Position numbers and translations under genes: made by a program. The notes beneath the pieces are model-generated. The model was not told the origin of the DNA and did no database searches. It saw nothing but the letters and a program-made list of their open reading frames with translations. Shown here piece by piece: positions 1 through 64,000 of a stretch of 64,000 nucleotides of DNA (the first letter of the stretch is position 1; the number at the start of each line of letters is the position of its first letter). Source of the DNA: an uncultured Alphaproteobacteria bacterium. Its GTDB lineage: Bacteria > Pseudomonadota > Alphaproteobacteria > Rhizobiales > Amorphaceae. The stretch is from contig OY969922.1 in NCBI GenBank assembly GCA_963704595.1, forward strand, positions 3,754,660 through 3,818,659. The letters are read 5' to 3'.

Positions 1-70
1 GCCGCTGCGGGCGTCAGCGGACCGCACGGGGGCCTAGCAACCAGCCGCCGCCGTTTGCTACAACCGGTCC

Positions 71-769
71 ATGACCGAGCCCCTGTTCCGCGACGACCCC
101 TATCTCACCACCGCCACCGCGACCGTCGTCAGCGCAGGCGACGGCACGCTGGTCCTCGATCGCTCGCTGTTCTACGCCGCGGGCGGCGGCCAGCCGGGCG
201 ACACCGGCCGGCTCGAGACCGAAGACGGCGCGATGCTGACGGTGAGCGACGCGCGCTACACCGAGGACCGCAGCGCCATCGCGCTCACCGTCGACGGCAC
301 CCTCGCCCCCGGCACGGCCGTCACCCAGCACCTCGACTGGGAGCGCCGCTACGGCATCATGCGGATGCACACCGCGCTGCACCTCCTCTCCGTCGCGCTC
401 CCCTACCCCGTCACGGGCGGCCAGATCGGCCCCGCCGAAAGCCGGCTCGATTTCGACATTCCGGACGAGACGCTCGACAAGGACAGCGTCGCCGCCGCCG
501 TTCAGGCGCTGATCGACGGCGACCACGGCGTCAGCACCGAATGGATTACCGACGCCGAGCTCGATGCGCAGCCCGACCTCGTCAAGACGATGTCGGTCAA
601 GCCGCCGCGCGGGTCGGGCAAGGTGCGTCTGGTGCGCATCGGCGAGATCGACCTTCAGCCCTGCGGCGGCACCCATGTCGCCGCCACCTCCGAGATCGGC
701 AGGATCAACGTGACCAAGATCGAGAAAAAGGGCCGGCAGAACCGCCGCGTCCGGATCGCCCTCGCATGA
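71..769 (+). CDS. alaX: Alanyl-tRNA editing protein AlaX-like (Thr/Ala-tRNA synthetase second additional domain)
   Basis: 232-aa ORF with the HxxxH (MHTALHLL) and CGGTH zinc-binding motifs typical of AlaRS editing-domain homologues. Confidence 0.8.
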   Translation: MTEPLFRDDPYLTTATATVVSAGDGTLVLDRSLFYAAGGGQPGDTGRLETEDGAMLTVSDARYTEDRSAIALTVDGTLAPGTAVTQHLDWERRYGIMRMHTALHLLSVALPYPVTGGQIGPAESRLDFDIPDETLDKDSVAAAVQALIDGDHGVSTEWITDAELDAQPDLVKTMSVKPPRGSGKVRLVRIGEIDLQPCGGTHVAATSEIGRINVTKIEKKGRQNRRVRIALA

Positions 770-1620
770 CGCTCGTGGACCCCGCCTGGCTCGGCGAACG
801 GCTCGGCCGCGTCGTGGTGCTCGATGCCTCGTGGCACATGCCCGACACCGGCCGCGACCCCGACGCCGAGTTCCTCGAAGCCCACATCCCGGGCGCCCGC
901 CGGTTCGACATCGACACCATCGCCGACACCGACAGCGGCCTGCCGCATACGCTCCCCTCGCCCGAGCGCTTCGCGGAAATGGTCGGCGCGCTCGGCATCG
1001 ACAACACGACCGAGGTCGTCGTCTACGAGGCCGGCCCCGTATTCTCCGCCCCCCGCGCCTGGTGGATGTTCCGCGTGATGGGACACGACGCGAAGATCCT
1101 CGACGGCGGCTTCGCCCGCTGGCGCGCCGAAGGCTTCCCGGTCGAGTCCGGCGCGGCGGCGCCGGCCACTCCCGCCCGGTTCACCGCCCGTTTCGACCCC
1201 AGCCTCTACGCCGACGCCGACACCGTCGCGAGGACGCTGGAAAAGGGCGGCAACGTGCTCGACGCGCGCGGCGCCCCCCGCTTCACCGGCTCCGTGCCCG
1301 AGCCGCGCGCGGGCCTGCGCGCCGGCCACATGCCCGGCGCCCGCAACCTCCCCTACGCCTCGCTCGTCGCCGAAGACGGAACGCTGAAAAAGGGCGACGC
1401 GCTGAAGTCCGCCATCGCAGCCTCCGGCATGAACCCCGCGCGGCCGGTCGTGACGAGCTGCGGCTCGGGCGTCACCGCCGCGATCATCGCGCTCGCGCTC
1501 GACGAGATCGGCGTGCCGGCCCGCGTCTACGACGGCTCGTGGACCGAATGGGGTGGCGACCCGTCCCGCCCCGTCGCCACCGGCCCTGCCGACAACGAGA
1601 CCTCTGCAAGCCAAAGTTAA
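766..1620 (+). CDS. sseA: 3-mercaptopyruvate sulfurtransferase (tandem rhodanese domains)
   Basis: Internal ATG of ORF 55..1620; two rhodanese domains; active-site SCGSGVTA; overlaps alaX stop by 4 nt. Confidence 0.85.
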   Translation: MTLVDPAWLGERLGRVVVLDASWHMPDTGRDPDAEFLEAHIPGARRFDIDTIADTDSGLPHTLPSPERFAEMVGALGIDNTTEVVVYEAGPVFSAPRAWWMFRVMGHDAKILDGGFARWRAEGFPVESGAAAPATPARFTARFDPSLYADADTVARTLEKGGNVLDARGAPRFTGSVPEPRAGLRAGHMPGARNLPYASLVAEDGTLKKGDALKSAIAASGMNPARPVVTSCGSGVTAAIIALALDEIGVPARVYDGSWTEWGGDPSRPVATGPADNETSASQS

Positions 1621-1664
1621 CCATCTTCGGTCATCATCCGGGCGGTCCTGATGGAGTTCGGGTG

Positions 1665-2271
1665 ATGAACAATCCTTCGCTTTGTTTCGCGGTGATCGAC
1701 GCCGAGCCGCCGCGCGCCGTCGCCGCCTGGGGCACCGTTTCGGAGCGCGAGACCTGGGAGCGGCACTACCTCGTCGGCGGCGACCACAGCCTGTGCCTGT
1801 CGCAGGCCCGCCGCGTCTTCCTCACCGCTCACGGCAGCCACGACGGGTTCCGCACCCAAACCATCATGCTCGACGCCGCCTTCCCGCTCGACTGGATGGC
1901 GCTCAACGTGATCGAACGGACACTGCCCCGTCGCCTGCGCGGCCTCGAGATCGACGGCACCGACGCGCAGTCCTTCGTCGATGCGCTCGCCGTCCCCGAC
2001 CTCGTGCAGGCGAGCGTCCACCGCGTCGCGCGCACCGCCGTCGTCGGCGCCACCACGGTCGAGACCAGCACACTCACCGTGCCGCAATGGAATGCGACCG
2101 CGGTCGCCACCACCTTCGAAAGCCGCAATCCCCATGCGCTTGCGCGCTGTGGTCGCCAGCGCGGGCCTCGGCGCCCGCCAGCACCAGGATCTGCGCGACT
2201 GGCTGCAGGCGATCGCCGCGGCGCAGACCCCCGCCCCGGTGCCGCGCCAGCGGTTCGCCATCGCGAGCTGA
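1665..2271 (+). CDS. Hypothetical protein, apparently frame-shifted (N-terminal part in the frame of ORF 831..2288, C-terminal part in ORF 1981..2271)
   Basis: ATG at 1665 follows the sseA stop. Both frames read like real protein in their own segment; the last ~40 codons of the first frame look like GC noise. No family recognised. Confidence 0.4.
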
Positions 2272-2368
2272 GCCGCCGGTCCGGCTGACCGCCGGAGCCA
2301 TGCAAAACTGCAATGGCGGTCGCCATCGCCGCCCTTGCGCCCGCCAGGGCGCCGGGCGATAGCGGCAT

Positions 2369-3283
2369 ATGGAACATCACCCGACCGTCCCCGTCACTGC
2401 GTCCGCGGCGAGCAACAACACGCTGCGCGGCGTCGCCTTCATCGTGACCGCGATGGTCATCTTCTCGGCTCAGGACGGCCTGTCGAAGGCGCTGGCGGAC
2501 AATCACTCCGCCATCTTCGTGACCATGTGGCGCTACTGGGCCTTCGGCGCGGTGTGTTTCGTCCTCCTCTGGCGCAAGGGCTTTCGCACCGGCCTTGCAT
2601 CCGGCCAGCCACGGCTGCAGGTCGCGCGCAGCGTCACGCTGGCGCTCGAGATCATCGTCGCCATTGCCGCATTCGCCCTTCTCGGCCTTGCCCCCAGCCA
2701 CGCGATCTTCGCGTTCATGCCGCTTCTGGTGGTGGCGCTGTCGGGGCCGGTGCTCGGCGAAAAGGTCGGCTGGCGGCGCTGGTCTGCCGTCGGCGTCGGC
2801 CTCATCGGCATGCTCCTCATCATCCGGCCCGGCACGCGCGCGCTGACGCCCGAGATCGGCGTCGCGCTGGTCGCGGTGTTCATGTTTGCCGCCTACCAGC
2901 TGATGACCCGCCGCGTCTCCCGCACCGACACCGCGATGACGAGCTTCTACTACACCGGCATCATCGGCGCGGTGACGATGACGCTGATCGGCCCGTGGTT
3001 CTGGTCGTGGATGACGCCCTGGGAAGCCGTCATGATGGCGACCCTGTGCGTCACCGGGATGACCGGGCACTACCTGATGATCAAGGCGTTCGAGGCCGCG
3101 GAGGCGTCCGCGATCCAGCCGTTCATGTACCTGCAGACGGTGATGGCGACCGGCATCGGCGTCACGGTCTTCGGCGAGGTGCTGAGCCCGTGGACGGTCC
3201 TCGGCGGCGCCATCGTCATCGGCGCCGGCCTCTTCGCCTTCTGGCGCGAACGCGTCCGCGCCAAGGCCGCCCTCCGCCGCTGA
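2369..3283 (+). CDS. DMT superfamily transporter (EamA family, 10 TM)
   Basis: 304-aa polytopic membrane protein with two EamA-like halves. Confidence 0.8.
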   Translation: MEHHPTVPVTASAASNNTLRGVAFIVTAMVIFSAQDGLSKALADNHSAIFVTMWRYWAFGAVCFVLLWRKGFRTGLASGQPRLQVARSVTLALEIIVAIAAFALLGLAPSHAIFAFMPLLVVALSGPVLGEKVGWRRWSAVGVGLIGMLLIIRPGTRALTPEIGVALVAVFMFAAYQLMTRRVSRTDTAMTSFYYTGIIGAVTMTLIGPWFWSWMTPWEAVMMATLCVTGMTGHYLMIKAFEAAEASAIQPFMYLQTVMATGIGVTVFGEVLSPWTVLGGAIVIGAGLFAFWRERVRAKAALRR

Positions 3284-3790
3284 CGGCGGCCCGGCCCGGG
3301 GGCGTGCGGGGCTCTGGCGGCTGCGGGACGCTGGCGGTTGCGGGACGCTGGCGGTTGCGGGACGCTGGCGCCGTCTCCACGGTGCAACGTGGCGACCGGC
3401 ATCGGCGTTACGGTTTTCGACGAAGTCCTGAGCCAGTGGATGGCCTAGGCGGCGCCACCGCGTCATCGGCGCAGGCCTCTTCACCTTCTGGCGCGAACGC
3501 GTCCGCGCCAAGGCCGCCCTCCGCCGCTGACGGCGGACCGGCCCGCCGGCTTGCGGGGCTATGGCGCCGCCTCACTATACCAACATGGCGACCGGCATCG
3601 GCGTCACGGTCTTCGGCGAAGTGCTGAACCCCTGGATGGTCCTGGGCGGCGCCATCGTCATAGGCGCAGGCCTCTTCGCCTTCTGGCGCGAACGCGTCCG
3701 CGCCAAGGCCTCCCTCCGCCGCTGGCGGAGGACCGGCCCGGCCACTGCGGGGCTCTTGCGCTGTCTGACGATGCCAACGCGGCGCGTTTA
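3143..3790 (+). repeat. Three tandem, diverging copies (~200-250 bp each; starts ~3143, ~3389, ~3585) of the last ~145 bp of the DMT gene plus its 3' flank
   Basis: Direct reading: the segment encoding MATGIGVTVFGEVL..FWRERVRAKAALRR* recurs twice downstream with ~10% divergence. Copy 2 contains in-frame stops; copy 3 keeps an ORF (3561..3836). Confidence 0.85.
3316..3373 (+). repeat. 17-bp microsatellite (gcgggacgctggcggtt) x3 inside copy 1 of the tandem array
   Basis: Read directly from the sequence. Confidence 0.85.
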
Positions 3791-3997
3791 TCGGAGCGTT
3801 GGCGACGGGTGGCGCGAACGAGCGGGTGCGGGGTGAATGCCACGACGTGGAAGAAGGCAGTCCCGTGGGCGGCGCGGTGTGCTGCACATGATGGCTGTTC
3901 ATTGCCAGAAGACGATGCCAAATACGGCTCGTCCGCCCGCAACCTCGTACTTGCATGGAGCTGTGAGCGAACGCGCGTGTTCGAGCGGGGAACGCGG

Positions 3998-4453
3998 TCA
4001 GGTCGTGCCGTAGACCTTGTCGGCGCGCTCCTCGAAGGCGGAGGCGAAGCGGCGGAACGCCCGGTCGAAGACCGAGCCCATCACCGTGGCCAGCGTCCGG
4101 CTCTTGAACTCGTAGCGAATGTCGAAGTTGACGTCGCAGGAGTGCTCGTCGACCGGAGTGAAGGTCCAGCGATTCTTCAGCTCCTGGAACGGGCCGTCGA
4201 GATACTCCACATCGATGATGTCGTTGGCCCGGTCGAGGACGACGCGTGAGGTGAACGTCTCGCGGATGAACTTGTAGGCGACGGTCATCTCCGCGACCAG
4301 CACCTCGCGCCCGTCGGCCAGCGTGTCGCGGCGGCGCACGGTGAGCGAGCGGCACAGCGGCACGAACCGCGGGTAGGACTTCACGTCCGCCACGAGGTCG
4401 AACATGTTGGGCGCGGCGTGCTTGACGCGGCGGGTCGTCTCAAACTGCGGCAT
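3998..4453 (-). CDS. ratA: SRPBCC-family protein (RatA/YfjG-like, CoQ-binding/polyketide-cyclase fold)
   Basis: 151 aa; family-level match; overlaps the 3' end of lipA by 14 nt, the usual alphaproteobacterial arrangement. Confidence 0.75.
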
Positions 4454-5426
4454 TGGCCGCCGCCGTCGTTCCCTTCTGCGCGAACCGCTCCTGCCTTGCG
4501 GCCTTCAGCTTCGCGAAGTCCTCGCCCGCATGATAGGACGAGCGGGTCAGCGGCGAGGCCGAAACCATCAGGAAGCCCTTGGCGTAGGCGATGGTCTGGT
4601 AGGCCGCGAAGCTCTTCGGCGGCACGTATTCGGCCACCGCGTAGTGCTTGCGGGTCGGCTGCAGGTACTGGCCGATGGTCAGGAAGTCGACGTCGGCGGA
4701 GCGCAGGTCGTCCATCAGCTGGAGCACCTCGTTCCGCGTCTCGCCGAGACCGATCATGATGCCGGACTTGGTGAAGATCGTGGGATCCAGCATCTTCACC
4801 TGATCGAGCAGACGCAGCGAATGGAAGTAGCGCGCGCCCGGGCGGACGTTGAGGTAGAGCGACGGCACGGTCTCGAGGTTGTGGTTGAAGACGTCCGGCC
4901 GCGCCTCGACGACGCGCTCCATGGCGCCCGGCTTGCGCAGGAAGTCCGGCGTCAGCACCTCGATCGTCGTGCCGGGGGATGCGTCGCGGATCGCGCGGAT
5001 GGTCTCCGCCATGTGGTTGGCGCCGCCGTCGTCGAGGTCGTCACGGTCGACGGAGGTGACGACAACGTGCTCGAGGCCCAGCGTCGCGACTGCTTCGGCG
5101 ACCTTGCGCGGCTCGGCAGGATCGAGCGGCTGCGGGCGCCCGGTCCGCACGTTGCAGAAGGCGCAGGCGCGTGTGCAGGTGTCGCCCATGATCATGAACG
5201 TGGCGTGGCGCTTCGACCAGCACTCGCCGATATTGGGGCAGCCAGCTTCCTCGCAGACGGTGACGAGACCCTTCTCGCGCACGAGGTCGCGCGTTTCACG
5301 CCATACGGGGGACGTCGGCGCCTTGACCCTGATCCAGTCGGGCTTGCGTGCCACAGGGCTTTCCGCCCGGCCCACCTTTTCCGGGTGCCGCGGCTGTACG
5401 TTTACCCTGTCGACCACAGTGACCAT
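4440..5426 (-). CDS. lipA: Lipoyl synthase
   Basis: Radical-SAM motifs [12 protein letters not shown] and [10 protein letters not shown]. Start taken at MVTVVDR (5426); the ORF track extends to 5528 with an unlikely N-terminal extension. Confidence 0.92.
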
Positions 5427-5573
5427 AGGTTCGGATCCCCCTTCGCGTGCCCGCAACATAGGGGCTTTTCCGCCATGACGCGAGGGTCTTGGAAGCTGCG
5501 TCGCACCCCGCGCATGGCACCGATGCAACTGCCGCGGCCAGCAGGCGGCTACGGATCAGCGAAGCGAAGCCGG

Positions 5574-6050
5574 TCAGAAGACGAAATCGTCTTCCTCCGC
5601 GGGTTCGAACGCGTTCTCAAGATAGTCGACGCGGCCGCCGGCCCAGACAAGCGCGATATCGAAGCGGATGTTGTAGCCGGCATAGCGTTCGTTTTCGGCG
5701 AGCCATGCATTGGCGGCACGGGTGATCCTGCGGATCTTGCGCGCGTCCACCGATTCGAGGCCGCCCCAGCCACTGCGGCGCGCCTTGACCTCGACGAAGG
5801 CGACGGTGTCGCCGCGGATCGCCACCAGATCGAGTTCGGCGCGTCCGACGAGGACACGCGTGCCTAGAACCGTGTAGTCACCCGCCCGAAGGAACTGACG
5901 GATCGAACGCTCGCTTTCCACGCCGAAGCGGAACGCGCTGCGGCGCGACGCGGCCTTGCGCTCAAGAGGGCGTGTGAGTGCGAGCGGCCAGTTGAAGGAC
6001 GGGACGACGTCCGCCGCCGCGAATTGCACGCTCATCGCCACACCTCTCAC
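5574..6050 (-). CDS. yraN: YraN family protein (UPF0102, endonuclease-like)
   Basis: 158 aa; contains the conserved VEVKAR block. True start may be MSVQF at ~6035. Confidence 0.7.
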   Translation of the reverse strand: MRGVAMSVQFAAADVVPSFNWPLALTRPLERKAASRRSAFRFGVESERSIRQFLRAGDYTVLGTRVLVGRAELDLVAIRGDTVAFVEVKARRSGWGGLESVDARKIRRITRAANAWLAENERYAGYNIRFDIALVWAGGRVDYLENAFEPAEEDDFVF

Positions 6051-6107
6051 CAGACAACGACCCGCACCCTACAACCGGAGAGAGAATATTGCAACCGTCC
6101 TTGGTCG

Positions 6108-8111
6108 TCAGCGTGCTTCGGTGGCAGCCTCGCGCACCTCGATCGCGGTCTCGGTGATGGAAGGTTCGATCGGTGTGAAGGATACCGCACCGACATCCAC
6201 CGGAACCTGCGGTCTTGGCGGCGGCAGTGGTGCGCGGCCGCCGCCGATGATCGTGCCTGAAAGCGGATCGGGGCGGGTCTCGTCGGCGCCGCCTATGGCG
6301 ATATCGACCATCTCGAGGTTGCGGACCGGCTCCAGGTACGTGAGCGGCAGCGCCTCGGGCTGTGGCCGCAGCGGGAGCCGGAGGTCTTCGGGAAGCGGGT
6401 TGGACTTCGGGCTGGCCCGGGACGGGAGCCAGTCGTCCGGGGCGAATTCGGCGCGTGCCATCAGGGGCGCAGGCTGAGCTGGCTGCGATGGGGGCTGGCC
6501 GGGGCGTGCGAGGGGGAACGTGACGGGCGAGGTGCTCGTCCAGGAGGCGGGCACGAGCTCGGCGCCGGCGAATTCGCGCGGGGCGGCGTCCTTCGGCGGC
6601 GCAGGGCGCTCGGGCGCTTCCTCGGCGGCTGTTTCTTCGTCCCGGGCGTCGTCCCGTTCCGCGGGCGCTGCATCGCCGGCGTCCGGAGCAGCTTCGTCTG
6701 CCGAAGCGGGACCCTCGGCTGACACGGTTTCTCCCTCCGGCGGATCGGATGCGTCAGGGTTGGGCGCCACGATGGGGTCTTCCTGGGCCGCCACATAATT
6801 GGATTCGGATGTGCCGGGTGTCTGCGCCGCATCGGCTACAGGCGCATCGGCACTCGCAACCTCTGTAGTCTCAGCGGCGGGTTGCGCCTCTTCGGTGGGG
6901 CTCGCCGCCTCGGCTGCGGCGGGCTCGGTGGGAGCGTCGCGGGGGGTGGCGAGGGCGGCGCGGACCGCGTCGTCGCGGGCGTTGCGAGCCTTCTGCCACG
7001 CGAGCAACGCCTCGCGCTGGGCCTCGAAGGCGGCAAGGCCGGTGTTGACGCCGTTGTCGTAGCGGGTCACCGGGCGGCGCGCTCCGCAGACTGTGCTGCG
7101 GATGTCGGCGACCGGCTCGTCGGCGGCGGGAAGCTCGGCGACGGTGCCCATCTCAGGCCGCTCTCCGGTCACGGGGGCGTAGGCGAAAAGGGCGTCGGGC
7201 TCGTCGAAGCCGTCGAGGGCGATGGCGCCGCCGCTCTCGAGCGCCTCGAACCCCTTGGCGAGGAGCTCGGCGGTCCGCTCGTCGCGTTCGCGCGAGGTGG
7301 TGCCACCGAGAACCACGGCGCCGAGGCGCACGCCGTCGCGGGTGACCGTTGCCGCAAGGTTGAAGCCGGAAGCGCAGATGAAACCGGTCTTCATCCCGTC
7401 GGTGCCGCGGAACTTGCGCATCAGGTTGTTGTGGTTGCGCATCACCTGCTTGCCGAGCCGCACGCCGCCCATGTCGAAATAGTCCGCGAACTGCGGAAAG
7501 TCGTTCTGGATCGCCATCATCAGGAGCGCCATGTCGCGCGCGGTGATGATCTGGCGCGAGTTGGGGAGCCCGTGCGGGTTGTCGAACGAGGAAGAGCTCA
7601 TCCCGAGGTCGGCGGCCGTCTTGTTCATCGCGTCGATGAAGCGGCCCGAAGTGCCGCTGACGGCCTCCGCCAGCGCGACCGAGACGTCGTTGGCGGACTT
7701 GGTGAGGATGATCCTGAGCGCGGTTTCGACCGTTATGACGGTGCCGACCTTGAAGCCCATCCGGCTCGGCGGCTGCTGGCTCGCCTGCGGCGAGATCCGC
7801 ACCGGCGACGTCATCGCCAGCGTCTCGGCCTCAATCGCCTTGAAGGTGACGTAGGCCGTCATCAGCTTGGTGAGCGAGGCGGGATACCACGGCGTCGACG
7901 CCCGGTGCTTGGCGAGGACCTTGCCGTTCGCCATGTCGAACAGGAGGTAGGCGCCGATCTCCGCCCGCGCCGACGCCAGCGGCACGAGGCAGACCGCGAG
8001 CACCAGGACGAGCCGTGCGATCGCCCCGCGGCTTGCGGCGCAAGCGGCGCACCGGAAGGCGCCGCGCGCCAGTCCCGTCCGCAAGATCGCACTGCCGCTG
8101 AGCCGCTTCAC
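6108..8111 (-). CDS. dacA: D-alanyl-D-alanine carboxypeptidase (peptidase S11, PBP5/6-like) with a ~330-aa Pro/Ala/Glu-rich C-terminal tail
   Basis: Signal peptide; SxxK (SLTKLM) active-site motif plus SAN and KTG; residues ~330-667 are low complexity. Confidence 0.85.
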   Translation of the reverse strand: MKRLSGSAILRTGLARGAFRCAACAASRGAIARLVLVLAVCLVPLASARAEIGAYLLFDMANGKVLAKHRASTPWYPASLTKLMTAYVTFKAIEAETLAMTSPVRISPQASQQPPSRMGFKVGTVITVETALRIILTKSANDVSVALAEAVSGTSGRFIDAMNKTAADLGMSSSSFDNPHGLPNSRQIITARDMALLMMAIQNDFPQFADYFDMGGVRLGKQVMRNHNNLMRKFRGTDGMKTGFICASGFNLAATVTRDGVRLGAVVLGGTTSRERDERTAELLAKGFEALESGGAIALDGFDEPDALFAYAPVTGERPEMGTVAELPAADEPVADIRSTVCGARRPVTRYDNGVNTGLAAFEAQREALLAWQKARNARDDAVRAALATPRDAPTEPAAAEAASPTEEAQPAAETTEVASADAPVADAAQTPGTSESNYVAAQEDPIVAPNPDASDPPEGETVSAEGPASADEAAPDAGDAAPAERDDARDEETAAEEAPERPAPPKDAAPREFAGAELVPASWTSTSPVTFPLARPGQPPSQPAQPAPLMARAEFAPDDWLPSRASPKSNPLPEDLRLPLRPQPEALPLTYLEPVRNLEMVDIAIGGADETRPDPLSGTIIGGGRAPLPPPRPQVPVDVGAVSFTPIEPSITETAIEVREAATEAR

Positions 8112-8228
8112 GCCATATCCCCGATCGTTCTCGCAGGCGGGCGGACCGGACGAGGGTCCCCTATGCCGGCTGCGCGCTTGTGAGTATCACTCACCTGCGG
8201 CCGGACATCGACCGCACAGTTCAAGTTT

Positions 8229-8513
8229 ATGGGAAAGCGTTCGATCATGGGAACCGTCAGAGACAGGATCATTGCGCGGTTGAGTGACGAATTCTCACCG
8301 CAGGCCCTCGAGGTGATCGACGAATCGCACCTCCATGCGGGCCATTCCGGCGCCCGGCCCGAGGGCGAAACGCACTTTCGCGTCATTTTGACCGCGGACG
8401 CCTTTCGCGGCACCAGCCGGCTAGAGCGGCACCGGATGGTGAACGCAGCGCTGGCCTCCGAGCTCGCAGGTCCGGTCCACGCGCTTGCCGTGAAGGCCGA
8501 CGCCCCGGCCTGA
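8229..8513 (+). CDS. bolA: BolA family transcriptional regulator
   Basis: 94 aa; BolA-like helix-turn-helix region (SHLHAGH ... FRV). Confidence 0.75.
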   Translation: MGKRSIMGTVRDRIIARLSDEFSPQALEVIDESHLHAGHSGARPEGETHFRVILTADAFRGTSRLERHRMVNAALASELAGPVHALAVKADAPA

Positions 8514-8537
8514 ACGGGCGCGGCCGCCCGCCGCGGC

Positions 8538-9236
8538 TCAGGCTTCCGGGAGCGCCTCGATGCCGCCGCGTGCCGCGCTCCAGGCGAGCGGTGCGCGCAG
8601 GAACTCGTCGACCTCGTCGAGCTCGGCCGCGGGGAGCGCTTCGGTGTCGCGCGCGGCCGCGAGGACGTCGGCCCACCTTGCGAGCGAGTGGATCGCGATG
8701 CCGTGCTCGGCGAGGCGGTCGCGGCTTCCGGGGAAGACGTCGTGGTGGAAAACCACGAAGCAGTGCGAGACGGTGGCCCCCGCCTCCCGCAGCGCCTCGA
8801 CGAATCGCACCTTGCTGCCACCGTCGGTGGCGAGATCCTCGACGAGAAGCACCCGCTGGCCGGGCGTGAGATCGCCCTCGATCTGCGCCAGCCGGCCGAA
8901 GCCCTTGGGCTTCTTGCGCACGTACTGCATGGGGAGCGCCAGGCGGTCGGCAATCCAGGCCGCGAACGGAATGCCTGCCGTTTCGCCGCCCGCCACCGCG
9001 TCGAACGCCTCAAGCCCCGCAACGTCGGCCATCGCCGTCAGCGACAGGTCGATGAGGCGCGAGCGCACCCGCGGAAAGCCGATGATCTTGCGGCAATCGA
9101 CGTACACCGGGCTTTTCAGGCCGCTCGTGTAGGTGAAGGGCTCGCTCGGGGAAAGATGGACGGCGCCGATCTCGAGCAGCGCACGGGCAGTGATTGCCGC
9201 GATCTCCTCGCGGGTCGCAACGGGAAATGAAATCAT
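8538..9236 (-). CDS. pyrE: Orotate phosphoribosyltransferase
   Basis: PRPP-binding motif VLLVEDLATDGGS. Start at MISFPV (9236); the ORF track N-terminus up to 9389 is spurious. Confidence 0.9.
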   Translation of the reverse strand: MISFPVATREEIAAITARALLEIGAVHLSPSEPFTYTSGLKSPVYVDCRKIIGFPRVRSRLIDLSLTAMADVAGLEAFDAVAGGETAGIPFAAWIADRLALPMQYVRKKPKGFGRLAQIEGDLTPGQRVLLVEDLATDGGSKVRFVEALREAGATVSHCFVVFHHDVFPGSRDRLAEHGIAIHSLARWADVLAAARDTEALPAAELDEVDEFLRAPLAWSAARGGIEALPEA

Positions 9237-9306
9237 TGAGGCCTCCAGCGGCTGACATCTGCCACGCCGGGGGCGCTTTGCGCAATCGGGCCGTGCGGGG
9301 ACGGGC

Positions 9307-10218
9307 TCAGCGCCGGGTCGCCGCCGCGCGAAGGCCCGCCTTCCAGTCCGCCAGCGTGGTGCCCTCGCGGTCGAGCGTGGCGGCGACATCGTCGATCAGG
9401 CGCACCATCGTCGCCGGCCGGTGGAGCGTCCCCGTGCCGACCGCGACCGCCGCGGCGCCGGCTGCGAAATAGTCCCGCATATCGGCGAGCGTCAGGACGC
9501 CGCCGCAGCCGACGATGGGGATCGCGACGCGGGCGACCATGTCGTCGACGATGCGCAGGCCGACGGGCTTCAGCGGCGGACCGGAGAGGCCGCCTGTGCG
9601 GTTGGACACACGCGGGGCGCCGGTTTCGCCCAGCGCCATCGCCGGCATGGTGTTGCTTGCGATCAGCGCGTCCGCCCCTGCGGCCTCGCAGGCCAGCGCG
9701 ACGGCGCCGGGCGCCGTGGCGGCGGGGGTGAGCTTGCACCACAGCGGCTTGGTGCTGACGGCGCGGCAGCCGGCGACGACGGCCTCCGCGTCCCTCGGGT
9801 CGGCGGCGAAGATCCGCCCGCCCGCCTCGAGGTTGGGGCAGGAAAGGTTGAGCTCCACCGCGTCGGCGTCGGTGGCCGACAGGCGCTCGGCGAGTTCGGC
9901 GAACTCGGCGGCGGTGTCGGCCGAAACCGAGACGATCACGGGCGGCCGGTGCGCCTTGTAGAGGGGCAGCACGTCGCGGATGAAGGCCTCGACGCCGTCC
10001 GACGGGATGCCGATGGCGTTGATGATGCCCCCGGCCGCCTCCGCAAGGCGCGGCGCGGGATGGCCGCGGCGTGCGCCGGGCGTGATCGTCTTGGGCACCA
10101 GTGCGCCGAGCCGGTCGATGTCGAACACGCGGGCGTGCTGGAGGCCGAACGTGCCCGACGCGGGAATGACGGGGCACGCCAGCGCGACCCCGCCGAGGGT
10201 GAGCGAGAGGTCGGCCAT
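9307..10218 (-). CDS. pyrD: Dihydroorotate dehydrogenase, catalytic subunit (class 1B)
   Basis: Start at MADLSLTL; DHOD motifs IGIPSDG and NLSCPN; follows the pyrK electron-transfer subunit gene. Confidence 0.9.
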   Translation of the reverse strand: MADLSLTLGGVALACPVIPASGTFGLQHARVFDIDRLGALVPKTITPGARRGHPAPRLAEAAGGIINAIGIPSDGVEAFIRDVLPLYKAHRPPVIVSVSADTAAEFAELAERLSATDADAVELNLSCPNLEAGGRIFAADPRDAEAVVAGCRAVSTKPLWCKLTPAATAPGAVALACEAAGADALIASNTMPAMALGETGAPRVSNRTGGLSGPPLKPVGLRIVDDMVARVAIPIVGCGGVLTLADMRDYFAAGAAAVAVGTGTLHRPATMVRLIDDVAATLDREGTTLADWKAGLRAAATRR

Positions 10219-10992
10219 CAGCCGCGCCCCCCGAAATCGGGCTGGCCCAGCGGGAAGATCGGCCCCTCGCAGACGAGGAGCTGCGGTCCCGCGCGGGTGT
10301 CGTGGATGCACACCTTGCAGACGCCGAGGCCGCACGCCATCGCCGCCTGCAGCGACGCCTCGCCTGGAATGCCGGCGCGCGCGGCGTAGGCCTGCGCGAT
10401 TCCCATCGCCGCGTTGCCCGCCCCGGCGGCGACGAAGCCCGGCTTCTGCGCAGAGAGCGCGGCGTCGAGACCGCCGAGCGGCACGTAATCGACGGCGGCT
10501 CCGGTTGCCTTGAAGGCAGCGAGCAGCGGGCCGTCGGACGGGTTTTTCCCGTCCTCGACCATCAGGACGCGGTCATCGTGACCCGCGGCGCGGCGCTCGT
10601 GGCAAAGTGCCAGCATCGTTCCGGCGTGGAAGGCGTCGGCGACGATGGCGATCGGCGCGTCAGGCGCAGAAAAGGTGTTGCCGAGGGGGCCGATGAGCGC
10701 GACGCGGTCGCCGGGCCGGGCAGCCGCCAGCATCTGCGTCCCGGCGCGCTTGATGTTGAAGGCGATGGCGAGTTGCTCCGTCCATCCGCGGCACGAGGCT
10801 GAGCGGCCGGGGCAGGATCGGCGCGCCCGGCGCAAGGCTCGCCAGCATCGCGAACTGCCCTGCGCGCGCACCGCGGAACGCGTCCGGCCAGTCGAGCCTC
10901 AGCTCGCAGACCGTGCCGTCGACGGTGATGGAAGTGACGGTGCAGTCGACGTCGACGACATCGCGCACGGTGGGGGCGGCGGCTTCGCTCAT
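10218..10992 (-). CDS. pyrK: Dihydroorotate dehydrogenase electron-transfer subunit (FAD/2Fe-2S), interrupted by a 1-nt frame shift near 10778
   Basis: N-terminal half is ORF 10660..10992 (FAD-binding region, RPLSLVPRMDG); C-terminal half is ORF 10218..10871 (TEQLAIAFNIKRAG ... CGLGVCKVC, the 2Fe-2S cysteines); the two are in different frames. Confidence 0.8.
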
Positions 10993-12015
10993 CGGGCGTC
11001 CATGAAGGCGGAGAGGAAGGCTGCGGCGTTGTCGGTGAGTGCTGGCGCGAGGTAGCCGCCCTCCTGCACGAGCGCGACCGGCAGCCCCGACGCACCGATC
11101 AACGCCCCTGCCCTGCGCATTCCTTCAGTGGTGACCGCCATGCCGCCGAGCGGGTCGCTTTCGTGCGCGTCGAACCCGAGGGCGAGGACGATGCGTATCC
11201 GCGCCGAAGCGGGCGATGTCGCCGAGCCCCGCCTCGAGGGCTGCGAGCCAGGCGTCGTCGCGGCTTCTCATCGGGAGCGGCCGGTTGACGTTGTAGCCCT
11301 CGCCGGGGCCGGCGCCGGTCTCCGCCGCATGACCGACGAACCAGGGATAGAAGTTGTGCGGGTCGGCGTGGATCGACACCGTCAACACGTCCCGCCGCTC
11401 GTAGAAGATCGCCTGCGTGCCGTTGCCGTGGTGGACGTCGATGTCGAGGATCGCGGGGCGCGCGCCTTTTGCCGCGAGGTGCGCGGCGCAGATGGCGGCA
11501 TTGTTGAGGAAGCAGTGGCCGCCGGCGACTTCGGCGCTCGCGTGGTGGCCGGGCGGGCGCGTCAGCGCGTAGGCCTCGCGCGCGCCGTCCGCCAGAGCGT
11601 TCGCGGCGGCGACGGCGCACTCCGCGGCACGGCGCGCGGCATGGCCGGTGTGCGGGCCGACCGGGCAGGCAAGGTCGCTCATGTGCCACCCGGCGCGGCC
11701 GACGAGCCCGTCCGGATAGGTCGCCTCGGCGCGGCGCGGCTGGGCGTTGCCCACCACCTCCGCCCCGGCGCCGGTGATCGCCTGCCAACCTTCGAAGGCG
11801 TGCTCCAGGAATGCCAGGTAGCGGGGGGTGTGCACCGCGGCGAGCGGCGCGATGCCGGCGTCCGGCGGGGACTCGTGGGTGAGGCCGACTTCGCCGAGCG
11901 CCGCGAGGAGGCGCTTTGCCCGTTCGGCGCGCTCCTCGTTGGCGGCGACCCGGCCGCGCAGAAGGAAGAACTCCGGCGCGTGCGCCTCTGTCTCCGGGGC
12001 ATAGAATACGCGCAT
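10989..12015 (-). CDS. Histone-deacetylase-family protein (acetoin utilisation AcuC / acetylpolyamine amidohydrolase-like), 1-nt frame shift near 11215
   Basis: Start at MRVFYAPETEAH; motifs PPGHHA, DIDVHHGNGTQ. After FGADT the annotated frame degenerates, while the +1 frame gives the canonical IVLALGFDAHESDPLGGM ... EGGY and ends at ~10989. Confidence 0.8.
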
Positions 12016-12151
12016 GGGGCCTCCACGGTCGCGGGCGGCGGGGATGATCGCCGGCACCGCGGCAACGCCGGAGGCAGGCAATAGCGCGCGCATTCGGCGC
12101 GGCGCAAGCGCCGGCGGGGGATCGGGCCAGCCATTGGAAGACGAAGGGGGA

Positions 12152-12226
12152 TGGAGCGGGCGATGGGGATCGAACCCACGACATCAAGCTTGGGAAGCTT
12201 GCGTTCTACCGCTGAACTACACCCGC
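12152..12226 (-). tRNA. tRNA-Gly (anticodon CCC), CCA encoded
   Basis: Reverse complement GCGGGTGTAGTTCAGCGGTAGAACG...CUUCCCAAG...GGTTCGATCCCCATCGCCCGCTCCA folds as a cloverleaf: 7-bp acceptor stem with one G-U pair, anticodon loop UUCCCAA, T-loop GGTTCGATCC. Confidence 0.9.
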
Positions 12227-12373
12227 ATGACGCGCACATCAGTCCGAACGGTGGGCGATGTCAAGCCGGGTTCAGGCGGTTCCGGCTAACCGTCGGAGCG
12301 CTTGACCGTCATGCCGCGCCGCAGCATGAGGAGCCGGCCCTATCACCCCCATGCCAACCGGAGTTGCCCCGTG

Positions 12374-13189
12374 CTCGAGCGTATCCGCAAACTGGTGACG
12401 TCCCGCGCCTGGGAAGGGATGATCATCACCATCATCCTCATCAACGCCGCGATCCTCGGGCTGATGACCTCGGACAGTGCGATGGCCGCCGCGGGGCCGG
12501 TTCTGGTCGCGCTCGACCAGATCATCATTGCCATCTTCATCATCGAGATCGTCCTGCGGATCGCGGTGTTTCGCGTCCGCTTCTTCACCGACCCATGGAG
12601 CTTGTTCGACCTCCTGGTCGTGCTGATCGCGGTCGCGCCGGCGACGCGCGAGTTCTCCGTGCTGCGCTCGCTGCGGATCCTTCGGGTGCTGCGGCTGATC
12701 TCGGTCGTTCCGTCGCTCAAGCGGGTGGTCGGCGGGCTGATCGCGGCGCTCCCCGGCATGGCCTCGATCATGTTCCTGATGGCCCTGATCTTCTACGTCT
12801 TTGCAGTGATGGCGACGTCGCTCTACGGCGACAGCTTCCCGGACTGGTTCGGCACGGTGGGCGAGTCCTTCTATTCGCTGTTCCAGATCATGACGCTGGA
12901 ATCGTGGTCGATGGGGATCGTGCGCCCGGTGATGGAGGCGCACCCCTATGCGTGGGTCTTCTTCGTTCCGTTCATCATGGTGACCTCGTTCGCTGTCCTG
13001 AACCTTTTCATCGGTATCATCGTCTCCGGGATGCAGCAGGACGTGGAGGCGGAGGCTGCCGCCAGCCGCGACGCGATGATGGAGGAGCAGTCCTCCATGC
13101 ACGACGACATCAAGGCCCTGCGACGCGACGTCGGGGCCTTGCGCGAGGCTCTCGCGCGGCAGGGAACGACCGGCCCCGGCGCGGGCTGA
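12374..13189 (+). CDS. Voltage-gated sodium channel, single-domain bacterial type (BacNav / NaChBac / NavAb family)
   Basis: GTG start 7 nt after GGAG. S4 reads LRSLRILRVLRLISVVPSLKRV (Arg every third residue). Selectivity filter FQIMTLESWSMGIVRPV and S6 are near-identical to NavAb. C-terminal coiled coil DDIKALRRDVGALREALARQG. Confidence 0.9.
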   Translation, partial: LERIRKLVTSRAWEGMIITIILINAAILGLMTSDSAMAAAGPVLVALDQIIIAIFIIEIVLRIAVFRVRFFTDPWSLFDLLVVLIAVAPATREFSVLRSLRILRVLRLISVVPSLKRVVGGLIAALPGMASIMFLMALIFYVFAVMATSLYGDSFPDWFGTVGESFYSLFQIMTLESWSMGIVRPVMEAHPYAWVFFVPFIMVTSFAVLNLFIGIIVSGMQQDVEAEAAASRDAMMEEQSSMHDDIKALRRDVGALREALARQGTTGPGAG

Positions 13190-13324
13190 GGGGCGCGGCG
13201 CCGGCACCGGCACCCTGTCGGCGAAAGCCCCAGGCGACCATCGCATGAGATGAAGCGGACTGCCTCGGCGCGCGGAAAGCCCTTCGCGCGCCACGAGGTC
13301 CAATTCGTAGATGGAGGTTCGCCA

Positions 13325-13930
13325 ATGCGTGCCCGTGCATTCGCTGCAGCGCTCTGCGGTGCGGCAATCGCCCTCCAGGCGCAAGCGTCTGAGGTTCCGC
13401 CCAACCCGAAGCAGCTGATCAACGCGGAGGTCATTGCCGAGGTTCAGGAGATGCTTGCGCGCGAGGTGGTCTCCTATGCACTCAGGAACTACAACCGCTC
13501 GCGCGCCGGGCTGACGCAGGACGACATCCTCGCGCTCGACGCCAGGTGGAAGGACGAGCGCGAACGCGAACGCAAGCCGCTCATCGTGGGGACGCTGTCC
13601 AACCCCCTCTCCTCCTACCTGACGCGGATACAGGCGCGTTCGGCCGGCCTCTACGCGGAGATCTTCGTGACCGACGAGAACGGCCTCAACGCCGGGCAGA
13701 GCAGCGTCACCAGCGACATGTGGCAGGGCGACGAGGCGAAGTTCCAGGAAACCTTCGACAAGGGCTCCGGCGCCGTCTTCATCGACGAGGCCGAGTGGAA
13801 CGACGAGAGCAAGACCTGGCGCGCCCAGCTCAACCTGACGATCGACGATCCGGCGAGCGGGGAACCGATCGGCGCTGCCACCTTCGAGATCAATCTGACC
13901 GAACTCCAGAGGCGGGCCGCCCAGTCATGA
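13325..13930 (+). CDS. Periplasmic single Cache/PDC-like domain protein (stand-alone, signal peptide)
   Basis: GGAGG ribosome-binding site; signal peptide MRARAFAAALCGAAIALQAQA; alpha/beta sensor-like domain; stop overlaps the chemoreceptor start (ATGA). Confidence 0.6.
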   Translation: MRARAFAAALCGAAIALQAQASEVPPNPKQLINAEVIAEVQEMLAREVVSYALRNYNRSRAGLTQDDILALDARWKDERERERKPLIVGTLSNPLSSYLTRIQARSAGLYAEIFVTDENGLNAGQSSVTSDMWQGDEAKFQETFDKGSGAVFIDEAEWNDESKTWRAQLNLTIDDPASGEPIGAATFEINLTELQRRAAQS

Positions 13931-15619
13931 AAAATCTCTCGATCGCCAACAAGGGCACGCTCGCCTGCGGCGCCATCGCGCTGATCTCGATCGCCGCATT
14001 CGGCATCGTGATCTGGTCGACGATGATGCAGTCGCGCACCACCGAGCAGGTGCTCCAGACCTACCGGCTCGCCGTTGCGACGGTGGAATATCGCGACGCC
14101 ATGGAGAAAGGGCACGCCTACCTCCTGCAGAAGCTCGTCCTCGGCGAAGATGTCGAGGAAGAGGAGGTGCGCGCGGCGTTCGACGATTCGCGCAGGCAGC
14201 TGGAATCCATCCGCGACTATGTGGACGGCCTCGATGGCGACGACGCGTTCATCGCCCGTCTCGACACGATCGCGGCCCTGCGGGATGAATGGTTCCGCGA
14301 CATCGCTCTCCTCCAGATCCGCGACATGGGCGACCCCTTCCGCGTCGATCTCGCCAGGCTTCGCGAGAACGACGTGCGTGGCCGCGAGATCTGGGTGATC
14401 CTCGACGAGGAGATGAAAGCGCTGATCGCCGAGTTGCGGAATTCTCCGGCAGGTGTATACGAAGCATCTCGAGCAGGAGCAGACCATACTCCTCACCAGC
14501 GGCATCGTGGGCGGCGTCATCGTCACCCTCCTGTCCATGTTCGTTACGATATTCGTGCGCCGCCAGATCGCAGCTCCGCTGCGCGATCACACCGGCGTCG
14601 CGCTGGCGCTGCGCTCCCACGACTGGTCGGTCGCGATCCCGCACCTCAAGCGGCAGGACGAGATCGGCGAACTCGGCCGCGCCCTCCAGACCCTGCGCGA
14701 CGAGGGCAAGATCGCGGAGGAAAACGACGCCAAGTACCGCGTCGAATTGGAGGCTCAGATCAAGCAGGCCGCCGCGATGAAGCGTGCCTCGGACGAGTTC
14801 AAGACGACGTCGGCCGCCGTGCTCGACGAACTGGAATCGGCCGGTCTCGCCCTTGCGGAGGCTGCGCACTCGCTCGGCCTGCGCGCCGGCGAGGGCCACG
14901 CGCTCACCAGCAGCGTCGCGGAGGCTGCATCGTCTTCCGGCTCCAACATGCAGAGCGTCGCCGCCGCGATCGAGGAGATGTCGATCTCGGTCGACGAGAT
15001 CAGCCGTCAGGTCCAGGCCGCGACGCAGCTGACGCAGCAGACCACGCAGGCCTCGCAGGCGGCGATCGAGCAGGTCTCGGGCCTGCTCGAAAAGTCCAAG
15101 AAGATCAACGATGTCATCCAGATCATCGACAACATCGCAGAGCAGATCAACCTTCTCGCCCTCAACGCGACCATCGAATCGGCGCGTGCCGGCGAGGCCG
15201 GCAAGGGATTTGCGGTGGTGGCCCAGCAGGTGAAGGAGCTCGCGGACCAGACCGGCAGCGCGACGGAGGAAATCTCCAAGGTCATCAACGACGTGCGCAA
15301 GGAGATCTCGGACGTTGTGCTCGCCATCGAGGGCATCGGCACCTCGATCAACGCGGTGAACGACAACTCGTCCACCGTCGCCGCTGCGGTCGAGCAGCAG
15401 AGCGCCGCGATCAACGAGATCTCTTCCAACGTCGGCGCGGTATCGACCCAGACCAACACGGTCGCCAGCAACGTCAAGGGCGTCGCCAAGCAGATCGGCG
15501 AGACGCACAGCCTCGCCGAGAACGTCCGCGGCCTCTCCTCCCGCGTGAAGGACAACGGCGCGAAGATGCAGAAGGAGATCGCGTCCTTCTTCGAAGCGAT
15601 CCGCAACCGCGCCGCCTGA
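13927..15619 (+). CDS. Methyl-accepting chemotaxis protein (4HB periplasmic domain, HAMP, MCP signalling domain), 1-nt frame shift near 14450
   Basis: N-terminal part (TM1 plus helical periplasmic domain) lies in the frame of ORF 13546..15687. TM2, HAMP and the signalling domain ([24 protein letters not shown]) lie in ORF 14453..15619. Confidence 0.85.
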
Positions 15620-15874
15620 CCCGGCCGCGGGCCTCCCCGGCCCGCGCGCCATCGCTCTCCGTGCCGCTGCATGACGTGAGAACCTAGCGCTAGCCGCCGG
15701 GCACGGTCCCGCTCACGGGCAGCCCGACGGCACGCCGGTCGGACGGCACCGGGGAACGGAGGCTCCGCCCGAGCCGGTGGCACCCCGGTGCTCGGGCCTG
15801 ACCAGCACTGAAGGCATAGGTGCGCCGCGCATAAACGCCTTCCTCAGAAAGTCCGAGCGGCCTAATGCGGTTCG

Positions 15875-16747
15875 ATGACAACTGTCACGATGCTCCACGC
15901 GGTCACCAGAGACCGGCATGATTTCGCGCCATTCGCCGCCCTCCTCGGCCGGCTGAACCCGCGCCCCATCGACCTCTTGGGCCACGGCGATGCGCCGCGG
16001 TCCGCAAGCTACCGCCTCAGAGACTTCGCCGCCGCCGTCCCCTGGCCCGGCCCTCCCGGCGCACCTTTCGCCAGCAGCGCCTCTCCCGCTCCATACGCAG
16101 CGGACCCCGCGACCAGCGGCATTTTGCAACCGAACGCCCCTCGTCGTCCCGAAGCGAACGCGGACGACGCACCCCTTTTCTACGGTCATTCCCTCGGAGG
16201 ACTGGTGGCGCTCGCGGTGGCGGCTGCCCACCCCGGCGGGTTGCGCGGTCTGGTGCTGGAAGATCCGCCGCTGTTCGAATTGCGCCAGCCGCGCCTCGAC
16301 ACGACGCCGTGGGCGAGCGGCTTTCGCGCCCTGAAGCGCATCATCACCGGCAAGGGCCGGGACTGGACGCTGGCCGAGTGGCAGGAGGCCGTCGCCGCGT
16401 GGCCCTCTGGGCACGGCGAGCAGACCATCCTCGAGTTCGGCGGCACCGAAGCCGTCGCCCGCCGCGCCCGCCAGATCGCGGCGCTCGACCCCGCCGTGCT
16501 CGACGCGATGGTCGCCCCCGACCTCCACGAGGACTTCGACCCGGTCGCGGCGATCCGGGCCGCACGCTGCCCCGTCACCATCCTCGTCGGCGCGCGCGAC
16601 GCCGGCAGCGCCCTCAGCGCGGACGACGTCGCGATTCTTGCCGCCGAACCCAGCGTGACCCTTGTGCGGATCCGGGCGGGAGGCCACTACCTCCACGAGG
16701 CAAGGCCAGACCTGTGCGTCAGCGCGCTGAAGGCCCTCGCCCCCTGA
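15875..16747 (+). CDS. Alpha/beta hydrolase fold protein
   Basis: GHSLGG nucleophile elbow; Pro/Ala-rich insertion before it. Confidence 0.7.
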   Translation: MTTVTMLHAVTRDRHDFAPFAALLGRLNPRPIDLLGHGDAPRSASYRLRDFAAAVPWPGPPGAPFASSASPAPYAADPATSGILQPNAPRRPEANADDAPLFYGHSLGGLVALAVAAAHPGGLRGLVLEDPPLFELRQPRLDTTPWASGFRALKRIITGKGRDWTLAEWQEAVAAWPSGHGEQTILEFGGTEAVARRARQIAALDPAVLDAMVAPDLHEDFDPVAAIRAARCPVTILVGARDAGSALSADDVAILAAEPSVTLVRIRAGGHYLHEARPDLCVSALKALAP

Positions 16748-16811
16748 AACAACCGCCACCGCGCCCGGCGAGCCGACCCACGCGATCGCGAGCCCGCCAC
16801 CTGGAGCCCCG

Positions 16812-17850
16812 ATGACAGACGAGCCCGCCACGGCCGCGCGGCAAGGAGCCCGCGGCCCAGCCGCGCCGGCCGGCGCGACCGGCGCCTCCGCAATGTCCGC
16901 GGCGCCCACCGTCCTCGCCACCGCCGCCGTCCCGAAATTCTCGGCGCGGATGGACGGGACGTCGTGGGCGATGCTGACGGCGCTTTCGGCGCTATGGGGC
17001 TGCTCGTTCGTCTTCGTCGAGGTCATCCTCACCGCGATCCCGGTGCTGACGCTGGTCGCGCTGCGCGTCCTCATCGCAGCGCTCACCCTGTGGATTGCCG
17101 TGGGACATCACGCGCACGCCGCTGCCCCGACCGCCGCGGATCTGGGGCGCGTTTCTCGTCCTCGGCGTCATCAACAACGCGATCCCGTTCTCGCTCATCG
17201 TCTACGGGCAGACCGAGATCACGGCCGGGCTCGCCGCGATCCTCAACGCAACCACCCCGCTCTTCACAGGCCTCATCGCCGGCATCGCCCTCACCGATGA
17301 GAAGCTGACGCCGGCCAAGCTCGGCGGCATGGCGCTCGGCTTCGTGGGCGTCGTGGTGATGATCGGCCCCGGCGCGATCCTGACCCTCGGCGGCGACATC
17401 CTCCCCGAGCTCGCGATTATCGGCGCCGCGCTCTCCTATGGCTTCGCCGCGGTGTACGGCCGCCGCTTTCGCCGGTTCGGGGTGCGGCCTGTCGTCATTG
17501 CCGCAGGACAGACGACGGCGTCCGCCTCGATCATGGTGCCGCTCGCGCTCCTTGTGGACGGGCCGGCGGTGTTCTCCGTCGACAGCCCGCTGATCTGGAC
17601 CGCGATGGTCGCCAACGCCTGCCTTTCCACTGCGTTGGCGTACATCCTTTATTTCAGCGTCCTTGCCCGTGCCGGGGCCACCAACGCCAGCCTCGTCACG
17701 GTGCTGGTGCCGGTGTTTGCCGTCATCATCGGCACGCTTCTCCTCGATGAATCGCTCGCAATCGAACAGATCTGCGGAATGGGCTTGATCTTCGCGGGAC
17801 TTGCCGTGATTGACGGAAGGCTGTTCAAGAGAACGGTCGAACGTCCATAA
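16812..17850 (+). CDS. DMT superfamily transporter (EamA), 1-nt frame shift near 17100-17150
   Basis: ORFs 16812..17300 and 17095..17850 each encode one half of a 10-TM EamA protein in different frames. The true start may be MSAAP (16893) or MDGTSW. Confidence 0.75.
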
Positions 17851-17946
17851 GCAGGCAGGCAGCGTTGCGCGCTCAAAAACGCTATGCTATCGCCCGCCCG
17901 AAACGTGAGGCCGCCGCGCCGCCCTTTCAGAAAGAGACGACACGCT

Positions 17947-18501
17947 TTGGCCAGACCGACAACATCCGGCGTTGAATTGCGCTACGGCTCCGCCCTCTTC
18001 GAACTCGCCCGCGATGCCAATTCGCTGGAGAGCGTGGAGAAGGACGTCAATTCCCTGCGCACCATGCTCGGCGAGAGCGCCGACCTGAAGCGCCTCATCA
18101 AGAGCCCGCTGTTCTCGGCGGAGGTTCAGGGCAAGGCCCTGTCCGCCATCATGGACAAGGCCGAGATCACCGGGCTGACCGCCAATTTCGTCAAGCTGGT
18201 CGCCAAGAACCGCCGCATCTTCGCCCTGCCGGGGATGCTGAAGGCGTTCGGTGAGCTCCTGGCCGACCACCGCGGCGAGACCATCGCCGTCATCACATCC
18301 GCGGAGCCGCTCAGCGAGAGCCAGGTGGCCGCACTCAAGGAAGCGCTGGCCGAGAAGGCCGGCGGAACAATCAAGCTCGAGACCCACGTGGACCCGACCC
18401 TCATCGGCGGTCTGATCGTGCGTCTGGGCAGCCAGATGATCGACACCAGCGTTCGGACCCGCCTCCAGGGTCTGCGCGCCGCCATGAAGGAAGCCGCATA
18501 A
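17947..18501 (+). CDS. atpH: F0F1 ATP synthase subunit delta
   Basis: OSCP/delta family (GRYASALFELA-type N-terminus). Likely TTG start at 17947; the ORF track extends to 17884. Confidence 0.88.
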   Translation: MARPTTSGVELRYGSALFELARDANSLESVEKDVNSLRTMLGESADLKRLIKSPLFSAEVQGKALSAIMDKAEITGLTANFVKLVAKNRRIFALPGMLKAFGELLADHRGETIAVITSAEPLSESQVAALKEALAEKAGGTIKLETHVDPTLIGGLIVRLGSQMIDTSVRTRLQGLRAAMKEAA

Positions 18502-20055
<1,554 letters not shown>

Positions 20056-20076
20056 GCGCGCTTTCTGGCAAATCAC

Positions 20077-20985
20077 ATGGCATCACTGAAGGATCTCAAG
20101 AATCGCATCGCCTCCGTGAAGGCGACGCAGAAGATCACCAAGGCGATGCAGCTCGTCGCTGCGGCGAAGCTGCGCCGGGCGCAGGAGGCCGCCGAGGCCT
20201 CCCGCCCCTACGCGGAGCGGATGGCCCACGTCCTGGCCAACCTCGCCGCCTCCACGGTGAACGACCCCGACGCGCCCCTCCTCCTGACCGGGCGCGGCGA
20301 TGACAAGGTGCACCTCCTCGTGGTGTGCACCGCCGACCGCGGCCTCTGCGGCGGCTTCAACACCTCCATCGTCCGCAAGGCGGTGCAGGATGCGCTGAAG
20401 CTGCAGGCGGCGGGCAAGACGGTCCGCTTCCTGTGCGTCGGCCGCAAGGGCTACGACGTTCTGCGCCGTGCGTTCCGCGAGCAGATCATCGGCCTCATCG
20501 AGTTCCGCAACGTGCGCCGCATCGGCTATGCGCAGGCGCAGGAAGTGGGCGAGAAGATCGTCGGCCTGTTCGAGACCGCCGACTTCGACGTCGCGACCCT
20601 CTACTACGCCGAGTTCAAGTCGGTCATCAGCCAGAAGCCGTCCGCGCTTCAGCTGATCCCGGCGGCCCCCGCTGCCGTCACCGGCACCGAGGAAGACGAC
20701 AAGGCGCCGGACGACGCAGCGACCGGCCCCGCGGTCTACGAATACGAGCCGGAGCCCGCGGAAATCCTCGACGTTCTGGTGCCGAAGAACATCACGGTGC
20801 AGATCTTCCGGGCGCTGCTCGAGAACGCCGCCTCCGAGCAGGGCGCGCGGATGACCGCGATGGACAACGCCACCCGCAACGCCGGCGAAATGATCGACAA
20901 GCTGTCGATGCAGTACAACCGGACCCGCCAGGCGCAGATCACCAAGGAGCTGATCGAGATCATCTCCGGTGCCGAAGCGCTCTAG
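20077..20985 (+). CDS. atpG: F0F1 ATP synthase subunit gamma
   Basis: 302 aa; canonical gamma N- and C-terminal helices. Confidence 0.95.
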
Positions 20986-21016
20986 CGTCCCGGCAACACG
21001 CCACGGCAAAGTTTTA

Positions 21017-21049
21017 CGCGCGGCCCCTCGGGCCGCGCGTTTTCGTTTG
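21017..21049 (+). terminator. Rho-independent terminator after atpG
   Basis: cgcgcggccc-ctc-gggccgcgcg hairpin followed by ttttcgtttg. Confidence 0.7.
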
Positions 21050-21201
21050 TGCAGGCGCCGCGGGGTCATTCAATAGGGCGTTGATTGCGCCGCTCTTTGC
21101 GCGCAGAACAGCGTGGATTGCGTCGAACCGCTCGCCCGATTGCCCGTCCCGGCCCAGCGGCACAGGTTCACGCACCCGCGTATGCGTTGGAGATCGACCA
21201 C

Positions 21202-22209
21202 ATGAAGACGACGGAGCTGGTGCGGCCGAACCTCACCACCCTGCTCGACGAAACCGCCGCGACGCAGGAACAGGCCATCGGCGCCATCCGCCAGGCCCTC
21301 GCCGGCCCCCTCGGCAAGCGGTTCGACGATGCCATCGCCCTCATCACCGATGCGGACGCGGACGGTCCCCGCCCCTCGCGCCGCCGCGTCGTCGTCAGCG
21401 GCCTCGGCAAGTCCGGCCACATCGGCCGCAAGATCGCAGCGACGCTCGCCTCCACCGGCACCCCCGCGCACTTCGTCCACGCGGCCGAAGCCAGCCACGG
21501 CGACCTCGGCATGGTGACGCCGCAGGACGTGATCCTGCTCCTGTCCAACTCCGGCGAGACCGCCGAGCTGCGCGACATCCTCACCTACGCCAAGCGCTTC
21601 TCGATCCCGCTGATCGCGATCACCGGCAACGCCAAGTCCACGCTCGCGCGGGTCGCGACCGTCGCGCTCGTCTACCCCAAGGTGCGCGAGGCGTGCCCGC
21701 TGCGGCTGGCGCCGACCACCTCCACGCTCCAGCAGCTCGTGCTCGGCGACATGCTCGCCATCGGCCTGATGAGCGACGCGGAATTCTCCGCGACCGACTT
21801 CGGCCTCTACCACCCCGGCGGCAAGCTCGGCGCGCAGCTCGCCCGCGTCGATTCCATCATGCACAAGGGCACTGCCCTGCCGCTGGTGGAGCATGACGCG
21901 CCGATGGGCGAGGCGCTGATCGAGATGAGTTCGAAGGCGTTCGGCTGCGTCGGCGTCACGAAGAACGGCGCGCTGATCGGCATCGTCACCGACGGCGACC
22001 TCCGCCGCCACATGTCCGCCGGCCTCATCACCGAGAACGCGGCCGGCGTGATGACGCCCAACCCCGCCACCATCGAGGGCGGGATGCTCGCCGTCGAGGC
22101 GCTGGCGGAGATGAACGCCAAGGCGATCACCAGCCTCTTCGTCACCCGCGACCAGAAGCCCGTCGGCATCGTCCACGTCCACGATCTCCTGCGCTACGGC
22201 GTGCGCTGA
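21202..22209 (+). CDS. kdsD: Arabinose-5-phosphate isomerase (KpsF/GutQ family; SIS + 2 CBS)
   Basis: Start at MKTTELVRPN; SIS motif VVVSGLGKSGHIG; tandem CBS domains. Confidence 0.9.
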   Translation: MKTTELVRPNLTTLLDETAATQEQAIGAIRQALAGPLGKRFDDAIALITDADADGPRPSRRRVVVSGLGKSGHIGRKIAATLASTGTPAHFVHAAEASHGDLGMVTPQDVILLLSNSGETAELRDILTYAKRFSIPLIAITGNAKSTLARVATVALVYPKVREACPLRLAPTTSTLQQLVLGDMLAIGLMSDAEFSATDFGLYHPGGKLGAQLARVDSIMHKGTALPLVEHDAPMGEALIEMSSKAFGCVGVTKNGALIGIVTDGDLRRHMSAGLITENAAGVMTPNPATIEGGMLAVEALAEMNAKAITSLFVTRDQKPVGIVHVHDLLRYGVR

Positions 22210-22212
22210 TCC

Positions 22213-23058
22213 ATGAACGGCCCCAACGCCGCCGTCCGCCTCGGCAACGTCACCTTCTCCAACACCGGCCCGCTGACGCTGATCGCAGGCCCCTGCCAGA
22301 TGGAAAGCCGCGACCATGCGTTCGACATGGCCGGCGCCCTCACCGAGCTTGCCGCCGACCTCGGCATCGGCTTCGTCTACAAGTCGAGCTTCGACAAGGC
22401 CAACCGCACCTCCCTTTCCGGCAAGCGCGGCATGGGCCTCGAAAAGGCGCTCCCGGTGTTCGCCGACGTGCGCGAGGAGTTCGGTGTCCCGGTCCTGACA
22501 GATATCCACACCGCCGAGCAGTGCGAGGTGGTCGCCGAAGTCTGCGACATCCTGCAGATCCCGGCCTTCCTCTGCCGCCAGACCGACCTTCTGATCGCCG
22601 CCGCGAAGACCGGCCGCGTCATCAACGTGAAGAAGGGCCAGTTCCTGGCGCCGTGGGACATGCAGAACGTCCTCACCAAGATCACCGAGAGCGGCAATTC
22701 CAACGTGCTCCTCACCGAGCGGGGCGCCTCGTTCGGCTACAACACGCTGGTGTCCGACATGCGGGCGCTGCCGATCATGGCCGCGATGGGCGCACCCGTG
22801 GTGTTCGACGCGACGCATTCGGTGCAGCAGCCGGGCGGGCTCGGCGGCTCCTCCGGCGGCGACCGGCGCTTCGTGCCGCCGCTGGCGCGCGCCGCGGTCG
22901 CGGTCGGCGTCGCCGCGGTGTTCGTCGAGACCCACCAGGACCCGGACAACGCCCCCTCCGACGGCCCCAACATGGTCCCGCTGGGGGAAATGCGCCCGCT
23001 TCTCGAAACGCTGATGGCCCTCGACGGCATCGCCAAGGGCGCCGGCGCCGCAGGGTGA
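22213..23058 (+). CDS. kdsA: 3-deoxy-8-phosphooctulonate synthase
   Basis: 281 aa; canonical KdsA ([15 protein letters not shown] ... ); 3 nt after kdsD. Confidence 0.93.
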
Positions 23059-23160
23059 ACCGCAACAAGGGTTGAGCGGCGCGCGACTTGCAGAAACAAT
23101 GCGCGCGACCGATCCTCCTCCGCGCGGGGACGGTCCCCACGCGAGCGAGGCGCCAGCCCG

Positions 23161-24549
23161 ATGAACCTTGAGGCCCTGAAGTCCGATCTTGCCGGCATCG
23201 CGCTGGAAGACAACCCGCGCCTCGTTCAGCAGAAGAGCCGGGACTTCTACTGGTACTCCCCGGTCCTCAAGCGCCAGCTCGAACACATCACCGCAGACCT
23301 GGTGGCCGCTCCCGCCGACGAGGACGAACTCCTCCTCATCCTCGGCGCGTGTTTTCGCAACAACGTCCCCGTCACCGTGCGCGGCGCCGGGACGGGCAAT
23401 TACGGGCAGGCGATGCCGCTCGCGGGCGGGCTGATCCTCGACCTCTCGCGCATGAACAGGGTGCGGCGGATCGGCCAGGGCTTCGTCGTCGCCGAACCCG
23501 GTGCCATCCTCGCCGACATCGACAGGGAGACGCGCCCGAGCGGACAGGAGCTGCGCCTGTCGCCCTCCACCTATCACACAGCCTCGATCGGCGGCTTCAT
23601 CGCCGGCGGCTCGGGCGGCGTCGGCTCGATCCGCTGGGGCGGCCTGCGCGACGCGGGCAACATCATCCGGGTGCGCCTCGCAGCGATGGACGGGTCGGCC
23701 CCGTCGGTGATCGACCTCACCGGCGCGGAGCTTGCCAAGGCGAGCCACGCCTACGGTACCACCGGCGTGATCACCGAGGTCGAGATGCCCCTCGCGCCCG
23801 CCTACGACTGGGTGGACATGCTGGCCTCCTTCCCCACCCTCGCCGGCGCGATCGACTGTGCCGAGCGTCTCGCCGGCGCCGACGGGCTCCTCCTGAAGAA
23901 CGTCTCGGTGGTCGACAGGTGGGTGACGCCGTACTTCCGCCGCCACGCCAGGTATCTGCGCGACGGCGAGGCGCTGCTGATGGTGATGGCCGCGCCTTTC
24001 GCGGCCGGCGACGTCGCGGGCATCGCACACCGCGCCGGCGGCACGCTCACCATGCGCTCGGACGCGCTGTCCGAGGAGGAACGCCGCGGCCTCCCCGCCG
24101 CGTTCGAGCTCGGCTGGAACCACACGACGCTGCGCGCCCTCCGGGTCGATCCGGCGATCACCTACCTCCAGGTGCTCTACCCCCAGCCCGGCATCGGCCC
24201 GAAGGTGCTCCGGCTCGCCGAGCGCTTCGGCGAGGAGCTGCCGACCCACCTCGAGTTCGTCCGCTTCGACGGTGCGGTCGGCTGCTTCGGCCTGCCGCTG
24301 GTGCGCTACACCACCGAGGAGCGTCTCGACGAGATCGTCAGGATCCACGAGGACGAGGGTTGCCCGATCTTCAACCCGCACCGCTACACGCTGGAGGAAG
24401 GCGGGATGAAGCAGACCGACGAGGTGCAGCTCTCGTTCAAGCGCCGGGCCGACCCCAAGGGCCTCCTCAACCCCGGCAAGATGGTCGCGTGGGACGACCC
24501 GTCCTACGACTACGGCAAGCCCTACCTCTTCCCGACCCTACAGGCCTGA
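23161..24549 (+). CDS. FAD-binding oxidoreductase (FAD_binding_4 / FAD-linked oxidase family)
   Basis: 462 aa; PCMH-type FAD-binding domain (VTVRGAGTGNYGQA). Confidence 0.75.
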   Translation: MNLEALKSDLAGIALEDNPRLVQQKSRDFYWYSPVLKRQLEHITADLVAAPADEDELLLILGACFRNNVPVTVRGAGTGNYGQAMPLAGGLILDLSRMNRVRRIGQGFVVAEPGAILADIDRETRPSGQELRLSPSTYHTASIGGFIAGGSGGVGSIRWGGLRDAGNIIRVRLAAMDGSAPSVIDLTGAELAKASHAYGTTGVITEVEMPLAPAYDWVDMLASFPTLAGAIDCAERLAGADGLLLKNVSVVDRWVTPYFRRHARYLRDGEALLMVMAAPFAAGDVAGIAHRAGGTLTMRSDALSEEERRGLPAAFELGWNHTTLRALRVDPAITYLQVLYPQPGIGPKVLRLAERFGEELPTHLEFVRFDGAVGCFGLPLVRYTTEERLDEIVRIHEDEGCPIFNPHRYTLEEGGMKQTDEVQLSFKRRADPKGLLNPGKMVAWDDPSYDYGKPYLFPTLQA

Positions 24550-25136
24550 TGAAAGCACTCGTCGTCTACTGCCACCCGAACCCGGAGAGCTTTACGGCCC
24601 ATCTCCGGGACCGCGTGCTGGCCTCTCTCACGGCGCGTGGCGCCGAAATCCGCGTGCGTGACCTCTACGGCGAGGGCTTCGACCCTGTGATGGACCGTGC
24701 CGAGCGCGAGGGCTACCACACCCCCGGCGACAACGAGCGCCCGGTCGCCTCGGAGCTTGCCGACCTCAAGTGGTGCGACACGCTGATTTTCGTCTACCCG
24801 ACCTGGTGGTTCGGCCTCCCAGCCATGCTGAAAGGCTGGCTCGACCGCGTGCTCGTCCCCTACGCCACGTTCTCGATGCCCTCCGAGGACGCGCCGATCC
24901 GCGGCCAGCTCGACAACATCAGGACGCTCACGGTGGTCACCACCTGCGGCGCGCGCTGGTTCCAGTCAAAGATCATCGGCGAGCCCGGCCGCCGGACCAT
25001 CCTGCGCGGGATGCGCTTCATCTGCCATCCGCGCTGCAAAACGCGCTACGCAGCGCTCTACAGGATCGACACGTCGACGCATGAAAAGCGCACCGCCTAC
25101 GCCGATCATGTCGCGCGGCTTGTCACAAACCTCTGA
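24549..25136 (+). CDS. NAD(P)H-dependent (quinone) oxidoreductase, flavodoxin-like fold
   Basis: MKALVVYCHPNPESF ... VYPTWWFGLPAMLKGWLDRV; start overlaps the upstream stop by 1 nt. Confidence 0.8.
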   Translation: MKALVVYCHPNPESFTAHLRDRVLASLTARGAEIRVRDLYGEGFDPVMDRAEREGYHTPGDNERPVASELADLKWCDTLIFVYPTWWFGLPAMLKGWLDRVLVPYATFSMPSEDAPIRGQLDNIRTLTVVTTCGARWFQSKIIGEPGRRTILRGMRFICHPRCKTRYAALYRIDTSTHEKRTAYADHVARLVTNL

Positions 25137-25234
25137 GGGCCTTGCGGGTTTATGACCGGCGGCCTATGCAGCGAGGAGGGTTTCGACCTGCCTTCGGCAC
25201 GATCCGCGCCGCCGGGCGGGCATCCTGTGAGGTG

Positions 25235-25735
25235 CCGATGCCGTTCCAGTATTCCAAGACCACCGTCTACCGCCTGACGCAGGCCGCCAAGGCGCAGCGC
25301 GCGCGTTTCGGGGTTCACCTCGCGGCGATCGCGCTCCATCCCGGGCAGGAAGGCGTCCTCAAGGCGCTCGCCGTGCAGGACGGGATGACGATGAGCGAGC
25401 TCGCCGCCGAACTTGGTGTCCAGCCCCCCACCGTCACCAAGATGGTCACCCGCCTCGCCGCCTACGGCTTCGTGATGCGGCAGACCTCGCCGGACGACGG
25501 CCGCCTCTCCCGCGTCTATCTCACCGAGCCGGGCCGCGCCCTGATCGGCGACGTCGACAAGGTGTGCAAGCGGCTGGAGAAGGAAGCGCTCGCCGGGTTC
25601 GACGAGAAGGACCGCAAGCGCCTGCGCAAGTATCTGCGCCGGATGGAAAAGAACCTCCTCAAGGCGAGCGGCGCACCGGCGGCTGACGACATCGACGACG
25701 ACGAGGACGACAGCGCCGAAGACGTGACCGCATAA
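25235..25735 (+). CDS. MarR family transcriptional regulator
   Basis: Winged helix-turn-helix region (MSELAAELGVQPPTVTKMVTRLAAYGFVMR). Start taken at MPFQYSK. Confidence 0.8.
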   Translation, partial: PMPFQYSKTTVYRLTQAAKAQRARFGVHLAAIALHPGQEGVLKALAVQDGMTMSELAAELGVQPPTVTKMVTRLAAYGFVMRQTSPDDGRLSRVYLTEPGRALIGDVDKVCKRLEKEALAGFDEKDRKRLRKYLRRMEKNLLKASGAPAADDIDDDEDDSAEDVTA

Positions 25736-26653
25736 GTGCCGATCGCGACGCAATTCTCCGACACGGGCAATCTGCGCGCGATTCTCCTGATGCTGGGCGC
25801 GGCGGGGATGTTCTCCTGCCTCGACACAACGGCGAAGTTCCTCGGCGAGGCCGGTCTCGCACCGTTCGACGTCGTCTGGCTGCGCTACGTCACGCACATC
25901 ATCCTGCTCGGCATCTTCCTGCGGGTCTGGACGCACCGCGAGGCGTTCCGTGCGCACCGCCCGTGGATGCATGTCCTTCGCGGCCTCCACCTTCTCGCCG
26001 CGACCTTCTTCAATTTCTGGGCGCTCAAATATCTTCAGCTCGCCGAAGCGAGCGCGATCATGTTCTGCGCGCCGCTGATCGTGACCGCGCTGGCGGGGCC
26101 GATCCTGGGCGAAACTGTCGGCCTCCGCCGCTGGATCGCCGTCGGCGTCGGCTTCGCGGGTGTCCTCATCGTCACCCGGCCCGGGATGGGCGCGATGCAC
26201 TGGGCGATCATCCTGTCGTTCATCTCGGTCTTCAACTACGCGATGTATTCCCTCCTGACGCGCAAGATGAACCGGACCGAGTCCGCCGAGAGCCTCATGA
26301 TGCTGGGCGCGGTGGTCGGTGCTGCCGCGCTCTCGCCGGTCGCCTACAGTGCCGTCTCGAGCCTCACGACGCCCAGCCTTTGGGCGCTCGCCTTCATGAT
26401 GGGCTTCTTCGGCGCGGTGGGGCACTACGCTCTCGTGGTGGCGCACCGGATCGCCAACGCGTCGACGCTCGCCCCATTCATCTACACGCAGATGGTCTGG
26501 ATGATTCTGTTCGGCTTCGTCATCTTCGGCGACGTGCCGGACGCGATGACCCTCGTCGGCACGGCGATCATCGCGGCGGCCGGCCTCTACATCCTCCACC
26601 GCGAGCGGGTGCGCGGGCAGGTCATCGCCTCGCAGGAAGCGGGCGTGCAGTAG
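25736..26653 (+). CDS. DMT superfamily transporter (EamA)
   Basis: GTG start abuts the marR stop; 10-TM EamA duplication. Confidence 0.8.
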   Translation: MPIATQFSDTGNLRAILLMLGAAGMFSCLDTTAKFLGEAGLAPFDVVWLRYVTHIILLGIFLRVWTHREAFRAHRPWMHVLRGLHLLAATFFNFWALKYLQLAEASAIMFCAPLIVTALAGPILGETVGLRRWIAVGVGFAGVLIVTRPGMGAMHWAIILSFISVFNYAMYSLLTRKMNRTESAESLMMLGAVVGAAALSPVAYSAVSSLTTPSLWALAFMMGFFGAVGHYALVVAHRIANASTLAPFIYTQMVWMILFGFVIFGDVPDAMTLVGTAIIAAAGLYILHRERVRGQVIASQEAGVQ

Positions 26654-26714
26654 CGCGCGGCCTCTGGCGGCGGCCCCGCGCGTGGGGTAAACCGCCGCAC
26701 CGGAGGAGATCTTG

Positions 26715-27896
26715 ATGCTGCACACAATTTCGGGCTTCGACCGCATCGGCGAGGAAAACGCGTTCGCCGTACTGGCGCGGGCCAACGCGCTCGCCGCCAA
26801 GGGGATGGACGTCATCAACCTCGGCATCGGCCAGCCGGACTTTCCGACCCCGCCTCACATCGTCGAGGCCGCAGTAAAGGCGCTGCGCGACGGCCACCAC
26901 GGCTACACGCCCGCCCCCGGCATTCCGGCGCTGCGCGAGGCCGTGGCCGCCGACATCACGATGCGCACCGGCGTCGAGACCTCGCCCGAGAACATCCTCA
27001 TCGTGCCCGGCGGCAAGGTGACGATGTACATGGCGATCGGCATGTTCGGCGAGCCGGGCGCCGAGATCCTCTACCCCGACCCCGGCTTCCCGATCTACCG
27101 CTCGATGATCGAGTTCACCGGCGCGACGCCGGTGCCGCTGCCGATCCGCGAAGAGAACGGCTTCGCCTTCTCCCCCGCCGACGTGGAAGCGCGGATCACC
27201 GACAAGACGCGGCTCGTCATCATCAACTCCCCCGCCAACCCCACAGGCGGCGTCAGCACGCCGGACGACGTGCGCGCGCTGGCAAAGATCCTCGAGCGCT
27301 ACCCCAACGTCGCGGTGATGTCCGACGAGATCTACAGCCGGATGACCTACGACGGGCTGGAGCACCTGTCGCTGGGCTCCTTCCCCGAACTGCGCGACCG
27401 GCTCATCCTCCTCGACGGTTTTTCCAAGACCTACGCGATGACCGGCTGGCGGCTCGGCTGGTCGCTGTGGCCGGACGCGCTGTTCGACAAGGCGCGCAAG
27501 CTCGCCGTCAACGCATGGTCCTGCGTCAACGCCCCGGCGCAGTATGCGGGCGTTGCGGCGCTGACCGGCCCGCAGGACGCGGCGGAAGCGATGGTCGAGG
27601 CGTTCGACGAGCGGCGGCAGGCGGTGACGGCTGCGCTGAACGCGCTGCCGGGTGTGACCTGCGCGGTGCCGAAGGGCGCGTTCTACGCCTTCCCCAATAT
27701 CAGCGCGACGGGCTGGAAGGCGAAGCCGCTGGCCGACGCGCTGCTGGCGTCGACCGGCGTCGCCCTCATCGGCGGACCGGACTTCGGCACGCTCGGCGAA
27801 GGCTACGTCCGCCTCTCCTACGCCGCCGCCAAGGACCGCATCCTCGAAGGCGTCACGCGGATGGGCAATTTCCTGGCGGACAACCCGCCGAAATGA
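26715..27896 (+). CDS. Pyridoxal-phosphate-dependent aminotransferase (class I, aspartate-aminotransferase-like)
   Basis: GGAGG ribosome-binding site; PLP lysine motif SFSKTYAMTGWRLG. Confidence 0.88.
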   Translation: MLHTISGFDRIGEENAFAVLARANALAAKGMDVINLGIGQPDFPTPPHIVEAAVKALRDGHHGYTPAPGIPALREAVAADITMRTGVETSPENILIVPGGKVTMYMAIGMFGEPGAEILYPDPGFPIYRSMIEFTGATPVPLPIREENGFAFSPADVEARITDKTRLVIINSPANPTGGVSTPDDVRALAKILERYPNVAVMSDEIYSRMTYDGLEHLSLGSFPELRDRLILLDGFSKTYAMTGWRLGWSLWPDALFDKARKLAVNAWSCVNAPAQYAGVAALTGPQDAAEAMVEAFDERRQAVTAALNALPGVTCAVPKGAFYAFPNISATGWKAKPLADALLASTGVALIGGPDFGTLGEGYVRLSYAAAKDRILEGVTRMGNFLADNPPK

Positions 27897-28045
27897 CGCT
27901 CGGAGGCCAGCCCGCGCGGCCGGCCTCCGCCGCAGCCGCATGACCGGCCCGAGCGCAACTTCCTGGCGGACAACCCGCCGAAATCACGCTCTGAAGCCAG
28001 CCCGCGCGGCTGGCCTCCGTCGCGGCCGCATGGCCGGTCCCAGCT
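27865..28045 (+). repeat. ~90-bp tandem duplication of the aminotransferase 3' end plus its terminator hairpin (copy A 27865..27954, copy B 27955..~28045)
   Basis: Direct reading: gcaa(t/c)ttcctggcggacaacccgccgaaat(g/c)acgct...agcccgcgcgg...cctcc...gcatg(a/g)ccgg occurs twice, with the hairpin ggaggcc-N13-ggcctcc at 27902..27928. Confidence 0.85.
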
Positions 28046-28368
28046 TCGGCGGGGCCTTGTTGCACGCCGCCCGCGCTATGCCGACGGTAATGGCCGCCGG
28101 CCGTCTCTCCAAAAGAATTGCTGGGGTTGGTTGGTCATAAGTCCCCCGCCGCAGTATCGAGTCACGCTGTTGAGGGCTGCAAAGCGTGCAACGCCCCCGC
28201 CCCGCGCTCCTGAGCTGATGCAGCGCAAAGGCGGCGACGTTGCGGAAAGTGAACCTTCGCACCGAGCTGGACGCTTAGATCCGGATTGGGCGCTTTTCAC
28301 GGACGGCAGGCGGGCAAGCCGCACCATTTCGTGCGCCGCTTCACCCGTCGGGCGGCCGGCGCAGCGGC

Positions 28369-28815
28369 TCAGCCGATGTAGGTGAGGTCGACTTCGCGCG
28401 GGCGGCCGTGGGCGCGGTGTTCGACGAGGTAGATGCCCTGCCATGTGCCGAGGCGCATCGACCCGTTGGCGCAGGGGATCGCAAGGCTCACGTCGCACAG
28501 CATCGACTTGATGTGGCCCGGCATGTCGTCGGCCCCCTCGTCGTTGTGGCGGTAGCCGGCGTTCGGCGGCGCAAGCTTGACGAGGCTGTCGACAAGGTCG
28601 GCCTGAACGTCGTCGTCGGCATTTTCCTGGATGACCAGCGAGGCCGTGGTGTGCCGGACGAAGAGGGTGACTAGGCCCGCAGAGGCACCGATTTCGCGCA
28701 GCCAGCCGCTGACCTCGCGCGTGATGTCGGCGAAGCCCGGGCCGCGGGTCGGGACCGCGAGCCGGCCGCTGACGACGCGGCTGACCGCGCCGTCCGACAG
28801 CGTCTCGACGGGCAT
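28369..28815 (-). CDS. yjbQ: YjbQ family protein (UPF0047, secondary thiamine-phosphate synthase-like)
   Basis: 148 aa; family-level similarity across the whole length. Confidence 0.8.
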   Translation of the reverse strand: MPVETLSDGAVSRVVSGRLAVPTRGPGFADITREVSGWLREIGASAGLVTLFVRHTTASLVIQENADDDVQADLVDSLVKLAPPNAGYRHNDEGADDMPGHIKSMLCDVSLAIPCANGSMRLGTWQGIYLVEHRAHGRPREVDLTYIG

Positions 28816-28855
28816 CAGACTGCGTCCCGCAAGACGCGCGGATTCGGGGCCGCCG

Positions 28856-29448
28856 TCATCGACTGGCCTCCTCGTCGTCGCTCAGGGATTTGACGAGGTC
28901 GCGGAAGCGGCGGAAGGCGTAGTCCGTGACGTCGATGGCTTCCTCGATGTCGCGGCGGGTGCCGGCCCAGTCACGCTCGCCGCCCCGCGTCGCTGCGCCG
29001 AGTTCATCGGCGGATGCGGCCTCGACGTCCTCGAGCAGCGCCTTCACCATCGCAAGACGCTCCTTCAGCGCCTCGTTCTCCGCCTTCAGCGCGCGGTTTT
29101 CGGCGAGGAGCTCGCCGGATGCGGGAAATTCCGTGTCGTCCGCGGAGCGATTGCCGATCACCACGGTCCGGCAGGCGAACATCGGCTGGGACTCTGCGCA
29201 GAGCCGGACCTCGCCGGTCTCGCGGTCGAGGCGGAGGAGGTCGTCGCCCACGCGCTCGATCTGGTAGCGCGCATCGTCTGCTTCCCGCTCGCGGGTGTCG
29301 AAGCGGTCCCGGGCGTCCTGCGGGGCGGGGGCTGCGCGCAGGCCGGAGTCAGGCCGTCGTCTGCGCGGCTGGCGGGGTATGCGGCGCCGGCACAGAGCGC
29401 TGCCGCCACGGCGAGCGCGGCGAAGTGCTTGGTCATGATGTCCTCCAC
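28856..29448 (-). CDS. Hypothetical periplasmic protein with a C-terminal coiled coil, 1-nt frame shift near 29334 (CCCCC run)
   Basis: Signal peptide MTKHFAALAVAAALCAGAAYPA in ORF 29158..29448; the mature part continues in ORF 28856..29251 (LLAENRALKAENEALKERLAM). Confidence 0.55.
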
Positions 29449-29500
29449 GTCTTTGGGGACTGAACGGCCCGCAGGACGATCGGGTTCGACCGGCCGCCGA

Positions 29501-30985
29501 TCAGTCTTCCAGCCGCAGGGCGGTGAAGCGGAGGTCGCCCTCGTTGCTGGACAGCGTGAGGAGCGCGGTCTTGCGGCCGTCCTCCTTGAGCTTGGCGATC
29601 CGCTCCTGGACCTCCTGCGGGGTGCTGACTTCGCGCTGGCCGACCTCGAGGATCACGTCCCCCGGGACGATGCGCTTCTCGGCGGCGCTGCCGTCCGCCT
29701 CGACGGCGGTGACGACGACGCCCTCGATCTCCGGGTCGATCTCGAACGTGCTGCGCTGCCCTTCCGACATCGCCTTCAGCTCCATGCCGAGGATCGTGAT
29801 GCCCTCCTCGGTGTCGGCGGCGGGCACATCGGCTTCGTCTTCCTCGGTGGCGACCGCAGCGCGGGCCTCGCTCTCCTCGAGCTGGCCGACGTCGACCGCG
29901 AGCTCGACGGGCTTGCCCTCGCGCAGGACCGTGACCGCGACGCGCTTGCCGATGGCGGTGCCGGCGACGATCCGCGGCAGTTCGCGCATCGATTCCACTT
30001 CCTTGCCGTCGAACAGGGTGACGACGTCGCCGGCCTGGATGCCGCCGGACGCGGCCGGGCCGTCTTCCTCGACGCCGGCGATCAGCGCACCGGTGGGCTT
30101 CTCCATGCCGAGATTCTCGGCAATGTCGTCGCTCACCTCCTGGATGCGGACGCCGAGCCAGCCGCGCCGCGTCTCGCCATATTCCAGAAGCTGCGTGATG
30201 ACGGAGGTCGCGATCTCGGACGGGATCGCGAAGCCGATGCCGATCGACCCGCCGCTCGGCGAGATGATGGCGGTGTTGATGCCGACGACGTTGCCGTCCA
30301 TGTCGAACAGCGGGCCGCCGGAGTTGCCGCGGTTGATCGCGGCATCGGTCTGCAGGAAGTCGTCGTAGGGGCCGCTCTGCAGGTTGCGGTTGCGGGCGGA
30401 GATGATGCCGACCGTCACCGTGCCGCCGAGGCCGAACGGATTGCCGATGGCCATCACCCAGTCGCCGACGCGAAGGTCGTCGGACGCGGCGAAGTCGAGC
30501 GGTTTCAGCGGCGCGTCGGGGGTGACGCGCAGGACCGCGAGGTCGGTCTTCGGGTCGCGGCCGACGATCTCGGCCTCGAGCTTGCGGCCGTCGGCGAAGT
30601 TCACGATGACCTCGTCGGCGTCCTTGATGACGTGGTTGTTGGTGATGACCACGCCGTCTGCCGAGATGATGAAGCCGGAGCCCAGCGACTGGACGCGGCG
30701 CGGATCGGGCGCGCCGTCCTCACTGTCGAAGAACTCGTCGAAGAATTCCTGGAAGGGGGTGTCTTCGCTCTCGCCTTCCTCGTCGGTGCTGGGGGCGGCC
30801 GGTCGGCGGCCCTCCACGCGCTGCGAGGTGGAGATGTTGACCACCGAGTCGAGCAGGCCTTCCGCAAGGTCGGCGACCGAGCGCGGGCCCACTTCCTGGG
30901 CGAGGACAGGGGCCGGTACGGCGGCCGACAGGATCAACAGGCCGGTTGCCGCTGCAGCCGCCATGCTTCTCATCGTTCTCGTCAT
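29501..30985 (-). CDS. degP: Do/DegP/DegQ family periplasmic serine endoprotease (trypsin domain + 2 PDZ)
   Basis: Catalytic triad context (NNHVI, D, GNSGGPL); two PDZ domains; signal peptide from MTRTMRS. Confidence 0.92.
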   Translation of the reverse strand: MTRTMRSMAAAAATGLLILSAAVPAPVLAQEVGPRSVADLAEGLLDSVVNISTSQRVEGRRPAAPSTDEEGESEDTPFQEFFDEFFDSEDGAPDPRRVQSLGSGFIISADGVVITNNHVIKDADEVIVNFADGRKLEAEIVGRDPKTDLAVLRVTPDAPLKPLDFAASDDLRVGDWVMAIGNPFGLGGTVTVGIISARNRNLQSGPYDDFLQTDAAINRGNSGGPLFDMDGNVVGINTAIISPSGGSIGIGFAIPSEIATSVITQLLEYGETRRGWLGVRIQEVSDDIAENLGMEKPTGALIAGVEEDGPAASGGIQAGDVVTLFDGKEVESMRELPRIVAGTAIGKRVAVTVLREGKPVELAVDVGQLEESEARAAVATEEDEADVPAADTEEGITILGMELKAMSEGQRSTFEIDPEIEGVVVTAVEADGSAAEKRIVPGDVILEVGQREVSTPQEVQERIAKLKEDGRKTALLTLSSNEGDLRFTALRLED

Positions 30986-31080
30986 AAAACCCCCTTGCGC
31001 CGTCGGTGGCAGCATAGCCGTTATTCGGGATCTTTGCGTTAGCATCCCGTAACGTTCGTCGCCGATTTGTAAGCTTCGGG

Positions 31081-31266
31081 TCAGCTACGTGCGAGCCAGA
31101 CGATAGCAACGCCGGCGGCAAGCGCAACGACGCCGCCGACACGCATGGTGTCCGGCGGCGTCTCAAGCATCCGCTCCATCAGGCCGTGCATGGCCTTCGG
31201 AAACAGTGCGTAAACAGTGCCTTCGACGGCGAGCACGAGGCCCGCCGCCAGGAGGAGTTCGTTCAT
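31081..31266 (-). CDS. DUF2065 small membrane protein
   Basis: 61 aa with two TM segments; conserved partner downstream of hflC; 4-nt overlap with hflC. Confidence 0.6.
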   Translation of the reverse strand: MNELLLAAGLVLAVEGTVYALFPKAMHGLMERMLETPPDTMRVGGVVALAAGVAIVWLARS

Positions 31267-32738
31267 TCCGTCCGCTGCTCGGGCCGGACGATGGTCACGT
31301 TGCCGCGCTGCGTCGCGTTGACGCCGGAGGCGCGCGCGGGCGCCGCGGTGCCTTCTGCCGCGGGGGCCGCGGCCGGGAGCTGGCCTCGGTCGCCGCGCCG
31401 TCCGCCGCCGCGCCGTTGCCGGCGTTGACGTCGTTGTTGGCGGCGCGGTTGGCTGCCGGGAGCGGAGCCGGATCGGCGCTCTCGACCGCCTCTTCGGTGC
31501 TCTCCTCGGCCGGGGTCGGCTCCCGGTAGCGTCCGCGGCGGGGTCGGCTCGGCCGGGGCCACGGTCGTCTCGGGCGCGGCAGCGCCTTCGCCGGCAGGCG
31601 CCGGCTCGTCGCCGTCGAGGTCGACGTTCAGCGCATCCTCGAGGCCCTGCTGGGCTGCGGCCTTGGCTTCCTCGACAACCGCGTCGAGGTTGGCCTGGGC
31701 TTCCGCAACGCTTTCGGCCGCGGTCGCCCTGGTGACCTCGTCGGTCGGACGCACGATCGGCGCGTTCGGGTCGGCTGCCGCCGGCAGTTCCGGCGCCGGG
31801 AGGCCTGCATCACCCGTCTGCTCGCGGGACGCGAGACCATCGGCACGCTCGCCGGTGGCACGGGCCGAACGGGAGAGCCCGGCCGGGTCGTTGAAGTAGC
31901 GGAAGAAGTCCGCGTCCGGCGACAGCACGAGGCGCGTGTCGGAGGCTGCCAGCAATTCCACGTAGGCCTGCATCGCGCGGTAGAACGCGAAGAACTGCGG
32001 GTCCTGCGTGTAGGCCTCGGCGAAGATGGCGTTCTTGCGCGCATCACCCTGACCGCGGACCTGCTCGGCTTCCCGCTGGGCTTCGGCGCGAAGCACCGTT
32101 GCCGTGCGGTCGGCGGCCGCGCGGACACGCTGCGAGGCTTCACGGCCCTGTGCGCGGATCTGCGTGGCTTCCTGCTCGCGCTCGGTCTGCATCCGCTGGA
32201 AGATGGCTTCGGAGTTGGCTTCCGGCAGGTCGGCGCGGCGGATCTTCACGTCCACCACCTCGACGCCGATGTCACGCGCACGGGTCGCCACGTCCTGCTG
32301 GATGCGCCGCATCAGCTCGGGCCGGTTGTCGCGCACGATGTCCTGGAAGGTGGCGTCGGCGAGCACCGCACGCAGCGAAGACTGCGCGAAGGTGGACAGG
32401 CGCGACGCGCCTTCGCGCACGTTGTTCACCGTCTGGTAGAAGCGCACCGGGTTGGCGATCTGGTAGCGCACGAACGCGTCCACCACGAGCCGCTTCTGGT
32501 CCGCCGCGATGATTTCCTGCGCCGGAACGTTGAGGTCGAGCAGCCGCTTGTCGAGGTACTGGACGTCCTGGACGAACGGGATCTTGGCATTGATGCCCGG
32601 ATCGCGGACGGCCTGACGGACTTCACCGAACTGCAGGACGAGCGCCTGCTGGGTCGGGTTGACGATGAAGAAGGAGTTGAGGGCGGCGACCACTGCGGCC
32701 GCCAGGATCACGAGAAAGGCGATGAGGCCGACGCGCAT
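31263..32738 (-). CDS. hflC: Protease modulator HflC (SPFH/band-7) with a long low-complexity C-terminal extension (possibly frame-shifted near the end)
   Basis: N-terminal ~300 aa is canonical HflC; residues >300 are Ala/Pro/Glu-rich, and the last ~60 aa look like GC noise. Confidence 0.85.
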   Translation of the reverse strand: MRVGLIAFLVILAAAVVAALNSFFIVNPTQQALVLQFGEVRQAVRDPGINAKIPFVQDVQYLDKRLLDLNVPAQEIIAADQKRLVVDAFVRYQIANPVRFYQTVNNVREGASRLSTFAQSSLRAVLADATFQDIVRDNRPELMRRIQQDVATRARDIGVEVVDVKIRRADLPEANSEAIFQRMQTEREQEATQIRAQGREASQRVRAAADRTATVLRAEAQREAEQVRGQGDARKNAIFAEAYTQDPQFFAFYRAMQAYVELLAASDTRLVLSPDADFFRYFNDPAGLSRSARATGERADGLASREQTGDAGLPAPELPAAADPNAPIVRPTDEVTRATAAESVAEAQANLDAVVEEAKAAAQQGLEDALNVDLDGDEPAPAGEGAAAPETTVAPAEPTPPRTLPGADPGRGEHRRGGRERRSGSAPGSQPRRQQRRQRRQRRGGGRRGDRGQLPAAAPAAEGTAAPARASGVNATQRGNVTIVRPEQRTE

Positions 32739-33950
32739 TATCGGGCTCCCTGGGTCTGGGTGGCTGCAGGCCGGGCTTCGTTCAGCCGGTCAAGCGGGAG
32801 GTAGGGGACGACGCCCGAGCCGCCGCCGCTCTGGTCGATGATGATCTTGTCGGTGCCGGCCAGAACACGCTCCATGGTTTCAAGATAGATGCGCTGGCGG
32901 GTGACTTCCGGCGCCTTGCGGTACTCTTCGAAGACCGACAGGAAGCGGTCCGCCTCACCGGTTGCCTCGGCAACCACCTGGTCGCGGTATGCGCTGGCGT
33001 TTTCCACGATCCGGGCCGCCTCACCGCGTGCCTGGGGCACGATGTCGTTGGCGTAGGCGTCGGCCTCGTTCTGGAAGCGCTCCTGGTCGGCGCGGGCGGT
33101 CTGCACGTCACGGAACGCGCCGATGACGGCCTGCGGGCGGGTCGACCTTCTGGGTCTGCACCTGGCTGACTTCGATGCCGGCGCCGTAGTTGTTCAGCGT
33201 CGTCTGCATCAGCGCCTGCACGTCCTGTTCGACCTGCTGGCGCTCCTGCGTCAGGATCGGCTGGATGTTCTTGCGACCGACCACCTCACGCATCGCGCTC
33301 TCGGCAACCTGCTTCACGGTAGAGGCAGGGTCCTCGACGTTGAAGAGGTAGTTGGCCGGGTCGGAGATGCGCCACTGCACCTTGAAGTCGACGTCGACGA
33401 TGTTCTCGTCGCCGGTCAGCATCAGGCTTTCCTGCGGCACGTCGGCCCCGCGGCCCTCGCCGGTCGAGCCGATGTTGACTTCGCGGATACGCAGGACGTC
33501 GGGCGTGTAGACCTCGCCGAACGGGTAGGGCCAGTTGTAGTTGAGGCCCGGCTGCGTGGTGCTCTGATACTTGCCGAGCACCAGCTCGACGCCGAGTTCG
33601 CCCGGGCCGACGCGGTAGAAGCCGGTGAGGCCGTAGACCACCGCCGCCGCGATGACGGCCAGAAGGACGCCGCGCGCGCCGATGGCACCCGCCGACGGGC
33701 CGCCGCCGCCACCGCTGCCATTGCCGCCGCCACCGCCCTTGCGGGGCAGCACGCGCTTCAGCTTGTCCTGGCTCCGGCGCAGAAGGTCTTCCAGATCGGG
33801 CGAGCCCTGATCCTTGCCGCCGCGCTGGGGCCCCTGCCCCCACGGATTCGGCTTGTTCGGCCCGTTGCTGTTGCCGCCACCGCCCCAAGGGCCGTCACCG
33901 CCGCCCCATGGGCCGCCACCTTTACCGCCCGACTGGTTGTTCCAGGGCAT
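32738..33950 (-). CDS. hflK: Protease modulator HflK (SPFH/band-7), 1-nt frame shift near 33125
   Basis: ORF 33108..33965 (Gly-rich N-terminus, TM, SPFH) ends ...QKVDPPAGRHRRVP*; the next frame continues the canonical VDPPQAVIGAFRDVQTARADQ in ORF 32738..33106. Confidence 0.85.
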
Positions 33951-34082
33951 TCCCGCTCCCCTCAAAGTCCGAAATTTATCGCGCTACGCACAATTTCAGT
34001 TGTGCACATAGGCACCCGCTGTCGGAGCGCAAACGCGGCCAAACGCGCAACGCATATAGGCTGACGCGGCCCGATGTTTCAA

Positions 34083-34577
34083 TCAGTGACCGCGCGGGGC
34101 GCGCCGAAAGGTCATATAGGTGAAGTCGTGATCGTCGTTCGGACCGCGGATTCCGGGTTGCCGATCGGCCAGCGTGAACGCGGCCTCGTCGATCTCGGGG
34201 AAGCGCGTGTCCCCCTCGGGTGCGGCATGAACGCGGGTGAGGTGGATCGTGTCCGCCAGCGCCATTCCCTCGCGGTAGATCGCCTCGCCGCCCGCGAGGA
34301 ACACCGGCCCCTCGGCCATCCGGACGGCCTCCGCGAGGCTCCGGGCCGTCTCCACGCCGTCGATGCTGCGGCTGGTCACAACGATGGTGCGGCGGCCGGG
34401 AAGCGGCCTTCCGATGGATTCGTGCGTCCGGCGCCCGATGACGACGGTGTGGCCCAGCGTCAGCGCCTTGAAGTGCTTGAGGTCGCTGGAGAGGCGCCAC
34501 GGGATCTGGCCGTCGCGGCCGATCACGCCGTTCTCGGCCGCTGCGACAATCAGCGCGATGTCGGGATCAGACGGCAA
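34083..34577 (-). CDS. folA: Dihydrofolate reductase
   Basis: [23 protein letters not shown] ... VIGRRT ... LAGGEAIY. Confidence 0.93.
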
Positions 34578-35358
34578 TGGGCGCCTTGATGGTCGGGTGC
34601 GGATCGTAGCCCTTCACCACGATGTGCTCGGCCTCGATCGCGAACAGGTCGCGCGGCGCGCCTTCCAGGACGAGTGTCGGCAGCGGGCGCGGCTCGCGCG
34701 TCAGCTGCAGGCGCGCCTGCTCGAGATGGTTGAGGTAAAGGTGCGCGTCGCCCAGCGTGTGGACGAGCGTGCCCGGCTGAAGGCCGGTCGCGTGCGCCAT
34801 CATGTGCGTCATGATCGCGTAGCTCGCGATGTTGAACGGCACGCCGAGGAACACGTCCGCCGAGCGCTGGTAGACCTGACACGAGAGTTTGCCGGCCGCC
34901 ACGTGGAACTGGAAGAGAAGGTGGCAGGGCGGCAGCGCCATCTTGTCGAGGTCGCCGACATTCCAGGCCGACACGATGTGCCGGCGTGACGCGGGATCGC
35001 TCTTTATGGATTCCACCACGCGGGCGAGTTGGTCGACCGGGCCCTCCGCCGTCGGCCACGCGCGCCACTGGCGGCCGTAGATGGGCCCAAGCTCGCCGTC
35101 GGCGTCCGCCCATTCGTCCCAGATGGTCGCCCCGCGCTCGCGCAGCTGGCCGGCGTTGGTCTCCCCGGCGATGAACCACAGGAGCTCGGCCACCACGGAT
35201 TTGAGGTGCACCTTCTTGGTGGTGACGAGCGGAAAGCCCTTGGAGAGGTCGTACCGGTCCTGATGGCCGAAGACGGAGAGCGTGCCGACGCCGGTGCGAT
35301 CCGCCTGGCGGACGCCCTCGTCGAGTATGAGCCGTATCAAACGGTGATACTGGTCCAT
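34567..35358 (-). CDS. thyA: Thymidylate synthase
   Basis: Canonical ThyA ([11 protein letters not shown] ... PPCHLLFQF ... DAHLYLNH). Confidence 0.95.
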
Positions 35359-35589
35359 GAGCCTACTCCGTTTCCCATTGCCGCAACCCCTCGGTTAACG
35401 CGCGAAGGGCGAGGAACCAACGCTCGTTTTCCGGGCAAAACTTCCGGGGATAGGGAGGACAACGGTTTCGCACCTCTTTTCAGGCGGGCGCGCACGCAGC
35501 TGGCGCAGGAGACGGGCGCGGGACAATGCCGGCCGAAGAACCCTTCTCATCGCGGCCCGGCTCCCCTATATTCGGGTCTGCCAGCGACG

Positions 35590-35940
35590 GTTGGCTATGG
35601 CGATAAACGGGCAGCGTAATAAGCTCTTCGGACCCGGGGGCGGTACCCGGCGCCTCCACCCAAGCCGCGAGCCTTGAACAGGGCGCGCGGTTTCGGCGGG
35701 GGCGAAATAGGATCGACGAGGGTGTAAAGGCTCTTCTTTCGCTCGGTATGGTACCACCGTCATCGGACCAAAACTGTAGTTGCGAATGACAACTATGCTG
35801 AGGCTCGTCTCGCTGCGTAACGCAGCGCGATAACCTCGTTTAAGTCCTTTCCCTTAGCCGGGCGAGGCGGGGTTCGGAGGCACCTGGCAACAGAAGCCTC
35901 CACTTCATCCTGCCCATACACATCCGGTTCAGCCGCAGCG
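35590..35940 (+). ncRNA. ssrA: tmRNA (ssrA), circularly permuted two-piece alphaproteobacterial form; acceptor piece ends at ~35660, coding piece starts at ~35698
   Basis: Tag frame GCG AAT GAC AAC TAT GCT GAG GCT CGT CTC GCT GCG TAA (ANDNYAEARLAA*), preceded by UAGUU, with the stop codon inside a cgctgcg/cgcagcg hairpin. T-arm ccggg-ggcggta-cccgg followed by the acceptor 3' strand cgccucc-A-CC. Coding-piece 5' end GGGGGCG..GGAUCGACGAGGG gives a 7-bp acceptor stem with a G3.U70 pair. Outer gene ends are approximate. Confidence 0.85.
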
Positions 35941-36161
35941 CGCGTCGCGACGGCCACCGAGGCGATGGGCGAACACAGCGTCACACCGGACAAACCAGCT
36001 ATTTCAGGCCGCGGCCCCCGCAAACGACTTGTCACGCCGTTTGCAAAGGCCGAAAAGACGCGACTGCTGAAAACATCCGTACCGTGAGAAAAACCGCCAG
36101 CATGGCCCGTTGGAATGATGGGGCGGACACGCTACCTATGCCGCAATGAAGGAGGTGGATC

Positions 36162-36710
36162 GTGGTTGACGACCTCATCCGTTACGACGTTCTGGTGCAA
36201 GACGCCCTGCGCGGGGTCGTGCGCAAGGTGATGCGCGAGGTGGCCGACGGCGGTCTCCCCGGCGAGCATCACTTCTATATCGCGTTCGACACGACCGCGC
36301 CCGGCGTTCGCATGTCCTCCCGGCTGCGCCAGCAGCACCCGGAAGAGATGACGGTCGTCCTGCAGCACCAGTTCTGGGATCTGTCGGTGACCGACCACAC
36401 CTTCGAGGTGGGGCTGTCCTTCGGCGGTGTGCCGGAGCGGCTTCTGGTGCCGTTCGCTGCGGTAAAGGGCTTCTTCGACCCCTCAGTCCAGTTCGGCCTG
36501 CAGTTCGACCCGGCCAACAACGCCCCCGAGGCGCAGAAACCTGCCGGTCCCACCGCCGTCCCTGCGCCGACGCTCGCCACGCCCGCACACGTCCCCGCCC
36601 CGGCGCAGGACGATGACGCCGGCAGCGACGAGGACGCCGAGCACGAAACCACACCCCCGAGCGAGGGCGCGCAGGTCGTCTCCCTGGACGCCTTCCGCAA
36701 GAAGCCCTGA
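36162..36710 (+). CDS. sspB: ClpXP adaptor SspB (stringent starvation protein B)
   Basis: N-terminal SspB fold sequence (FYIAFDT ... VVLQHQFWDL) followed by an acidic disordered tail. Confidence 0.8.
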   Translation: MVDDLIRYDVLVQDALRGVVRKVMREVADGGLPGEHHFYIAFDTTAPGVRMSSRLRQQHPEEMTVVLQHQFWDLSVTDHTFEVGLSFGGVPERLLVPFAAVKGFFDPSVQFGLQFDPANNAPEAQKPAGPTAVPAPTLATPAHVPAPAQDDDAGSDEDAEHETTPPSEGAQVVSLDAFRKKP

Positions 36711-37168
36711 TGGAGGGGCAGAAGCGCATCGGCTTCGCCGCGCACGACGCGGTCAAGGCGCAGCTCGGCGCCTGGGCGTTCGCCAACGAGGCGGCGCTTG
36801 CCGACCATGTGCTGACCGCGACCGGCAACACCGGCCGCGTCCTCCTCGAGGCCACCGGCCTCGACGTGACGTGCCTGCGCTCCGGCACGCTGGGCGGCGA
36901 CATGGAGCTCGGCGCGCTGATCGCCGACAACCAGATCGACATCCTGATCCTGTTCGCCGACCCGCTGACCCGCCAGCCGCACGACGTCGACCCCGCCCCG
37001 CTCCTGCGCATGGCGACGATCGCGCAGATCGCCGTCGCGACGACGGAGACGACGGCCGACTTCATCATCCGCTCGGAGCTGATGAGCAAACCCTATTTCC
37101 GCCGGGCGCATGAGGCCTCGCGCCTGCAGCCCGCGCAGCGCAGCATCACCCAGCGCGAGCGAACCTGA
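36710..37168 (+). CDS. mgsA: Methylglyoxal synthase
   Basis: IGFAAHD ... LTATGNTG ... GGDMELGA ... DPLTRQPHDVD ... ATTETTADF. Confidence 0.88.
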   Translation: MEGQKRIGFAAHDAVKAQLGAWAFANEAALADHVLTATGNTGRVLLEATGLDVTCLRSGTLGGDMELGALIADNQIDILILFADPLTRQPHDVDPAPLLRMATIAQIAVATTETTADFIIRSELMSKPYFRRAHEASRLQPAQRSITQRERT

Positions 37169-37319
37169 GCCACGCCTGCCACCTCCCCGCACGCACCGCC
37201 CTGCACTGCCTGCGGCACAGTGCGCCGCCTTGTCACGCCGGCGTGACTTGCGGCGCGGCATGGTTGGCACAACGCTAGCCTTCGAACTCCCGTTCAACCC
37301 GACGAGGAAGGACCGTTCG

Positions 37320-38136
37320 ATGCATGCGACCCTCAAGGCATTGGCTTTCGCGGGGCTTGCGCTCGCGCTCTTCGCCCCTCCCGCCGCCGCACAGGTCTCC
37401 AACTGTCAGGCGATTGCCGAGCGGCTGCCCGGCGCCAAGCTGTGGCGCGCCGCGACGGGGGGCGCCGACGCCTACTCGGTCGACATCACCTACGTCGGGC
37501 ACTCCACCTTCCGCATCGTGGCGCCGGACGGCACCACCATCGCGACCGACTATTCGGGCACCCACGGCGGCGACCGCCTCCCCGACGTCGTCACCATGAA
37601 CCACGCCCACTCCAGCCACTGGACGCCGGTGCCGGACCCCGGCATCCCCCACGCGCTGAAGGGCTGGAACCCCGAAGGGGGCCGCGCCAACCACTTCCTC
37701 AACGTCGGCGAGGTGCTTGATCCGCAGCGTCCCCAGCGACATCCGCACCTGGGGCGGCCAGGTGGAGGCAAACGGCAACTCCATCTTCGTGTTCGAGATC
37801 GCGGGCCTGTGCATCGGCCACCTCGGCCACCTCCACCAGGAACTCAATGATTCCCAGATCGCCGAAATCGGCCGGCTCGACATCGTGTTCGTGCCGATCG
37901 ATGGCGGGCGGACCATGCGCCATGGCGAGATGATGAACGTCATCAGCCGCCTGCGCGCCTCGCTGGCGATCCCGATGCACTGGTTCAGCAACTACAACCT
38001 GAACGAATTCGCTGCCCGGACGCGGGACGACGGGTTCGCGGTCTCTATGAACCCCTCCCCCACCGTCACGGTGTCGCTGAACACCCTGCCCGACACGCCG
38101 ACGCTCCTGGTGATGCCGCGCGAGGTGCCGTTCTAG
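37320..38136 (+). CDS. MBL-fold metallo-hydrolase, secreted, 1-nt frame shift near 37715
   Basis: Signal peptide MHATLKALAFAGLALALFAPPAAAQ; N-terminal part in ORF 37110..37850; C-terminal part (HLGHLHQE ... ) in ORF 37717..38136. Confidence 0.7.
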
Positions 38137-38750
38137 GCGCCGTCGCCGCCGCCGCGGGGCCGGCTCATCTGGAACACCGTCGTCGCGGCGGTGTAATCGC
38201 GGTAGCCGCACCGGGCGATGGGCTGGAGGCGGGTGAGGTCCACCATGCCGTCCACCAGCACGCTCTCGTCGATGTGGATCATCACCACCTCGCCGATGAG
38301 CATCGTGTAGCGCCCGCGCACCCCCGAAGCGCTCTTCAGCGGCACGGTCTCGACGTAGACGCACTCCATCGAAACCGGCGTGGCGGCGACGCGCGGCGGC
38401 TTCACGAGCACCGATGGCGCCGTCTCCAGCCCGGCGAACTCGAACTCGGACTTGCCGTGCTCCAGCGGCGCGGACGACTGGTTCATCGCATCGCGCAGGT
38501 CGAACGTCGCGAGGTTGCAGACGAACTCGCCCGTCGCCTCGATGTTGGACTGGCTGTCCTTCACCCCGAACGAGGAGAACATCACGAGATGCGGGTGGTC
38601 GCACACAGCGTTGAAGAAGCTATAGGGCGCAAGGTTGGGCCGCCCCTCGGCGTCGAGCGAGGAGATCCAGCCGATCGGCCGCGGGGCGACCAGCGCCTTG
38701 AACGGGTCGTGCGGCAGGCCGTGGTCGTTCACGCGCGGGTCGTAATGCAT
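38133..38750 (-). CDS. Flavin reductase family protein (NADH:FMN oxidoreductase RutF-like)
   Basis: 205 aa; flavin-reductase-like fold (GWISSLDAEGRPNLAPYSFF). Confidence 0.8.
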   Translation of the reverse strand: MHYDPRVNDHGLPHDPFKALVAPRPIGWISSLDAEGRPNLAPYSFFNAVCDHPHLVMFSSFGVKDSQSNIEATGEFVCNLATFDLRDAMNQSSAPLEHGKSEFEFAGLETAPSVLVKPPRVAATPVSMECVYVETVPLKSASGVRGRYTMLIGEVVMIHIDESVLVDGMVDLTRLQPIARCGYRDYTAATTVFQMSRPRGGGDGA

Positions 38751-38760
38751 GGCAACTACC

Positions 38761-39339
38761 TCAATCGGCCTGATCGGCAGGGGGTACGAATCGAGTCGTG
38801 ATCGCGTCGATGTCCGGCCGGTCGCGGTCGGCGGGTTTGAAATCGGGCGTGCCGATGTGGATAAACCCCGCCACCCGCTCCTCCGGGGCGATCCCGATCG
38901 CGGCCTTGGCGGCGTCGTCGTAGGCGATCCACTCGGTCAGCCATTGGCCTGAAAATCCGTGCGCCGCCGCAGCATGAAGAAGGTTAAGACACACGGCGCC
39001 TGCGGAAAGGATCTGTTCCCACTCCGGAATCTTCGGATGGATGCCCGCGGTGCTCACCACCGCAACAACGACCGGTGCGCGCGTAAAGCGCGTCAGTTCA
39101 GCTTCGCGCCGTGCAGGATTATCGTCCGCTTGCGCGATTGCAGAAAACCGTTTGCCAGCGTACACACGCGCATCGTCCGCAAAGACGATGAACCGCCAAG
39201 GCGCCAGTTTGCCATGGTCCGGGACACGAGCTGCCAGCGTCAGCATCGCGTCGAGCGTTTCCCTGTCCGGCCCCGGCTCGATGAGCTGGACCGACGGAAC
39301 TGTCCGCCGCGTTGCCAAATAGTCACGCAGAATGCTCAT
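38761..39339 (-). CDS. Nitroreductase family protein
   Basis: 192 aa; nitroreductase fold signatures. Confidence 0.75.
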   Translation of the reverse strand: MSILRDYLATRRTVPSVQLIEPGPDRETLDAMLTLAARVPDHGKLAPWRFIVFADDARVYAGKRFSAIAQADDNPARREAELTRFTRAPVVVAVVSTAGIHPKIPEWEQILSAGAVCLNLLHAAAAHGFSGQWLTEWIAYDDAAKAAIGIAPEERVAGFIHIGTPDFKPADRDRPDIDAITTRFVPPADQAD

Positions 39340-39493
39340 CGTCCGGGTCCCTGGTTCGTGAAGTGCACTTTTGGTGTCAAACCGGTGCGATCGTTGAAAT
39401 ACAGTGATCGCTCAGGCAATCTGAATTCGCACATGACGTGCGCTTTCGCTGTGCGGCGTTTTTGCAACAGCGAGGGGAACGACGAGGTACACG

Positions 39494-40471
39494 ATGAACC
39501 GCTGGGCAACCTGCTTCTTCCTTTCGTGTGTCGTTGTGCCGCCGGCCGCCGCCAACGCGGCAGCGCCGATCCCCAAGCCTAAACCCATTCAGTCCGCCGG
39601 GGCCGATCCCCAGTCTGCAATTACCCGCATGGTTAATGGCGGCGAAACGATGGACGGCTCCTACGTCGCCTACGCCCCCGCCAACGGTCCTTCGCTCGAG
39701 CGGTCCGGCACCACCCAGTCTTCTCTCTATGTGGTCGGCAAGCTCGCGGAAGATGGCGGCCCCATCGGCGACGGTCTGGTCTGGCGCGTCTTCCGCGACT
39801 TTCCGGACGCCAACGGCGAGCTTCCCCTCGTCCACAAGGGCCGCGGCGGCGACCTCGAAGTCCGCCTGCAACCCGGCCGCTACATCGTCCACGTCTCCTA
39901 CGGCCGCGCCGCCATCTCCCGCATCGTCAACGTCCAGGGTTCCGCCACCAGCGAGACGTTCGTCCTCAACGCCGGCGGCCTCCAGCTCAACGCCCAGGTG
40001 GACGGCATCGAGACCGAAGCCACCAAGCAGGCGACCAAGTTCGAGCTCTACGCGATCGAGAACGAAGAGAAGCGCCTGATCGGCAACGTGAACCCCGGCG
40101 CGATCGCCCGCCTTCCGGCCGGCAACTACCACATCGTCAGCAAGTACGGGACGGTCAACGCGGTGCGCACCGCGGACGTCCTGGTCGAGGCCGGCAAGCT
40201 CACCCGCGTGTCCTTGCGCCACCAGGCCGGCGAGATCCGTCTCAAGCTCGTCCGCAACGAAGGCGGCGAGGCCATCGCCGACACCGCGTGGACCGTCTAC
40301 AACGGCGACGGCGAGGAAATCTTCGAACGGGTCGGCGCCCACGCCAACGTGACTCTGGCCGCCGGCGAGTACGCCGTGGTCGCCAAGCACCGCGACGCCG
40401 AATTCCGCCAGTCCTTCACCGTATCCTCCGGCCAGGCGTCCGACGTGACGGTCCTCGCCCGCCAGCTCTAG
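39494..40471 (+). CDS. Secreted hypothetical protein built from three ~80-aa internal repeats
   Basis: Signal peptide; repeats centred on LQPGRYIVHVSYG / LPAGNYHIVSKYG / LAAGEYAVVAKHR. Confidence 0.6.
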   Translation: MNRWATCFFLSCVVVPPAAANAAAPIPKPKPIQSAGADPQSAITRMVNGGETMDGSYVAYAPANGPSLERSGTTQSSLYVVGKLAEDGGPIGDGLVWRVFRDFPDANGELPLVHKGRGGDLEVRLQPGRYIVHVSYGRAAISRIVNVQGSATSETFVLNAGGLQLNAQVDGIETEATKQATKFELYAIENEEKRLIGNVNPGAIARLPAGNYHIVSKYGTVNAVRTADVLVEAGKLTRVSLRHQAGEIRLKLVRNEGGEAIADTAWTVYNGDGEEIFERVGAHANVTLAAGEYAVVAKHRDAEFRQSFTVSSGQASDVTVLARQL

Positions 40472-40585
40472 GCCACCGCTCCGGGCTCGCCCGGACGATC
40501 ACCGGCCTCACCCGCGCGCACAGCGCCCTTACGGCCCGAGCCGCCGTCCTCTCCCCACCATTCCGCTCGGCCCTGTCCGCAAGCC

Positions 40586-41272
40586 TCATTCACCGTCGAT
40601 GTAGCGCTGTTCGATCGCGGCCCAGTTGACGAGGCTCAGCGCCACTTCGCGCAGGTAGTCCTCGACCTTGGTCTCATAGTCGAACACGTAGGCGTGCTCC
40701 CACAGATCGATGCCCATGAGGAGCTGCCGGCCGGTGGCGAACGGGCTGTCGGCGTCCGGCCATCCCTCCAGATAGAGCGCCTCCCCTTCCGCGCTCAGCC
40801 ACACCCAGCCCGTGCCGAACACCGCGTCGGACGCGAGGACGAGTTCGTCGGCGAGCCCGTCGAGGCCGCCGTACTCGCGGTTGATCGCCTCTTCCAGGAC
40901 AGGCCCCGGCAGGGTCGCACCGCCGGCGAACTGATTGAAGTAGAGCGTGTGGTTGTGATGCTCGGACGCGCTCTCGTACACCGCGAGGTCGCCGGCATCG
41001 CCCGCCGTGCGGATCACGTCCTCCAGCGACATGTCGGCATAGTCGGTGCCCTCGACGAGGAGGTTCAGCCGGTCGACGTGGTTCTGGTGAATGACGTTGG
41101 CGTGGAGCGCCACGGTGCGGGCGGAGATGTGAGGCGCCAGAGCGTCCTCAGCATACGGCAGCGGCGCACGTGTAAAGGGCGCCGCAGCGCGGGCGATGTG
41201 CGGCCGCGCCAGCGCAGCGGATGCGACCACCCCGCCGAGGCCGATAAGGGCTGAACGCCGCGTGAGAGCCAT
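40586..41272 (-). CDS. sod: Fe/Mn-family superoxide dismutase with an N-terminal twin-arginine (Tat) signal
   Basis: MALTRRSALIGLGGVVASAALA Tat-like leader; Fe/Mn-SOD metal ligands in context (H..HH, DLWEHAY). Confidence 0.85.
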   Translation of the reverse strand: MALTRRSALIGLGGVVASAALARPHIARAAAPFTRAPLPYAEDALAPHISARTVALHANVIHQNHVDRLNLLVEGTDYADMSLEDVIRTAGDAGDLAVYESASEHHNHTLYFNQFAGGATLPGPVLEEAINREYGGLDGLADELVLASDAVFGTGWVWLSAEGEALYLEGWPDADSPFATGRQLLMGIDLWEHAYVFDYETKVEDYLREVALSLVNWAAIEQRYIDGE

Positions 41273-41396
41273 TGGAAGCCTCCCGGCAGCGCCGCGCTGC
41301 CCAACTTGATCTGACGCGTCAACATTTGCCAGTCGGCGCCGTCCGGTCAAGCGGAGCGTATCGTCCGAACTTCGCCCCGGGCTTGGGGCGAAGCGG

Positions 41397-42242
41397 TCAG
41401 CCCCCTGTGCGCTGCTTCTCAGTGTTGCGGCGGATCATCTCCATGGTGGCGAGGAGGAGGACCGACAGCGCCACGAGGATCGACGCCAGCGCGAGGATGG
41501 TCGGGCTGATTTCCTCGCGCAGGCCGGAGAACATGCGCACCGTCATCGGTGTCTGCTCGGGACCTGCGAGGAAGAGGACCACCACCACCTCGTCGAGCGA
41601 GGTGATGAAGGCGAACAGCCCGCCCGCGATGATGCCGGGGAGAAGCAGCGGCAAAATGACCTTGAAGAACGTCGTCGTCTGGTTCGCCCCCAGCGACTGC
41701 GAGGCCCGGATGAGCTGGTTGTCGAAGCCCGACAGCGCGGCGGTCACCGTGATCACCACGAACGGTGCGCCGAGAACGACGTGGCTCATGATGATCGCGA
41801 AGTAGGTCTGCGACAGGTTTACGCGGGCGTAGAAGGCGAAGAGCGCCGCCGCGGTGATGATGAGCGGCACGATCATCGGCGAGATCAGGAACGCGGTGAT
41901 CAGGGCGCGGAACGGCATCTCGCGGCGCGACAGGCCGAGCGCGGCGAGCGTGCCCAGCGTGGTCGCGATGATGGTCGAGGTGATCGCGATGAAGAAGGAG
42001 TTGCCGATGGACGACATCCACTCGTCGCTGCCCAGCAGCGCCTCGTACCAGCGCAGCGAGTAGCCCGCCGGGTCGAACGTCAGCATCTCCTTGGTGAAGG
42101 TGAAGTACGGCTCGGCGTTGAACGACAGCGGGATGATCACCACGATCGGCGCGACGAGGAAGAAGAAGATCAGGCCGCAGATGACGAGATACGTCCAGTG
42201 CCAGACCTTCTCCAGGCGGCTCGCATGTTGGGGAAGCGCCAT
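41397..42242 (-). CDS. ABC transporter permease (polyamine/PotC-like)
   Basis: 281 aa, 6 TM; EAA-like loop. Confidence 0.85.
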   Translation of the reverse strand: MALPQHASRLEKVWHWTYLVICGLIFFFLVAPIVVIIPLSFNAEPYFTFTKEMLTFDPAGYSLRWYEALLGSDEWMSSIGNSFFIAITSTIIATTLGTLAALGLSRREMPFRALITAFLISPMIVPLIITAAALFAFYARVNLSQTYFAIIMSHVVLGAPFVVITVTAALSGFDNQLIRASQSLGANQTTTFFKVILPLLLPGIIAGGLFAFITSLDEVVVVLFLAGPEQTPMTVRMFSGLREEISPTILALASILVALSVLLLATMEMIRRNTEKQRTGG

Positions 42243-42248
42243 GATGGT

Positions 42249-43515
42249 TTACCCGAACTTCAGCCGGTCGACGCCGACGAGCTTGTTGAACAGCCAGTAG
42301 AAGACGAGGACGCCCACGAGGAGCAGCGTTGCCAGCGCGAGCGCGAGGCGGAGCTGCGAGAGGGAGCCTGTCATCCGGTCGGCGATGAGGTTGGAGATGA
42401 ACACGCCGGACTCGCCGCCCACCAGCGCCGGGGTAATGTAGTACCCGATCGCGAGGATGAAGACGAGGAGCACGCCGGCCGCAAGCCCCGGAACGGTCAG
42501 CGGGAAGTAGACCGTGAGGTGGGCGCGCAGCGGCGTCGCGCCCATGGAGCGGGCGGCGCGCGTCAGGCTCGGCGGGATGGTCTTCATGACCGAGTAGAGC
42601 GGCAGGATCATGAACGGCAGGAGGATGTGCGTCATCGCGATGATGGTGCCGATCCGGTTGTAGATCAGCCGCACGCGCCCGTCGTCGCCGACGATGTTGA
42701 AGAGGACGAGAAGGTCGTTGACCACCCCCTCCTGCTGCAGGAGCACGATCCACGCCGAGGTCCGGACCAGAAGCGAGGTCCAGAACGGCAGGAGGACGAG
42801 GATCATCAGAAGGTTGGCCTTCTTGGCCGGAAGGTTCGCCAGAAGGTACGAGACCGGGTAGCCGAGGAGAATGGTGAGCGAGGTGATGAGAAGGCTCATC
42901 CACGCCGTCTGCCAGAAGATCCCGCGGTAGACTTGGAGGTTCTCAGGCCGCTCCACGATCTCGCCGTCTGCGTTGTACTCGTAGTCGAGCGCGCGGAGGT
43001 AGTAGGCCGGGGTGATCGTGCGGGTCTCGCGCTGGATCAGCTTCCAGATCCGCGGGTTGGCCCAGTCGTCATCGTCCGCGATCAGCCCTTCCTTGAAGGG
43101 CGCGGTCAATTCCTCGGCGGCGCGCATGGAGCCCATCATGGTGGAGCGGGCGCCCGGCAGCTCGGCGTTGAGGCGGGCGGCAGCGCGCCCGATGGTCGAG
43201 CGGCCACCGTCGTTGAGGTCCTGGACCATCGCGGCATAGACCGCTTCGGAGGGCAGGCCCTCCTTGTCCCAGTCGGCGATCGCCTCGGCAGTGTTCGGGC
43301 AGATAGGCCGAAATCTCGGGGTTCTGCACCGAGCGCGTCATCATCTGCACGATGGGGATGGTGTAGGTGAACAGCAGGAACGCGAACAGCGGGAGCACCA
43401 GAAGGGCCGCGTTGCGGCGGGCTCGACCGTTGGCGGCGCGCAGCGCCTGCTTGAGGGGTTTGCCGTCCGCCGTGGTGAGCGGTTGGCCGGAATGGGTCGC
43501 TGTCGCTTGGCTCAT
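42249..43515 (-). CDS. ABC transporter permease (PotB-like), 1-nt frame shift near 43300
   Basis: TM1 in ORF 43069..43515 (MSQATATHSG ... VQNPEI); the rest is in ORF 42249..43229. Removing one g restores LPNTAEAIADW. Confidence 0.8.
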
Positions 43516-43678
43516 CGGGGACGAACGCTTGTGCGACGGGTCTGGGCGGAGGCGTGGCTCAACGCGGTCATGGTCGGTCCCCGGTCACGGGCGGCGGAGG
43601 GCGGTGCCGCAGGCAGGCAGTCGGTCGGCAGGCAGGAAAACGCCCGCCGGAGTGATCCGGCGGGCGCTGGTCGCTGGC

Positions 43679-44791
43679 TTACGAGGAGAGCCAGGCGTTG
43701 AAGCGCTCTTCAAGCGAGTCGCCGTAGTCGGCCCAGAACTGGGTGTCGAACTGGATGGCGTTCTTGAAGTTGTCTTCCTGGGTCGGCATGTGCGGCTTCA
43801 TGTCGATGTCGGTCTCGACCCACTTGCCGCCTTCTTCCTTCCACATGTTGCCCACGAGATCGACCGAGGACTTCCGCGCCGGAGCGTAGGAGATGTACTT
43901 GGCCTGGTCGGCGAGACGCTGCGTGTCGGTGGCGAAGAACAGGTAGTCCTTCACCTGCTCGAGCGCGTCTTCATTGTCGGCGGGGACAACCCAGCCGTCG
44001 ACCTCGAACATCTGGCCGTCCCACATGATCTCGAACGGCTGGTTCTCGTTGACCTGCGCGTTGAAGATGCGGCCGTTGTAGGCGGTCGCGATCGCGGCCT
44101 CTCCGTCGGCAAGGAGCTGCGGCGGCTGTGCGCCGGCGTCCCACCAGATCACGTTGTCCTTGATCTCGTCGAGCTTGGCGAAGGCGCGGTCCTGGCCTTC
44201 CTTGGTGGCAAGCACCTCGTAGACCTCATCCGGCGCGACGCCGTCGGCGATCAGAGCCCACTCGAGGTTCTTCTGCGGGATCTTCTCCAGCGAGCGGGTG
44301 CCGGGGAACTTCTCGAGGTCCCAGATGTCCGCGATGGTCTGCGGGCCGCCGTCCGGGAAGGCTTCCTTGTTGTAGGCGAACATGGTCGCGTACAGGATCT
44401 GCGGGATGAAGCAGTCACCCGTAGTGCCTTCGATGAAGTCTTCGCTGGCCGGGGTGCCGTCGGGCGCCTTGGCGAGCCACTCGTCGAACGGGATCTCGAG
44501 GACGAGACCCTCGTCGCAGGCGCGCTGCGCATCGGACTGCAGCATGTCGACGACGTCCCAGGAGACGTTGCCCGCCTCGACCTGGGAGCGGATGCCGGCG
44601 AGCGCCTGGTTGGACTTGTCCTCTTCCAGGATCTTCACGCCGGTCTTTTCGGTGTAGGGCGCGTGGTAAGCGTTGCGCTGCGAGCCGGAGTAGGCGCCGC
44701 CCCATGACACGATCGTCAGCGGGTCCTGCGCCATTGCGCCGGTCATCACCATCACAGAGGCAGCGGTTCCGAGTGCGATCCGTTTAATCAA
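43679..44791 (-). CDS. ABC transporter periplasmic substrate-binding protein (PotD/PotF polyamine family)
   Basis: 370 aa; signal peptide; PotD-family fold. Confidence 0.85.
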   Translation of the reverse strand: MIKRIALGTAASVMVMTGAMAQDPLTIVSWGGAYSGSQRNAYHAPYTEKTGVKILEEDKSNQALAGIRSQVEAGNVSWDVVDMLQSDAQRACDEGLVLEIPFDEWLAKAPDGTPASEDFIEGTTGDCFIPQILYATMFAYNKEAFPDGGPQTIADIWDLEKFPGTRSLEKIPQKNLEWALIADGVAPDEVYEVLATKEGQDRAFAKLDEIKDNVIWWDAGAQPPQLLADGEAAIATAYNGRIFNAQVNENQPFEIMWDGQMFEVDGWVVPADNEDALEQVKDYLFFATDTQRLADQAKYISYAPARKSSVDLVGNMWKEEGGKWVETDIDMKPHMPTQEDNFKNAIQFDTQFWADYGDSLEERFNAWLSS

Positions 44792-44914
44792 GTTTGTGCT
44801 CCTTCAGTTGTTTCTGTTCCGGCCGTCGGCATCTGCCGCGCGGTCCGGTCCGGGCCTGGCGCTGTTCCGCGGCGGACCGATCGAGATCGCTCCTCCCCGC
44901 GCATCAGCAAGACT

Positions 44915-45946
44915 TCAGGCCCCTGCCGTATCGATCGGGTCGAGTGCGTGACAGTCGCTGGTACGCCAGCCGACCGTCACGGTCTCCCCTTCGGTCAGGT
45001 CACGCTCATCGCCATGGTTGGGCACCTTGACGATGAACTGGTCGTTCCCGGCCACGTTGAGCCGGGCACGAATCGTATCGCCGAGATAGATCAACTCCTC
45101 GATCCGGCCGGACAAGGAATTATCCTCGTTCGCCTCGTTGATCGAGATCCTCTCGGGCCTCAGGGACAACGTAGTGCGCGAGCCAGTGCCGTCAATATTG
45201 ACAGCCTGCGCAGTGACTTCGCCGCCCTGGTCGAGTTCTATCTTGCACGTGTCGCCACTCACTTCGAGAACCTTGCCCGAAAGCTTGTTGTTCTCGCCGA
45301 TGAACTGCGCGACGAACGAATTCTTCGGGTGCTCGTACAGCTCCACCGGGGGCGAAAGCTGCTGGATCACGCCGTCGTTGAACACCGCGACGCGGTCCGA
45401 CATGGTCAGCGCCTCGGTCTGATCGTGCGTCACGTAGACGACGGTGACGCCGATATTGTCGTGGATGTGCTTGATCTCGTACTGCATCTGCTCGCGCAGC
45501 TGCTTGTCGAGCGCACCGAGCGGCTCGTCCATCAGGACGAGATTGGGCTCGAACACGAGGGCACGGGCGACCGCGACGCGCTGCTGCTGGCCGCCGGAGA
45601 GCTGCGCCGGGCGCCGCCCGCCGAAGCCCGAAAGCTCAACCATCGCGAGCGCACGGTCGACGCGGGTCTTGATCTCGTCCTTCCCCATGCCGCGCACCTT
45701 GAGCGGATAGGCGAGATTCTCGCCGACCGTCATGTGCGGGAACAGCGCGTAGTTCTGGAACACCATGCCGATACCGCGCTTGTGCGGCGGGAGCTGTCCG
45801 ATCGCCTTGCCGTCGAGATAGATCTCGCCATGGGTCGGCGGCTCGAAGCCCGCCAGCATCATCAAGCAAGTCGTCTTGCCCGAGCCCGATGGCCCAAGCA
45901 TCGTGAGAAACTCGCCGGGGGCGATGTCGAGGTTAAGGTCTTTCAC
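44915..45946 (-). CDS. ABC transporter ATP-binding protein (PotA-like); the true N-terminus probably extends to ~46006
   Basis: Walker [10 protein letters not shown], signature [10 protein letters not shown], Walker B LVLMDEP. The in-frame upstream peptide TSNGADTVGANVKFDGVQKSYDG lacks an obvious start codon. Confidence 0.88.
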
Positions 45947-46162
45947 GACCAGCGTTTCGCCGTCGTAACTTTTCTGAACGCCGTCGAATTTGACGTTCGC
46001 GCCTACAGTATCTGCGCCGTTGCTCGTCAGGGTGCCGCTCCCTCAAATTTGTGCCTCGCAATACGGCATGCCCAGCCGGCGGGCGTCAAGACCCCGCCCC
46101 GCCGGCTTTCCGCCATAATCTGACGGATTAATAACCTAAAACCAGCCGTCCGTCGCGTGCAA

Positions 46163-46534
46163 TCAGCGCGTGTGGCGCGGCGCGGGGCTCTTGGCGCGAG
46201 GGGATTTCAGTGCGTTGCCGGCGGCGGCGAGCGCGCTTCGTGCCTCGAGCTTGCGCTTCAACGGGCGGGTCCGCTTGAGCATCGTCGCCATGCTGCGGTT
46301 CGCCCGCGTCTCGACGAAGGCGACGCCGCGGTCGAGCCGGCCGGACTTCAGGCGTGCGCGCCGCATCAGCCTGCGGGCGGTCGGCGACACGCTGACGAGG
46401 ATCACAATCCCAATTGCGAGGAGAGGAACGCCGGTCGGCAGCGGCGTCCACACGGTGATTAGACCGGCAATGAGGCAGACAAATGCCGCCGCGAGCAGTC
46501 CGATCTTACGCGCCCGGTCCGTCAACGCCTTCAT
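46163..46534 (-). CDS. Hypothetical small membrane protein
   Basis: Start at MKALTDRARK; two TM helices; basic C-terminus. Confidence 0.45.
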   Translation of the reverse strand: MKALTDRARKIGLLAAAFVCLIAGLITVWTPLPTGVPLLAIGIVILVSVSPTARRLMRRARLKSGRLDRGVAFVETRANRSMATMLKRTRPLKRKLEARSALAAAGNALKSPRAKSPAPRHTR

Positions 46535-46610
46535 TCTGGCCTTTCGCACGGCGCATCGTCGCCGTGCAGAATTTACCAAGTCGGCTAAACAAAACCTTCG
46601 TGTCGCAAGG

Positions 46611-47669
46611 TTAAACCTTGCGCAGAACAAACACCTTGGACACGAACGCAGGCCAACTCGCTTCCAACTCAAGTCCTGCAGAAGCAAATACCCGATCGAA
46701 ATCTGTGGTCAAGTAAGATCGGTAGTATGGTTCGTGAAAGATTTGTGGAAACAGCTCCAGCAGCCCGTCGAGCGCGGGTGTGTCGCCGGTCTGCAGCGAG
46801 TCCACGACCACGGCCCGTCCGCCGGGTTTCAGCACCCGTGCAAACTCGGCGGCCACCAGAGGCCGCACCTTCGGCGGCAGTTCGTGGAAGAGGTAGATGT
46901 TGGTGAGAAGGTCGAACGAACCGTCCGCGAACGGCAGCCCCTCCGCCGGCGCCACCACCGCCCCGCCGCCGGCCGCCGGATTGAGCCGCGTGCGCGCAAG
47001 CTCGACGTAAGGCTCGGACAGGTCGCTTGCGATCACCGGGAGCCGCGGGAAGGCGTTCGCGAGGTCGCGCAGGAACGCGCCCGATCCACTCGCCACGTCG
47101 AGAAGCCGGAGCGAGCGCTGGTCGACCTCGGCGGCCCGTTCGGCGACCGGCACCAGCGCCTGCCGCCGCATCGCCGCCGCCGCGCCGAAGAACAGCGTCT
47201 CCACCTGCGTCTCGTAGAGGCGCGCGGACTCCTCGCTCATCCAGCCGTCGGTCTGGAAGTGGAAGTTCTGCATGTAGTAGCGCGGGCGCTTGGCGTCGGT
47301 GCGGTCGACCTCCTGGTGCGACCCCTCGGCCCTGCGGCGGACGATCTCGGGCACGTCGCGCAGGTACATCGACCGCCGTTCCAAGAGGCCGGAAAGACCG
47401 TCCGGCTCGTCGTGCGGCATCGGGTAGAGGCCGGCCTCGACGTTGGCGAGGTCGCGCGCCAGCAGCGCCCGGACATGGCGCAGCAGCACCGCACGGGGCG
47501 GCACGCCGCCGGGCGCCTCGATCACCGGCTTGGGCGGCGGCGGAAGGGTCCGGCCGACCTTCTTCGCAAGGCGCGTCGCGGCCATGCTCTGGCTTGCGTA
47601 CCAGCCGACGCGGGCGGCCTGCGCAACGCTGAAGCGGGCCCTCAGGGCAAGGCGTTCGACCGGGGTCAT
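46611..47669 (-). CDS. Class I SAM-dependent methyltransferase
   Basis: Motif I LLDVASGSGAF; 352 aa. Confidence 0.8.
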   Translation of the reverse strand: MTPVERLALRARFSVAQAARVGWYASQSMAATRLAKKVGRTLPPPPKPVIEAPGGVPPRAVLLRHVRALLARDLANVEAGLYPMPHDEPDGLSGLLERRSMYLRDVPEIVRRRAEGSHQEVDRTDAKRPRYYMQNFHFQTDGWMSEESARLYETQVETLFFGAAAAMRRQALVPVAERAAEVDQRSLRLLDVASGSGAFLRDLANAFPRLPVIASDLSEPYVELARTRLNPAAGGGAVVAPAEGLPFADGSFDLLTNIYLFHELPPKVRPLVAAEFARVLKPGGRAVVVDSLQTGDTPALDGLLELFPQIFHEPYYRSYLTTDFDRVFASAGLELEASWPAFVSKVFVLRKV

Positions 47670-48912
47670 CTAGTCTCTCCGCAGGACGGCGACGGCCTCC
47701 ACATGAGCGGTCGCCACAAACTGATCGACGGGCGTGACGGTCTCGATCCGGTAGCCCGCGGCGGTGAGGATCGCGCAATCGCGGGCCAAGGTCGACGGCT
47801 CGCACGACACCGCGACGATGCGCGCAACCTCCGACGCCCGCCAGCGCCTCGGCGAGCGCCTTGGCGCCGGCACGCGGCGGGTCGAACACCACCGCATCGA
47901 AGACGTTGAGCTCGGCGGCATTGAGCGGATGGCGCATCAGGTCGCGCCGTGCGGCCTCGACGGGCTTGCGGCCACTCGTCCGGCGCACGGCCGATTCCAG
48001 CGCCGCGATGGCGGGCGCGTCGCCGTCGATCGCCCGCACGGCGGCCCGGCGCGACAGCGGCAGCGTGAACGTGCCGAGGCCGCAGAACGCGTCGAACACC
48101 CGGCCCGCGTCGCCGACGCCGGCGAGCACCGCCTCGGTCAGCGCCGCCTCCCCCTCGCGCGTCGCCTGCAGGAACGCGCCGGGCGGCAGGGGCACGAACA
48201 CACCGTCGAACTCCACCTGCGGCGTCTCGCGGGCGAACAGGATCTCGTCACCCTCCGCAATGCGCAGGATCGCCGGGTCGTCCGCACTGATGCGCAGGGA
48301 TTCCTTGGCGCGCGGGCGCTTGCCCCGCCGGCCGGGCTTCTGCGGCTTCTGCGCTTTGGGCGAAGAGAGCGCGACGTCGACGCCGTTGGCGCAGAGCGTC
48401 GCGACCAGCCGGGCCTCGCCGCGCTGTCCTGCCGCCGAGCGGGCGATGTCGCGCAGGACCGGGAGGAGCGCGTTGAGCCGCGGCTCCAGCGCCGGGCAAT
48501 CCGGCACGTCGATGATGTCGTGGGTGCTGCGGGCGAAGTAGCCGACCTTGCCGTCCTTCGACGTCAGCGTCAGCCGGCGGCGGCTCGCGAGCGGGGAGCG
48601 CGCCATCGGGCCGACCGGCGCCTCGAGCCCGTGCCGGGCGAGCGCGTTGACCACGCGGCCACGCTTCCACTCGGCGTAGAGCCCATCGCCGAGGTGCTGG
48701 AGCCGGCAGCCGCCGCAGATGCCGAACAGCGGACAGGGCGGCACCGCACGATCCCGCGAGAGCGGCTCGATGATCGCGCTCCCCTCCCCGCGGCGGACGC
48801 GGTCGCCGGGGATGGCGAGCGGCACCGGCCGGCCGCCGTGCTCCAGCACACCGTCGCCGGCATCGTCGAGCCCGACGACCGCCTCGTCCGGGGCGGGTCC
48901 GGATGAACTCAT
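47670..48912 (-). CDS. rlmD: 23S rRNA (uracil-5)-methyltransferase RlmD/RumA-like (TRAM + [4Fe-4S] + MTase), 1-nt frame shift near 47840
   Basis: [14 protein letters not shown] and DVPDCP cluster cysteines; [17 protein letters not shown] then a shift into [17 protein letters not shown]...[11 protein letters not shown] (ORF 47670..47921). Confidence 0.85.
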
Positions 48913-49628
48913 GTCGCCTGTGCTGCAATCAGCCATTCGCGGTTGCCGTCGCCCCCTTCGATGGGCGACGCGGTGCGCCCCATAATTGAAAATCCGGCCG
49001 CCGCGACGGCCGCCTCGACGCGGTCGACCGCGGAGAGCGCGGCGCCCTCGTCCCGCACGATGCCGCCCTTGCCGATCTCGGCCCGCCCCACCTCGAACTG
49101 CGGCTTGACCAGCGCCACCATGCGCGCCGCCGGCGCCGCTGTCGCCAGAACCGCGGGCAGCACCAGCGTCAGCGAGATGAAGCTGACGTCGAAGGTGAGG
49201 AAATCAGGCCGGTAGGCGAGATCTGCGGCCGTCAGCGTCCGCGCGTTCGTGCCGTCCATCACGGTGACCCGCGGGTCGTCCGCGATCACCGGCGCAAGCT
49301 GGCCGTGGCCGACGTCCAGTGCGATCACATGGGCAGCGCCGCGGCGCAAGAGGACTTCGGTGAAGCCGCCGGTGGAGGCCCCGGTGTCGAGCGCCCTCGC
49401 CCCCGCCGGATCGAGGCCGAAATGGTCCAGCGCATGGACGAGCTTGTGCGCGCCGCGGCCGACATAAGGGTCGGCCTCCGCGGTTAGCACGGCGCCGTGC
49501 GCAACGTTCTGGCCGGGTCGTTTCGCGGGCGCGCCGTCGACCGTGACGGCACCGCGCAGGATCGCCTCGCGCGCCTGGCTGCGGGTGCGGGCAAGGCCGC
49601 GTTCGACGAGGAGCTGGTCGAGGCGCAC
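48909..49628 (-). CDS. tlyA: TlyA family rRNA (cytidine-2'-O)-methyltransferase
   Basis: S4 domain followed by FtsJ-like MTase (LDTGASTGGFTEVLL). Confidence 0.88.
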   Translation of the reverse strand: MRLDQLLVERGLARTRSQAREAILRGAVTVDGAPAKRPGQNVAHGAVLTAEADPYVGRGAHKLVHALDHFGLDPAGARALDTGASTGGFTEVLLRRGAAHVIALDVGHGQLAPVIADDPRVTVMDGTNARTLTAADLAYRPDFLTFDVSFISLTLVLPAVLATAAPAARMVALVKPQFEVGRAEIGKGGIVRDEGAALSAVDRVEAAVAAAGFSIMGRTASPIEGGDGNREWLIAAQAT

Positions 49629-49677
49629 GCCGTCAGCGCGCGGCGGCGGCAGGCGCTTCCATGCGGCCGCTCAAGCG

Positions 49678-49801
49678 CAGATCAGCTGGCCGAACGCGGT
49701 GATCGCGGTGAACACCGCATCTCCGGCGAAGTACCAGAGCGCACCGCCCAGCGCGAGGACGAACGTGCCCGCCGCGAGCCCGAGGGACGTCTCCAGCGTC
49801 A
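49678..49801 (-). CDS. Candidate 40-aa single-TM protein (MTLETSLGLAAGTFVLALGGALWYFAGDAVFTAITAFGQLICA)
   Basis: Read directly; start overlaps the sco stop (ATGA); below the ORF-track length cut-off. Confidence 0.3.
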
Positions 49802-50467
49802 TCCGCTGACGAGGTTGCGCAGCGTCTGCATCGTTTGCGCCTCCTGTGCCTCCAGCACATCCGCGTTCTGCCGCATCTGCGGCGACAGGAACGGAACATA
49901 GTCCACAAACTTGCCGTCCGCATCAAACAGAAGCGTGTCGGACGTGTGGTTCATTGTGTAGCCGCCGCTCTGGAGCGGCACCTTCTCGAATTTCACGTTG
50001 TAGCGGTCGGCGACCTCGCGGATCTCCTCCGGCGTCTTCGCGGTGAGGCCGATGATGCGCTGGTCGAAGGCCTTCACGTACTGGCCGAGGACTTCGGGCG
50101 TGTCCTGCTCGGGGTCGACGGAGACGAACACGATGTTGATCCTGTCGCCGTCATCGCCCAGCGCCTTCAGCCAGTTGGCGGCATCGAGGAGCGCGGTGGG
50201 GCACACGTCCGGGCAGTGGGTGAAGCCGAAGAAGAAGGCGGCCGGCTTGCCGCGGAGGTCGTCGGCGGTGACCGTCTCGCCGTTGGTGTCGGTCAGGCTG
50301 AACGGGCCGCCTGCCTCGGCGTAGCGCGAGCGGGAGAAGGCGGCGGCGATGTTGTTGCTGGCGGCCGGGGTCTCGGGCGAGAAGTAGGTCTTGCCGACCC
50401 AGACGCCCGCCGTTGTCGCGCCGACCACGATGACGAGCGCCCAAAGCACCATCCGAACGATACGCAT
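49799..50467 (-). CDS. sco: SCO1/SenC family copper chaperone
   Basis: TM anchor; thioredoxin fold with CPDVC and conserved His. Confidence 0.88.
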   Translation of the reverse strand: MRIVRMVLWALVIVVGATTAGVWVGKTYFSPETPAASNNIAAAFSRSRYAEAGGPFSLTDTNGETVTADDLRGKPAAFFFGFTHCPDVCPTALLDAANWLKALGDDGDRINIVFVSVDPEQDTPEVLGQYVKAFDQRIIGLTAKTPEEIREVADRYNVKFEKVPLQSGGYTMNHTSDTLLFDADGKFVDYVPFLSPQMRQNADVLEAQEAQTMQTLRNLVSG

Positions 50468-51822
50468 CAGTTCACCTCTTCCGTCTGCCGCTCGGTATCG
50501 GCCCCGGCGGCGCCGCTGTCCACCGTGCCGGCTGCGGCGTCATCGCCCACCGGCTCGTCGGTGCTGGTGACCAGCTCCTCGATCTCGGCCGGCACCACCG
50601 CGCCGATCGGGGCGGTGGCGTAGAGGTCGAAGTCGCTGCGGATGGCTTCGGCCGGACGGCGGCGCACGAGGATGCGCAGCGCGATGAAGGCGCAGAGGCC
50701 GCCCGAGGCGAGCGCCGCGACGAGGAACAGGCCGCCCGGGCCGAACAGCATCATGGCGAGCGAGGCGAGGATCGGGCCGATGGTGGAGCCGACGCCGAAG
50801 AGGAGGTTCATGCTGGCGCTGGTCTCGACGAGATCGTCGGGCTCGGTCCAGTCGTAGGCGTGGGCGGCGGCGAGCGAGTAGCTCGGCAGCGTCACGAAGC
50901 CGAAGCCGAAGCCGAGCGCGAGCACCATCGGGAACGCCATCGCCGAGGCGGCCATGAGGAAGACCGCTAGGGCGACGGAGGCCGCGGCGCTGACGAGGAG
51001 GACGAGGCGCCGGTCGAGGAAGTCCGACGTGCGGCCGAAGGGGTACTGGCCGAGCGCGCCGCCCAGAACGATGGACGAGGCGAACAGCGCCGCCTCGCCG
51101 GTGGTGAAGCCGGAGCCGACCGCGAACACCGCGCTCAGCGAGAGCACCGAGCCAACCATCAGCCCGGACGCGAAGCCGCCGACGAAGGCCGCGGGGGCAA
51201 GGTCCCACAGGCGCCGTGGCCGGAACTGCACGTGCGGGATCGGCGCCGGCTGCGTCGCGCGGGTGAGCGCGACGGGGACCGCGGCGACCGAGAGCAGGAT
51301 CGAGCACAGCGAGAACAGGCCGAACCCGTCGAGCGGGCGGGCGGTGACGCCGAGCTGGCCGATGGTGATCGCGCCGTAGGTGATGATGATGTAGGTGCTC
51401 ATCACCGCGCCGCGGGTCTCGGAGCTCGATTTCTCGTTGAGCCAGCTCTCCACGATCACGAGAACGATCGAGATGCACACGCCGATCAGGAAGCGGAAGA
51501 CGAGCCACTCGACCTCACCCACCGCAAGCGGGAAGATCAGCGCCGCCGCCGAAACGCACGACACCATCGCAGCAAAGGCGCGGATGTGGCCCGAGCGCAT
51601 GATGATGCGCGGCGCGACGAGGCAGCCGAGAACGAACCCGCCATAGTAGCTCGCACCGAGAAGACCGATGGTGAGCTGGCTGAAGCCCTCGGATTCGGCA
51701 CGCAGCGGGACGAGCGTCGTCTGCAGTCCGTAGCCGAGGTACAGCAGCGCCGTGCCGATAAGCAGCGCCGTTACAGGCGCCAGCGCACCCCTGAGGGAGA
51801 CCTTGTTTGTGGCGGTCGTCAC
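50467..51822 (-). CDS. MFS transporter
   Basis: 451 aa; 12 predicted TM segments. Confidence 0.8.
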   Translation of the reverse strand: MTTATNKVSLRGALAPVTALLIGTALLYLGYGLQTTLVPLRAESEGFSQLTIGLLGASYYGGFVLGCLVAPRIIMRSGHIRAFAAMVSCVSAAALIFPLAVGEVEWLVFRFLIGVCISIVLVIVESWLNEKSSSETRGAVMSTYIIITYGAITIGQLGVTARPLDGFGLFSLCSILLSVAAVPVALTRATQPAPIPHVQFRPRRLWDLAPAAFVGGFASGLMVGSVLSLSAVFAVGSGFTTGEAALFASSIVLGGALGQYPFGRTSDFLDRRLVLLVSAAASVALAVFLMAASAMAFPMVLALGFGFGFVTLPSYSLAAAHAYDWTEPDDLVETSASMNLLFGVGSTIGPILASLAMMLFGPGGLFLVAALASGGLCAFIALRILVRRRPAEAIRSDFDLYATAPIGAVVPAEIEELVTSTDEPVGDDAAAGTVDSGAAGADTERQTEEVN

Positions 51823-51963
51823 AATGGAGCTCCGAGGCTGGCTTTGCCTGCCCGGTTACGCGTCATGTGGCGCGATGTCGACCCGCAAACGCACTGGCAG
51901 ACATGCGCAAACATAGTCTTGTGCAAGCTTGCGCGGCAGACGGCCGCAAAAAGCGGCTGGCCG

Positions 51964-52233
51964 TCAGAAGGGGATGTCGTCCAGCGGCTCGACGGGGCGC
52001 GCGGCATCGGGCGTTCCGTCCGCCTTCAGGCGCACCTTTTCCACGCGCATCTCGGCATTCTTGAGGAGCGCATCGCAGCGGGCCTTCAGCGCCTCGCCGC
52101 GCTCGTAGAAGGCGATGCTCTGCTCCAGCGGAACGTCGCCGCGCTCCAGCTTGTCGACAATGGCTTCGAGTTCGCCCATCGCCGCCTCGAAGGTGAGCTC
52201 TTCGACCGGGGTGCTTGTGTCTTCGTTGGCCAT
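51964..52233 (-). CDS. xseB: Exodeoxyribonuclease VII small subunit
   Basis: Start at MANEDTS; LTFEAAMGELEAIVDKLERGDVPLEQSIAFYERGEAL. Confidence 0.88.
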   Translation of the reverse strand: MANEDTSTPVEELTFEAAMGELEAIVDKLERGDVPLEQSIAFYERGEALKARCDALLKNAEMRVEKVRLKADGTPDAARPVEPLDDIPF

Positions 52234-52241
52234 TGGTCCTC

Positions 52242-53162
52242 CTAGACGCCCGCCAGCGCGCCGACATGGGCCGCGGCACTCCGGCCGAGCGCACCGAGAT
52301 CGTAGCCGCCCTCCAGCACCGAAACGACCCGCCCGTGCGCGGTTTGCGCGGCGAGGTCCATCATCTGGTGCGTGATCCACACATAATCATCCTCCACCAG
52401 CGCCATCCCGCCGAGAGGATCGTCCGCATGGGCGTCGAACCCGGCCGAGAGGATGACGAGTTCGGGCCGGAACGCCGCAACCGCCTCGACCACCGCCTCG
52501 AAGAGTGGCCGGTATTGCGCGCCGTCCGTCCCGGCCGCGACCGGGATGTTGAGGATGTTGCCGGCACCCGTTTCGGCCGCAGAGCCAGTCCCCGGATAGA
52601 GCGGCGACTGGTGGGTCGACGCGTAAAGCACCGACGGGTCGTCCCAGAAGATGTCCTGCGTGCCGTTGCCGTGATGAACGTCGAAGTCGACGATGGCGAC
52701 GCGCTCGATGCCGTGGACCGCCTGCGCGTGCCGCGCCGCGATGGCGACATGGTTGATAAGGCAGAAGCCCATGGCGGTGGTGCGCTCGGCATGGTGGCCG
52801 GGCGGGCGCGCCACGACGAACGCGTTGTGCGCCTCGAGGCCGACCACGGCGTCGACCGCCGCGATGGCGGCGCCGCTGGCGAGCCGCGCCGCGCGCCAGG
52901 ATTCGGGACCGATGTGGGTGTCGGGGTCGAGCGCGATCATGCCGGATTCGGGGATCGAGGCGGTGAGCCGCTCCAGATAGGACGAGGGGTGGCACCGGGC
53001 GATGGCCTCGTAGGAGGCGGGCTCGGCGGTGCGCCGCTCCAGCCCGTCGAACCGGCGGTCGCCGAGCGCCTGGAGCACGGCGCCCATGCGGGCGGAGCGC
53101 TCCGGGTGGCGCGGCGGCGTCTGGTGCCGTGCGAACAGCGGGTCGGTGTAGATCAGCGTCAT
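52242..53162 (-). CDS. Histone-deacetylase-family protein (second paralogue in this window)
   Basis: MTLIYTDPLF...; PPGHHA, DFDVHHGNGTQ, SAGFDAHADDPLGGM, EGGY. Confidence 0.88.
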   Translation of the reverse strand: MTLIYTDPLFARHQTPPRHPERSARMGAVLQALGDRRFDGLERRTAEPASYEAIARCHPSSYLERLTASIPESGMIALDPDTHIGPESWRAARLASGAAIAAVDAVVGLEAHNAFVVARPPGHHAERTTAMGFCLINHVAIAARHAQAVHGIERVAIVDFDVHHGNGTQDIFWDDPSVLYASTHQSPLYPGTGSAAETGAGNILNIPVAAGTDGAQYRPLFEAVVEAVAAFRPELVILSAGFDAHADDPLGGMALVEDDYVWITHQMMDLAAQTAHGRVVSVLEGGYDLGALGRSAAAHVGALAGV

Positions 53163-54178
53163 CCGGTCTCTTTCGCCTCTGTTCGGTCGGTCCCGCCGGG
53201 GTCGCTGTCCTCCGGCCGCGGGGCGGCGGCCCGGCGCAGCCTGTCGGCAATGGCGATGCCGATGCCCTCCGCCGGGATCGGCGAGACGGCGATGGTGCCG
53301 ACGCCCGCCCGGTCGAGGAGCCGGAGCCCGGCATAGAGGCTGCGCGCCGCTTCGTCGAGGTTGCCGCTGGGCGAAAGGCGCACGGTGTGCTCTTCGGCTG
53401 CGGCGCTGTCCGCCTCGCCGAACGCCAGCCACCCCTCCCCCGCCCGCACGTCCGCCGCCACCACGTCGAGCCGCAGGCGCGCGCGAGGCGCGTAATGCGA
53501 TGCGAGGAGCCCCGGCGAGCGGAGCGGGCCCTCCGCGGCGGCACCGTCGGCGAGCGGCCCGACGACTGCCTCGATCTCCGCGCGGCCGATGGCGCCCGGC
53601 CGCAGGACACGCGGCGCCCCGGTGACGTCGACAACGGTCGATTCCACGCCGATGGGCGACGGCCCGCCGTCGACGATGAGGTCGACCGCATCGCCCAGTT
53701 CCTCGGCGACCGCCTTGGCGCTGGTCGCGCTCACCCGGCCGGAGCGGTTGGCGCTCGGCGCGACAAGCGGCCCGGTCCGCGCGATGATGTCGCGCATCAG
53801 GGGTGCGGCGGGCATCCGCAGCGCCACCGTCAGCCCCCCGGCGGCTGCGGCAGGGGCGACCCCGGCGTCCTCCCGCCGAGTCGCGACGAGGGTGAGCGGC
53901 CCAGGCCAGAACGCTGCGGCCAGCGCCTCGCCGGCCTCGCCGAGCATCCCGATCCTGCGCGCCATCGCGGCGTCCGCAACGTGCACGATCAGGGGGTTGT
54001 GAGAGGGGCGGCCCTTGGCGGCGAAGATGCGCGCGACGGCGTCCGGGTTCGCGGCGACCGCGGCGAGGCCGTACACCGTTTCCGTCGGCAGCGCGACGAG
54101 CCCACCCGCGGTTAGGCACTCCACCGCCCGCGCCACGGTGTCCTCGCCCGCGTCCACAATGCGCCCGCTGTTCCCCAC
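53159..54178 (-). CDS. tsaC: L-threonylcarbamoyladenylate synthase (Sua5/YciO/YrdC + Sua5 C-terminal domain)
   Basis: GTG start after AAGGAG; LPTETVYGLAA ... SANRSG; Sua5 C-terminal domain. Confidence 0.85.
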   Translation of the reverse strand: MGNSGRIVDAGEDTVARAVECLTAGGLVALPTETVYGLAAVAANPDAVARIFAAKGRPSHNPLIVHVADAAMARRIGMLGEAGEALAAAFWPGPLTLVATRREDAGVAPAAAAGGLTVALRMPAAPLMRDIIARTGPLVAPSANRSGRVSATSAKAVAEELGDAVDLIVDGGPSPIGVESTVVDVTGAPRVLRPGAIGRAEIEAVVGPLADGAAAEGPLRSPGLLASHYAPRARLRLDVVAADVRAGEGWLAFGEADSAAAEEHTVRLSPSGNLDEAARSLYAGLRLLDRAGVGTIAVSPIPAEGIGIAIADRLRRAAAPRPEDSDPGGTDRTEAKETG

Positions 54179-54280
54179 CGCCGTTCCTGCTCCTTGCAAC
54201 CGGACACTTATGCCATGATCCTCCCGCCTTTCGGCAAGCAATGCCTTCCCGCCACTCCAACAACAAGGCAAGCGGACACC

Positions 54281-56017
54281 ATGGCCTACACCGCCCCCAT
54301 CGCCGAACTCGTCTTCACGCTGGAGGAGGTGGCAGGCCTTGCCGAAGCGCGCGACGCCGGTGCCGCGGGCGACCTTTCGGCCGACGACACGCTGGCGATC
54401 CTCACCGAAGCCGGCCGGTTCGCAGAAGACGCGCTCGCCCCCCTCAACGCCGCCGGCGACCGCACCCATTCCCGCCGCGACGGCCGCGAGGTCACCACCC
54501 CGCCCGGCTGGCGCGAGGCTTACGCTGCGTGGATCGAGGGCGGCTGGGGCTCGCTCACCGGCGACCCGGAATTCGGCGGACAAGGCCTGCCGATGGCGCT
54601 GCAGGTCGCGGCGACCGACATCTGGAACCAGGCCAACGCCGCGTTCGCGCTCAATCCGCTCCTCACCATCGGCGCAGTCGAAGCCCTGCAGGCCCACGCC
54701 AGCGAGGCGCTGAAGAAGACATACCTGCCCAAACTGGTCGCCGGCACATGGACCGGCACGATGAACCTCACCGAACCGCACGCGGGGTCCGACCTCGGCG
54801 ACCTCAAGACCCGCGCCGAGCCGCAGGACGACGGCAGCCACCGCCTGTTCGGCCAGAAGATCTACATCACCTACGGCGAGCACGACCTTGCCGAGAACAT
54901 CATCCACATGGTGCTCGCCCGCCTGCCGGACGCCCCCGCCGGCACCCGTGGCATCTCGCTCTTCCTCGTGCCGAAATTCATGGTGGAGGCGGACGGCTCG
55001 CTTGGCGCCCGCAACGACGTCGCGTGCGTCGGCATCGAACAGAAGCTCGGCATCAACGCCTCGCCCACCTGCACCATGGTTTTCGGCGCGGACGGCGAGG
55101 GGGCGACAGGCTACCTCGTGGGCGAGCCCAACAAGGGCCTCGCCGCGATGTTCACCATGATGAACAATGCCAGGGTGCAGGTCGGCACGCAGGGCGCGGC
55201 CATCGGCGAGCGCGCCTTCCAGCAGGCGCTCGAGTACGCCGGCGAGCGGCGGCAGGGGCGCGCCACGGGGCAGGACGGGCCCGCCGCCATCGTCCACCAT
55301 CCGGACGTGAAGCGGATGCTCCTCACCATGCGCGCGCTTACCAGAGCCGCCCGCGCAATCTGCTACGCCTGCGCCGTCGCCATCGACCGCGGCCGCACCG
55401 ACCCCGCGTGGAAGGCGCGGGCCGACCTTCTCACCCCCGTCGCCAAGGCGTTCGCGACCGACATCGGCGTGGAGGTCGCCTCGCTCGGCGTGCAGGTCCA
55501 CGGCGGCATGGGCTTCATCGAGGAGACGGGCGCCGCGCAGCACTACCGCGACGCGCGGATCTTCCCGATCTACGAGGGCACCAACGGCATCCAGGCGATC
55601 GACCTCGTCCGCCGCAAGATCACGCTCGACGACGGCGCGGTGCTCGCCGCGTACCTCGCCGAACTGCGCGCCATCGCCGGGGATGCAAGGCGCGACAACA
55701 CGCTGGGCCTCGCAGGCGCCGCGGCAGCGCTCGAAACCGCCATCGACGCCGTTGCAGGCGCCGCCGATACACTGCGCGAGCGCCTCGGCACCGACCTCGA
55801 CGCAGCGCTCGCCGGCGCCACGCCGTTCCTGCGGGCGCTGGGGCTCACCGCGGGCGGCGCGTACCTCATCAAGGCCGCGCTGAAGGATGCCGACGGCGGA
55901 CCGGCCCGCGCGGGTCTCGCCCGCTTCTTCGCCGATGGCCCGCTCGCCGCCGTCACCGCGTATACCCATGCCGCGACCGAGGGCGCGGCGGACGTGATGG
56001 ACGCCATCTTCGCCTGA
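54281..56017 (+). CDS. Acyl-CoA dehydrogenase family protein (long form with C-terminal extension)
   Basis: ACAD N-terminal, middle and C-terminal domains (YITYGEHD, IYEGTNGIQA). Confidence 0.88.
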   Translation: MAYTAPIAELVFTLEEVAGLAEARDAGAAGDLSADDTLAILTEAGRFAEDALAPLNAAGDRTHSRRDGREVTTPPGWREAYAAWIEGGWGSLTGDPEFGGQGLPMALQVAATDIWNQANAAFALNPLLTIGAVEALQAHASEALKKTYLPKLVAGTWTGTMNLTEPHAGSDLGDLKTRAEPQDDGSHRLFGQKIYITYGEHDLAENIIHMVLARLPDAPAGTRGISLFLVPKFMVEADGSLGARNDVACVGIEQKLGINASPTCTMVFGADGEGATGYLVGEPNKGLAAMFTMMNNARVQVGTQGAAIGERAFQQALEYAGERRQGRATGQDGPAAIVHHPDVKRMLLTMRALTRAARAICYACAVAIDRGRTDPAWKARADLLTPVAKAFATDIGVEVASLGVQVHGGMGFIEETGAAQHYRDARIFPIYEGTNGIQAIDLVRRKITLDDGAVLAAYLAELRAIAGDARRDNTLGLAGAAAALETAIDAVAGAADTLRERLGTDLDAALAGATPFLRALGLTAGGAYLIKAALKDADGGPARAGLARFFADGPLAAVTAYTHAATEGAADVMDAIFA

Positions 56018-56091
56018 CCGCCCGGCCGCATTGACGCTGCTCGGGCCTTGTCCTTAATGCGGGCAACCAGAATTCCAGGAGGAGCGAGACC

Positions 56092-57369
56092 ATGGCGGAC
56101 CAACCCGGTTTCAACACGCGCGCGATCCACGCCGGCGCACAGCCCGACCCGACGACGGGCGCGCGGGCGACCCCGATCTACCAGACCACCTCCTTCGTGT
56201 TCGACGACGTCGACCACGCCGCGTCCCTCTTCGGCCTGCAGGCGTTCGGCAACATCTATACGCGCATCACCAACCCCACCAACGCTGTGCTGGAAGAGCG
56301 CGTCGCGGCGCTTGAGGGCGGCACCGCAGCGCTCGCAGTCGCCTCCGGCCATGCCGCGCAGATGATCGTGATGCACACGCTGATGCAGCCCGGCGACGAG
56401 TTCGTCGCGTCCTCCAAGCTTTATGGCGGGTCCATCAACCAGTTCACCCACGCCTTCAAGAACTACGGCTGGACCGTGAAGTGGGCCGACGCGGACGACC
56501 CCTCCTCCTTCGCCGCCGCTATCACGCCGAAGACCAAGGCAATCTTTGTCGAATCCATCGCCAACCCCGGCGGCGTCATCACCGACCTCGACGCCATCGC
56601 CAAGGTCGCCAAGGACGCCAACGTCCCGCTGATCGTAGACAGCACCATGGCGACGCCCTACCTCATCCGCCCGTTCGAGCATGGCGCGGACATTGTGGTC
56701 CATTCGGCGACCAAGTTCCTCGGCGGGCACGGCAATTCAATCGCGGGCGTGATCGTCGACGGCGGGACGTTCAACTGGGCGGGCGACAAGCGCTACCCCA
56801 TGCTGTCCGAGCCGCGGCCGGAATATGACGGGATGGTGCTGGCCGAGACCTTCGGCAACTTCGCGTTCGCCATTGCCTGCCGCGTCCTCGGCCTGCGCGA
56901 TCTCGGCCCCGCCCTGTCGCCGATGAACGCGTTCCTGGTGCTGACGGGCATCGAGACGCTGCCGCTCAGAATGCAGCGCCACTGCGAGAACGCGCTCGCC
57001 GTCGCACAGTACCTCGACGCGCACGAAAAGGTCTCGTGGGTGAGCTACCCCGGCCTGCCGGGCGACAAATACCACAACCTTGCCCGCAAATACTGCCCGA
57101 ACGGCGCGGGTGCGGTGTTCACCTTCGGCCTGAAGGACGGATACGACGCCGGCGTCTCGCTGGTCTCGAACCTCAAGCTGTTCTCGCACCTCGCCAACAT
57201 CGGCGACACGCGCAGCCTGGTGATCCACCCCGCCTCCACAACCCACCGCCAGCTTGCCGACGAGGCCAAGAAGTCCGCCGGCGCAGGGCCGGACGTGGTG
57301 CGCATCTCTGTCGGCATCGAGGATGTCGCCGACATCATCGCCGACCTCGAGCAGGCTCTGGCAGTCTGA
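56092..57369 (+). CDS. metY: O-acetylhomoserine aminocarboxypropyltransferase (sulfhydrylase), PLP-dependent
   Basis: Cys/Met-metabolism PLP family; [13 protein letters not shown] lysine motif. Confidence 0.92.
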
Positions 57370-57373
57370 TATC

Positions 57374-57398
57374 ATCGGCCCGCGTGCACCGCACGCGG
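57374..57398 (+). terminator. Perfect 11-bp GC hairpin (ggcccgcgtgc-acc-gcacgcgggcc) after metY, without a T-run
   Basis: Read directly. Confidence 0.45.
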
Positions 57399-57465
57399 GC
57401 CGTTACGGCTTCGGCGCGCAGACAATAACGCCATCACGTAATATTATGACGAAATTCGGTCGTAA

Positions 57466-57502
57466 AAATATCATCTCTTGCTTGCCGCACAACCAGTGAG
57501 CG
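57466..57502 (+). promoter_or_regulatory. Candidate sigma-70 promoter (TTGCCG - 18 nt - TAGAAT) in an AT-rich spacer
   Basis: The only markedly AT-rich stretch in this neighbourhood; near-consensus hexamers upstream of the secreted-protein gene. Confidence 0.4.
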
Positions 57503-57539
57503 CGCTAGAATCGTGAAAACACCGCAAGAGGTTTTCCCG

Positions 57540-58340
57540 ATGATCGATATTGGCAAGTTGTTGTCCCTCGCCGCAGTGGGGGCTATGCTTACCGTTGCCG
57601 CCCCCGCTTTCGCGCAGGACCTTTGCACCGGCTACGGCCCGCAGACCCCGCGGGACATTTCGAGCGCCGCCGGCTCGAACATGAGCGCGCTTCCGACCGC
57701 GCCCGACTCCACCGCCATGAACCTTTGCAACATCCACTTCCACGTCAACGCCGAGCACAAGGGCCCCGGCTTCAACGTCGCGTCCGCCAGCGCCGACAAG
57801 CCCGGCTTCAACTGCGCGGGCGCAGAAACGCTGACCGAGGCCGAGCTTGCCGCCGCCGAGGCAGGATCGGGGGCCGAAGCCTGCCACGGCGTCGGCCCCG
57901 GCGACACGCTGGAGGTCCACTGGGTCTACACCTCGTGTGACGTGCAGCCCGGCGAAGGCCTCGGCGCCTGCTCGTCGGCGGCATGCGTGAACCCGACCCT
58001 GCGCGTCGAGAGCCAGATCTTCCTCGCGGTCAACGGCGGCGACGGCCTCGACTTCTCGGCGTTCGACTACCAGGGCGGCGGCGACCGGCCCCAGCCGGCG
58101 AGCCTTCCCGCCGACACCGGCACTCCGGTTGTATTCGCTGGCTCCACAACCGGCCCGTCGTACACCGAGGCGCAGTGCTCCCCCCTCAACGTCACCTGGA
58201 GCGTCCGGCCGCAGTGCGCCAAGGTCGACATCAACAGCCTCAACGCCTGGTGCAGCGACAACGTCTTCAACGAAGACCACGCCCACGGCGTGCGCGAGCT
58301 GGTCACCGCCCCCGAGCTCCTAGCCCCGATCTCCAACTGA
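57540..58340 (+). CDS. Secreted cysteine-rich hypothetical protein (HFHVNAEH motif; possible delta-class carbonic-anhydrase-like)
   Basis: Signal peptide MIDIGKLLSLAAVGAMLTVAAPAFAQ; about 10 Cys; family assignment tentative. Confidence 0.55.
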   Translation: MIDIGKLLSLAAVGAMLTVAAPAFAQDLCTGYGPQTPRDISSAAGSNMSALPTAPDSTAMNLCNIHFHVNAEHKGPGFNVASASADKPGFNCAGAETLTEAELAAAEAGSGAEACHGVGPGDTLEVHWVYTSCDVQPGEGLGACSSAACVNPTLRVESQIFLAVNGGDGLDFSAFDYQGGGDRPQPASLPADTGTPVVFAGSTTGPSYTEAQCSPLNVTWSVRPQCAKVDINSLNAWCSDNVFNEDHAHGVRELVTAPELLAPISN

Positions 58341-58361
58341 TCCAGCCGGGGTCTCGAACGC

Positions 58362-58397
58362 AAAACGCCGCCCCGGGCAACCGAGGCGGCGTTTTTT
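58362..58397 (+). terminator. Rho-independent terminator (aaaacgccgcc-ccgggcaaccga-ggcggcgtttttt), bidirectional, between the secreted-protein gene and typA
   Basis: Read directly. Confidence 0.8.
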
Positions 58398-58446
58398 GTA
58401 TGGGCGGAAGGACCGCGCCGGACAGGCGCGACCGGCCGGGTCTTTG

Positions 58447-60316
58447 CTACGCTGCGTTCTCGGAAACGGCGCTGCGCTCGGCGCGCTTGCGGTCGTTCGG
58501 GTCGAGGTGGATCTTGCGCAGGCGGATGTTCTTCGGCGTCACTTCGACGAGCTCGAAGTCGTTGATGTAGCTCAGCGCACGCTCGAGGCTCATGCGGATC
58601 GGCGGGGTCAGCTTCACCGCGTCGTCCTTGCCGGACGCGCGCATGTTGGTGAGCTGCTTGCCCTTGATCACGTTGACCTCGAGGTCGTTGCCGCGGGTGT
58701 GCTCGCCCACGATCATCCCGCGATAGACCGTCGTGCCGGGCTCGATGAACATCGGCCCGCGGTCTTCGAGGTTGAACATCGCGAACGCAACCGCGTCGCC
58801 GTCCGCGTTGGCGATCAGGACGCCTGTGTGGCGGGTCGGGATCGCGCCCTTGTGCGGCACGTATTCGTGGAACACGCGGTTCATGATGCCGGTGCCGCGC
58901 GTGTCGGACAGGAGCTCGCCCTGGTAGCCGATGAGCCCGCGCGTCGGCGCGTGGAGAACGATGCGGGTGCGGCCCGCGCCGGACGGCTTCATCTCGACGA
59001 GATCAGCCTTGCGCTCGGACAGCTTCTGGATGACGGAGCCCGAATGCTCGTCGTCCACGTCGATGGTGACTTCCTCGATCGGCTCCAGCAGCGAGCCGTC
59101 CTCGGCCTTCTGCATCACCACCTCGGGGCGCGACACGCCGACCTCGAAACCCTCGCGGCGCATGGTCTCGATCAGGATGCCGAGCTGCAGTTCGCCGCGG
59201 CCGGCGACCACGAACGCCTCGCCGCGAGTCGGTGTCCGTGACGCGGAGCGCGACGTTGCCTTCCGCCTCACGGATGAGGCGGTTGCGGATGACGCGGCTC
59301 TGCACCTTGTCGCCCTCGGTGCCCGCCAGCGGCGAATCGTTGACGCGGAAGGTCATCGCCAGCGTCGGCGGGTCGATCGGCTGCGCCGGGATCGCCTCGG
59401 TGACGGAAGTCGCGACGATGGTGTCGGCCACGGTCGCCTTGGTGAGGCCGGTCAGCGAGACGATATCGCCCGCGCGGCCTTCCTCGACCGGAACGCGTTC
59501 GAGCCCGCGGAACGCCAGCACCTTGGACACGCGGCCCATCTCGACCACGTCGCCGTTGCGCGCCAGAGCCTTGACGCTCTGGTTCGGCTTCACGGTGCCC
59601 GACGTGATGCGGCCGGTCAGCATCCGGCCGAGGAACGGGTCGGCCGCGATGGTGGTGGTGAGCATGCGGAACTCGCCCTCTTCCACCGTCGGCTCCGGCA
59701 GGTGCTCGACGATGAGGTCGAGCAGCGGAGCGGTGCCGCGCGAGGTGTCTTCCGGCTTGTCCTTCGGGTCGAGCGCCATCCAGCCCTGCTTGGCGCTGCC
59801 GTACAGGATCGGAAAGTCGAGCTGCTCGTCGGTGGCGCCGAGGGCGTCGAACAGCTCGAACACCTCGTCGATCACTTCCTCGTGCCGCTCTTCCGGCTTG
59901 TCGATCTTGTTGATCGCGACGATCGGCCGGAGGCCCATCTTGAGCGCCTTGCCGACCACGAACTTGGTCTGCGGCATGGGGCCTTCGGCGGCATCCACCA
60001 GGACGACAGCGCCGTCGACCATGGAGAGGATGCGCTCGACCTCGCCGCCGAAGTCGGCGTGGCCGGGGGTGTCGACGATGTTGATGCGGGTCGGCGGGGT
60101 CTTGTCGCTTTCCCACTCGATGCTGGTGACCTTGGCCAGGATCGTGATGCCACGCTCCTTCTCAAGGTCGTTGGAGTCCATCGCGCGCTCAGCGACCCGC
60201 TGGTTGTCACGGAACGAACCGGACTGGCGCAGGAGAACGTCGATCAGCGAAGTCTTGCCATGGTCAACGTGCGCGATAATGGCGACGTTGCGCAGAGCGC
60301 GGCGTGCGGAATTCAT
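58447..60316 (-). CDS. typA: Translational GTPase TypA/BipA, 1-nt frame shift near 59240
   Basis: G1-G4 motifs AHVDHGKT, DTPGH, NKID; ORF 59003..60316 shifts after RVTDTDS into ORF 58447..59271 (GEAFVVAGRGELQLGILIE). Confidence 0.9.
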
Positions 60317-60405
60317 GAAGCGTGTGCCAACAATATTTTGGATAGGCCCGCGTTGCCACGGACCGGGCCGAAAAGCCAGCGTTATTTCCGCAAGGCAGCT
60401 ACGCG

Positions 60406-61290
60406 TCAGCGCAGAAGAGCCCGGATCTCGGCAACGATGTCACCCGCGTGGCTCCACGGCAAGGCCCCGCCGCCGTCCTCGGCCACGACGTGCCGCGCGC
60501 CCCGGATCCTCGCGGCAAGCCCCGCCCCCGCGCCCGCGGCATGCACCGGGCTGGTGTCCCCCCGCCCCGCCAACACGGTGACGGGCACCGCAATCGCGGC
60601 GAGGTCGAACGGCCAGCGCGTCATCGCGACGCGCGTGTCTCGCGCGTAGCCCGCCCCGCCGGCGGCAAACCCTTCGCGGATCGCCGTGCGCAACATGCTC
60701 GCGAACGGCTCGGCATCATAGAGCGCGCGGTCGGCCGCGGCCGCGGTCCGCGCGATGATCGCGGCGAGGCCGGCGGGATCGGCAGCACCGGCGAGGAAGG
60801 CCTCGGTCTCGTCCGGCGTCTCGCTCATCGCGGCGGCGAATGCGGCGACCTCCTGCGGCAGCGCGGCGCGAACGTCCTCGCGCGCAACCTCGTCCTGCGG
60901 CGCCACCAGAAGCGCGGCGCGGGCGACGCCTTGCGCCGCGAGCGCCAGCGCGAACGGCGCCCCTTGCGAATAGCCCACCGCCACCGGGCGGACGTCGCCA
61001 TAGAGCGCGGCAACGTCGGCCGCGACGCTGGCGAGTGACTTGGCGGGATCGTGGGAGGAAAGGCCGAGCCCCGGCCGGTCGATGGCGCGGACTGCGAGCC
61101 CGCCCGCCTCCAGCGCGCCCTCGGGCAGGCAGAGCGAACCGCTCATCCCCGCGCCGGGAAGGAAGACCACCGGCGTGCCGCCAGAGGGGCCGAACGCGGC
61201 AAAGGCGAGCGTCCGCCCGTCCGGCAGGACGACCGTGCTGCGGCGCGGATCGCCGAACGGGACGAAGGAGGCTGTCTCGGCTGCGTTCAT
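60406..61290 (-). CDS. Alpha/beta hydrolase
   Basis: GYSQG nucleophile elbow; start at MNAAET. Confidence 0.75.
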   Translation of the reverse strand: MNAAETASFVPFGDPRRSTVVLPDGRTLAFAAFGPSGGTPVVFLPGAGMSGSLCLPEGALEAGGLAVRAIDRPGLGLSSHDPAKSLASVAADVAALYGDVRPVAVGYSQGAPFALALAAQGVARAALLVAPQDEVAREDVRAALPQEVAAFAAAMSETPDETEAFLAGAADPAGLAAIIARTAAAADRALYDAEPFASMLRTAIREGFAAGGAGYARDTRVAMTRWPFDLAAIAVPVTVLAGRGDTSPVHAAGAGAGLAARIRGARHVVAEDGGGALPWSHAGDIVAEIRALLR

Positions 61291-61438
61291 GGCGCTGCGC
61301 ATGCCGCGAAAGGCGCTTCCGTTGCAACAGCATTTTGCACGGTGGGTGGCAGCCGAAGGGGCCGCAGGCGGCCCCTTTTGCGAACCAAAGGCGCTGCGGG
61401 CCGTTCTTTCTCAATTGAACAACAGATGGAGCTTCGCA

Positions 61439-61942
61439 ATGCAGGCTACCCGTACGCTCATTCTCGGCGCCCTGATGACCTCGCTCGCCGCCCCGGCGCT
61501 GGCGCAGACCAACGTCGAGGTCGTGGCGCCGGAGGGCGTCGAGGTCGCGGCGCCCGAAGGCGTCGAGGTCGTGTCCCCCGGCGAGACCGTCGCAGCCAAT
61601 TCCGGCGACATCGGCCAGGCGCCTGTCGTCGACGCCGAGAACCTCGTCGAGCTCGACGGCGACTTCGTGCTGCCGGGGCTCAATGTCCCGGTGAGGGCCC
61701 TCGACGACTACGACCTCGTCGACCGCAACGGCGAAGACCTCGGCGAAGTCGAGGAAGTGCTGGGGCCGAACGAGATGACCGCGACTGCCGTCGCGATTGA
61801 GTTCGACGGTCCCGGCTGGTTCTTCAACGACGCCGACGTGACCCGGGTGGTCGACATCGACATGCTGTCGATCGAAGGCGACAAGCTCGTCCTCGACATC
61901 ACCGAGGACAACGTGCGCGCGCTGCCGGTCTACCGGGACTAG
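61439..61942 (+). CDS. Secreted PRC-barrel-like domain protein with an N-terminal (V/A)PEGVEV triple repeat
   Basis: Signal peptide MQATRTLILGALMTSLAAPALAQ; 21-bp x3 DNA repeat at 61513..61585; C-terminal part resembles a PRC barrel. Confidence 0.55.
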   Translation: MQATRTLILGALMTSLAAPALAQTNVEVVAPEGVEVAAPEGVEVVSPGETVAANSGDIGQAPVVDAENLVELDGDFVLPGLNVPVRALDDYDLVDRNGEDLGEVEEVLGPNEMTATAVAIEFDGPGWFFNDADVTRVVDIDMLSIEGDKLVLDITEDNVRALPVYRD

Positions 61943-62995
61943 CGGGCGGGCACGGCCTCCACGGCAATTGCACGCGGCGCGCCCGACAAGGCGCGCCGCA
62001 AGCACGACAGCGGCCCAGAGCGTGATCGCCGCAGTCACCTGATGCGCCCCGGCAAGCACCGGCGGCACCTGATGAAGCACCACCATGATCCCCGACAGCG
62101 CCTGCACGGCGATCAGCGCAAGCACCAGGCTCGCCTGCCGCCTTGGGCTGCCGGGCGCGCCGCTGACGGGTGCGCGCCATGCGAGCACGGCATGGACCAG
62201 GGCAAGCAGCAGCACAGCGTAGCCGACCATCCGGTGGTCGAACTGCACCGTCAGCGGGTTTTCGAAGATGTTGAGCCATGCCGGGGTGATGGCGAGGAGC
62301 CCGTCCGGCACGAGCTTTCCGCCCATCGTCGGCCACGTGTCGCTGGCAAGCCCCGCGTCGAGGCCGGCGACCAGCGCGCCGAGCGCGATCTGGGCGAGGA
62401 GCGCGAACGGCAGCGCGACACCCGTTGCCCGCACCGCACGCGGCACCACGCTGCGCCCCGCACGGCCCGCGAGCCGCTCCGACAGCCACACCGTGAACGA
62501 GAGGATGATGCAGGCGATGCTGAGGTGAACCGCGAGCCGGTAGTGGCTCACGTCGACGCGCTCCGTCAGCCCCGACGTCACCATCCACCAGCCGACGAAG
62601 CCCTGCAGGCCGCCAAGCGCGAGGAGGAGCACGCCCCACGGCTTGAACCAGCCCGGCAGCATCCCGCGCAGCCAGAACACGATGAACGGCAGGAGAAAGA
62701 CGAGGCCGATGGTCCGCGCCACCAGCCGGTGCGCCCATTCCCACAGATAGATCGTCTGGAATTCGCCGAGGCTCATGCCCTTGTTGATGAGCTGGTACTC
62801 GGGGATCTGCCGGTACATCTCGAGCGCATCCTGCCAGCCCTTCTCGGTCAGCGGCGGAATGACGCCGAGCAGCGGCTTCCACTCGGTGATCGAGAGGCCC
62901 GAAATCGGTGATGCGCGTGGCGCCCCCCACGACGAGGGTCGCCACAACGAAAAGGGCCACGATCCGCAGCCACCAGACAATCGCAGGATTTTCAC
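61940..62995 (-). CDS. ctaA: Heme A synthase (COX15/CtaA), 1-nt frame shift near 62905 (TTT run); C-terminal end uncertain
   Basis: MSENPAIVWWLRIVALFVVATLVVGGATRIT then a shift into SGLSITEWKPLLGVIPPL ... EWAHRL ...; conserved His in TM helices. Confidence 0.85.
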
Positions 62996-63180
62996 TCATG
63001 GGGATGGCTCTACTCCCGATCCGCGCGGAAAACCAAGCGGGCGGTGCGCGGAAAAAGTGTCGCGCGGCAGGCGGGCGGTGGCAGCCCCGGCACCTTCTGA
63101 GCTAAGGACGCTGGTGCGCCACGGTGGCGGGCCGGCGCCACTGTGTTAGGCGGCGGCGATCAAGCGGGGACTGACAGGCA

Positions 63181-63411
63181 ATGAATGTGCGGCTGAAGAA
63201 GCTGATCGGCACGCTGGTGACGGTCGTTTTCCTAATTGTCTACTGCTTTGCCGTGATGCTTCTGGCGGTGCGTCTCCTCCCCGGCACCAATGGCTGGACA
63301 CAGCTTCTCTACTACACCGTGACGGGCCTCATCTGGATCGTGCCCGTCGGCGCGCTCATCAAGTGGATGCAGACGCCGCCCTCCCGCGTGGGGCGCCCTC
63401 CTCGCGCATGA
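63181..63411 (+). CDS. DUF2842 small membrane protein
   Basis: 76 aa, two TM helices; typical ctaA neighbour in alphaproteobacteria. Confidence 0.6.
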   Translation: MNVRLKKLIGTLVTVVFLIVYCFAVMLLAVRLLPGTNGWTQLLYYTVTGLIWIVPVGALIKWMQTPPSRVGRPPRA

Positions 63412-63844
63412 GCGCAGCGGTTGCCCTGATCGCCGCCGCGAGCAGCATCATCACGAGACCGGAAAGAAGCGTCGCCGCGACCGCTGTTGCCACATAGACG
63501 GCGGCGCCACCGGACGCGCGGCTTTCCACAGCCAGGCGCGGCAGCAGGCCGGCGTGCTCGAGGTTGGTGCGGACCGCGCCGGCCACGCTGCGCCCGGCAG
63601 CGCCGTCGGCGGTGAAGACGCGCAGCCTCAGCCCCTGCGGGATCTCGGTGAGGGAGATGGAAACCGCGTGGCCTGCGGCGCTCGTGGCGTCGCGTACGGC
63701 GGCCTCGCGTGCCGCGTCACTCAGGGTGTGTGCGGCGTAGAGGTCGATCTGGAGTGCGGGGGTGGCGCCCATGCGCAGCGTCGCCGCCGTCAGGCAGACG
63801 GCGAGGGTCAGCACGACGTAGAGGGTGAAACGGAGGGTCATCAT
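63359..63844 (-). CDS. Hypothetical membrane/secreted protein
   Basis: 161-aa ORF with N- and C-terminal hydrophobic segments; converges on and overlaps DUF2842 by ~50 nt; could be a GC artefact. Confidence 0.3.
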   Translation of the reverse strand: MMTLRFTLYVVLTLAVCLTAATLRMGATPALQIDLYAAHTLSDAAREAAVRDATSAAGHAVSISLTEIPQGLRLRVFTADGAAGRSVAGAVRTNLEHAGLLPRLAVESRASGGAAVYVATAVAATLLSGLVMMLLAAAIRATAALMREEGAPRGRAASAST

Positions 63845-64000
63845 CGTGGTCGTCCCGTCGGTTGGTTTCCCGACGGTGCATCATGATGGTTAATCCGGCC
63901 TTGCCACGATCCGCTTCTTTGAAAAGATCGACCGGCACCCCGTTTTTAAGCGCTTGCAGCGAGGACCATTAGGCGCTAGCTACGGCCCCAGCGTCGGAGC

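Follow-up and report, generated by a model that had tools for sequence, protein, structure and literature searches.

A 64,000-nucleotide stretch of DNA (hereafter, the window) holds a series of genes that each look broken by a change of reading frame, raising the question of whether they are pseudogenes or faults in the sequence. All 12 of the genes singled out in an earlier note on this DNA are indeed split over two reading frames on one strand, and each break is bridged by orthologues or profiles (Table 1). The total comes to 13–14 events: ctaA carries two, and a gene for a periplasmic protein carries either two insertions or one deletion. This amounts to about one insertion per 4.5 kb, with ~20% of the genes in the window looking disrupted. 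Our comparison of these sequences with those of relatives indicates that the 12 apparent pseudogenes very probably arose by assembly or consensus error in the deposited sequence.

Location of the frame breaks

The closest genome used was that of Acuticoccus sp. MNP-M23 (L081, L082), which is collinear with the window at ~81% nucleotide identity over 27.6–64 kb. When the called MNP-M23 proteins were compared with this part of the window by tblastn, as the earlier note had proposed, TypA, CtaA, RlmD, PotB, the MBL hydrolase and HflK each matched in two adjacent frames, confirming the splits. Orthologues of the remaining ~32 genes of 27.6–64 kb align over their full length in a single frame. A ThyA scan of genome contigs gave no close relative among the matches listed, with at most 70% identity, but supplied HflK orthologues and brought the tmRNA gene to light; a second assembly of the same species was not found, the nearest cluster members being 91–92% identical. 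A metagenome contig (L092), the single close match from an ion-channel protein scan of metagenomes, served for the methyl-accepting chemotaxis protein (MCP). The pyrK, HDAC and EamA sites, at 1–27 kb, were placed solely by profiles or the PDB, and there a one-base insertion is indistinguishable from a two-base deletion.

Table 1 Frame-breaking events in the window, with the strand of each gene
Gene	Extent	Strand	Event	Position	Context or basis
Hypothetical gene	1665–2271	+	+1 insertion	2138..2142	frame +2 to frame +0 after '...ESRNPHAL'
pyrK	10218–10992	-	+1 shift	~10772..10783	between '...RPLSLVPRM' and 'EQLAIAFNIKRAGT...'
HDAC-like deacetylase	10989–12093	-	+1 insertion	11192..11196	inside 'FGAD/T/IVLALGFDAH'
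MCP	~13927–15619	+	+1 insertion	14433..14441	L092/L083 ORF alignment
EamA-family transporter	~16812–17850	+	+1 shift	17098..17128	profile split
Periplasmic 167-aa-family protein	28856–29436	-	two +1 insertions, or one -1 deletion	29351..29378	
hflK	32738–33950	-	+1 insertion	33134..33138	inside 'VDPPQAVIGAFRDV'
MBL-fold hydrolase	37320–38136	+	+1 insertion	37715..37719	Pfam split and orthologue
potB-like permease	42249–43515	-	+1 insertion	43293..43300	MNP-M23 PotB alignment
rlmD	47670–48936	-	+1 insertion	47837..47839	best repair takes one base from a 3-base run
typA/bipA	58447–60316	-	+1 insertion	59224..59225	MNP-M23 orthologue junction
ctaA	61940–62999	-	+1 insertion	62902..62904	in 'TDSGLSITEWKP'; compatible with gene-strand TT to TTT
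ctaA, second insertion		-	+1	~61983..61986	13–14 codons before the stop

At the left end of the window, the MNP-M23 orthologue of the hypothetical gene (P0242; 201 aa, 76% identity) agrees with frame +2 as far as '...NPHAL' and then, from 'RAVVASAG...', with frame +0, in which its continuation '...ALRAIVASAGYGARQHEDLRDWLQ' lies. The inserted base is ambiguous, either one of two adjacent Ts or a G. For pyrK, positions 60–237 of the NCBIfam PyrK profile start exactly at nucleotide 10778 in the downstream frame, and the extra base cannot be pinned to one position, a two-base deletion also being compatible. Pfam Hist_deacetyl matches the HDAC-like gene at 3–224 in one frame and 232–297 in the other, and the context there, TGCGT, is free of homopolymers whichever repair is chosen. 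A single L092 ORF (70–88% amino acid identity) matches the MCP with residues 1–175 in frame 1 and 180–520 in frame 2; one L092 ORF and one L083 ORF both pass from frame 1 to frame 2 at 14427–14441. The EamA gene is divided between Pfam EamA 3–49 in frame +2 and TIGR00950 41–263 in frame +0, and its exact extra base cannot be fixed.

The periplasmic protein is the most involved case. Its MNP-M23 orthologue is aligned by tblastn only from residue 18, and the gene was read in three frames against this orthologue: the conserved block 'GCGCAGACGACG' lies in an intermediate frame, which a TGA then ends. Comparison with the orthologue favours two probable +1 insertions, a gene-strand A at 29378 and a gene-strand T at 29351 (alignment score 483; the best model with one deletion scores 476); a single -1 deletion near 29371–29378 may be responsible instead. 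Neither inserted base has an identical neighbour, and the T sits between C and G.

The hflK break is seen with MNP-M23 HflK and with ~20 further HflK orthologues, which all break at 33132–33136. MNP-M23 shares all 40 flanking bases here (100% identity), the one difference being an extra C on the + strand of the window, which interrupts a G6 run of MNP-M23 (GGGCGGG versus GGGGGG). Pfam Lactamase_B_3 matches the MBL hydrolase at 2–68 and 67–160 in different frames, and residues 1–74 and 64–421 of MNP-M23 PotB likewise fall in different frames. The two parts of the RlmD orthologue, residues 1–334 and 335–389, abut with precisely nucleotide 47838 skipped, and the run to be shortened is CCC on the + strand. 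Residues 1–364 of the TypA orthologue end at 59225 and residues 365–622 begin at 59223; aligned, the two sequences are TC[G]CGGC and TC-CGGC, and the best repairs remove a base of run length one.

CtaA residues 1–34 and 26–337 lie in different frames by tblastn. A second insertion in ctaA abolishes the stop, so that the ORF runs on to 60716: the frame moves between '...VVLAARL' and 'GAPRAIAVEAVPAR*', where MNP-M23 has 'ARLGSAPRAVGVEAVPAR*', and MAFFT puts the one extra base at 61985. The earlier note had overlooked this C-terminal event. Two of its positions needed moving within the right genes, from 11215 to 11192–11196 for the HDAC-like gene and from 59240 to 59224/59225 for typA, and the CCCCC at 29334 that it gave for the periplasmic protein is not the site, which comprises 29351 and 29378. 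Its two tentative additions, at the N terminus of potA and the C terminus of hflC, are intact genes, with residues 1–371 and 1–497 aligned to MNP-M23, respectively. The odd codon signal at the hflC C terminus comes from a divergent low-complexity region with a pair of indels, +32/-59, whose net change of -27 is a multiple of three; these are the only other out-of-frame gaps in 27.6–64 kb.

Two candidate frameshifts were rejected. A frame switch at 13907 in the Viterbi path is an ordinary gene boundary, where a separate, intact 226-aa gene ends, and two-frame similarity at 35588–35892, upstream of thyA, is the two-piece tmRNA gene.

Repair, selection and direction

Once one base is removed, TypA (622 aa), PotB (421 aa), HflK (403 aa), the MBL hydrolase (271 aa), CtaA (352 aa) and the hypothetical protein (201 aa, whichever base of 2138–2142 is removed) match their orthologues exactly in length. 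The repaired genes end at their natural stops with no internal stops, and their products give single full-length Pfam matches that score higher than before repair. Hist_deacetyl then covers the HDAC-like protein in one match (3–296/298, 238.5 bits), the first EamA domain becomes a single match (3–134/135), Lactamase_B_3 extends over 2–160/160 of the MBL hydrolase and the COX15-CtaA domain over 2–321/322 of ctaA. One alignment of repaired PyrK with PDB 1ep1_B spans the junction. Repaired RlmD reads 'ALAASEV' where the orthologue has 'ALAASDV', with tRNA_U5-meth_tr at 206–356/357, and repaired TypA is 96% identical to the MNP-M23 protein.

The stretches downstream of the breaks are as conserved as those upstream. 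Their dN/dS ratios are 0.05–0.16 and, except in ctaA, not above those upstream; identity to MNP-M23 is 98.4% downstream and 94.5% upstream of the break in TypA, and 97.7% and 95.2% in HflK. Relaxed selection downstream of the breaks was thus not detected by dN/dS, a test that very recent events could escape.

Every event of clear direction is +1 and of exactly one base, giving 12–14 insertions against 0 deletions; a clear -1 deletion was not found among the window events. Twelve events are unambiguously +1, and nucleotide or residue alignment places exactly one extra base in 9–10 of these. Even 12 against 0 is an improbable split (two-sided binomial p ~5e-4), and a one-directional, one-base spectrum resembles a bias of technology rather than a natural spectrum of mutation. 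A parsing of the insertions as doubled third-codon-position polymorphisms, such as the consensus of collapsed strains could yield, was tried and set aside: 12 of 14 can be parsed in this way by hand, where about two thirds are expected by chance, which is not significant.

Origin of the extra bases

A public protein collection contains a 437-aa piece of TypA and a 207-aa hypothetical protein whose tail is out of frame, plus intact proteins; each derives from one NCBI/ENA contig of 4,706,582 bp, and all are without source annotation. Because truncated ORFs from this one contig already sit in the collection, the defects belong to the deposited assembly. The window is part of a deposited, unannotated, single-contig 4.7-Mb assembly of an Acuticoccus-like alphaproteobacterium, the consensus of which probably bears sporadic spurious one-base insertions. 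Those within genes would shift the frame by +1, making an intact gene resemble two ORFs or a read-through. We infer that the extra bases are not in the organism's own DNA. They may have been added at read consensus or polishing, possibly through low-depth long reads that are prone to insertions, or through a collapsed strain mixture, with the two alleles of a variable site left side by side. The central claim of the earlier note, single-base error and not pseudogenisation, is backed by the one-base repairs, the lack of relaxation, the one-way spectrum and the public contig.

Small-indel frameshifts are a known problem in long-read assemblies, and gene-fragmenting indel errors of this kind are addressed by proovframe (bioRxiv 10.1101/2021.08.23.457338), Kastor (PMC12007338) and an evaluation of R10.4 (PMC9262707). 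The window shares with such assemblies isolated one-base indels that break otherwise sound, conserved genes up into neighbouring ORFs in other frames, discovery by orthologue comparison, cure by a single-base edit, and a source in the form of one unannotated, multi-megabase contig. The difference lies in the spectrum: homopolymer deletions dominate published nanopore profiles, whereas the events here are insertion-only and largely independent of homopolymers.

This difference bears on the mechanism that the earlier note had proposed, classic errors in homopolymer length from 454, Ion Torrent or unpolished nanopore sequencing, which we consider unlikely. Some sites do fit it. The best repair shortens a 3-base run in ctaA (62902–62904) and rlmD (47837–47839), and an extension of a run from one to two or two to three bases is among the equally good repairs for hflK, potB, the MBL hydrolase, MCP, the hypothetical gene and EamA. 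However, a randomly inserted base equals a neighbour ~40–50% of the time regardless, and the runs involved are all of at most 3 bases. No run is present at the best repair positions of typA, HDAC and both periplasmic sites, and hflK is most parsimoniously explained by a C inserted within the G6 run, so that at least 5 of the 13–14 events lie outside runs or interrupt them. Because of these non-homopolymer insertions, and because no clear deletion was seen, nor any undercall, classic run-length miscalls are disfavoured. Nanopore assembly errors have been reported as mostly deletions in runs of 4–5 bases (PMC12007338), a deletion bias that also disagrees with the insertion-only spectrum here.

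That the insertions are instead real, marking a very recent and massive inactivation of genes, for instance in a host-restricted or mutator population, is very unlikely. The breaks are, after all, present in the deposited sequence, two genes have two hits each, as expected of dead genes, and the affected genes are singly dispensable in some bacteria. In model bacteria hflK, typA/bipA, rlmD, ctaA and pyrK are conditionally dispensable; the earlier note overstated matters in calling such genes essential, and its argument that their loss is implausible is weaker than it had been put, because no affected gene is strictly essential. What counts against real inactivation is the form of the damage. 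Natural bacterial indels are expected to occur in both directions, with a lean towards deletion and a variety of sizes, whereas every clear event here is +1 and of exactly one base, and several lie away from slippage-prone runs. We are not aware of any biological slippage by which runs would be interrupted, as would be needed for the C in the G6 run of hflK and for the T flanked by C and G in the periplasmic gene.

Nor do other lesions accompany the insertions. A large fraction of genes looks disrupted in Mycobacterium leprae and Sodalis glossinidius, as do ~20% of those in the window, but in the 36 kb for which a close reference exists (27.6–64 kb) we found no nonsense mutation, no larger out-of-frame indel apart from the net in-frame hflC pair, and no other truncated or split gene. 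Pfam scans of the window gave no match to a transposase or insertion-sequence family. The mix of nonsense mutations, varied deletions, insertion sequences and deletional bias that marks pseudogenisation, and in those two species goes with relaxed selection and loss of synteny, is therefore not seen in 27.6–64 kb. The low downstream dN/dS values lack the range of ages that steady decay would give, the genome is ~4.7 Mb in size, and synteny with MNP-M23, a free-living relative, is perfect across 36 kb.

The extra bases might also be truly in the DNA as a context-independent +1 burst, for example if a polymerase were defective or an intercalating mutagen had acted in the Acuticoccus-like lineage. 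We regard this as highly improbable; if true, the lineage would either do without about a fifth of its genes or restore their function during decoding. Such decoding rescue, in which real extra bases are skipped by programmed +1 frameshifting or a four-base-decoding tRNA, has a negligible probability: although all events share the +1 direction, the full proteins would need a +1 shift as in prfB, and one site (GCC-TGA-C) loosely resembles the CTT-TGA-C site of prfB, no shared motif is visible among the site contexts read out, every site is in frame in the orthologues of MNP-M23 and other relatives, many unrelated genes are hit, and the only tRNA found in the window is an ordinary tRNA-Gly(CCC), alongside a normal tmRNA.

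Consequences for annotation

The splits are very probably an artefact and not a real biological feature, and their value is practical rather than biological. Because they are almost certainly a fault of assembly, no credence should be given to the apparent pseudogenes; the advice of the earlier note to distrust pseudogene calls in this DNA is supported by the evidence of repair, selection and spectrum. Extrapolated from 13–14 events per 64 kb, the 4.7-Mb assembly would contain ~1,000 spurious frameshifts, and about a fifth of its genes would be called as truncated proteins or pseudogenes in automated annotation. Until this genome is polished, any conclusion drawn from it about gene loss, reductive evolution or missing pathways would be wrong. 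The spectrum, insertion-only and context-free, offers a useful diagnostic, because it is unlike the usual homopolymer pattern. Artefactual sequences of this origin do reach protein databases, where the TypA fragment and the hypothetical protein described above are already present.

Frame breaks in the window

A codon-usage Viterbi pass over the window, which has a G+C content of approximately 69%, resolves approximately 60 genes together with many same-strand frame switches. Two loci of the closest genome, that of Acuticoccus sp. MNP-M23 (CP133480.1), are collinear with the window over 27.6-64 kb at approximately 81% nucleotide identity. Repaired TypA (repair here meaning deletion of one base) is 96% identical to MNP-M23 TypA, both being 622 aa long, and the next-best matches, from other Acuticoccus species, lie at 82-87%. 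A tblastn search of each called MNP-M23 protein against the window over 27.6-64 kb reveals seven broken genes, encoding TypA, CtaA, RlmD, PotB, an MBL-fold hydrolase, HflK and a 167-aa periplasmic protein, with the remaining approximately 32 genes aligning at full length in a single frame. The HflK break is also seen against approximately 20 more distant orthologues.

Over 1-28 kb, further genes are split between frames according to other references. The HDAC-like gene matches Pfam Hist_deacetyl at positions 3-224 in one frame and 232-297 in another. The EamA gene covers EamA positions 3-49 before the frame changes and TIGR00950 positions 41-263 after it. The pyrK profile picks up again at position 60, exactly at nt 10778, and the alignment of repaired PyrK to PDB 1ep1_B spans the junction. 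A single ORF of a metagenome contig (L092) matches the MCP gene first in frame 1 and, beyond the junction, in frame 2, and the 201-aa MNP-M23 orthologue of the hypothetical gene follows frame +2 to '...NPHAL' and frame +0 from 'RAVVASAG...'. All 12 genes that the earlier note had named as frame-split are thereby confirmed.

Every event with a close reference consists of exactly one extra base in the window, and the residue count across the junction gives the same result for the hypothetical gene and MCP; for pyrK, HDAC and EamA, the +1 direction alone is established. In ctaA there is a second insertion, the stop codon is lost and the ORF extends to 60716. For the periplasmic protein gene, the favoured model has two +1 insertions, 27 bases apart (score 483), a single-deletion model scoring only slightly worse (476). 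Unambiguous +1 events number 12, to which this favoured model adds two; there is no clear -1 event. Over 36 kb aligned to MNP-M23 with MAFFT, no further coding indel leaves the reading frame shifted overall.

Coordinates of split genes and neighbouring features, with the context and repair of insertions
Feature	Position in window (strand)	Insertion context	Pfam match after repair
Hypothetical gene	1665-2271		
pyrK	10778		
HDAC-like gene		TGCGT; not a run extension	Hist_deacetyl 3-296/298
tRNA-Gly(CCC)	12152-12226 (-)		
MCP gene	14427-14441 (junction)		
atpH to KdsA-like gene	17851-23058 (+)		
Periplasmic protein gene	29378 and 29351 (best reading)	GCAT[A]CC and GCC[T]GAC; not run extensions	
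hflC	31266-32738 (-)		
hflK	33132-33136	40 flanking bases identical to MNP-M23; simplest reading, C inside G6 run; not a run extension	
tmRNA gene	35540-35911 (+)		
sspB	36162-36710 (+)		
MBL-fold hydrolase gene			Lactamase_B_3 2-160/160
Intergenic insertions (examples)	43598, 43652, 43669, 58375, 61425, 63983		
rlmD	47837-47839	Best repair shortens 3-base run	
typA		TC[G]CGGC; not a run extension	
ctaA, first site	62902-62904	Best repair shortens 3-base run	COX15-CtaA 2-321/322
ctaA, second site	near 61983-61986		

Sequence error versus gene decay

Removal of one base (two in ctaA) restores the exact orthologue length and the natural stop (622, 421, 403, 271, 352 and 201 aa), and the repaired proteins give single, full-length and higher-scoring Pfam matches. 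The dN/dS ratio 3′ of the breaks is 0.05-0.16, no higher than upstream except in ctaA, and amino-acid identity is often greater downstream of the break than upstream (98.4% versus 94.5% for TypA; 97.7% versus 95.2% for HflK). No other truncated or split gene occurs in the 36 kb for which a close reference exists, and Pfam scans returned no transposase or IS family. Steady pseudogenisation is expected to leave lesions that vary in type, size, direction and age; the set observed here has a single type, a single size and a single direction, with no visible age. The orthologue-length repairs, low downstream dN/dS and uniform lesions support in substance the earlier note's claim of sequence error. 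Its appeal to the essentiality of the genes hit is weaker than stated, since none of them is known to be strictly essential.

The same note had proposed a homopolymer-error signature of the 454, Ion Torrent or nanopore kind, which does not match the sequence: the spectrum is insertion-only and largely context-free. Shortening a three-base run is the best repair at two sites, at least five sites are not run extensions, and run-extension status is ambiguous at several; a motif common to the insertion sites was looked for and none was seen. A doubled third codon position can be parsed by hand at 12 of 14 sites, which is only a lead, approximately two thirds being expected by chance. Nanopore assembly errors are reported mainly as deletions in runs of 4-5 bases (PMC12007338).

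We consider assembly or consensus error the best explanation, and a very probable one; frameshifts from small indels are a defect well known in long-read assemblies (bioRxiv 10.1101/2021.08.23.457338; PMC9262707; PMC12007338). The insertion-only, largely context-free spectrum suggests that insertion-prone reads at low consensus depth may have yielded spurious insertions, or that a mixed-strain consensus could have kept both alleles at variable sites. Real, recent pseudogenisation is very unlikely in view of the in-frame orthologues, the lack of any motif seen and the lesion spectrum. Programmed or decoding-level +1 rescue, which faces the same three observations, is scarcely credible.

One-base indels in non-coding DNA over 27.6-64 kb comprise 14 insertions and 6 deletions relative to MNP-M23, a difference not significant alone (7 versus 2 where flanks are at least 80% identical). 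This excess is compatible with the same process also inserting bases between genes. The insertion at 43652 lies in a terminator-like hairpin, within the loop.

Presence in public records

Searched without a profile, a set of 1.8 billion representative proteins yielded a match to the window's 207-aa ORF at 100% identity, including the out-of-frame tail. Exact look-ups found nine proteins once each, all from an NCBI/ENA contig of 4,706,582 bp: this ORF, the 437-aa N-terminal fragment of TypA and seven intact ones. Because the 207-aa ORF and the TypA fragment come from that contig, the breaks belong to a deposited, unannotated single-contig assembly; they were not introduced after deposition. A contig of this size, left unannotated, is suggestive of a genome or MAG assembled from long reads. 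The split-gene pattern is very probably an artefact, of low biological interest, and caution is needed over this assembly and the truncated proteins it has put into databases. The public entries for the 207-aa hypothetical protein and the TypA fragment (P0241, P0256), artefactual products of the assembly, already serve as cluster representatives.

Look-alikes and neighbouring features

Two apparent frameshifts were rejected: the frame switch that the Viterbi pass places at 13907 marks a normal boundary between genes, and two-frame protein similarity at 35588-35892 falls in a tmRNA gene. This gene is intact, two-piece (permuted) and alphaproteobacterial, with tag peptide ANDNYAEARLAA, and lies approximately 250 nt upstream of sspB on the same strand. 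The sspB product serves as the adaptor by which ssrA-tagged proteins reach ClpXP. MNP-M23 keeps the same arrangement, with 88% identity across the tmRNA region.

The earlier note had also suspected potA and hflC, but PotA residues 1-371 and HflC residues 1-497 each align in one frame. In the low-complexity tail of hflC, MAFFT alignment with MNP-M23 places a +32/-59 indel pair (net -27) that leaves the gene intact, with no frameshift. HflC is unusually long (491 aa; 497 aa in MNP-M23), and the codon-usage signal wobbles in its divergent, low-complexity C-terminal extension.

Collinearity with MNP-M23 is perfect over 27.6-64 kb, in contrast to the first 20 kb, within which synteny is probably interrupted by an indel some 20 genes in size: the hypothetical gene and AtpG, which span 1665-20985 in the window, are approximately 39 accession numbers apart in MNP-M23 (WMS43255 to WMS43294) and approximately 20 genes apart in the window. 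In an atpHAGDC operon, atpD and atpC are expected after atpG; here, the genes directly after atpH, atpA and atpG encode an SIS/CBS (KpsF-like) protein and a KdsA-like protein. The tRNA-Gly(CCC) gene, between the HDAC-like gene and an ion-channel gene, is 92-100% conserved in a metagenome relative (L083).

Follow-up and report, generated by a model that had tools for sequence, protein, structure and literature searches.

The 3′ end of an EamA/DMT-family transporter gene occurs as three head-to-tail copies in the 64,000-nt stretch of DNA analysed here (the window), and the branching order of the three copies shows that two sequential duplications produced them, not one. The copy that completes the gene retains the ancestral state; the other two share an ancestry and have since decayed separately. 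In the reading that we favour, with a probability of about 0.8, the copies are neutral tandem segmental duplications specific to this lineage, which arose through illegitimate, non-homologous events of replication or repair.

The EamA gene itself is intact, and its product shares 84–85% amino acid identity with orthologues of 300–309 residues across 94–98% of the length. The coding part of the repeat is the final 141 nt of the gene, stop codon included, which encode the last transmembrane helix and a basic tail (MATGIGVTVFGEVLSPWTVLGGAIVIGAGLFAFWRERVRAKAALRR, then the stop codon). An earlier note on this DNA, made by a model from the sequence alone, had given this part as about 145 bp; that the gene end is repeated was correct, and the extent is now trimmed to 141 nt. 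Together with approximately 55 nt of downstream flank, the tail occurs three times in register (Table 1). The head-to-tail triplication described in the note was recovered by a direct-repeat search of the window (copy starts at 3143, 3390 and 3585), by TRF (period 195, score 580) and by a MAFFT alignment in which the three tail units align column for column. Over about 180 aligned columns, pairwise identity is 88.3% between copies 1 and 2, 90.4% between copies 1 and 3 and 86.7% between copies 2 and 3, so the initial estimate of about 90% becomes 87–90%. The longest blocks of exact identity between copies 1 and 3 reach 42 nt. A 42-mer taken from the tail unit occurred three times in the window, with 0, 1 and 0 mismatches, compared with 0.00 expected (100 dinucleotide shuffles, none of which contained it). 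In a survey of short-range direct repeats of at least 28 nt across the whole window, we recovered the arrays at both loci discussed here and seven other families, which were two-copy, short and 72–83% identical.

Table 1. Features of the two arrays and their surroundings (window coordinates)
Feature	Position	Strand	Source
EamA/DMT-family transporter gene, intact, 304 aa	2369..3283	+	ORF list; Pfam EamA, E = 5.4e-20
Repeat copy 1: working gene tail (3143–3283) and flank enlarged by the 17-bp array	3143..3388	+	
Repeat copy 2: dead tail fragment	3389..3584	+	MAFFT alignment
Repeat copy 3: tail fragment with stop codon lost	3585..3780	+	MAFFT alignment
17-bp minisatellite in copy 1	3305..3372	+	TRF, direct-repeat search
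Fragment ORF of 91 aa made by copy 3: one transmembrane helix and read-through tail	3561..3836	+	ORF list
Segment absent from the two nearest relatives: EamA gene and leader, three tails, 217 nt of unique spacer	2272..3997	.	L029/L031 comparison
Unique spacer between copy 3 and the stop codon of the RatA-like gene	3781..3997	.	Comparison with 35 loci
RatA/CoQ10-like gene (Polyketide_cyc), convergent, downstream	3998..4453	-	Pfam, E = 6.7e-31
Locus 2 unit 1: last 32 nt of the aminotransferase gene (stop 27894–27896) and 58 nt of flank with hairpin GGAGGCC...GGCCTCC	27865..27954	+	
Locus 2 unit 2: decaying duplicate, TGA to TCA, hairpin stem degraded	27955..28044	+	
Motif CCTCCGCCGC-N8-GACCGGCCCG, shared with the locus 1 flanks	27924..27951	+	Motif search

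Successive copies are spaced 247 and 195 bp apart because a 17-bp array adds 3 × 17 nt to copy 1, which is about 51 nt longer. The array comprises one degenerate unit (TGCGGGGCTCTGGCGGC), two identical units (TGCGGGACGCTGGCGGT, twice) and one near-identical unit (TGCGGGACGCTGGCGCC); TRF delimited it to 3305–3370, with 3.9 copies and 93% matches. A 17-bp microsatellite had been noted here before as three units at 3316..3373. The repeat is real, and its extent is corrected to about four units in the interval given in Table 1. The founding motif, TGCGGGGCTNTNGCG, occurs once in copy 2 and once in copy 3, and the array is a separate slippage event that grew from this motif. Unlike the 195-bp duplications, the 17-nt expansion is recent, with perfect units.

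The end of an aminotransferase gene elsewhere in the window (Pfam Aminotran_1_2, E = 1e-63; hereafter locus 2, the EamA array being locus 1) shows the same anatomy, as had been proposed for a second locus at 27865..28045. Its two 90-bp units differ at 10 of 90 nt (89% identity). In the nearest relative (L033/L034 at this locus), the aminotransferase protein is 93% identical, nucleotide identity is 83% over 5 kb and gene order is the same. The locus is single-copy in L033, L034 and L035, and the spacer measures 46 bp in the nearest relative compared with 472 bp in the window. The duplication at locus 2 would be independent of that at locus 1 and belong to the same class of event.

We polarised the differences among the EamA tails by aligning the three copies with eight orthologous tails as outgroups and classifying each variable column. 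At three coding sites, copies 2 and 3 agree with each other and differ from copy 1, and the outgroups support the copy 1 state in 7/8, 8/8 and 7/8 cases. Three further changes common to copies 2 and 3 lie in the flank, giving six. Relative to the orthologue consensus, copy 1 carries no derived change in 141 nt. The tree of the copies is (copy 1,(copy 2,copy 3)). The earlier view of an old segmental duplication fits copies that are diverged and decaying, and is refined here to two events in sequence. A test for hybrid copies found the state shared with copy 3 at all six sites in copy 2, and no mosaic was visible; the third copy could have arisen either through slippage involving the fragment or through an exchange at the very 3′ end. 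Among the polarised substitutions, 12/18 run from G/C to A/T, the direction expected of unconstrained DNA in a genome of about 70% GC. We also considered capture of copies 2 and 3 from another lineage and rejected it, neither copy being nearer to any orthologue than copy 1 is.

The copies are far from recent. Divergence from the nearest relative at four-fold sites is 0.34 (78/229) and 0.33 (23/70), and the copies differ by less than this (10–13% among the locus 1 units, 11% between the locus 2 units), indicating that both duplications postdate the split from that relative. Very roughly, they would have occurred at 0.3–0.45 of the age of the split.

Comparison with relatives places the extra tails in this lineage alone. 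We collected 24 loci with EamA relatives at 67–85% amino acid identity, from Acuticoccus species (Amorphaceae, Hyphomicrobiales) and uncultured relatives. The tail was single in 24/24 by blastn and tblastn; this is the comparison of orthologous loci that had been suggested as a check, and with extra tails in 0/24 the copies are lineage-specific. At loci for which gene calls were available, the gene that follows began 10–90 bp past the EamA stop codon, and 0/24 orthologues had the neighbour genes of the window. An identical EamA protein is encoded on a single public contig of 4,706,582 bp, and the next relative is 84–85% identical; scans of genome and metagenome contigs and a search of 5.8 billion proteins returned no EamA relative above 85% amino acid identity besides the source contig.

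Searching with the downstream RatA-like gene, whose homologues are named as RatA family or COQ10, yielded two relatives that share the gene order of the window (L029 and L031/L032). In this order, genes for an AlaX-like protein, a rhodanese and a 207-aa protein on one strand converge on the RatA-like and lipoyl synthase genes on the other. Nucleotide identity is 72–79% for L029 and, over RatA–LipA, 90% for L031/L032. Neither L029 nor L031 has an EamA gene between the convergent stop codons, and their spacers measure 14 bp and 36 bp, respectively; that of L031 includes a hairpin, GCGGGGCC...GGCCCCGC. The segment that sits between the convergent 207-aa and RatA-like genes in the window is most parsimoniously read, from these comparisons, as having been inserted or relocated in this lineage specifically. 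Conservation with the upstream regions of orthologues extends over about 40 nt ahead of the EamA start, from which it appears that the gene brought its own leader along. As for terminal repeats bordering the segment, we found only weak inverted matches of 22–25 nt (73–78%), as are usual in GC-rich DNA. The unique spacer that follows copy 3 matched nothing in the 35 loci compared, elsewhere in the window or in Rfam. One neighbouring gene has a frameshift, possibly an assembly indel.

Known RNA or regulatory elements were not recovered around the arrays. Rfam searches over 2900–4100, 2200–2450 and 27800–28450 returned only a chance-level match to Xoo1 (20 bits, against a gathering threshold of 70), and a scan of 3100–4100 for promoter and terminator consensus sequences gave nothing. 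The flanks fold no more stably than shuffled sequences (z from +1.0 to -1.6). A REP or MITE identity, which the earlier note had also set aside, was rejected: the 42-mer of the unit is confined to the array and has not spread within the window, and we found neither a conserved palindrome nor terminal inverted repeats.

Both internal junctions at locus 1 are alike (...ccaac/gtGGCGacc and ...ccaac/atGGCGacc, the slash marking the breakpoint); the sequence entering copy 1 is ...acggtg/atGGCGacc, and that following copy 3 is ...ccaacgcGGCGcg. Homology at the breakpoint amounts to GGCG only (4 nt) at locus 1 and is undetectable at locus 2, in junctions that have diverged by about 10% and in DNA where GGCG is common. 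No long direct repeat was found at the outer boundaries of either array, and no mobile-element genes lie near them. By Pfam, the neighbours (AlaX-like protein, rhodanese, RatA-like, lipoyl synthase, UPF0102 and Peptidase_S11) are housekeeping genes at both loci. Where no flanking-repeat signature is seen and junction homology is limited to 0–4 bp, published schemes ascribe a duplication to replication template switching or end-joining, not to RecA-mediated recombination (bioRxiv 10.64898/2026.05.22.727201), and short-homology duplications are frequent and spontaneous in bacterial cultures, including those of Salmonella (PMC3411829). For the arrays described here, template switching or slipped mispairing is the likely route, with end-joining possible; the GGCG microhomology is too short and too common to identify the pathway, and the divergence of about 10% may blur the original junctions. 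The earlier suggestion of an old segmental duplication, or of a slippage- or recombination-prone site, is supported.

The history that we propose would begin with the head-to-tail duplication of a segment of about 195 bp, made up of the EamA gene end and the first ~55 nt of its flank. With the stop codon lying inside the duplicated segment, the gene would have stayed intact, and a functionless second copy would have been left within the spacer between convergent genes. This fragment would have gained about six substitutions (~3% divergence) before it was duplicated again at the same junction, through slippage or through unequal exchange between the copies already present, giving copies 2 and 3. 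These two would then have decayed separately, mainly from G/C to A/T, while purifying selection kept copy 1 constant. Much later, the 17-nt motif in the copy 1 flank would have expanded by slippage to about four units. The aminotransferase gene end would have undergone the same class of event independently.

Where such duplications persist may be governed by what they disrupt. A duplication inside a gene would break it, and one that spans the stop codon would leave the gene intact with the fragment in the spacer; both arrays would thus lie at gene 3′ ends in convergent spacers because duplicates survive only where they are harmless, and convergent spacers would be where extra DNA does least harm because promoters are absent there. 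We infer that the extra copies are neutral. Two arrays in the 64-kb window, against none in about 233 kb of the relatives' loci, hint at a lineage-specific factor beyond background mutation, on counts that are too small to say more.

Such a factor could reside in the sequence itself. The flanks of both loci carry the motif CCTCCGCCGC-N8-GACCGGCCCG (at locus 1, positions 3271–3298 with one mismatch, and 3518–3545 and 3713–3740 exactly), and a REP-like or hairpin element, or a recombinase site, with this motif might sit after stop codons in this genome, where it would prompt local duplication and make convergent spacers gain DNA. The 20 specified bases are exact in both loci and essentially nowhere else; at up to three mismatches they match five times, compared with 0.14 expected. 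The motif also lies, exactly, within a 34-nt flank stretch common to the units of the two loci, of which 28/34 positions are identical. The unit-versus-unit alignment score of 22 was reached in 2/5000 dinucleotide shuffles and in 0/636 real windows, yet the best real window scored 21, a slim excess in a comparison made post hoc, so that the shared motif is of marginal significance. At both loci, the similar stretch starts about where homology to relatives stops, and both spacers are much larger than in the nearest relative. The flank similarity, marginal as it is, would not be expected from purely random events. Against a directed process, a profile of the five motif copies (nhmmer) recovered no other member from the window and none from 233 kb of related loci, and the motif is predicted to pair with downstream sequence at locus 1 but with upstream sequence at locus 2, so that the loci are unlike in this respect. 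Furthermore, the neighbourhood has no gene resembling a transposase or recombinase, and the duplicated units reach far past the motif into coding sequence. We therefore regard it as unlikely that both duplications, and maybe the EamA insertion and the extra spacer DNA, are footprints of one lineage-specific, sequence-associated process. It is similarly doubtful that such a process would be marked by the motif and act at terminator-like hairpins of convergent genes, enlarging spacers and capturing gene ends. Recurrent fork stalling with template switching may be a candidate for it, as may an undescribed small element or recombinase site.

Islands that target tRNA genes or gene ends are known to integrate at a gene's 3′ end and to duplicate it, and the tails could in principle be scars of integrative elements, each integration bringing a replacement tail, displacing the old one downstream and being followed by deletion of the element. 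The insertion of the EamA segment relative to L029 and L031 would suit this scenario, as would the unique DNA that follows both arrays. However, the copies abut at an identical junction, with a homologous flank in each unit and no element DNA between them; copies 2 and 3 are no closer than copy 1 to any orthologue; the neighbourhood contains no integrase; and the polarised tree fits duplication in situ. Together, these features make integration very unlikely.

The state of copies 2 and 3 bears on whether they have a function. Copy 2 has lost its ATG (to GTG) and, as the earlier note had observed, is broken by an in-frame stop codon, a TAG at 3446–3448 after 19 codons in the frame of the gene, to which we add two frameshifts (one −1 and one +2 indel). 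Unique variant columns number 11 in the coding part of copy 2 and 5 in that of copy 3, and 2 and 4, respectively, in the flank. In copy 3, the stop codon has changed from TGA to TGG, which leaves the 91-aa ORF with the altered C terminus reported for it. The expectation that such fragments would mislead annotation was borne out: the ORF sequence is identical to protein P0121, already called on the 4,706,582-bp public contig. The fragments might serve as silent cassettes that switch the last helix or C terminus of the transporter, or the ORF might encode a small membrane protein. The frame of copy 3 is open, 5/8 of the codon changes in its lineage, including the shared branch, are synonymous (5 synonymous, 3 nonsynonymous), and the exact blocks shared by copies 1 and 3 could support recombination. 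However, the dead copy 2 has a similar synonymous excess (4 synonymous and 5 nonsynonymous changes, with 2:1 on the branch shared with copy 3), indicating that the pattern in copy 3 reflects mutation at G/C third positions and not selection. The ORF has no Pfam match, and inspection of the sequence upstream of 3561 and 3585 gave no convincing ribosome-binding site. No relative carries such copies, and an inner-membrane helix is under no obvious pressure to vary. Cassette switching is further opposed by variant sites that form no mosaic, a purely ancestral copy 1 and a degraded copy 2. A function for the tails is thus highly improbable, and the 91-aa ORF is most likely not a real gene.

An equally small chance attaches to an assembly artefact, in which a single-copy region was expanded. 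The number of near-identical 17-bp units could be misjudged by an assembler, and the frameshift in the neighbouring gene could be an assembly indel; the 195-bp units, however, differ by about 10–13% in a phylogenetically coherent manner that misassembly of one locus cannot create, and the sequence lies in a 4.7-Mb contig. A diversity-generating retroelement, with a variable repeat at the gene 3′ end and template repeats downstream, would match the layout of a gene end repeated at about 90% identity but is refuted by the adenine test, as differences fall at putative-template adenines in only 7/16 (copy 3) and 8/18 (copy 2) cases, the neighbours include no reverse transcriptase and the repeated part is a transmembrane helix instead of a ligand-binding fold.

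Under the duplication reading, the EamA locus provides a clean, datable case of small, stop-spanning tandem duplications that persist and decay in a GC-rich alphaproteobacterium. Fragments left by such duplications create false gene calls, of which the 91-aa ORF is one already in public protein collections. Spacers between convergent genes in this lineage would tolerate and absorb gained DNA, having lengthened from 36–46 bp in the nearest relative to 472–1726 bp here. If true, a genome-wide motif would point to directed growth of spacers, which the present evidence does not support.

Several known systems resemble parts of this locus. Pairs of variable and template repeats in diversity-generating retroelements have the same layout and similar identity, but the mismatches here are not adenine-specific, a reverse transcriptase is absent and the domain is of the wrong kind. 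REP and BIME sequences are likewise GC-rich with hairpin potential, occupy convergent spacers downstream of stop codons and can be reiterated in tandem; by contrast, the units described here are not dispersed in the 64-kb window or the additional 233 kb, carry 32–141 nt of coding sequence and have no palindrome common to both loci. Copies 2 and 3 are like gene-fragment pseudogenes in being truncated, decaying paralogous fragments, one of them (copy 3) annotated as a protein, but they arose in situ by tandem duplication and not through IS activity or failed horizontal transfer. As in bacterial minisatellites and VNTR loci, the 17-bp array of about four near-identical units is typical of slippage, and the 195-bp and 90-bp arrays are tandem repeats of long period, although their units have diverged and have probably ceased to be dynamic. 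The closest likeness is to spontaneous non-homologous tandem duplications in bacteria, which are also head to tail and without long flanking repeats, whose short or absent junction homology may correspond to the 0–4 nt seen here, and which can gain a further copy via the same junction through unequal exchange or slippage between copies. Published examples are mostly large, unstable, young and experimental, whereas those described here are 90–195 bp long, fixed and about 10–13% diverged. The locus belongs to a known and ordinary class, that of non-homologous tandem segmental duplications which decay neutrally, and contains a minisatellite in addition.

The EamA gene that carries the triplicated tail is missing in its entirety from the site matching window 2272-3997 in L029 and L031, the two nearest relatives with the window's gene order around the RatA-like gene, where spacers of 14 bp and 36 bp, respectively, lie instead. 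EamA orthologues occur elsewhere, in at least four different contexts. By sequence comparison, EamA within 2272-3997 is a putative relocation of a single gene, one that bears no recognisable signature of a mobile element. The ~37-50 nt directly 5' of the EamA start codon (window ~2330-2366) share 81-86% identity with the regions upstream of orthologues in loci L017, L003, L021 and L014, whose gene neighbourhoods are quite different from that of the window. On this similarity, the stretch, which had no match in Rfam, is a candidate for a conserved leader or promoter carried along when the gene moves.

In L029 and L031, RatA is preceded by a 207-aa gene, whose orthologue in the window, upstream of EamA at ~1690-2271 (+), is frameshifted. 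The breakpoint lies near 2140, and residues 1-21 and 21-63 of the L031 fragment match the window in different frames (tblastn); the orthologue is either a pseudogene or the result of an assembly indel.

Unique DNA follows the repeats at both duplicated loci (see table). The spacer at locus 1 showed no similarity to any retrieved sequence. At locus 2, the convergent spacer between the aminotransferase and UPF0047 genes measures 472 bp, compared with 46 bp in L033, the nearest relative's locus with this region; its unique part had no match in the retrieved loci, the remainder of the window or Rfam, and its 84-aa open reading frame had none in Pfam.

Features at and near the two duplicated loci of the window.
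Feature	Position	Length	Location
Unique spacer	3781-3997	217 nt	Between repeat copy 3 and RatA-like stop codon
Unique DNA, somewhat lower GC	28045-28368	324 nt	Aminotransferase/UPF0047 convergent spacer
Second, distinct EamA-family gene	25736-26653		Directly 5' of locus-2 aminotransferase
CCTCCGCCGC-N8-GACCGGCCCG sites	3271-3298, 3518-3545, 3713-3740		Locus 1
CCTCCGCCGC-N8-GACCGGCCCG site	27924-27951		Locus 2

Among the relatives' loci, the sole long-period tandem repeat was found at 307-748 of L004 (period 45/60, 7-10 copies, ~69% matches), 5' of the Acuticoccus yangtzensis EamA orthologue, and it may be a coding repeat. The arrangement of the second EamA-family gene and the aminotransferase is conserved in L033, and the presence of EamA genes in or beside both duplicated loci appears to be a coincidence. 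The flanks of the two loci have in common the bipartite motif CCTCCGCCGC-N8-GACCGGCCCG, of which the available sequence contained no further copies; their alignment gave 28 identities over 34 nt, a score attained in 2 of 5000 shuffles.

Follow-up and report, generated by a model that had tools for sequence, protein, structure and literature searches.

The secreted Cache-fold protein gene and the chemoreceptor gene that follow a bacterial voltage-gated sodium channel (BacNav) gene in the window are best read as a conserved and undescribed two-gene chemosensory cassette, which probably encodes a periplasmic co-sensor together with its receptor. The region probably consists of two independent units, the BacNav gene and the Cache-like/CHASE3-MCP cassette, that are neighbours through lineage-specific gene order. 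The window is the whole 64,000-nucleotide stretch of DNA that was analysed, and all coordinates refer to it.

Organization of the region

The following features were located, with Acuticoccus sp. MNP-M23 as the reference for orthologues.

12152–12226, minus strand: tRNA-Gly(CCC), from ARAGORN (Rfam tRNA, 67.8 bits), divergent from the channel gene
12371–13189, plus strand: predicted BacNav voltage-gated sodium channel gene, 272 aa (Pfam Ion_trans; NavMs and NavAb matches)
13190–13324, no strand: channel-to-cassette gap, 135 nt, with GC-rich hairpins
13325–13930, plus strand: gene for a stand-alone secreted Cache/PDC-fold protein, 201 aa; first gene of the two-gene cassette
13927–14440, plus strand: chemoreceptor, N-terminal part, frame 1; TM1 and a periplasmic sensor domain that is a divergent CHASE3 member
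14427–14452, plus strand: site of the frameshift; the intact MNP-M23 orthologue has one base fewer
14441–15619, plus strand: chemoreceptor, C-terminal part, frame 2; TM2, HAMP and MCP signalling domain
15875–16747, plus strand: alpha/beta-hydrolase gene (context), from tblastn with the MNP-M23 orthologue
16896–17850, plus strand: EamA-family transporter gene (context), from tblastn, split over frames 3 and 1
17947–20055, plus strand: atpH and atpA, start of the F1 ATP synthase operon, 95–97% protein identity to MNP-M23

The tRNA-Gly(CCC) gene marks the upstream border and lies outside the unit, and atpH/atpA, recognised in the syntenic loci by Pfam OSCP and ATP-synt_ab, are the conserved anchor of the neighbourhood on its downstream side. 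The EamA gene, the orthologue of which encodes 323 aa, is frame-broken near 17096–17122 in this assembly.

The channel gene

The channel gene starts with a GTG codon at 12371, with GGAG upstream at 12360–12363. The sequence-only reading had reported a 271-aa product at 12374–13189; the gene is real, but its start was misplaced, as position 12374 begins a CTC codon and the GTG at 12371 gives 272 aa. The Pfam Ion_trans domain spanned residues 11–225 of the 271 aa scanned (E = 1.7e-41), and the closest solved structures were NavMs (5hvx, E = 4.7e-79) and NavAb (5yub/3rvy, E ~1e-78). In a residue-by-residue alignment, the filter stretch mtleswsmgivrp was the same in NavMs and NavAb, and the TLESWSM filter (fqimtleswsmgivrp) was invariant among 20 relatives. 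The S4 segment contains four arginines with three-residue spacing, LRSLRILRVLRL, and the stretch vlRslRilRvlRlisvvpslkrv matched the S4 of both NavAb and NavMs column for column. The alignment thus shows the S4 arginines and the TLESW filter for which the product had been called NavAb-like. The C-terminal tail aligned with the neck and coiled-coil region of NavAb, and an a/d heptad (I-L-V-L-L) can be read off in it, IKALRRDVGALREALARQ. The 272-aa protein is identical to a database entry of equal length (P0121), which falls into one 90% cluster with the “ion transporter” of MNP-M23.

These results indicate that the product, as judged from its sequence, is a NavAb/NavMs-type BacNav both in family membership and in its selectivity filter. 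It is best explained as an ordinary homotetrameric channel of this type, for which Na+ selectivity and voltage gating are predicted. Like NavAb from Arcobacter butzleri, NavMs from Magnetococcus marinus and the NaChBac family, it is a single 6TM Ion_trans subunit of ~270 aa, and it shares with NavAb and NavMs, over the full length, the four S4 arginines, TLESWSM, a conserved S6 and a putative C-terminal neck/coiled-coil region. In comparison with these channels it has no structural peculiarity and represents a new orthologue, known here from sequence, in an Acuticoccus-like alphaproteobacterium.

The secreted Cache-fold protein

The gene at 13325–13930 is preceded by GGAGG seven nucleotides 5′ of its start. 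The N-terminus of the product, MRARAFAAALCGAAIALQAQA|SE, resembles a signal peptide with an AXA cleavage site (AQA|SE) when read off the sequence, and residues 1–20 had low pLDDT in the AlphaFold model. Neither a TM helix after the signal peptide nor an output domain is present in the 201 aa. No match to the protein was found among Pfam, NCBIfam and PDB sequences. The AlphaFold model is confident and adopts a Cache/PDC fold, in which a PAS-like alpha/beta core comes after N-terminal helices, and its structural neighbours were all ligand-binding sensor domains. The fold and the signal-peptide-like N-terminus bear out the description of this product in the sequence-only reading as a Cache/PDC-like protein with a signal peptide.

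Members of the family gave weak sequence matches to dCache_1, MCP-like_PDC_1, HK-GC-Chemotax_sensor and Cache_WalK; dCache_1 was matched by one of 20 relatives (E = 0.004), and the Cache matches of fused relatives were weak and below the cut-offs. Since no curated Cache sequence model was matched significantly, membership of the Cache class rests on the fold and not on the sequence. The family comprises at least 3062 cluster representatives and has no Pfam model. Its strongest conservation, SDYWQGDEAKFQ, lies inside the single lower-confidence stretch of the model (residues 131–150, pLDDT ~68). The appropriate comparison class is the Cache/PDC sensor domains of DctB, CitA, KinD, WalK, Tlp3 and PctA. 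Unlike the Cache domains of receptors, which usually lie between two TM helices, this protein is predicted to be free and secreted.

The chemoreceptor gene

The ATG of the chemoreceptor (13927–13929) and the TGA of the Cache-like gene (13928–13930) form an ATGA overlap, which confirms the stop/start overlap reported earlier for these two genes. Pfam detected HAMP (8.3e-08) and MCPsignal (4.2e-31) in the C-terminal part. The sequence-only reading had called the product a 4HB-MCP. The MCP assignment stands on these two domains, but a Pfam scan of the sensor domain from the window and from MNP-M23 gave neither a 4HB match nor any other. The N-terminus of the window copy is homologous to the N-termini of cassette MCPs from other genera (hhalign 99.2%, E = 3e-19), and among 36 of the latter CHASE3 was matched by 31 and 4HB_MCP_1 by 18. 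A profile of these N-termini also matched the CHASE3 structure 3va9 (E = 1.3e-06). The family is hence better named CHASE3, itself a member of the 4HB_MCP superfamily.

The 1693 nt from 13927 to 15619 are not a single open reading frame, and the earlier reading of one gene had crossed a frameshift. Frame 1 holds the 171 codons of the N-terminal part; the segment with TM2, HAMP and the signalling domain is read in frame 2, where an in-frame TGA occurs at 14424–14426. The intact orthologue of MNP-M23 has 1692 nt, and its alignment to the window copy contains a single gap; the extra base is most simply an A in GGAATT (14440/14441). The C-terminal part is 89% identical to the orthologue.

This frameshift probably reflects an error of sequencing or assembly rather than a true pseudogene. 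Four of the 11 neighbouring genes within ~11 kb (unk257, HDAC-like, MCP and EamA) are frame-broken relative to MNP-M23, three of them besides the chemoreceptor gene itself, so that an assembly error is likely; so high a density is typical of assemblies prone to indels and would be implausible as the true state of a free-living 4.7-Mb genome. Moreover, deletion of A14440 restores a 563-aa protein without stop codons that is 81% identical to its orthologue, so that the gene is well conserved apart from the one base. A genuine pseudogene in this strain, with the cassette and any module in decay, is rather unlikely. It is possible because the same extra base recurs in a second assembly (the independent Logan contig L082) that differs by two SNPs, although both assemblies may stem from one read set, and the site lies outside any homopolymer run.

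The two-gene cassette in Alphaproteobacteria

We surveyed 80 genome loci of the Cache-like gene in Alphaproteobacteria, three of which were cut by contig ends. An MCP with HAMP and a signalling domain was encoded directly 3′ on the same strand in all 77 evaluable loci, and its CHASE3 type was assigned from the 36 N-termini described above. The gap between the two genes was 40 nt or less, overlaps included, in 57 of the 77 loci, a count biased towards small gaps because the start codon closest to the upstream stop was taken. The cassette is best read as a translationally coupled operon, conserved over several orders of Alphaproteobacteria, of the Cache-like protein and an MCP with a CHASE3-type four-helix-bundle periplasmic domain. 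In the proposed mechanism, the Cache-like protein would bind a small periplasmic ligand and may dock on the CHASE3 bundle as a co-sensor; the docked protein could then switch the receptor and hence CheA, as SBPs do for Tar and Trg and GlnH does for GlnX. Both the binding to the CHASE3 domain and any ligand are purely inferred.

Indirect chemoreception through periplasmic SBPs, such as MBP with Tar and RBP or GBP with Trg (review PMC8050422), provides the proposed working model for the cassette, in which a soluble periplasmic binding protein would likewise act with a chemoreceptor of the four-helix-bundle type. In the cassette, the putative partner has a Cache/PDC fold of ~180 aa instead of the two lobes of an SBP, and it is encoded, translationally coupled, with the receptor rather than with a transporter. 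In Corynebacterium glutamicum, the periplasmic binding protein GlnH acts with GlnX, a membrane transducer whose periplasmic domains are 4HB/CHASE3-like (PMC9769921). There too, a periplasmic binding protein signals via a CHASE3-type helical bundle protein encoded nearby, but GlnH belongs to the SBPs, with the Ser/Thr kinase PknG as output, and the host is an actinobacterium, whereas the cassette combines a Cache fold with an MCP output.

The Cache-like protein might instead be a ligand-independent accessory factor for the activity, folding or clustering of the receptor, in the manner of YycH and YycI, which control WalK, or a binding protein that has another role and is simply co-regulated with the receptor. 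Across orders, the identity was 50–60% for the Cache-like protein and 15–25% for the sensor domain of its partner; so much higher a conservation of one side is unexpected for a tight co-evolving interface and would suit an accessory role. The conservation peak in the low-pLDDT stretch could also be a protein-contact loop and not a pocket, and the domain is found elsewhere fused to PilJ and SBP_bac_3 in secreted proteins that have no output domain. The Cache/PDC fold is, however, overwhelmingly a module that binds small molecules, in keeping with the structural neighbours of the model, and the translational coupling to one type of receptor in 77 of 77 loci argues for a dedicated partnership. 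We therefore consider these alternatives unlikely and retain the co-sensor and its receptor as the probable composition of the cassette.

Linkage between the channel and the cassette

The channel and the cassette are 135 nt apart, and this gap is conserved only in part in MNP-M23. It offers space enough for a separate promoter, and its GC-rich hairpins are of uncertain meaning. A scan of the gap found neither a consensus promoter nor a terminator; folding of the whole gap gave z = −2.7, and the hairpin just 3′ of the channel stop was no better than shuffled sequence in the window or in relatives. As no terminator was detected, the channel and the cassette may be co-transcribed.

The sequence-only reading had proposed that channel, sensor and chemoreceptor form one module. 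Their co-location is true in the closest relatives, but the synteny comparison does not sustain the module beyond one narrow clade. No BacNav gene was found within 8 kb of the Cache-like/MCP pair in any of 80 loci. Conversely, neither a Cache-like gene nor any MCP was found within 7 kb of the BacNav gene in any of 80 metagenomic loci, of which 51 had at least 2 kb of downstream sequence. One contig of Roseibium suaedae carries both the channel and the pair, ~477 kb apart. The linkage was limited to the nine genomes of the Acuticoccus clade, where four have the cassette directly next to the channel, three have one or two unrelated genes in between and two lack the cassette in this neighbourhood; seven of the nine keep the two no more than ~3 kb apart. 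The order channel, cassette, hydrolase, EamA, atpH was found in the window, MNP-M23 and L165, and the order channel, hydrolase, cassette, atpH in M5D2P5; L167 and L170 have channel, hydrolase, EamA and atpH without the cassette, each with a 4-nt overlap between the channel and hydrolase genes. In the AcusKO MAG, the channel and the cassette are together, away from the hydrolase, EamA and atp genes. The genes that intervene in three clade genomes are the hydrolase gene with or without the EamA gene, and the hydrolase gene is directly 3′ of the channel gene, sometimes overlapping it, in sister genomes (L083, L084, L167, L169 and L170).

The Cache-like proteins of the clade are monophyletic and split into exactly the two positional groups, which indicates that the linkage is one inherited arrangement and not a repeated association. 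Across the clade, the pair changes position relative to the channel with its two genes kept together as a block. The adjacency therefore looks like inherited gene order; the placement of the cassette immediately after the channel in the sub-clade of the window derives from one ancestor and is no evidence of joint function.

One co-expressed electro-chemosensory module, in which Na+ entry through the BacNav or the membrane potential would modulate the receptor, is highly improbable. In its favour, the three genes follow one another directly on the same strand in the window and three related genomes, with no terminator detected in the gap; some selective linkage would also agree with the proximity in seven of nine clade genomes and with the AcusKO MAG, where the trio has other flanking genes. 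Fujinami et al. reportedly observed in 2007 that NaVBP co-localises with MCPs. NaVBP of Bacillus pseudofirmus, likewise a BacNav, has been shown in the literature to act in motility and reportedly influences chemotaxis (PMC4453477, PMC4225499). That link is physiological, not genomic, and concerns an alkaliphilic Firmicute, whereas the present case is one of gene proximity in a single alphaproteobacterial clade that was not general in the surveys. Both reciprocal surveys were empty, R. suaedae carries both units unlinked, unrelated genes intervene in three clade genomes, and in two others the cassette is absent and the channel overlaps the hydrolase gene. All linked cases go back to one ancestral event, the 135-nt gap contrasts with the 4-nt overlap inside the cassette, and the AcusKO MAG has a second BacNav paralogue that is not next to an MCP gene. 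A version confined to the Acuticoccus lineage, in which Na+ entry or depolarisation through the BacNav would tune the adjacent receptor as an extension of the NaVBP–chemotaxis link, might account for the neighbourhood kept in seven of nine genomes and the trio moved in one MAG, but is likewise highly improbable. Two independent units brought side by side by gene order remain the probable reading.

Significance

Coupling of membrane excitability to chemoreception through a genomic module would be striking if true, but comparative genomics gives it no support; adjacency in a single genome, even with a suggestive link in the literature, should be called a module only after reciprocal surveys of the neighbourhoods. 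What remains is a family of secreted Cache-fold proteins that is very widespread and unannotated and that, in Alphaproteobacteria, is near-obligately associated, and translationally coupled, with CHASE3-type chemoreceptors. To our knowledge, CHASE3 domains are common and ligands are known for few of them. If true, a periplasmic Cache-fold protein as their dedicated partner would be a new route of indirect sensing, and the small soluble Cache-like protein would be a handle for finding the signal.

Gene organization of the region

Five plus-strand genes, encoding a channel, a small secreted protein, a chemoreceptor, an alpha/beta-hydrolase and an EamA transporter, lie between a divergent tRNA-Gly(CCC) gene on their upstream side and the atp operon. 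The tRNA gene and the first three of the five are placed as follows.

12152–12226, minus strand: tRNA-Gly(CCC)
12371–13189, plus strand: bacterial voltage-gated Na+ channel (BacNav)
13325–13930, plus strand: secreted Cache-like protein
13927–15619, plus strand: chemoreceptor (MCP), frame-broken

Long ORFs in other frames and strands, including the opposite-strand ORFs at 12272–13384 and 14249–15652, were rejected as shadow ORFs because the genome is GC-rich (64–73% GC in the window) and the plus-strand genes have strong homologues. An origin as a genomic island beside tRNA-Gly was also rejected, since relatives vary upstream yet keep the channel/hydrolase/EamA/atp backbone. No riboswitch or sRNA was detected in the region using Rfam. 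A tmRNA gene of the two-piece (permuted) alphaproteobacterial type, ordinary for the class, is present at 35540–35911 on the plus strand and encodes the tag peptide ANDNYAEARLAA.

The BacNav channel

The channel product matched Pfam Ion_trans (E 1.7e-41), and its closest solved structures were full-length NavMs (5hvx, E 4.7e-79) and NavAb (5yub and 3rvy, E about 1e-78). Alignments to NavMs and NavAb showed four arginines at three-residue spacing in S4 and an identical pore stretch (mtleswsmgivrp), and the C-terminal tail aligned with the neck and coiled-coil region of NavAb. The filter and S4 residues were invariant among 20 close relatives. These alignments establish the channel family and filter, and they contain both the TLESW filter and the S4 arginines on which the sequence-only reading had based its identification. 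The channel sequences quoted in that reading are exact, and its start at 12374 required correction: the codon there is CTC, and the real start is GTG at 12371, preceded by GGAG. The resulting 272-aa product has the same length as the identical database protein P0121, which falls in one 90% cluster with an "ion transporter" of Acuticoccus sp. MNP-M23; the source organism is therefore Acuticoccus or a very close relative. The channel is thus a further BacNav of the ordinary kind.

The secreted Cache-like protein and its partner gene

The gene at 13325–13930 has a GGAGG ribosome-binding site, and the N-terminus of its product resembles a signal peptide (..ALQAQA/SE). No sequence match to the product was found in Pfam, NCBIfam or PDB. 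The confident AlphaFold model has a Cache fold, and the earlier guess of a Cache/PDC-like fold is thus borne out by the predicted fold and not by sequence models. We found 1161 homologues at E ≤ 1e-3; the named ones were all "hypothetical" and of alphaproteobacterial origin. The family is very strongly conserved, with an invariant T-x-D-x-WQGDE-x-K core inside the SDYWQGDEAKFQ consensus. Unusually, the domain is secreted on its own and does not belong to a receptor.

Scanning one genome per species gave at least 585 confirmed Cache-like loci, and 80 of them were fetched with 8-kb flanks from Hyphomicrobiales, Rhodospirillales, Sneathiellales, Kordiimonadales and others. A same-strand MCP (HAMP plus signalling domain) was found about 0.6 kb past the end of the Cache-like gene in 77 of the 80 loci, the remaining 3 ending too early to judge. 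The gap to the MCP start was ≤40 nt in 57/77, with several overlaps, although starts were picked nearest the upstream stop and these gaps are biased low. These results show a near-obligate pairing of the two genes, hereafter the cassette. A second size class occurs in the Rhizobium/Hoeflea/Ciceribacter/Allorhizobium group, with a partner MCP of about 650 aa versus about 560 aa and a longer gap of 60–110 nt (loci L016–L020, L025, L032, L034, L039, L042, L048, L051, L052, L054, L055, L057 and L058).

An exhaustive profile search for the Cache-like domain gave 3062 cluster representatives, among which were secreted proteins of 350–640 aa carrying the domain C-terminally behind PilJ or SBP_bac_3 domains. 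These fusions (P0273, P0281, P0301, P0306, P0309, P0337 and P0346) have no output domain and look like periplasmic "sensor-only" multidomain proteins.

The chemoreceptor

The ATG of the MCP at 13927 overlaps the TGA of the Cache-like gene (ATGA), and HAMP and MCPsignal domains occupy the C-terminal part of the product. No database entry matched the first 171 aa of the product at E ≤ 1e-5, and the sensor domain was classified from sequences translated out of the fetched cassette loci. The sensor domains of other genera matched CHASE3 in 31 of 36 cases and 4HB_MCP_1 in 18 of 36, and their profile matched the CHASE3 structure 3va9. The window periplasmic domain is homologous to them over 211 columns (hhalign 99.2%, E 3e-19), which gives the receptor a CHASE3-MCP architecture. 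CHASE3 is a member of the 4HB_MCP superfamily (PMC9769921), and the label "4HB-MCP" given from sequence is therefore correct at the superfamily level, although the window domain itself has no Pfam match.

The MCP gene spans 1693 nt, with a switch of reading frame near 14440, and the MNP-M23 orthologue is intact (1692 nt, 563 aa), the pairwise alignment containing a single one-base gap. Removal of A14440 gave a 563-aa MCP that was 81% identical to this orthologue. Using tblastn with MNP-M23 proteins, 4 of the 11 genes between 9 and 21 kb were split across frames (a 257-aa unknown, HDAC-like, MCP and EamA); relative to the intact orthologues, the breaks fall at 10747–10772, 11192–11194, 14427–14452 and 17096–17122, none with an obvious homopolymer. 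Because so many neighbouring genes are split, an indel-prone assembly seems more likely than pseudogenisation to account for the MCP frameshift. The extra MCP base also occurs in a Logan contig (run ERR12040027) that is two SNPs away from the window, which would fit a real pseudogene. Widespread pseudogenisation is the less likely explanation for the four breaks. Programmed frameshifting at 14440 was set aside, since the site lacks a slippery or stop-codon context, orthologues have no interruption and three further genes in the vicinity are broken.

Linkage between the channel and the cassette

The sequence-only reading had proposed that the channel, the Cache-like protein and the MCP form a module. 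No BacNav homologue was present in any of the 80 Cache-like loci with their 8-kb flanks. In a reciprocal survey of 80 metagenomic BacNav loci (channels 49–64% identical to that of the window; 51 loci reach 2 kb or more downstream), neither a Cache-like gene nor an MCP signalling domain was found. In Roseibium suaedae, about 477 kb of a single contig separate the channel from the cassette, and the channel lies beside siderophore-uptake genes. These results argue against the module.

We compared the gene orders in the Acuticoccus clade, a set of nine genomes whose channels share at least 69% identity with that of the window.

Gene orders at the channel (Nav) locus in the Acuticoccus clade
Nav, cassette, hydrolase, EamA, atpH: window, MNP-M23, Logan contig L165
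Nav, cassette, other context: AcusKO MAG
Nav, hydrolase, cassette, atpH: M5D2P5
Nav, hydrolase, EamA, atpH, no cassette: contigs L167 and L170

The trio is thus adjacent in the first four, whereas the hydrolase gene, with or without the EamA gene, intervenes in three genomes, M5D2P5 among them, and the cassette is absent from the locus in L167 and L170; one of these two genomes has a cassette on another contig (L009). In a neighbour-joining tree, the seven Cache-like proteins of the clade formed one group, split exactly into two positional classes (cassette directly after the channel, or separated from it by the hydrolase gene with or without the EamA gene), which indicates one ancestral cassette placement followed by a block swap. 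The gene orders and the tree therefore show that the Cache-like gene is stably partnered with the MCP and the channel with the hydrolase, EamA and atp genes, and that gene order varies at the boundary of channel and cassette. The steady BacNav neighbours in the clade are the alpha/beta-hydrolase, the EamA transporter and the atpHAG operon (window 12371–20055; L083, L084, L167, L169 and L170). The AcusKO MAG (GCA_054603455.1) carries two BacNav paralogues (L166/L171), which share 81% and 62% identity with the channel of the window. Its cassette adjoins the first only; the second has no MCP neighbour and is flanked by genes for an alcohol dehydrogenase and a MarR protein, with transposase fragments nearby.

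In L167 and L170, the end of the channel gene and the start of the hydrolase gene share 4 nt, an arrangement suggesting that the channel is co-transcribed with the hydrolase rather than with any chemoreceptor. The channel/cassette gap in the window is 135 nt, compared with the 4-nt overlap within the cassette. A scan of 12000–16000 found no consensus promoter; the two terminator-like sites that it gave lie within genes and are no more than chance would produce. Hairpins directly after the channel stop were no more stable than shuffles in the window and three relatives. In MNP-M23, a very stable hairpin lies directly 3' of the MCP stop (L081 10292–10380, z = −4.1 versus shuffles) and probably terminates the cassette operon. 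A weaker GC hairpin is present in the window at 15627–15645.

A possible mechanism for the cassette

The secreted Cache-fold protein would bind a periplasmic ligand and would dock on the CHASE3 bundle of the co-translated receptor to produce a signal. Solute-binding proteins are known to act on chemoreceptors (PMC8050422), and GlnH acts through the CHASE3/4HB protein GlnX (PMC9769921). An odd point for this mechanism is that the Cache-like protein retains 50–60% identity across orders, compared with 15–25% for the receptor sensor domain. The divergent sensor domain contains a conserved patch, QIxLMRxPxTVDxARAxExTG, with W122, Q130, A143 and R144 (MNP-M23 numbering) nearly invariant, and this patch is a candidate docking site. 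A Rosetta-stone comparison of the fusions, made with their N-terminal regions that contain PilJ, revealed no similarity to the cassette MCP sensor domains (hhalign probability 1.7%), and the fusions therefore give no support for a Cache-like/CHASE3 contact.

Literature searches found no description of a gene cluster that joins a BacNav to an MCP, nor of chemoreceptors partnered by a stand-alone periplasmic Cache protein. The BacNav NaVBP reportedly co-localises with MCPs, as attributed to Fujinami et al. 2007, and the searches found nothing relevant on this point. NaVBP has a documented role in motility and chemotaxis (PMC4453477, PMC4225499). The observations in the sequence-only reading were mostly right, but the three-gene module has no support beyond gene order inherited in one clade. 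The region is a routine BacNav beside a Cache-like/CHASE3-MCP cassette that is widely conserved yet undescribed, and the cassette merits modest interest in its own right.

Follow-up and report, generated by a model that had tools for sequence, protein, structure and literature searches.

Does the small secreted protein encoded immediately upstream of a chemoreceptor (MCP) gene serve as a sensory partner of that receptor? Among bacterial extracellular sensors, Cache domains make up the largest class, and they are nearly always built into the receptor. Indirect chemoreception is, to our knowledge, known only with transport-type solute-binding proteins (SBPs). The locus considered here lies in a 64-kb stretch of DNA (the window), and an earlier reading of its letters (the original prediction) had proposed that a stand-alone periplasmic Cache-like protein is coupled to an MCP with a helical sensor of its own, naming structure modeling of the small protein as a check. 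A strictly conserved operon that pairs a free periplasmic Cache protein with an MCP would mean that a Cache sensor can act in trans. Coordinates below are window positions, and all features lie on the + strand.

Results

The small gene (13325..13930) runs from an ATG at 13325 through 201 codons to a TGA at 13928−13930. A Shine-Dalgarno sequence, GGAGG, was read at 13313..13317, and its 7-nt spacing from the ATG favors 13325 as the start over an upstream ATG at 13250. The longer open reading frame that begins at 13250 was rejected because the homologues start at the position equivalent to 13325. A heuristic reading of the N terminus, MRARAFAAALCGAAIALQAQA followed by SE, gave a Sec-type layout in residues 1−21 (13325..13387), consisting of a basic n-region, a hydrophobic core, and an AxA site with predicted cleavage between AQA and SE. 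The same layout was read in about 80 homologues, and residues 1−20 had low pLDDT in the structure model. Inspection of the sequence revealed neither a lipobox nor a further hydrophobic segment. Export by Sec to an extracytoplasmic location is predicted, in keeping with the original prediction of a Sec signal and no transmembrane (TM) anchor; the lack of a signal peptide, named there as grounds for doubt, was not borne out. Pfam searches and sequence inspection revealed no output domain, the N-terminal signal sequence being the only addition to the sensor module. Nearly all of the homologues are 185−260 aa in length.

Structure modeling of the 13325..13930 product gave a predicted PDC/Cache fold, as had been proposed. 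The modeled structure consists of one PDC module, in which N-terminal helices pack on a five-stranded antiparallel sheet that has a helical insert between β2 and β3. Profile searches of Pfam, NCBIfam, and the PDB did not classify the protein; there was no match to the Pfam Cache-clan models at E ≤ 1 and none to an SBP family in Pfam or NCBIfam. Sub-threshold dCache_1 matches were present in two of 36 family members (best E, 0.004), and sub-threshold dCache_1 and MCP-like_PDC_1 matches covered the Cache-like domain of two fusion proteins (P0272 and P0308). The protein had no PF11845 match and no CXXCH heme c site between β3 and β4; its sole Cys, C11, lies inside the signal peptide, and the homologue alignment contains no conserved Cys.

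The protein belongs to an uncharacterized family that has no Pfam model, numbers over 3,000 clusters (50% identity), and shares the invariant motif GLNxGQ…TSDYWQGDEAKF. In the window protein this signature is GLNAGQSSVTSDMWQGDEAKF (residues 120−140; 13682..13744), which occupies strand β2 and the β2−β3 loop. Its invariant alignment columns are retained in members with only 36−39% identity and in fusion proteins. Judging from the model, the signature may line a ligand pocket; the β2−β3 loop is the usual lid of a PDC pocket. In one type of fusion, a secreted protein with a PilJ-type helical domain is joined to the family Cache domain, a Rosetta-stone-like arrangement which hints that helical sensor domains and this Cache domain work together. 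No receptor gene adjoins the fusions with SBP_bac_3 or PilJ, which are orphans, and thus the family domain is not exclusively an MCP partner. The gene for a distant member, P0319, adjoins an NMT1-type ABC transporter and not an MCP.

The small gene and the next gene overlap in an ATGA (13927..13930), which contains the stop codon of the former and the start codon of the latter (the MCP ATG, 13927−13929), exactly as claimed originally. Locus L002, from Acuticoccus sp. MNP-M23, has the same ATGA, and another locus (L003) has TGATG; the overlap is clade-specific, and at most loci the genes are separated by a gap of 10−110 nt. The downstream gene encodes an MCP, with two TM helices followed by HAMP and MCPsignal domains, and is present in two parts. 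The 5′ part (codons 1−171; 13927..14439) contains TM1 (approximately 13960−14022) and the greater part of the helical periplasmic domain, and is 69−70% identical to the N termini of intact orthologues. The 3′ part (codons 172−563 plus the stop codon; 14441..15619) extends from the end of helix 4 onward and contains TM2 (approximately 14486−14557), HAMP (approximately 14552−14701; Pfam, 7.7e-08), and MCPsignal (approximately 15017−15508; Pfam, 4e-31), with 86−88% identity to the orthologues.

A homologue search with the window MCP N-terminal fragment alone gave no match; MCP homologues were searched with the intact Acuticoccus orthologue as the query. In the AF2 model of one orthologue (P0121), the periplasmic stretch of about 150 aa that separates TM1 from TM2 is entirely helical and forms four antiparallel helices (H6−72, H78−99, H105−134 with H137−147, and H150−229), with a pLDDT of about 90. 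Foldseek aligned this model with full-length Tsr (8c5v_I) and with a NarQ sensor-TM-HAMP fragment. The model upholds the earlier claim that the MCP sensor is a helical bundle, here of the 4HB/CHASE3 type, and not a Cache domain. Neither the window MCP fragment nor P0121 matched the Pfam models 4HB_MCP_1, TarH, or CHASE3. Weak CHASE3 matches were seen in 3 of 33 close orthologues, and the paired MCPs of two loci exceeded the CHASE3 cut-off of 28 (L009, 35.3 bits; L071, 33.9 bits). Outside its distal tip, the MCP periplasmic domain shows little conservation. Across 76 paired MCPs the best-conserved periplasmic segment was residues 122−147 (14290..14367), which in the AF2 secondary structure comprise the end of helix 3 and a short membrane-distal tip helix, and which we regard as a candidate docking site. 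Another tip segment lies at roughly residues 69−74.

For the region 13325−14450 the original prediction was right about the receptor but did not mention a break in its frame. An extra A at 14440 (14440..14440) splits the window MCP over two frames: frame 1 is correct to Arg171 (14437−14439), and the true continuation is 14441−15619. Without this base the sequence again reads GATTC, a GANTC site, and the gene encodes 563 aa, which matches the length of the intact, single-frame orthologues. GC3 phase supports the 5′ frame up to about 14400 and the 3′ frame of 14441..15619. A programmed +1 frameshift was rejected, because the context CGG A AUU is not slippery and the orthologues are single-frame. 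A genuinely split MCP with two functional open reading frames was rejected as well; frame 1 continues as junk to 15687, and the orthologues are one protein.

The window contains at least three further single-base frameshifts, at 37719, about 47833, and 59224; one of them is in the housekeeping GTPase gene typA, and several are at GANTC sites. The resulting total of four is a lower bound, because the first GC3-phase scan found three and missed the one in the MCP gene. GANTC motifs cover only 0.63% of window positions, and the changes linked to them look like basecalling errors caused by methylation. The frameshift at 14440 is also present in a Logan contig from run ERR12040027 (L001); the only two differences between this contig and the window are both C to T at the C of GANTC sites, and the contig is therefore not an independent confirmation. 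Given the further frameshifts, several of them at GANTC, the extra base at 14440 is probably a sequencing artefact. Should it be real, the module would be dead in the present genome, with the MCP gene a recent pseudogene and the secreted protein orphaned. We consider this improbable: its presence in both the window and the Logan contig and the absence of a slippery or hungry-codon context around CGG-A-ATT would fit a true lesion, but they are set against the other frameshifts within 64 kb (typA included), the re-creation of GANTC when the A is dropped, the location of both Logan differences at GANTC, and an MCP with no other lesion, whose halves align gap-free at 69−88% identity with intact orthologues. 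A sequence for 14400−14480 of CGGATTCTCC would mean an intact MCP gene, and one of CGGAATTCTCC a real pseudogene.

An MCP gene lies directly downstream of the small gene, on the same strand, at all 79 evaluable independent loci (79/79), which represent many alphaproteobacterial genera, and in three close relatives in addition. The genome scan by itself turned up 577 loci, and carriers of the pair include Thalassospira, Stappia/Roseibium, Ciceribacter, and Agrobacterium albertimagni. With this recurrence at 79/79 loci the pairing is not due to chance. Across about 80 genomes the small gene and the MCP gene are the only conserved neighbors; the next real cluster occurs in at most 14 loci, and no third conserved gene was found near the pair in these genomes. 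Genes for ferrochelatase, 5′-nucleotidase, and Band7/NfeD were rejected as members of the module, because they reflect clade-specific synteny only. In a reciprocal check, MCP orthologues found independently (P0155 and P0140) had a family member immediately upstream. These results strengthen the functional link between the two proteins that was claimed at the outset.

Two distant family members (P0363 and P0389, with 36−39% identity) likewise directly precede an MCP gene. The periplasmic domains of these MCPs had no Pfam match and, from their sequences, look α/β and not helical. Because the pairing survives an apparent change in the type of receptor periplasmic domain, the secreted protein is the constant element. 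It is also far more conserved, with a mean p-distance of 0.42 vs. 0.75 for the MCP periplasmic domain. Small-protein distances followed those of the periplasmic domain more closely than those of the signaling domain (r = 0.82 vs. 0.75; partial r = 0.65), although a mirror-tree correlation is expected of any co-inherited pair. Neighboring genes across the loci gave no consistent clue to the ligand. An Ion_trans channel is encoded near the pair in the Acuticoccus clade and in locus L091, and a Porin_O_P gene in locus L094. A promoter and terminator scan gave nothing above background, and the only match in an Rfam scan was a tRNA.

Discussion

We propose that the two genes encode a binding-protein-dependent or co-receptor chemoreceptor in which the partner has a Cache fold instead of an SBP fold, a reading to which we assign a probability of about 55%. 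The small protein would be exported by Sec, lose its signal peptide, and reside in the periplasm as a soluble, single-module Cache/PDC domain, with its N-terminal helices forming a compact bundle and not the usual membrane-anchored stalk. Invariant polar and aromatic residues at the β2−β3 loop and the sheet face (GLNxGQ..TSDxWQGDExKF, plus E112, D117, F152, D154, W165, Q168, T186, E188, and N190) would form a pocket for one small ligand common to the whole family. As a guess, an acidic, amide-rich pocket with two Trp residues might accommodate a cation, an amine, or a sugar or polyol. The loaded protein would be read by the membrane-distal tip of the 4HB/CHASE3-type domain of the MCP; if it is permanently bound, the tip would read its conformational change. 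Output would then proceed as in any MCP, from TM2 through HAMP to the CheA-controlling tip. For this pair, ligand binding, docking, the docking site, and the direction of signaling are what we infer. The tight operon, with its ATGA overlap in this clade, would lead to near-equimolar synthesis of the two proteins, a ratio more in keeping with a dedicated co-receptor than with an abundant transport binding protein. Such coupled expression is unlike that of classical binding proteins and counts against the two-piece reading, as do the location of P0319 beside an ABC transporter, the receptor-less fusions, and the broken MCP frame in the window.

Coupled, near-equimolar expression and strict gene pairing are also what would be expected if the small protein were a ligand-independent modulator, constitutively bound to the MCP, that tunes, inhibits, or stabilizes it. 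The helical domain would then sense the chemoeffector itself, or envelope or redox conditions would release the modulator (cf. CpxP-CpxA, ExoR-ExoS, and YfiR-YfiN), and the complete helical sensor domain of the MCP is in line with that role. We judge it unlikely, because conservation in the small protein is highest in the canonical PDC pocket region, which is invariant even with a different-looking receptor domain or with no adjacent receptor, as would be expected of a small-molecule site more than of a protein interface. A sensing domain in the MCP would also have to be reconciled with the poor conservation of its periplasmic region outside the tip. Distinctly less probable is co-expression without physical coupling, in which the small protein would scavenge or buffer a compound or deliver it to a transporter, the MCP would directly sense the same or a related compound, and the operon would reflect co-regulation only. 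P0319 beside its ABC transporter and the fusions without receptors would suit such an arrangement, and stand-alone sCache_heme proteins are thought to be non-signaling (PMC12889525); however, the pairing held at 79/79 loci across changing contexts in which neither a transporter nor an enzyme was a conserved neighbor, and it was kept in distant subfamilies with different receptor types.

A wider reading of the two-piece chemoreceptor is tentative, and we hold it at somewhat under even odds: the family would be a new class of detachable, heme-less sensor subunits, each dedicated to an MCP and binding one ligand through the TSDYWQGDEAKF pocket, and the periplasmic domain of the receptor, helical in this clade and apparently of another type in others, would be mainly a docking and transmission module. 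If this is true, a non-SBP route would be added to indirect chemoreception, and the lack of a known ligand for some CHASE3/4HB receptors could be explained. The pair would define a sizeable protein family that is now unnamed, unannotated, and absent from Pfam, and it would offer a concrete, testable partner for helical CHASE3/4HB receptors of this orphan kind. With two genes and soluble domains, it is a small system amenable to standard binding and chemotaxis assays.

We found no report in open-access papers of a stand-alone Cache protein partnered with an MCP. The closest parallels are the binding-protein-dependent chemoreceptors, which include E. coli Tar-MBP, Trg-RBP/GGBP, and Tap-DppA, P. 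aeruginosa CtpL-PstS, and H. pylori TlpB-AibA/AibB (PMC8050422). The arrangement proposed for the window pair is the same: a soluble partner in the periplasm would pass the signal on to the MCP, whose helical, 4HB-type periplasmic domain would be the docking platform. Some of the known partner genes also adjoin the signaling gene. Docking of periplasmic binding proteins on 4HB/CHASE3-type domains is established for Tar-MBP, LytS-XylFII, and GlnX-GlnH (PMC8050422; PMC9769921). The known chemoreceptor partners all belong to SBP Pfam families (13 in the review) and mostly serve transporters too (PMC8050422), whereas the window partner is a predicted single-module Cache/PDC protein without the bilobal type I/II SBP fold, no transporter gene lies near it, and it is co-translated with its receptor. 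GlnH-GlnX-PknG of Mycobacterium and Corynebacterium resembles the window pair in that a periplasmic protein is encoded beside a 4HB/CHASE3-type membrane relay (PMC8050422; PMC9769921), but GlnH is an SBP_bac_3 protein, and a Ser/Thr kinase takes the place of the MCP as the output.

Cache domains typically lie between TM helices and are joined to an output module, as is the case for more than 90% of them, and the stand-alone architecture has been called highly unusual (preprint PMC12889525). The sCache_heme proteins (DUF3365/Tll0287) are likewise secreted single-module Cache domains, often without an output module, and systematic pairing of them with MCPs is not reported (PMC12889525); they are defined by a CXXCH c-type heme site and PF11845, both of which the window protein lacks. 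An intracellular Cache/transcription-factor system also separates a Cache sensor from its output in a conserved two-gene operon, but it has a double Cache module, an amine motif, and a transcription factor as the partner. In Campylobacter CetA/CetB, a PAS-type sensor module and an MCP-like transducer are separate polypeptides encoded by genes that lie side by side. CetB is a cytoplasmic, membrane-associated PAS domain, unlike the secreted Cache protein of the window. LuxP-LuxQ similarly combines a periplasmic accessory protein with the periplasmic domain of a membrane receptor, but with the folds reversed: the PDC-like domain belongs to the receptor, and the SBP fold to the soluble partner.

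Small gene and its product

The small gene runs from ATG at 13325 through 201 codons to TGA at 13928-13930 (+), as originally predicted, and inspection of the sequence placed a GGAGG at 13313-13317 ahead of it. The start was assigned to 13325 rather than to 13250, the start in the mechanical ORF list, because all homologues start at the equivalent of 13325. Heuristic reading of the sequence supported the predicted Sec signal: the N-terminus, MRARAFAAALCGAAIALQAQA followed by SE, has the three Sec parts and an AxA site. This reading revealed no lipobox or further hydrophobic segment, in agreement with the proposed absence of a transmembrane anchor, and the same signal-peptide layout was read in about 80 homologues.

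Sequence models from Pfam, NCBIfam and the PDB all failed to recognize the small protein. Its 1161 close homologues, all "hypothetical" and approximately 200 aa long, come from Acuticoccus, Salinarimonas, Thalassospira, Dongia, Stappia/Roseibium, Hoeflea, Rhizobium/Ciceribacter, Sneathiella, Kordiimonas and others; in a search of 1.84 billion cluster representatives, 3210 clusters matched its profile at E <= 1e-3. An AlphaFold2 model based on an alignment of 36 sequences was confident (pLDDT 91.6, pTM 0.84): five short helices (28-105) precede a five-stranded sheet whose beta2-beta3 loop contains a short helix, and a C-terminal helix follows. Foldseek returned 76 matches at E <= 1e-3, headed by KinD, Tlp3 and DctB. 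The TM-scores were modest because the N-terminal helices fold back into a bundle, whereas in membrane-bound sensors they form a long stalk continuing from TM1. The structure model thus upheld the proposed Cache-like fold: at the level of modeling the protein has a Cache/PDC fold, a confirmation that does not extend to its placement in a named Cache family by sequence.

The family signature, GLNxGQSxxTSDxWQGDExKF (residues 120-140), is accompanied by N57, D72, W75, Y98, E112, D117, F152, D154, W165, Q168, T186, E188 and N190. Its core, together with N57, D72, W75, E112, D117 and T186, was unchanged in members sharing only 36-39% identity and in the fusion proteins described below. In the model the signature lies where PDC domains hold ligand, and the predicted pocket, with its many Asp, Glu, Asn and Gln residues and two Trp, would be as suitable for a cation as for an amine or a sugar. 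The W-x-x-x-E-A-K-F part resembles the general Cache signature, a resemblance that serves as a lead only.

Pairing with a chemoreceptor gene

The MCP start codon (13927-13929, +) overlaps the small-gene stop codon in the predicted ATGA, and the ORF from 13927 encodes a first transmembrane helix followed by a helix-rich region. When genomes were scanned with the family alignment, 80 loci from different species matched, at 48-60% identity. A same-strand MCP signaling domain started after the small gene in 79 of them, leaving space for some 190 aa of periplasmic domain ahead of it; in the 80th the contig stops 149 nt after the small gene. The gap separating the two genes was at most 30 nt at 41 loci, and a further 27 had one of 31-150 nt. 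Because ATGA or TGATG overlaps were limited to the Acuticoccus clade and a few other loci, we conclude that the overlap is clade-specific and the operon general. Reciprocally, MCP orthologues found through the MCP itself were immediately preceded by a member of the small-protein family. Clustering the flanking ORFs all against all yielded no third conserved gene, only the small gene and the MCP being common; the next real clusters (ferrochelatase, 5'-nucleotidase, Band7/NfeD) occurred in at most 14 loci. In the nearest named relative, Acuticoccus sp. MNP-M23, the small protein is 74-76% and the MCP 82-87% identical to those of the window, and the gene order is shared: Ion_trans channel, pair, alpha/beta hydrolase, EamA, atpH, atpA. 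The window most probably comes from an Acuticoccus-like alphaproteobacterium.

Two distant family members, P0363 and P0389, also have an MCP directly downstream; its periplasmic domain, to which Pfam gave no name, looks alpha/beta rather than helical on reading of the sequence. Another, P0319 (192 aa, Stappia sp.; 4001..4579 in loci L089 and L090), adjoins an NMT1-type ABC transporter (binding protein, ATPase and permease) instead of an MCP. In three secreted proteins lacking an output domain (P0272, P0308 and P0345; L085-L088), the Cache domain is fused with an SBP_bac_3 domain, with PilJ-type helical domains or with another copy of itself. The TSDYWQGDE(A/T)K motif is kept in each of the three, and no receptor gene was found beside the fusion genes at the loci of P0272 and P0308.

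Sensor domain of the MCP

With its reading frame repaired, the MCP consists of TM1, approximately 155 periplasmic residues, TM2, HAMP and MCPsignal. An AlphaFold2 model of its intact orthologue P0121 (pLDDT 83, about 90 in the periplasmic part) contained only helices there (6-72, 78-99, 105-134, a short 137-147, and 150-229). Foldseek aligned it with full-length Tsr and with a NarQ sensor-TM-HAMP fragment, and the proposal of a four-helix bundle rather than a Cache domain held up. Pfam gave this domain no name in the window's clade; in Rhizobiaceae-type partner MCPs it passed the CHASE3 threshold.

Frameshifts in the window

The original prediction missed that the MCP is split over two frames. 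The frame of 13927 codes up to Arg171 (14437-14439), and from 14441 the true continuation (TM2, HAMP, MCPsignal) occupies the +1 frame as far as the stop at 15619. When the gene was aligned with its intact orthologues from Acuticoccus sp. MNP-M23 (L002) and a metagenome contig (L003), both of 563 aa, one extra base became evident at 14440, where the GC3 phase also switches; its deletion gives exactly 563 aa. The Logan contig L001 (run ERR12040027) shares this junction and differs from the window at only two positions, C to T at 14189 and 14838, each the last base of a GANTC motif (GATTC to GATTT and GAATC to GAATT, window versus L001). Positions in or adjoining GANTC make up 0.63% of the window, which suggests that both differences are methylation-linked basecalling errors and that indels of this type persist in the deposited assembly.

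A phase scan located three further single-base frameshifts within the same 64 kb. The typA/bipA gene (about 58440-60320, -) is in two frames, with an extra base at 59224, 2 nt from a GAGTC (GANTC); the repaired translational GTPase matches TIGR01394 end to end (1-594 of 594 positions, 891 bits). An RlmD/RumA-like methyltransferase gene (about 47670-48936, -) has a +1 frameshift at about 47832-47835, and its repaired product reaches the end of the RlmD profile (445/446). A gene for a secreted MBL-fold hydrolase-like protein (about 37200-38140, +) has a +1 frameshift at 37719, between ...HFLNVGEVL and IRSVPSDIRTWGG...; its repaired product resembled a known family only weakly (metal-dependent hydrolase, E 7.7e-06). 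The number of frameshifts, four in 64 kb, the presence of one in the gene for a housekeeping GTPase and the location of several at CcrM-type sites point to basecalling artifacts, presumably at methylated sites. Because L001 differs only at GANTC, removal of the extra A at 14440 recreates GATTC, and three more frameshifts are present, L001 is not independent confirmation of the MCP frameshift.

A proposed two-piece chemoreceptor

We favor, at a probability of roughly 55%, the reading that the pair is a two-piece chemoreceptor, in which the secreted Cache-fold subunit would carry the ligand pocket, to be read by the MCP through the membrane-distal tip of its helical domain. Among 76 pairs the mean p-distance was 0.42 for the small protein, 0.59 for the MCP signaling domain and 0.75 for the MCP periplasmic domain. 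Within this variable domain two segments are conserved, FLLTG (~69-74) and W..A..QI.LMR.P.TV.LARAIE (122-147), and the model places both at the membrane-distal tip, one in the turn that follows helix 1 and the other in the short helix that separates helices 3 and 4. This tip region is where MBP contacts Tar (PMC8050422). Small-protein distances tracked the periplasmic more than the signaling domain (r 0.82 vs 0.75; partial r 0.65), a correlation that is only suggestive because the paired genes are co-inherited. The PilJ fusion joins a helical sensor-type domain and the small-protein Cache domain in one secreted chain.

Mere co-expression of the two proteins without contact appears improbable. 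A ligand-independent periplasmic modulator is the strongest of the alternatives, though unlikely. A dead module, which would concern the window's genome only, is hardly more probable than the absence of contact, and its likelihood overlaps with those of the other alternatives; the split frame is as expected of such a module, but the MCP is very probably intact in the organism.

The receptor-stimulating periplasmic proteins compiled in a 2021 review all belong to solute-binding-protein families (PMC8050422), and 4HB/CHASE3-type domains can serve such proteins as docking sites, as GlnH-GlnX illustrates (PMC9769921). A 2026 preprint terms stand-alone Cache domains highly unusual; the defining feature of the one family described, sCache_heme (DUF3365/Tll0287), is a CXXCH heme site (PMC12889525), which the small protein lacks. 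Searches of the open-access literature turned up no MCP described as having a secreted Cache protein for a partner. The proposed pair, based on an unnamed protein family, would work like a binding-protein-dependent chemoreceptor while falling outside that group as currently defined, and would be a variation on such chemoreception. Coupled, near-equimolar synthesis, together with the lack of any transporter, suggests that the small protein serves as a dedicated co-receptor and is not a transport binding protein in shared use.

Neighboring genes

The gene directly upstream of the pair (12302..13189, +) encodes a NaChBac-like Ion_trans channel and is conserved in the Acuticoccus-clade loci L002, L003 and L093. 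An Ion_trans gene also occurs just downstream of the pair at the distant locus L091, but the other 80 loci have none; the adjacency may be coincidence or a clade-specific link. At one metagenomic locus only (L094), a gene of the phosphate-selective porin family Porin_O_P (554..1906) lies 20 nt upstream of the small gene, an arrangement not conserved elsewhere. In the window, ARAGORN and Rfam identified a tRNA-Gly(CCC) gene (12152..12226, -) between the histone-deacetylase-like and Ion_trans genes.
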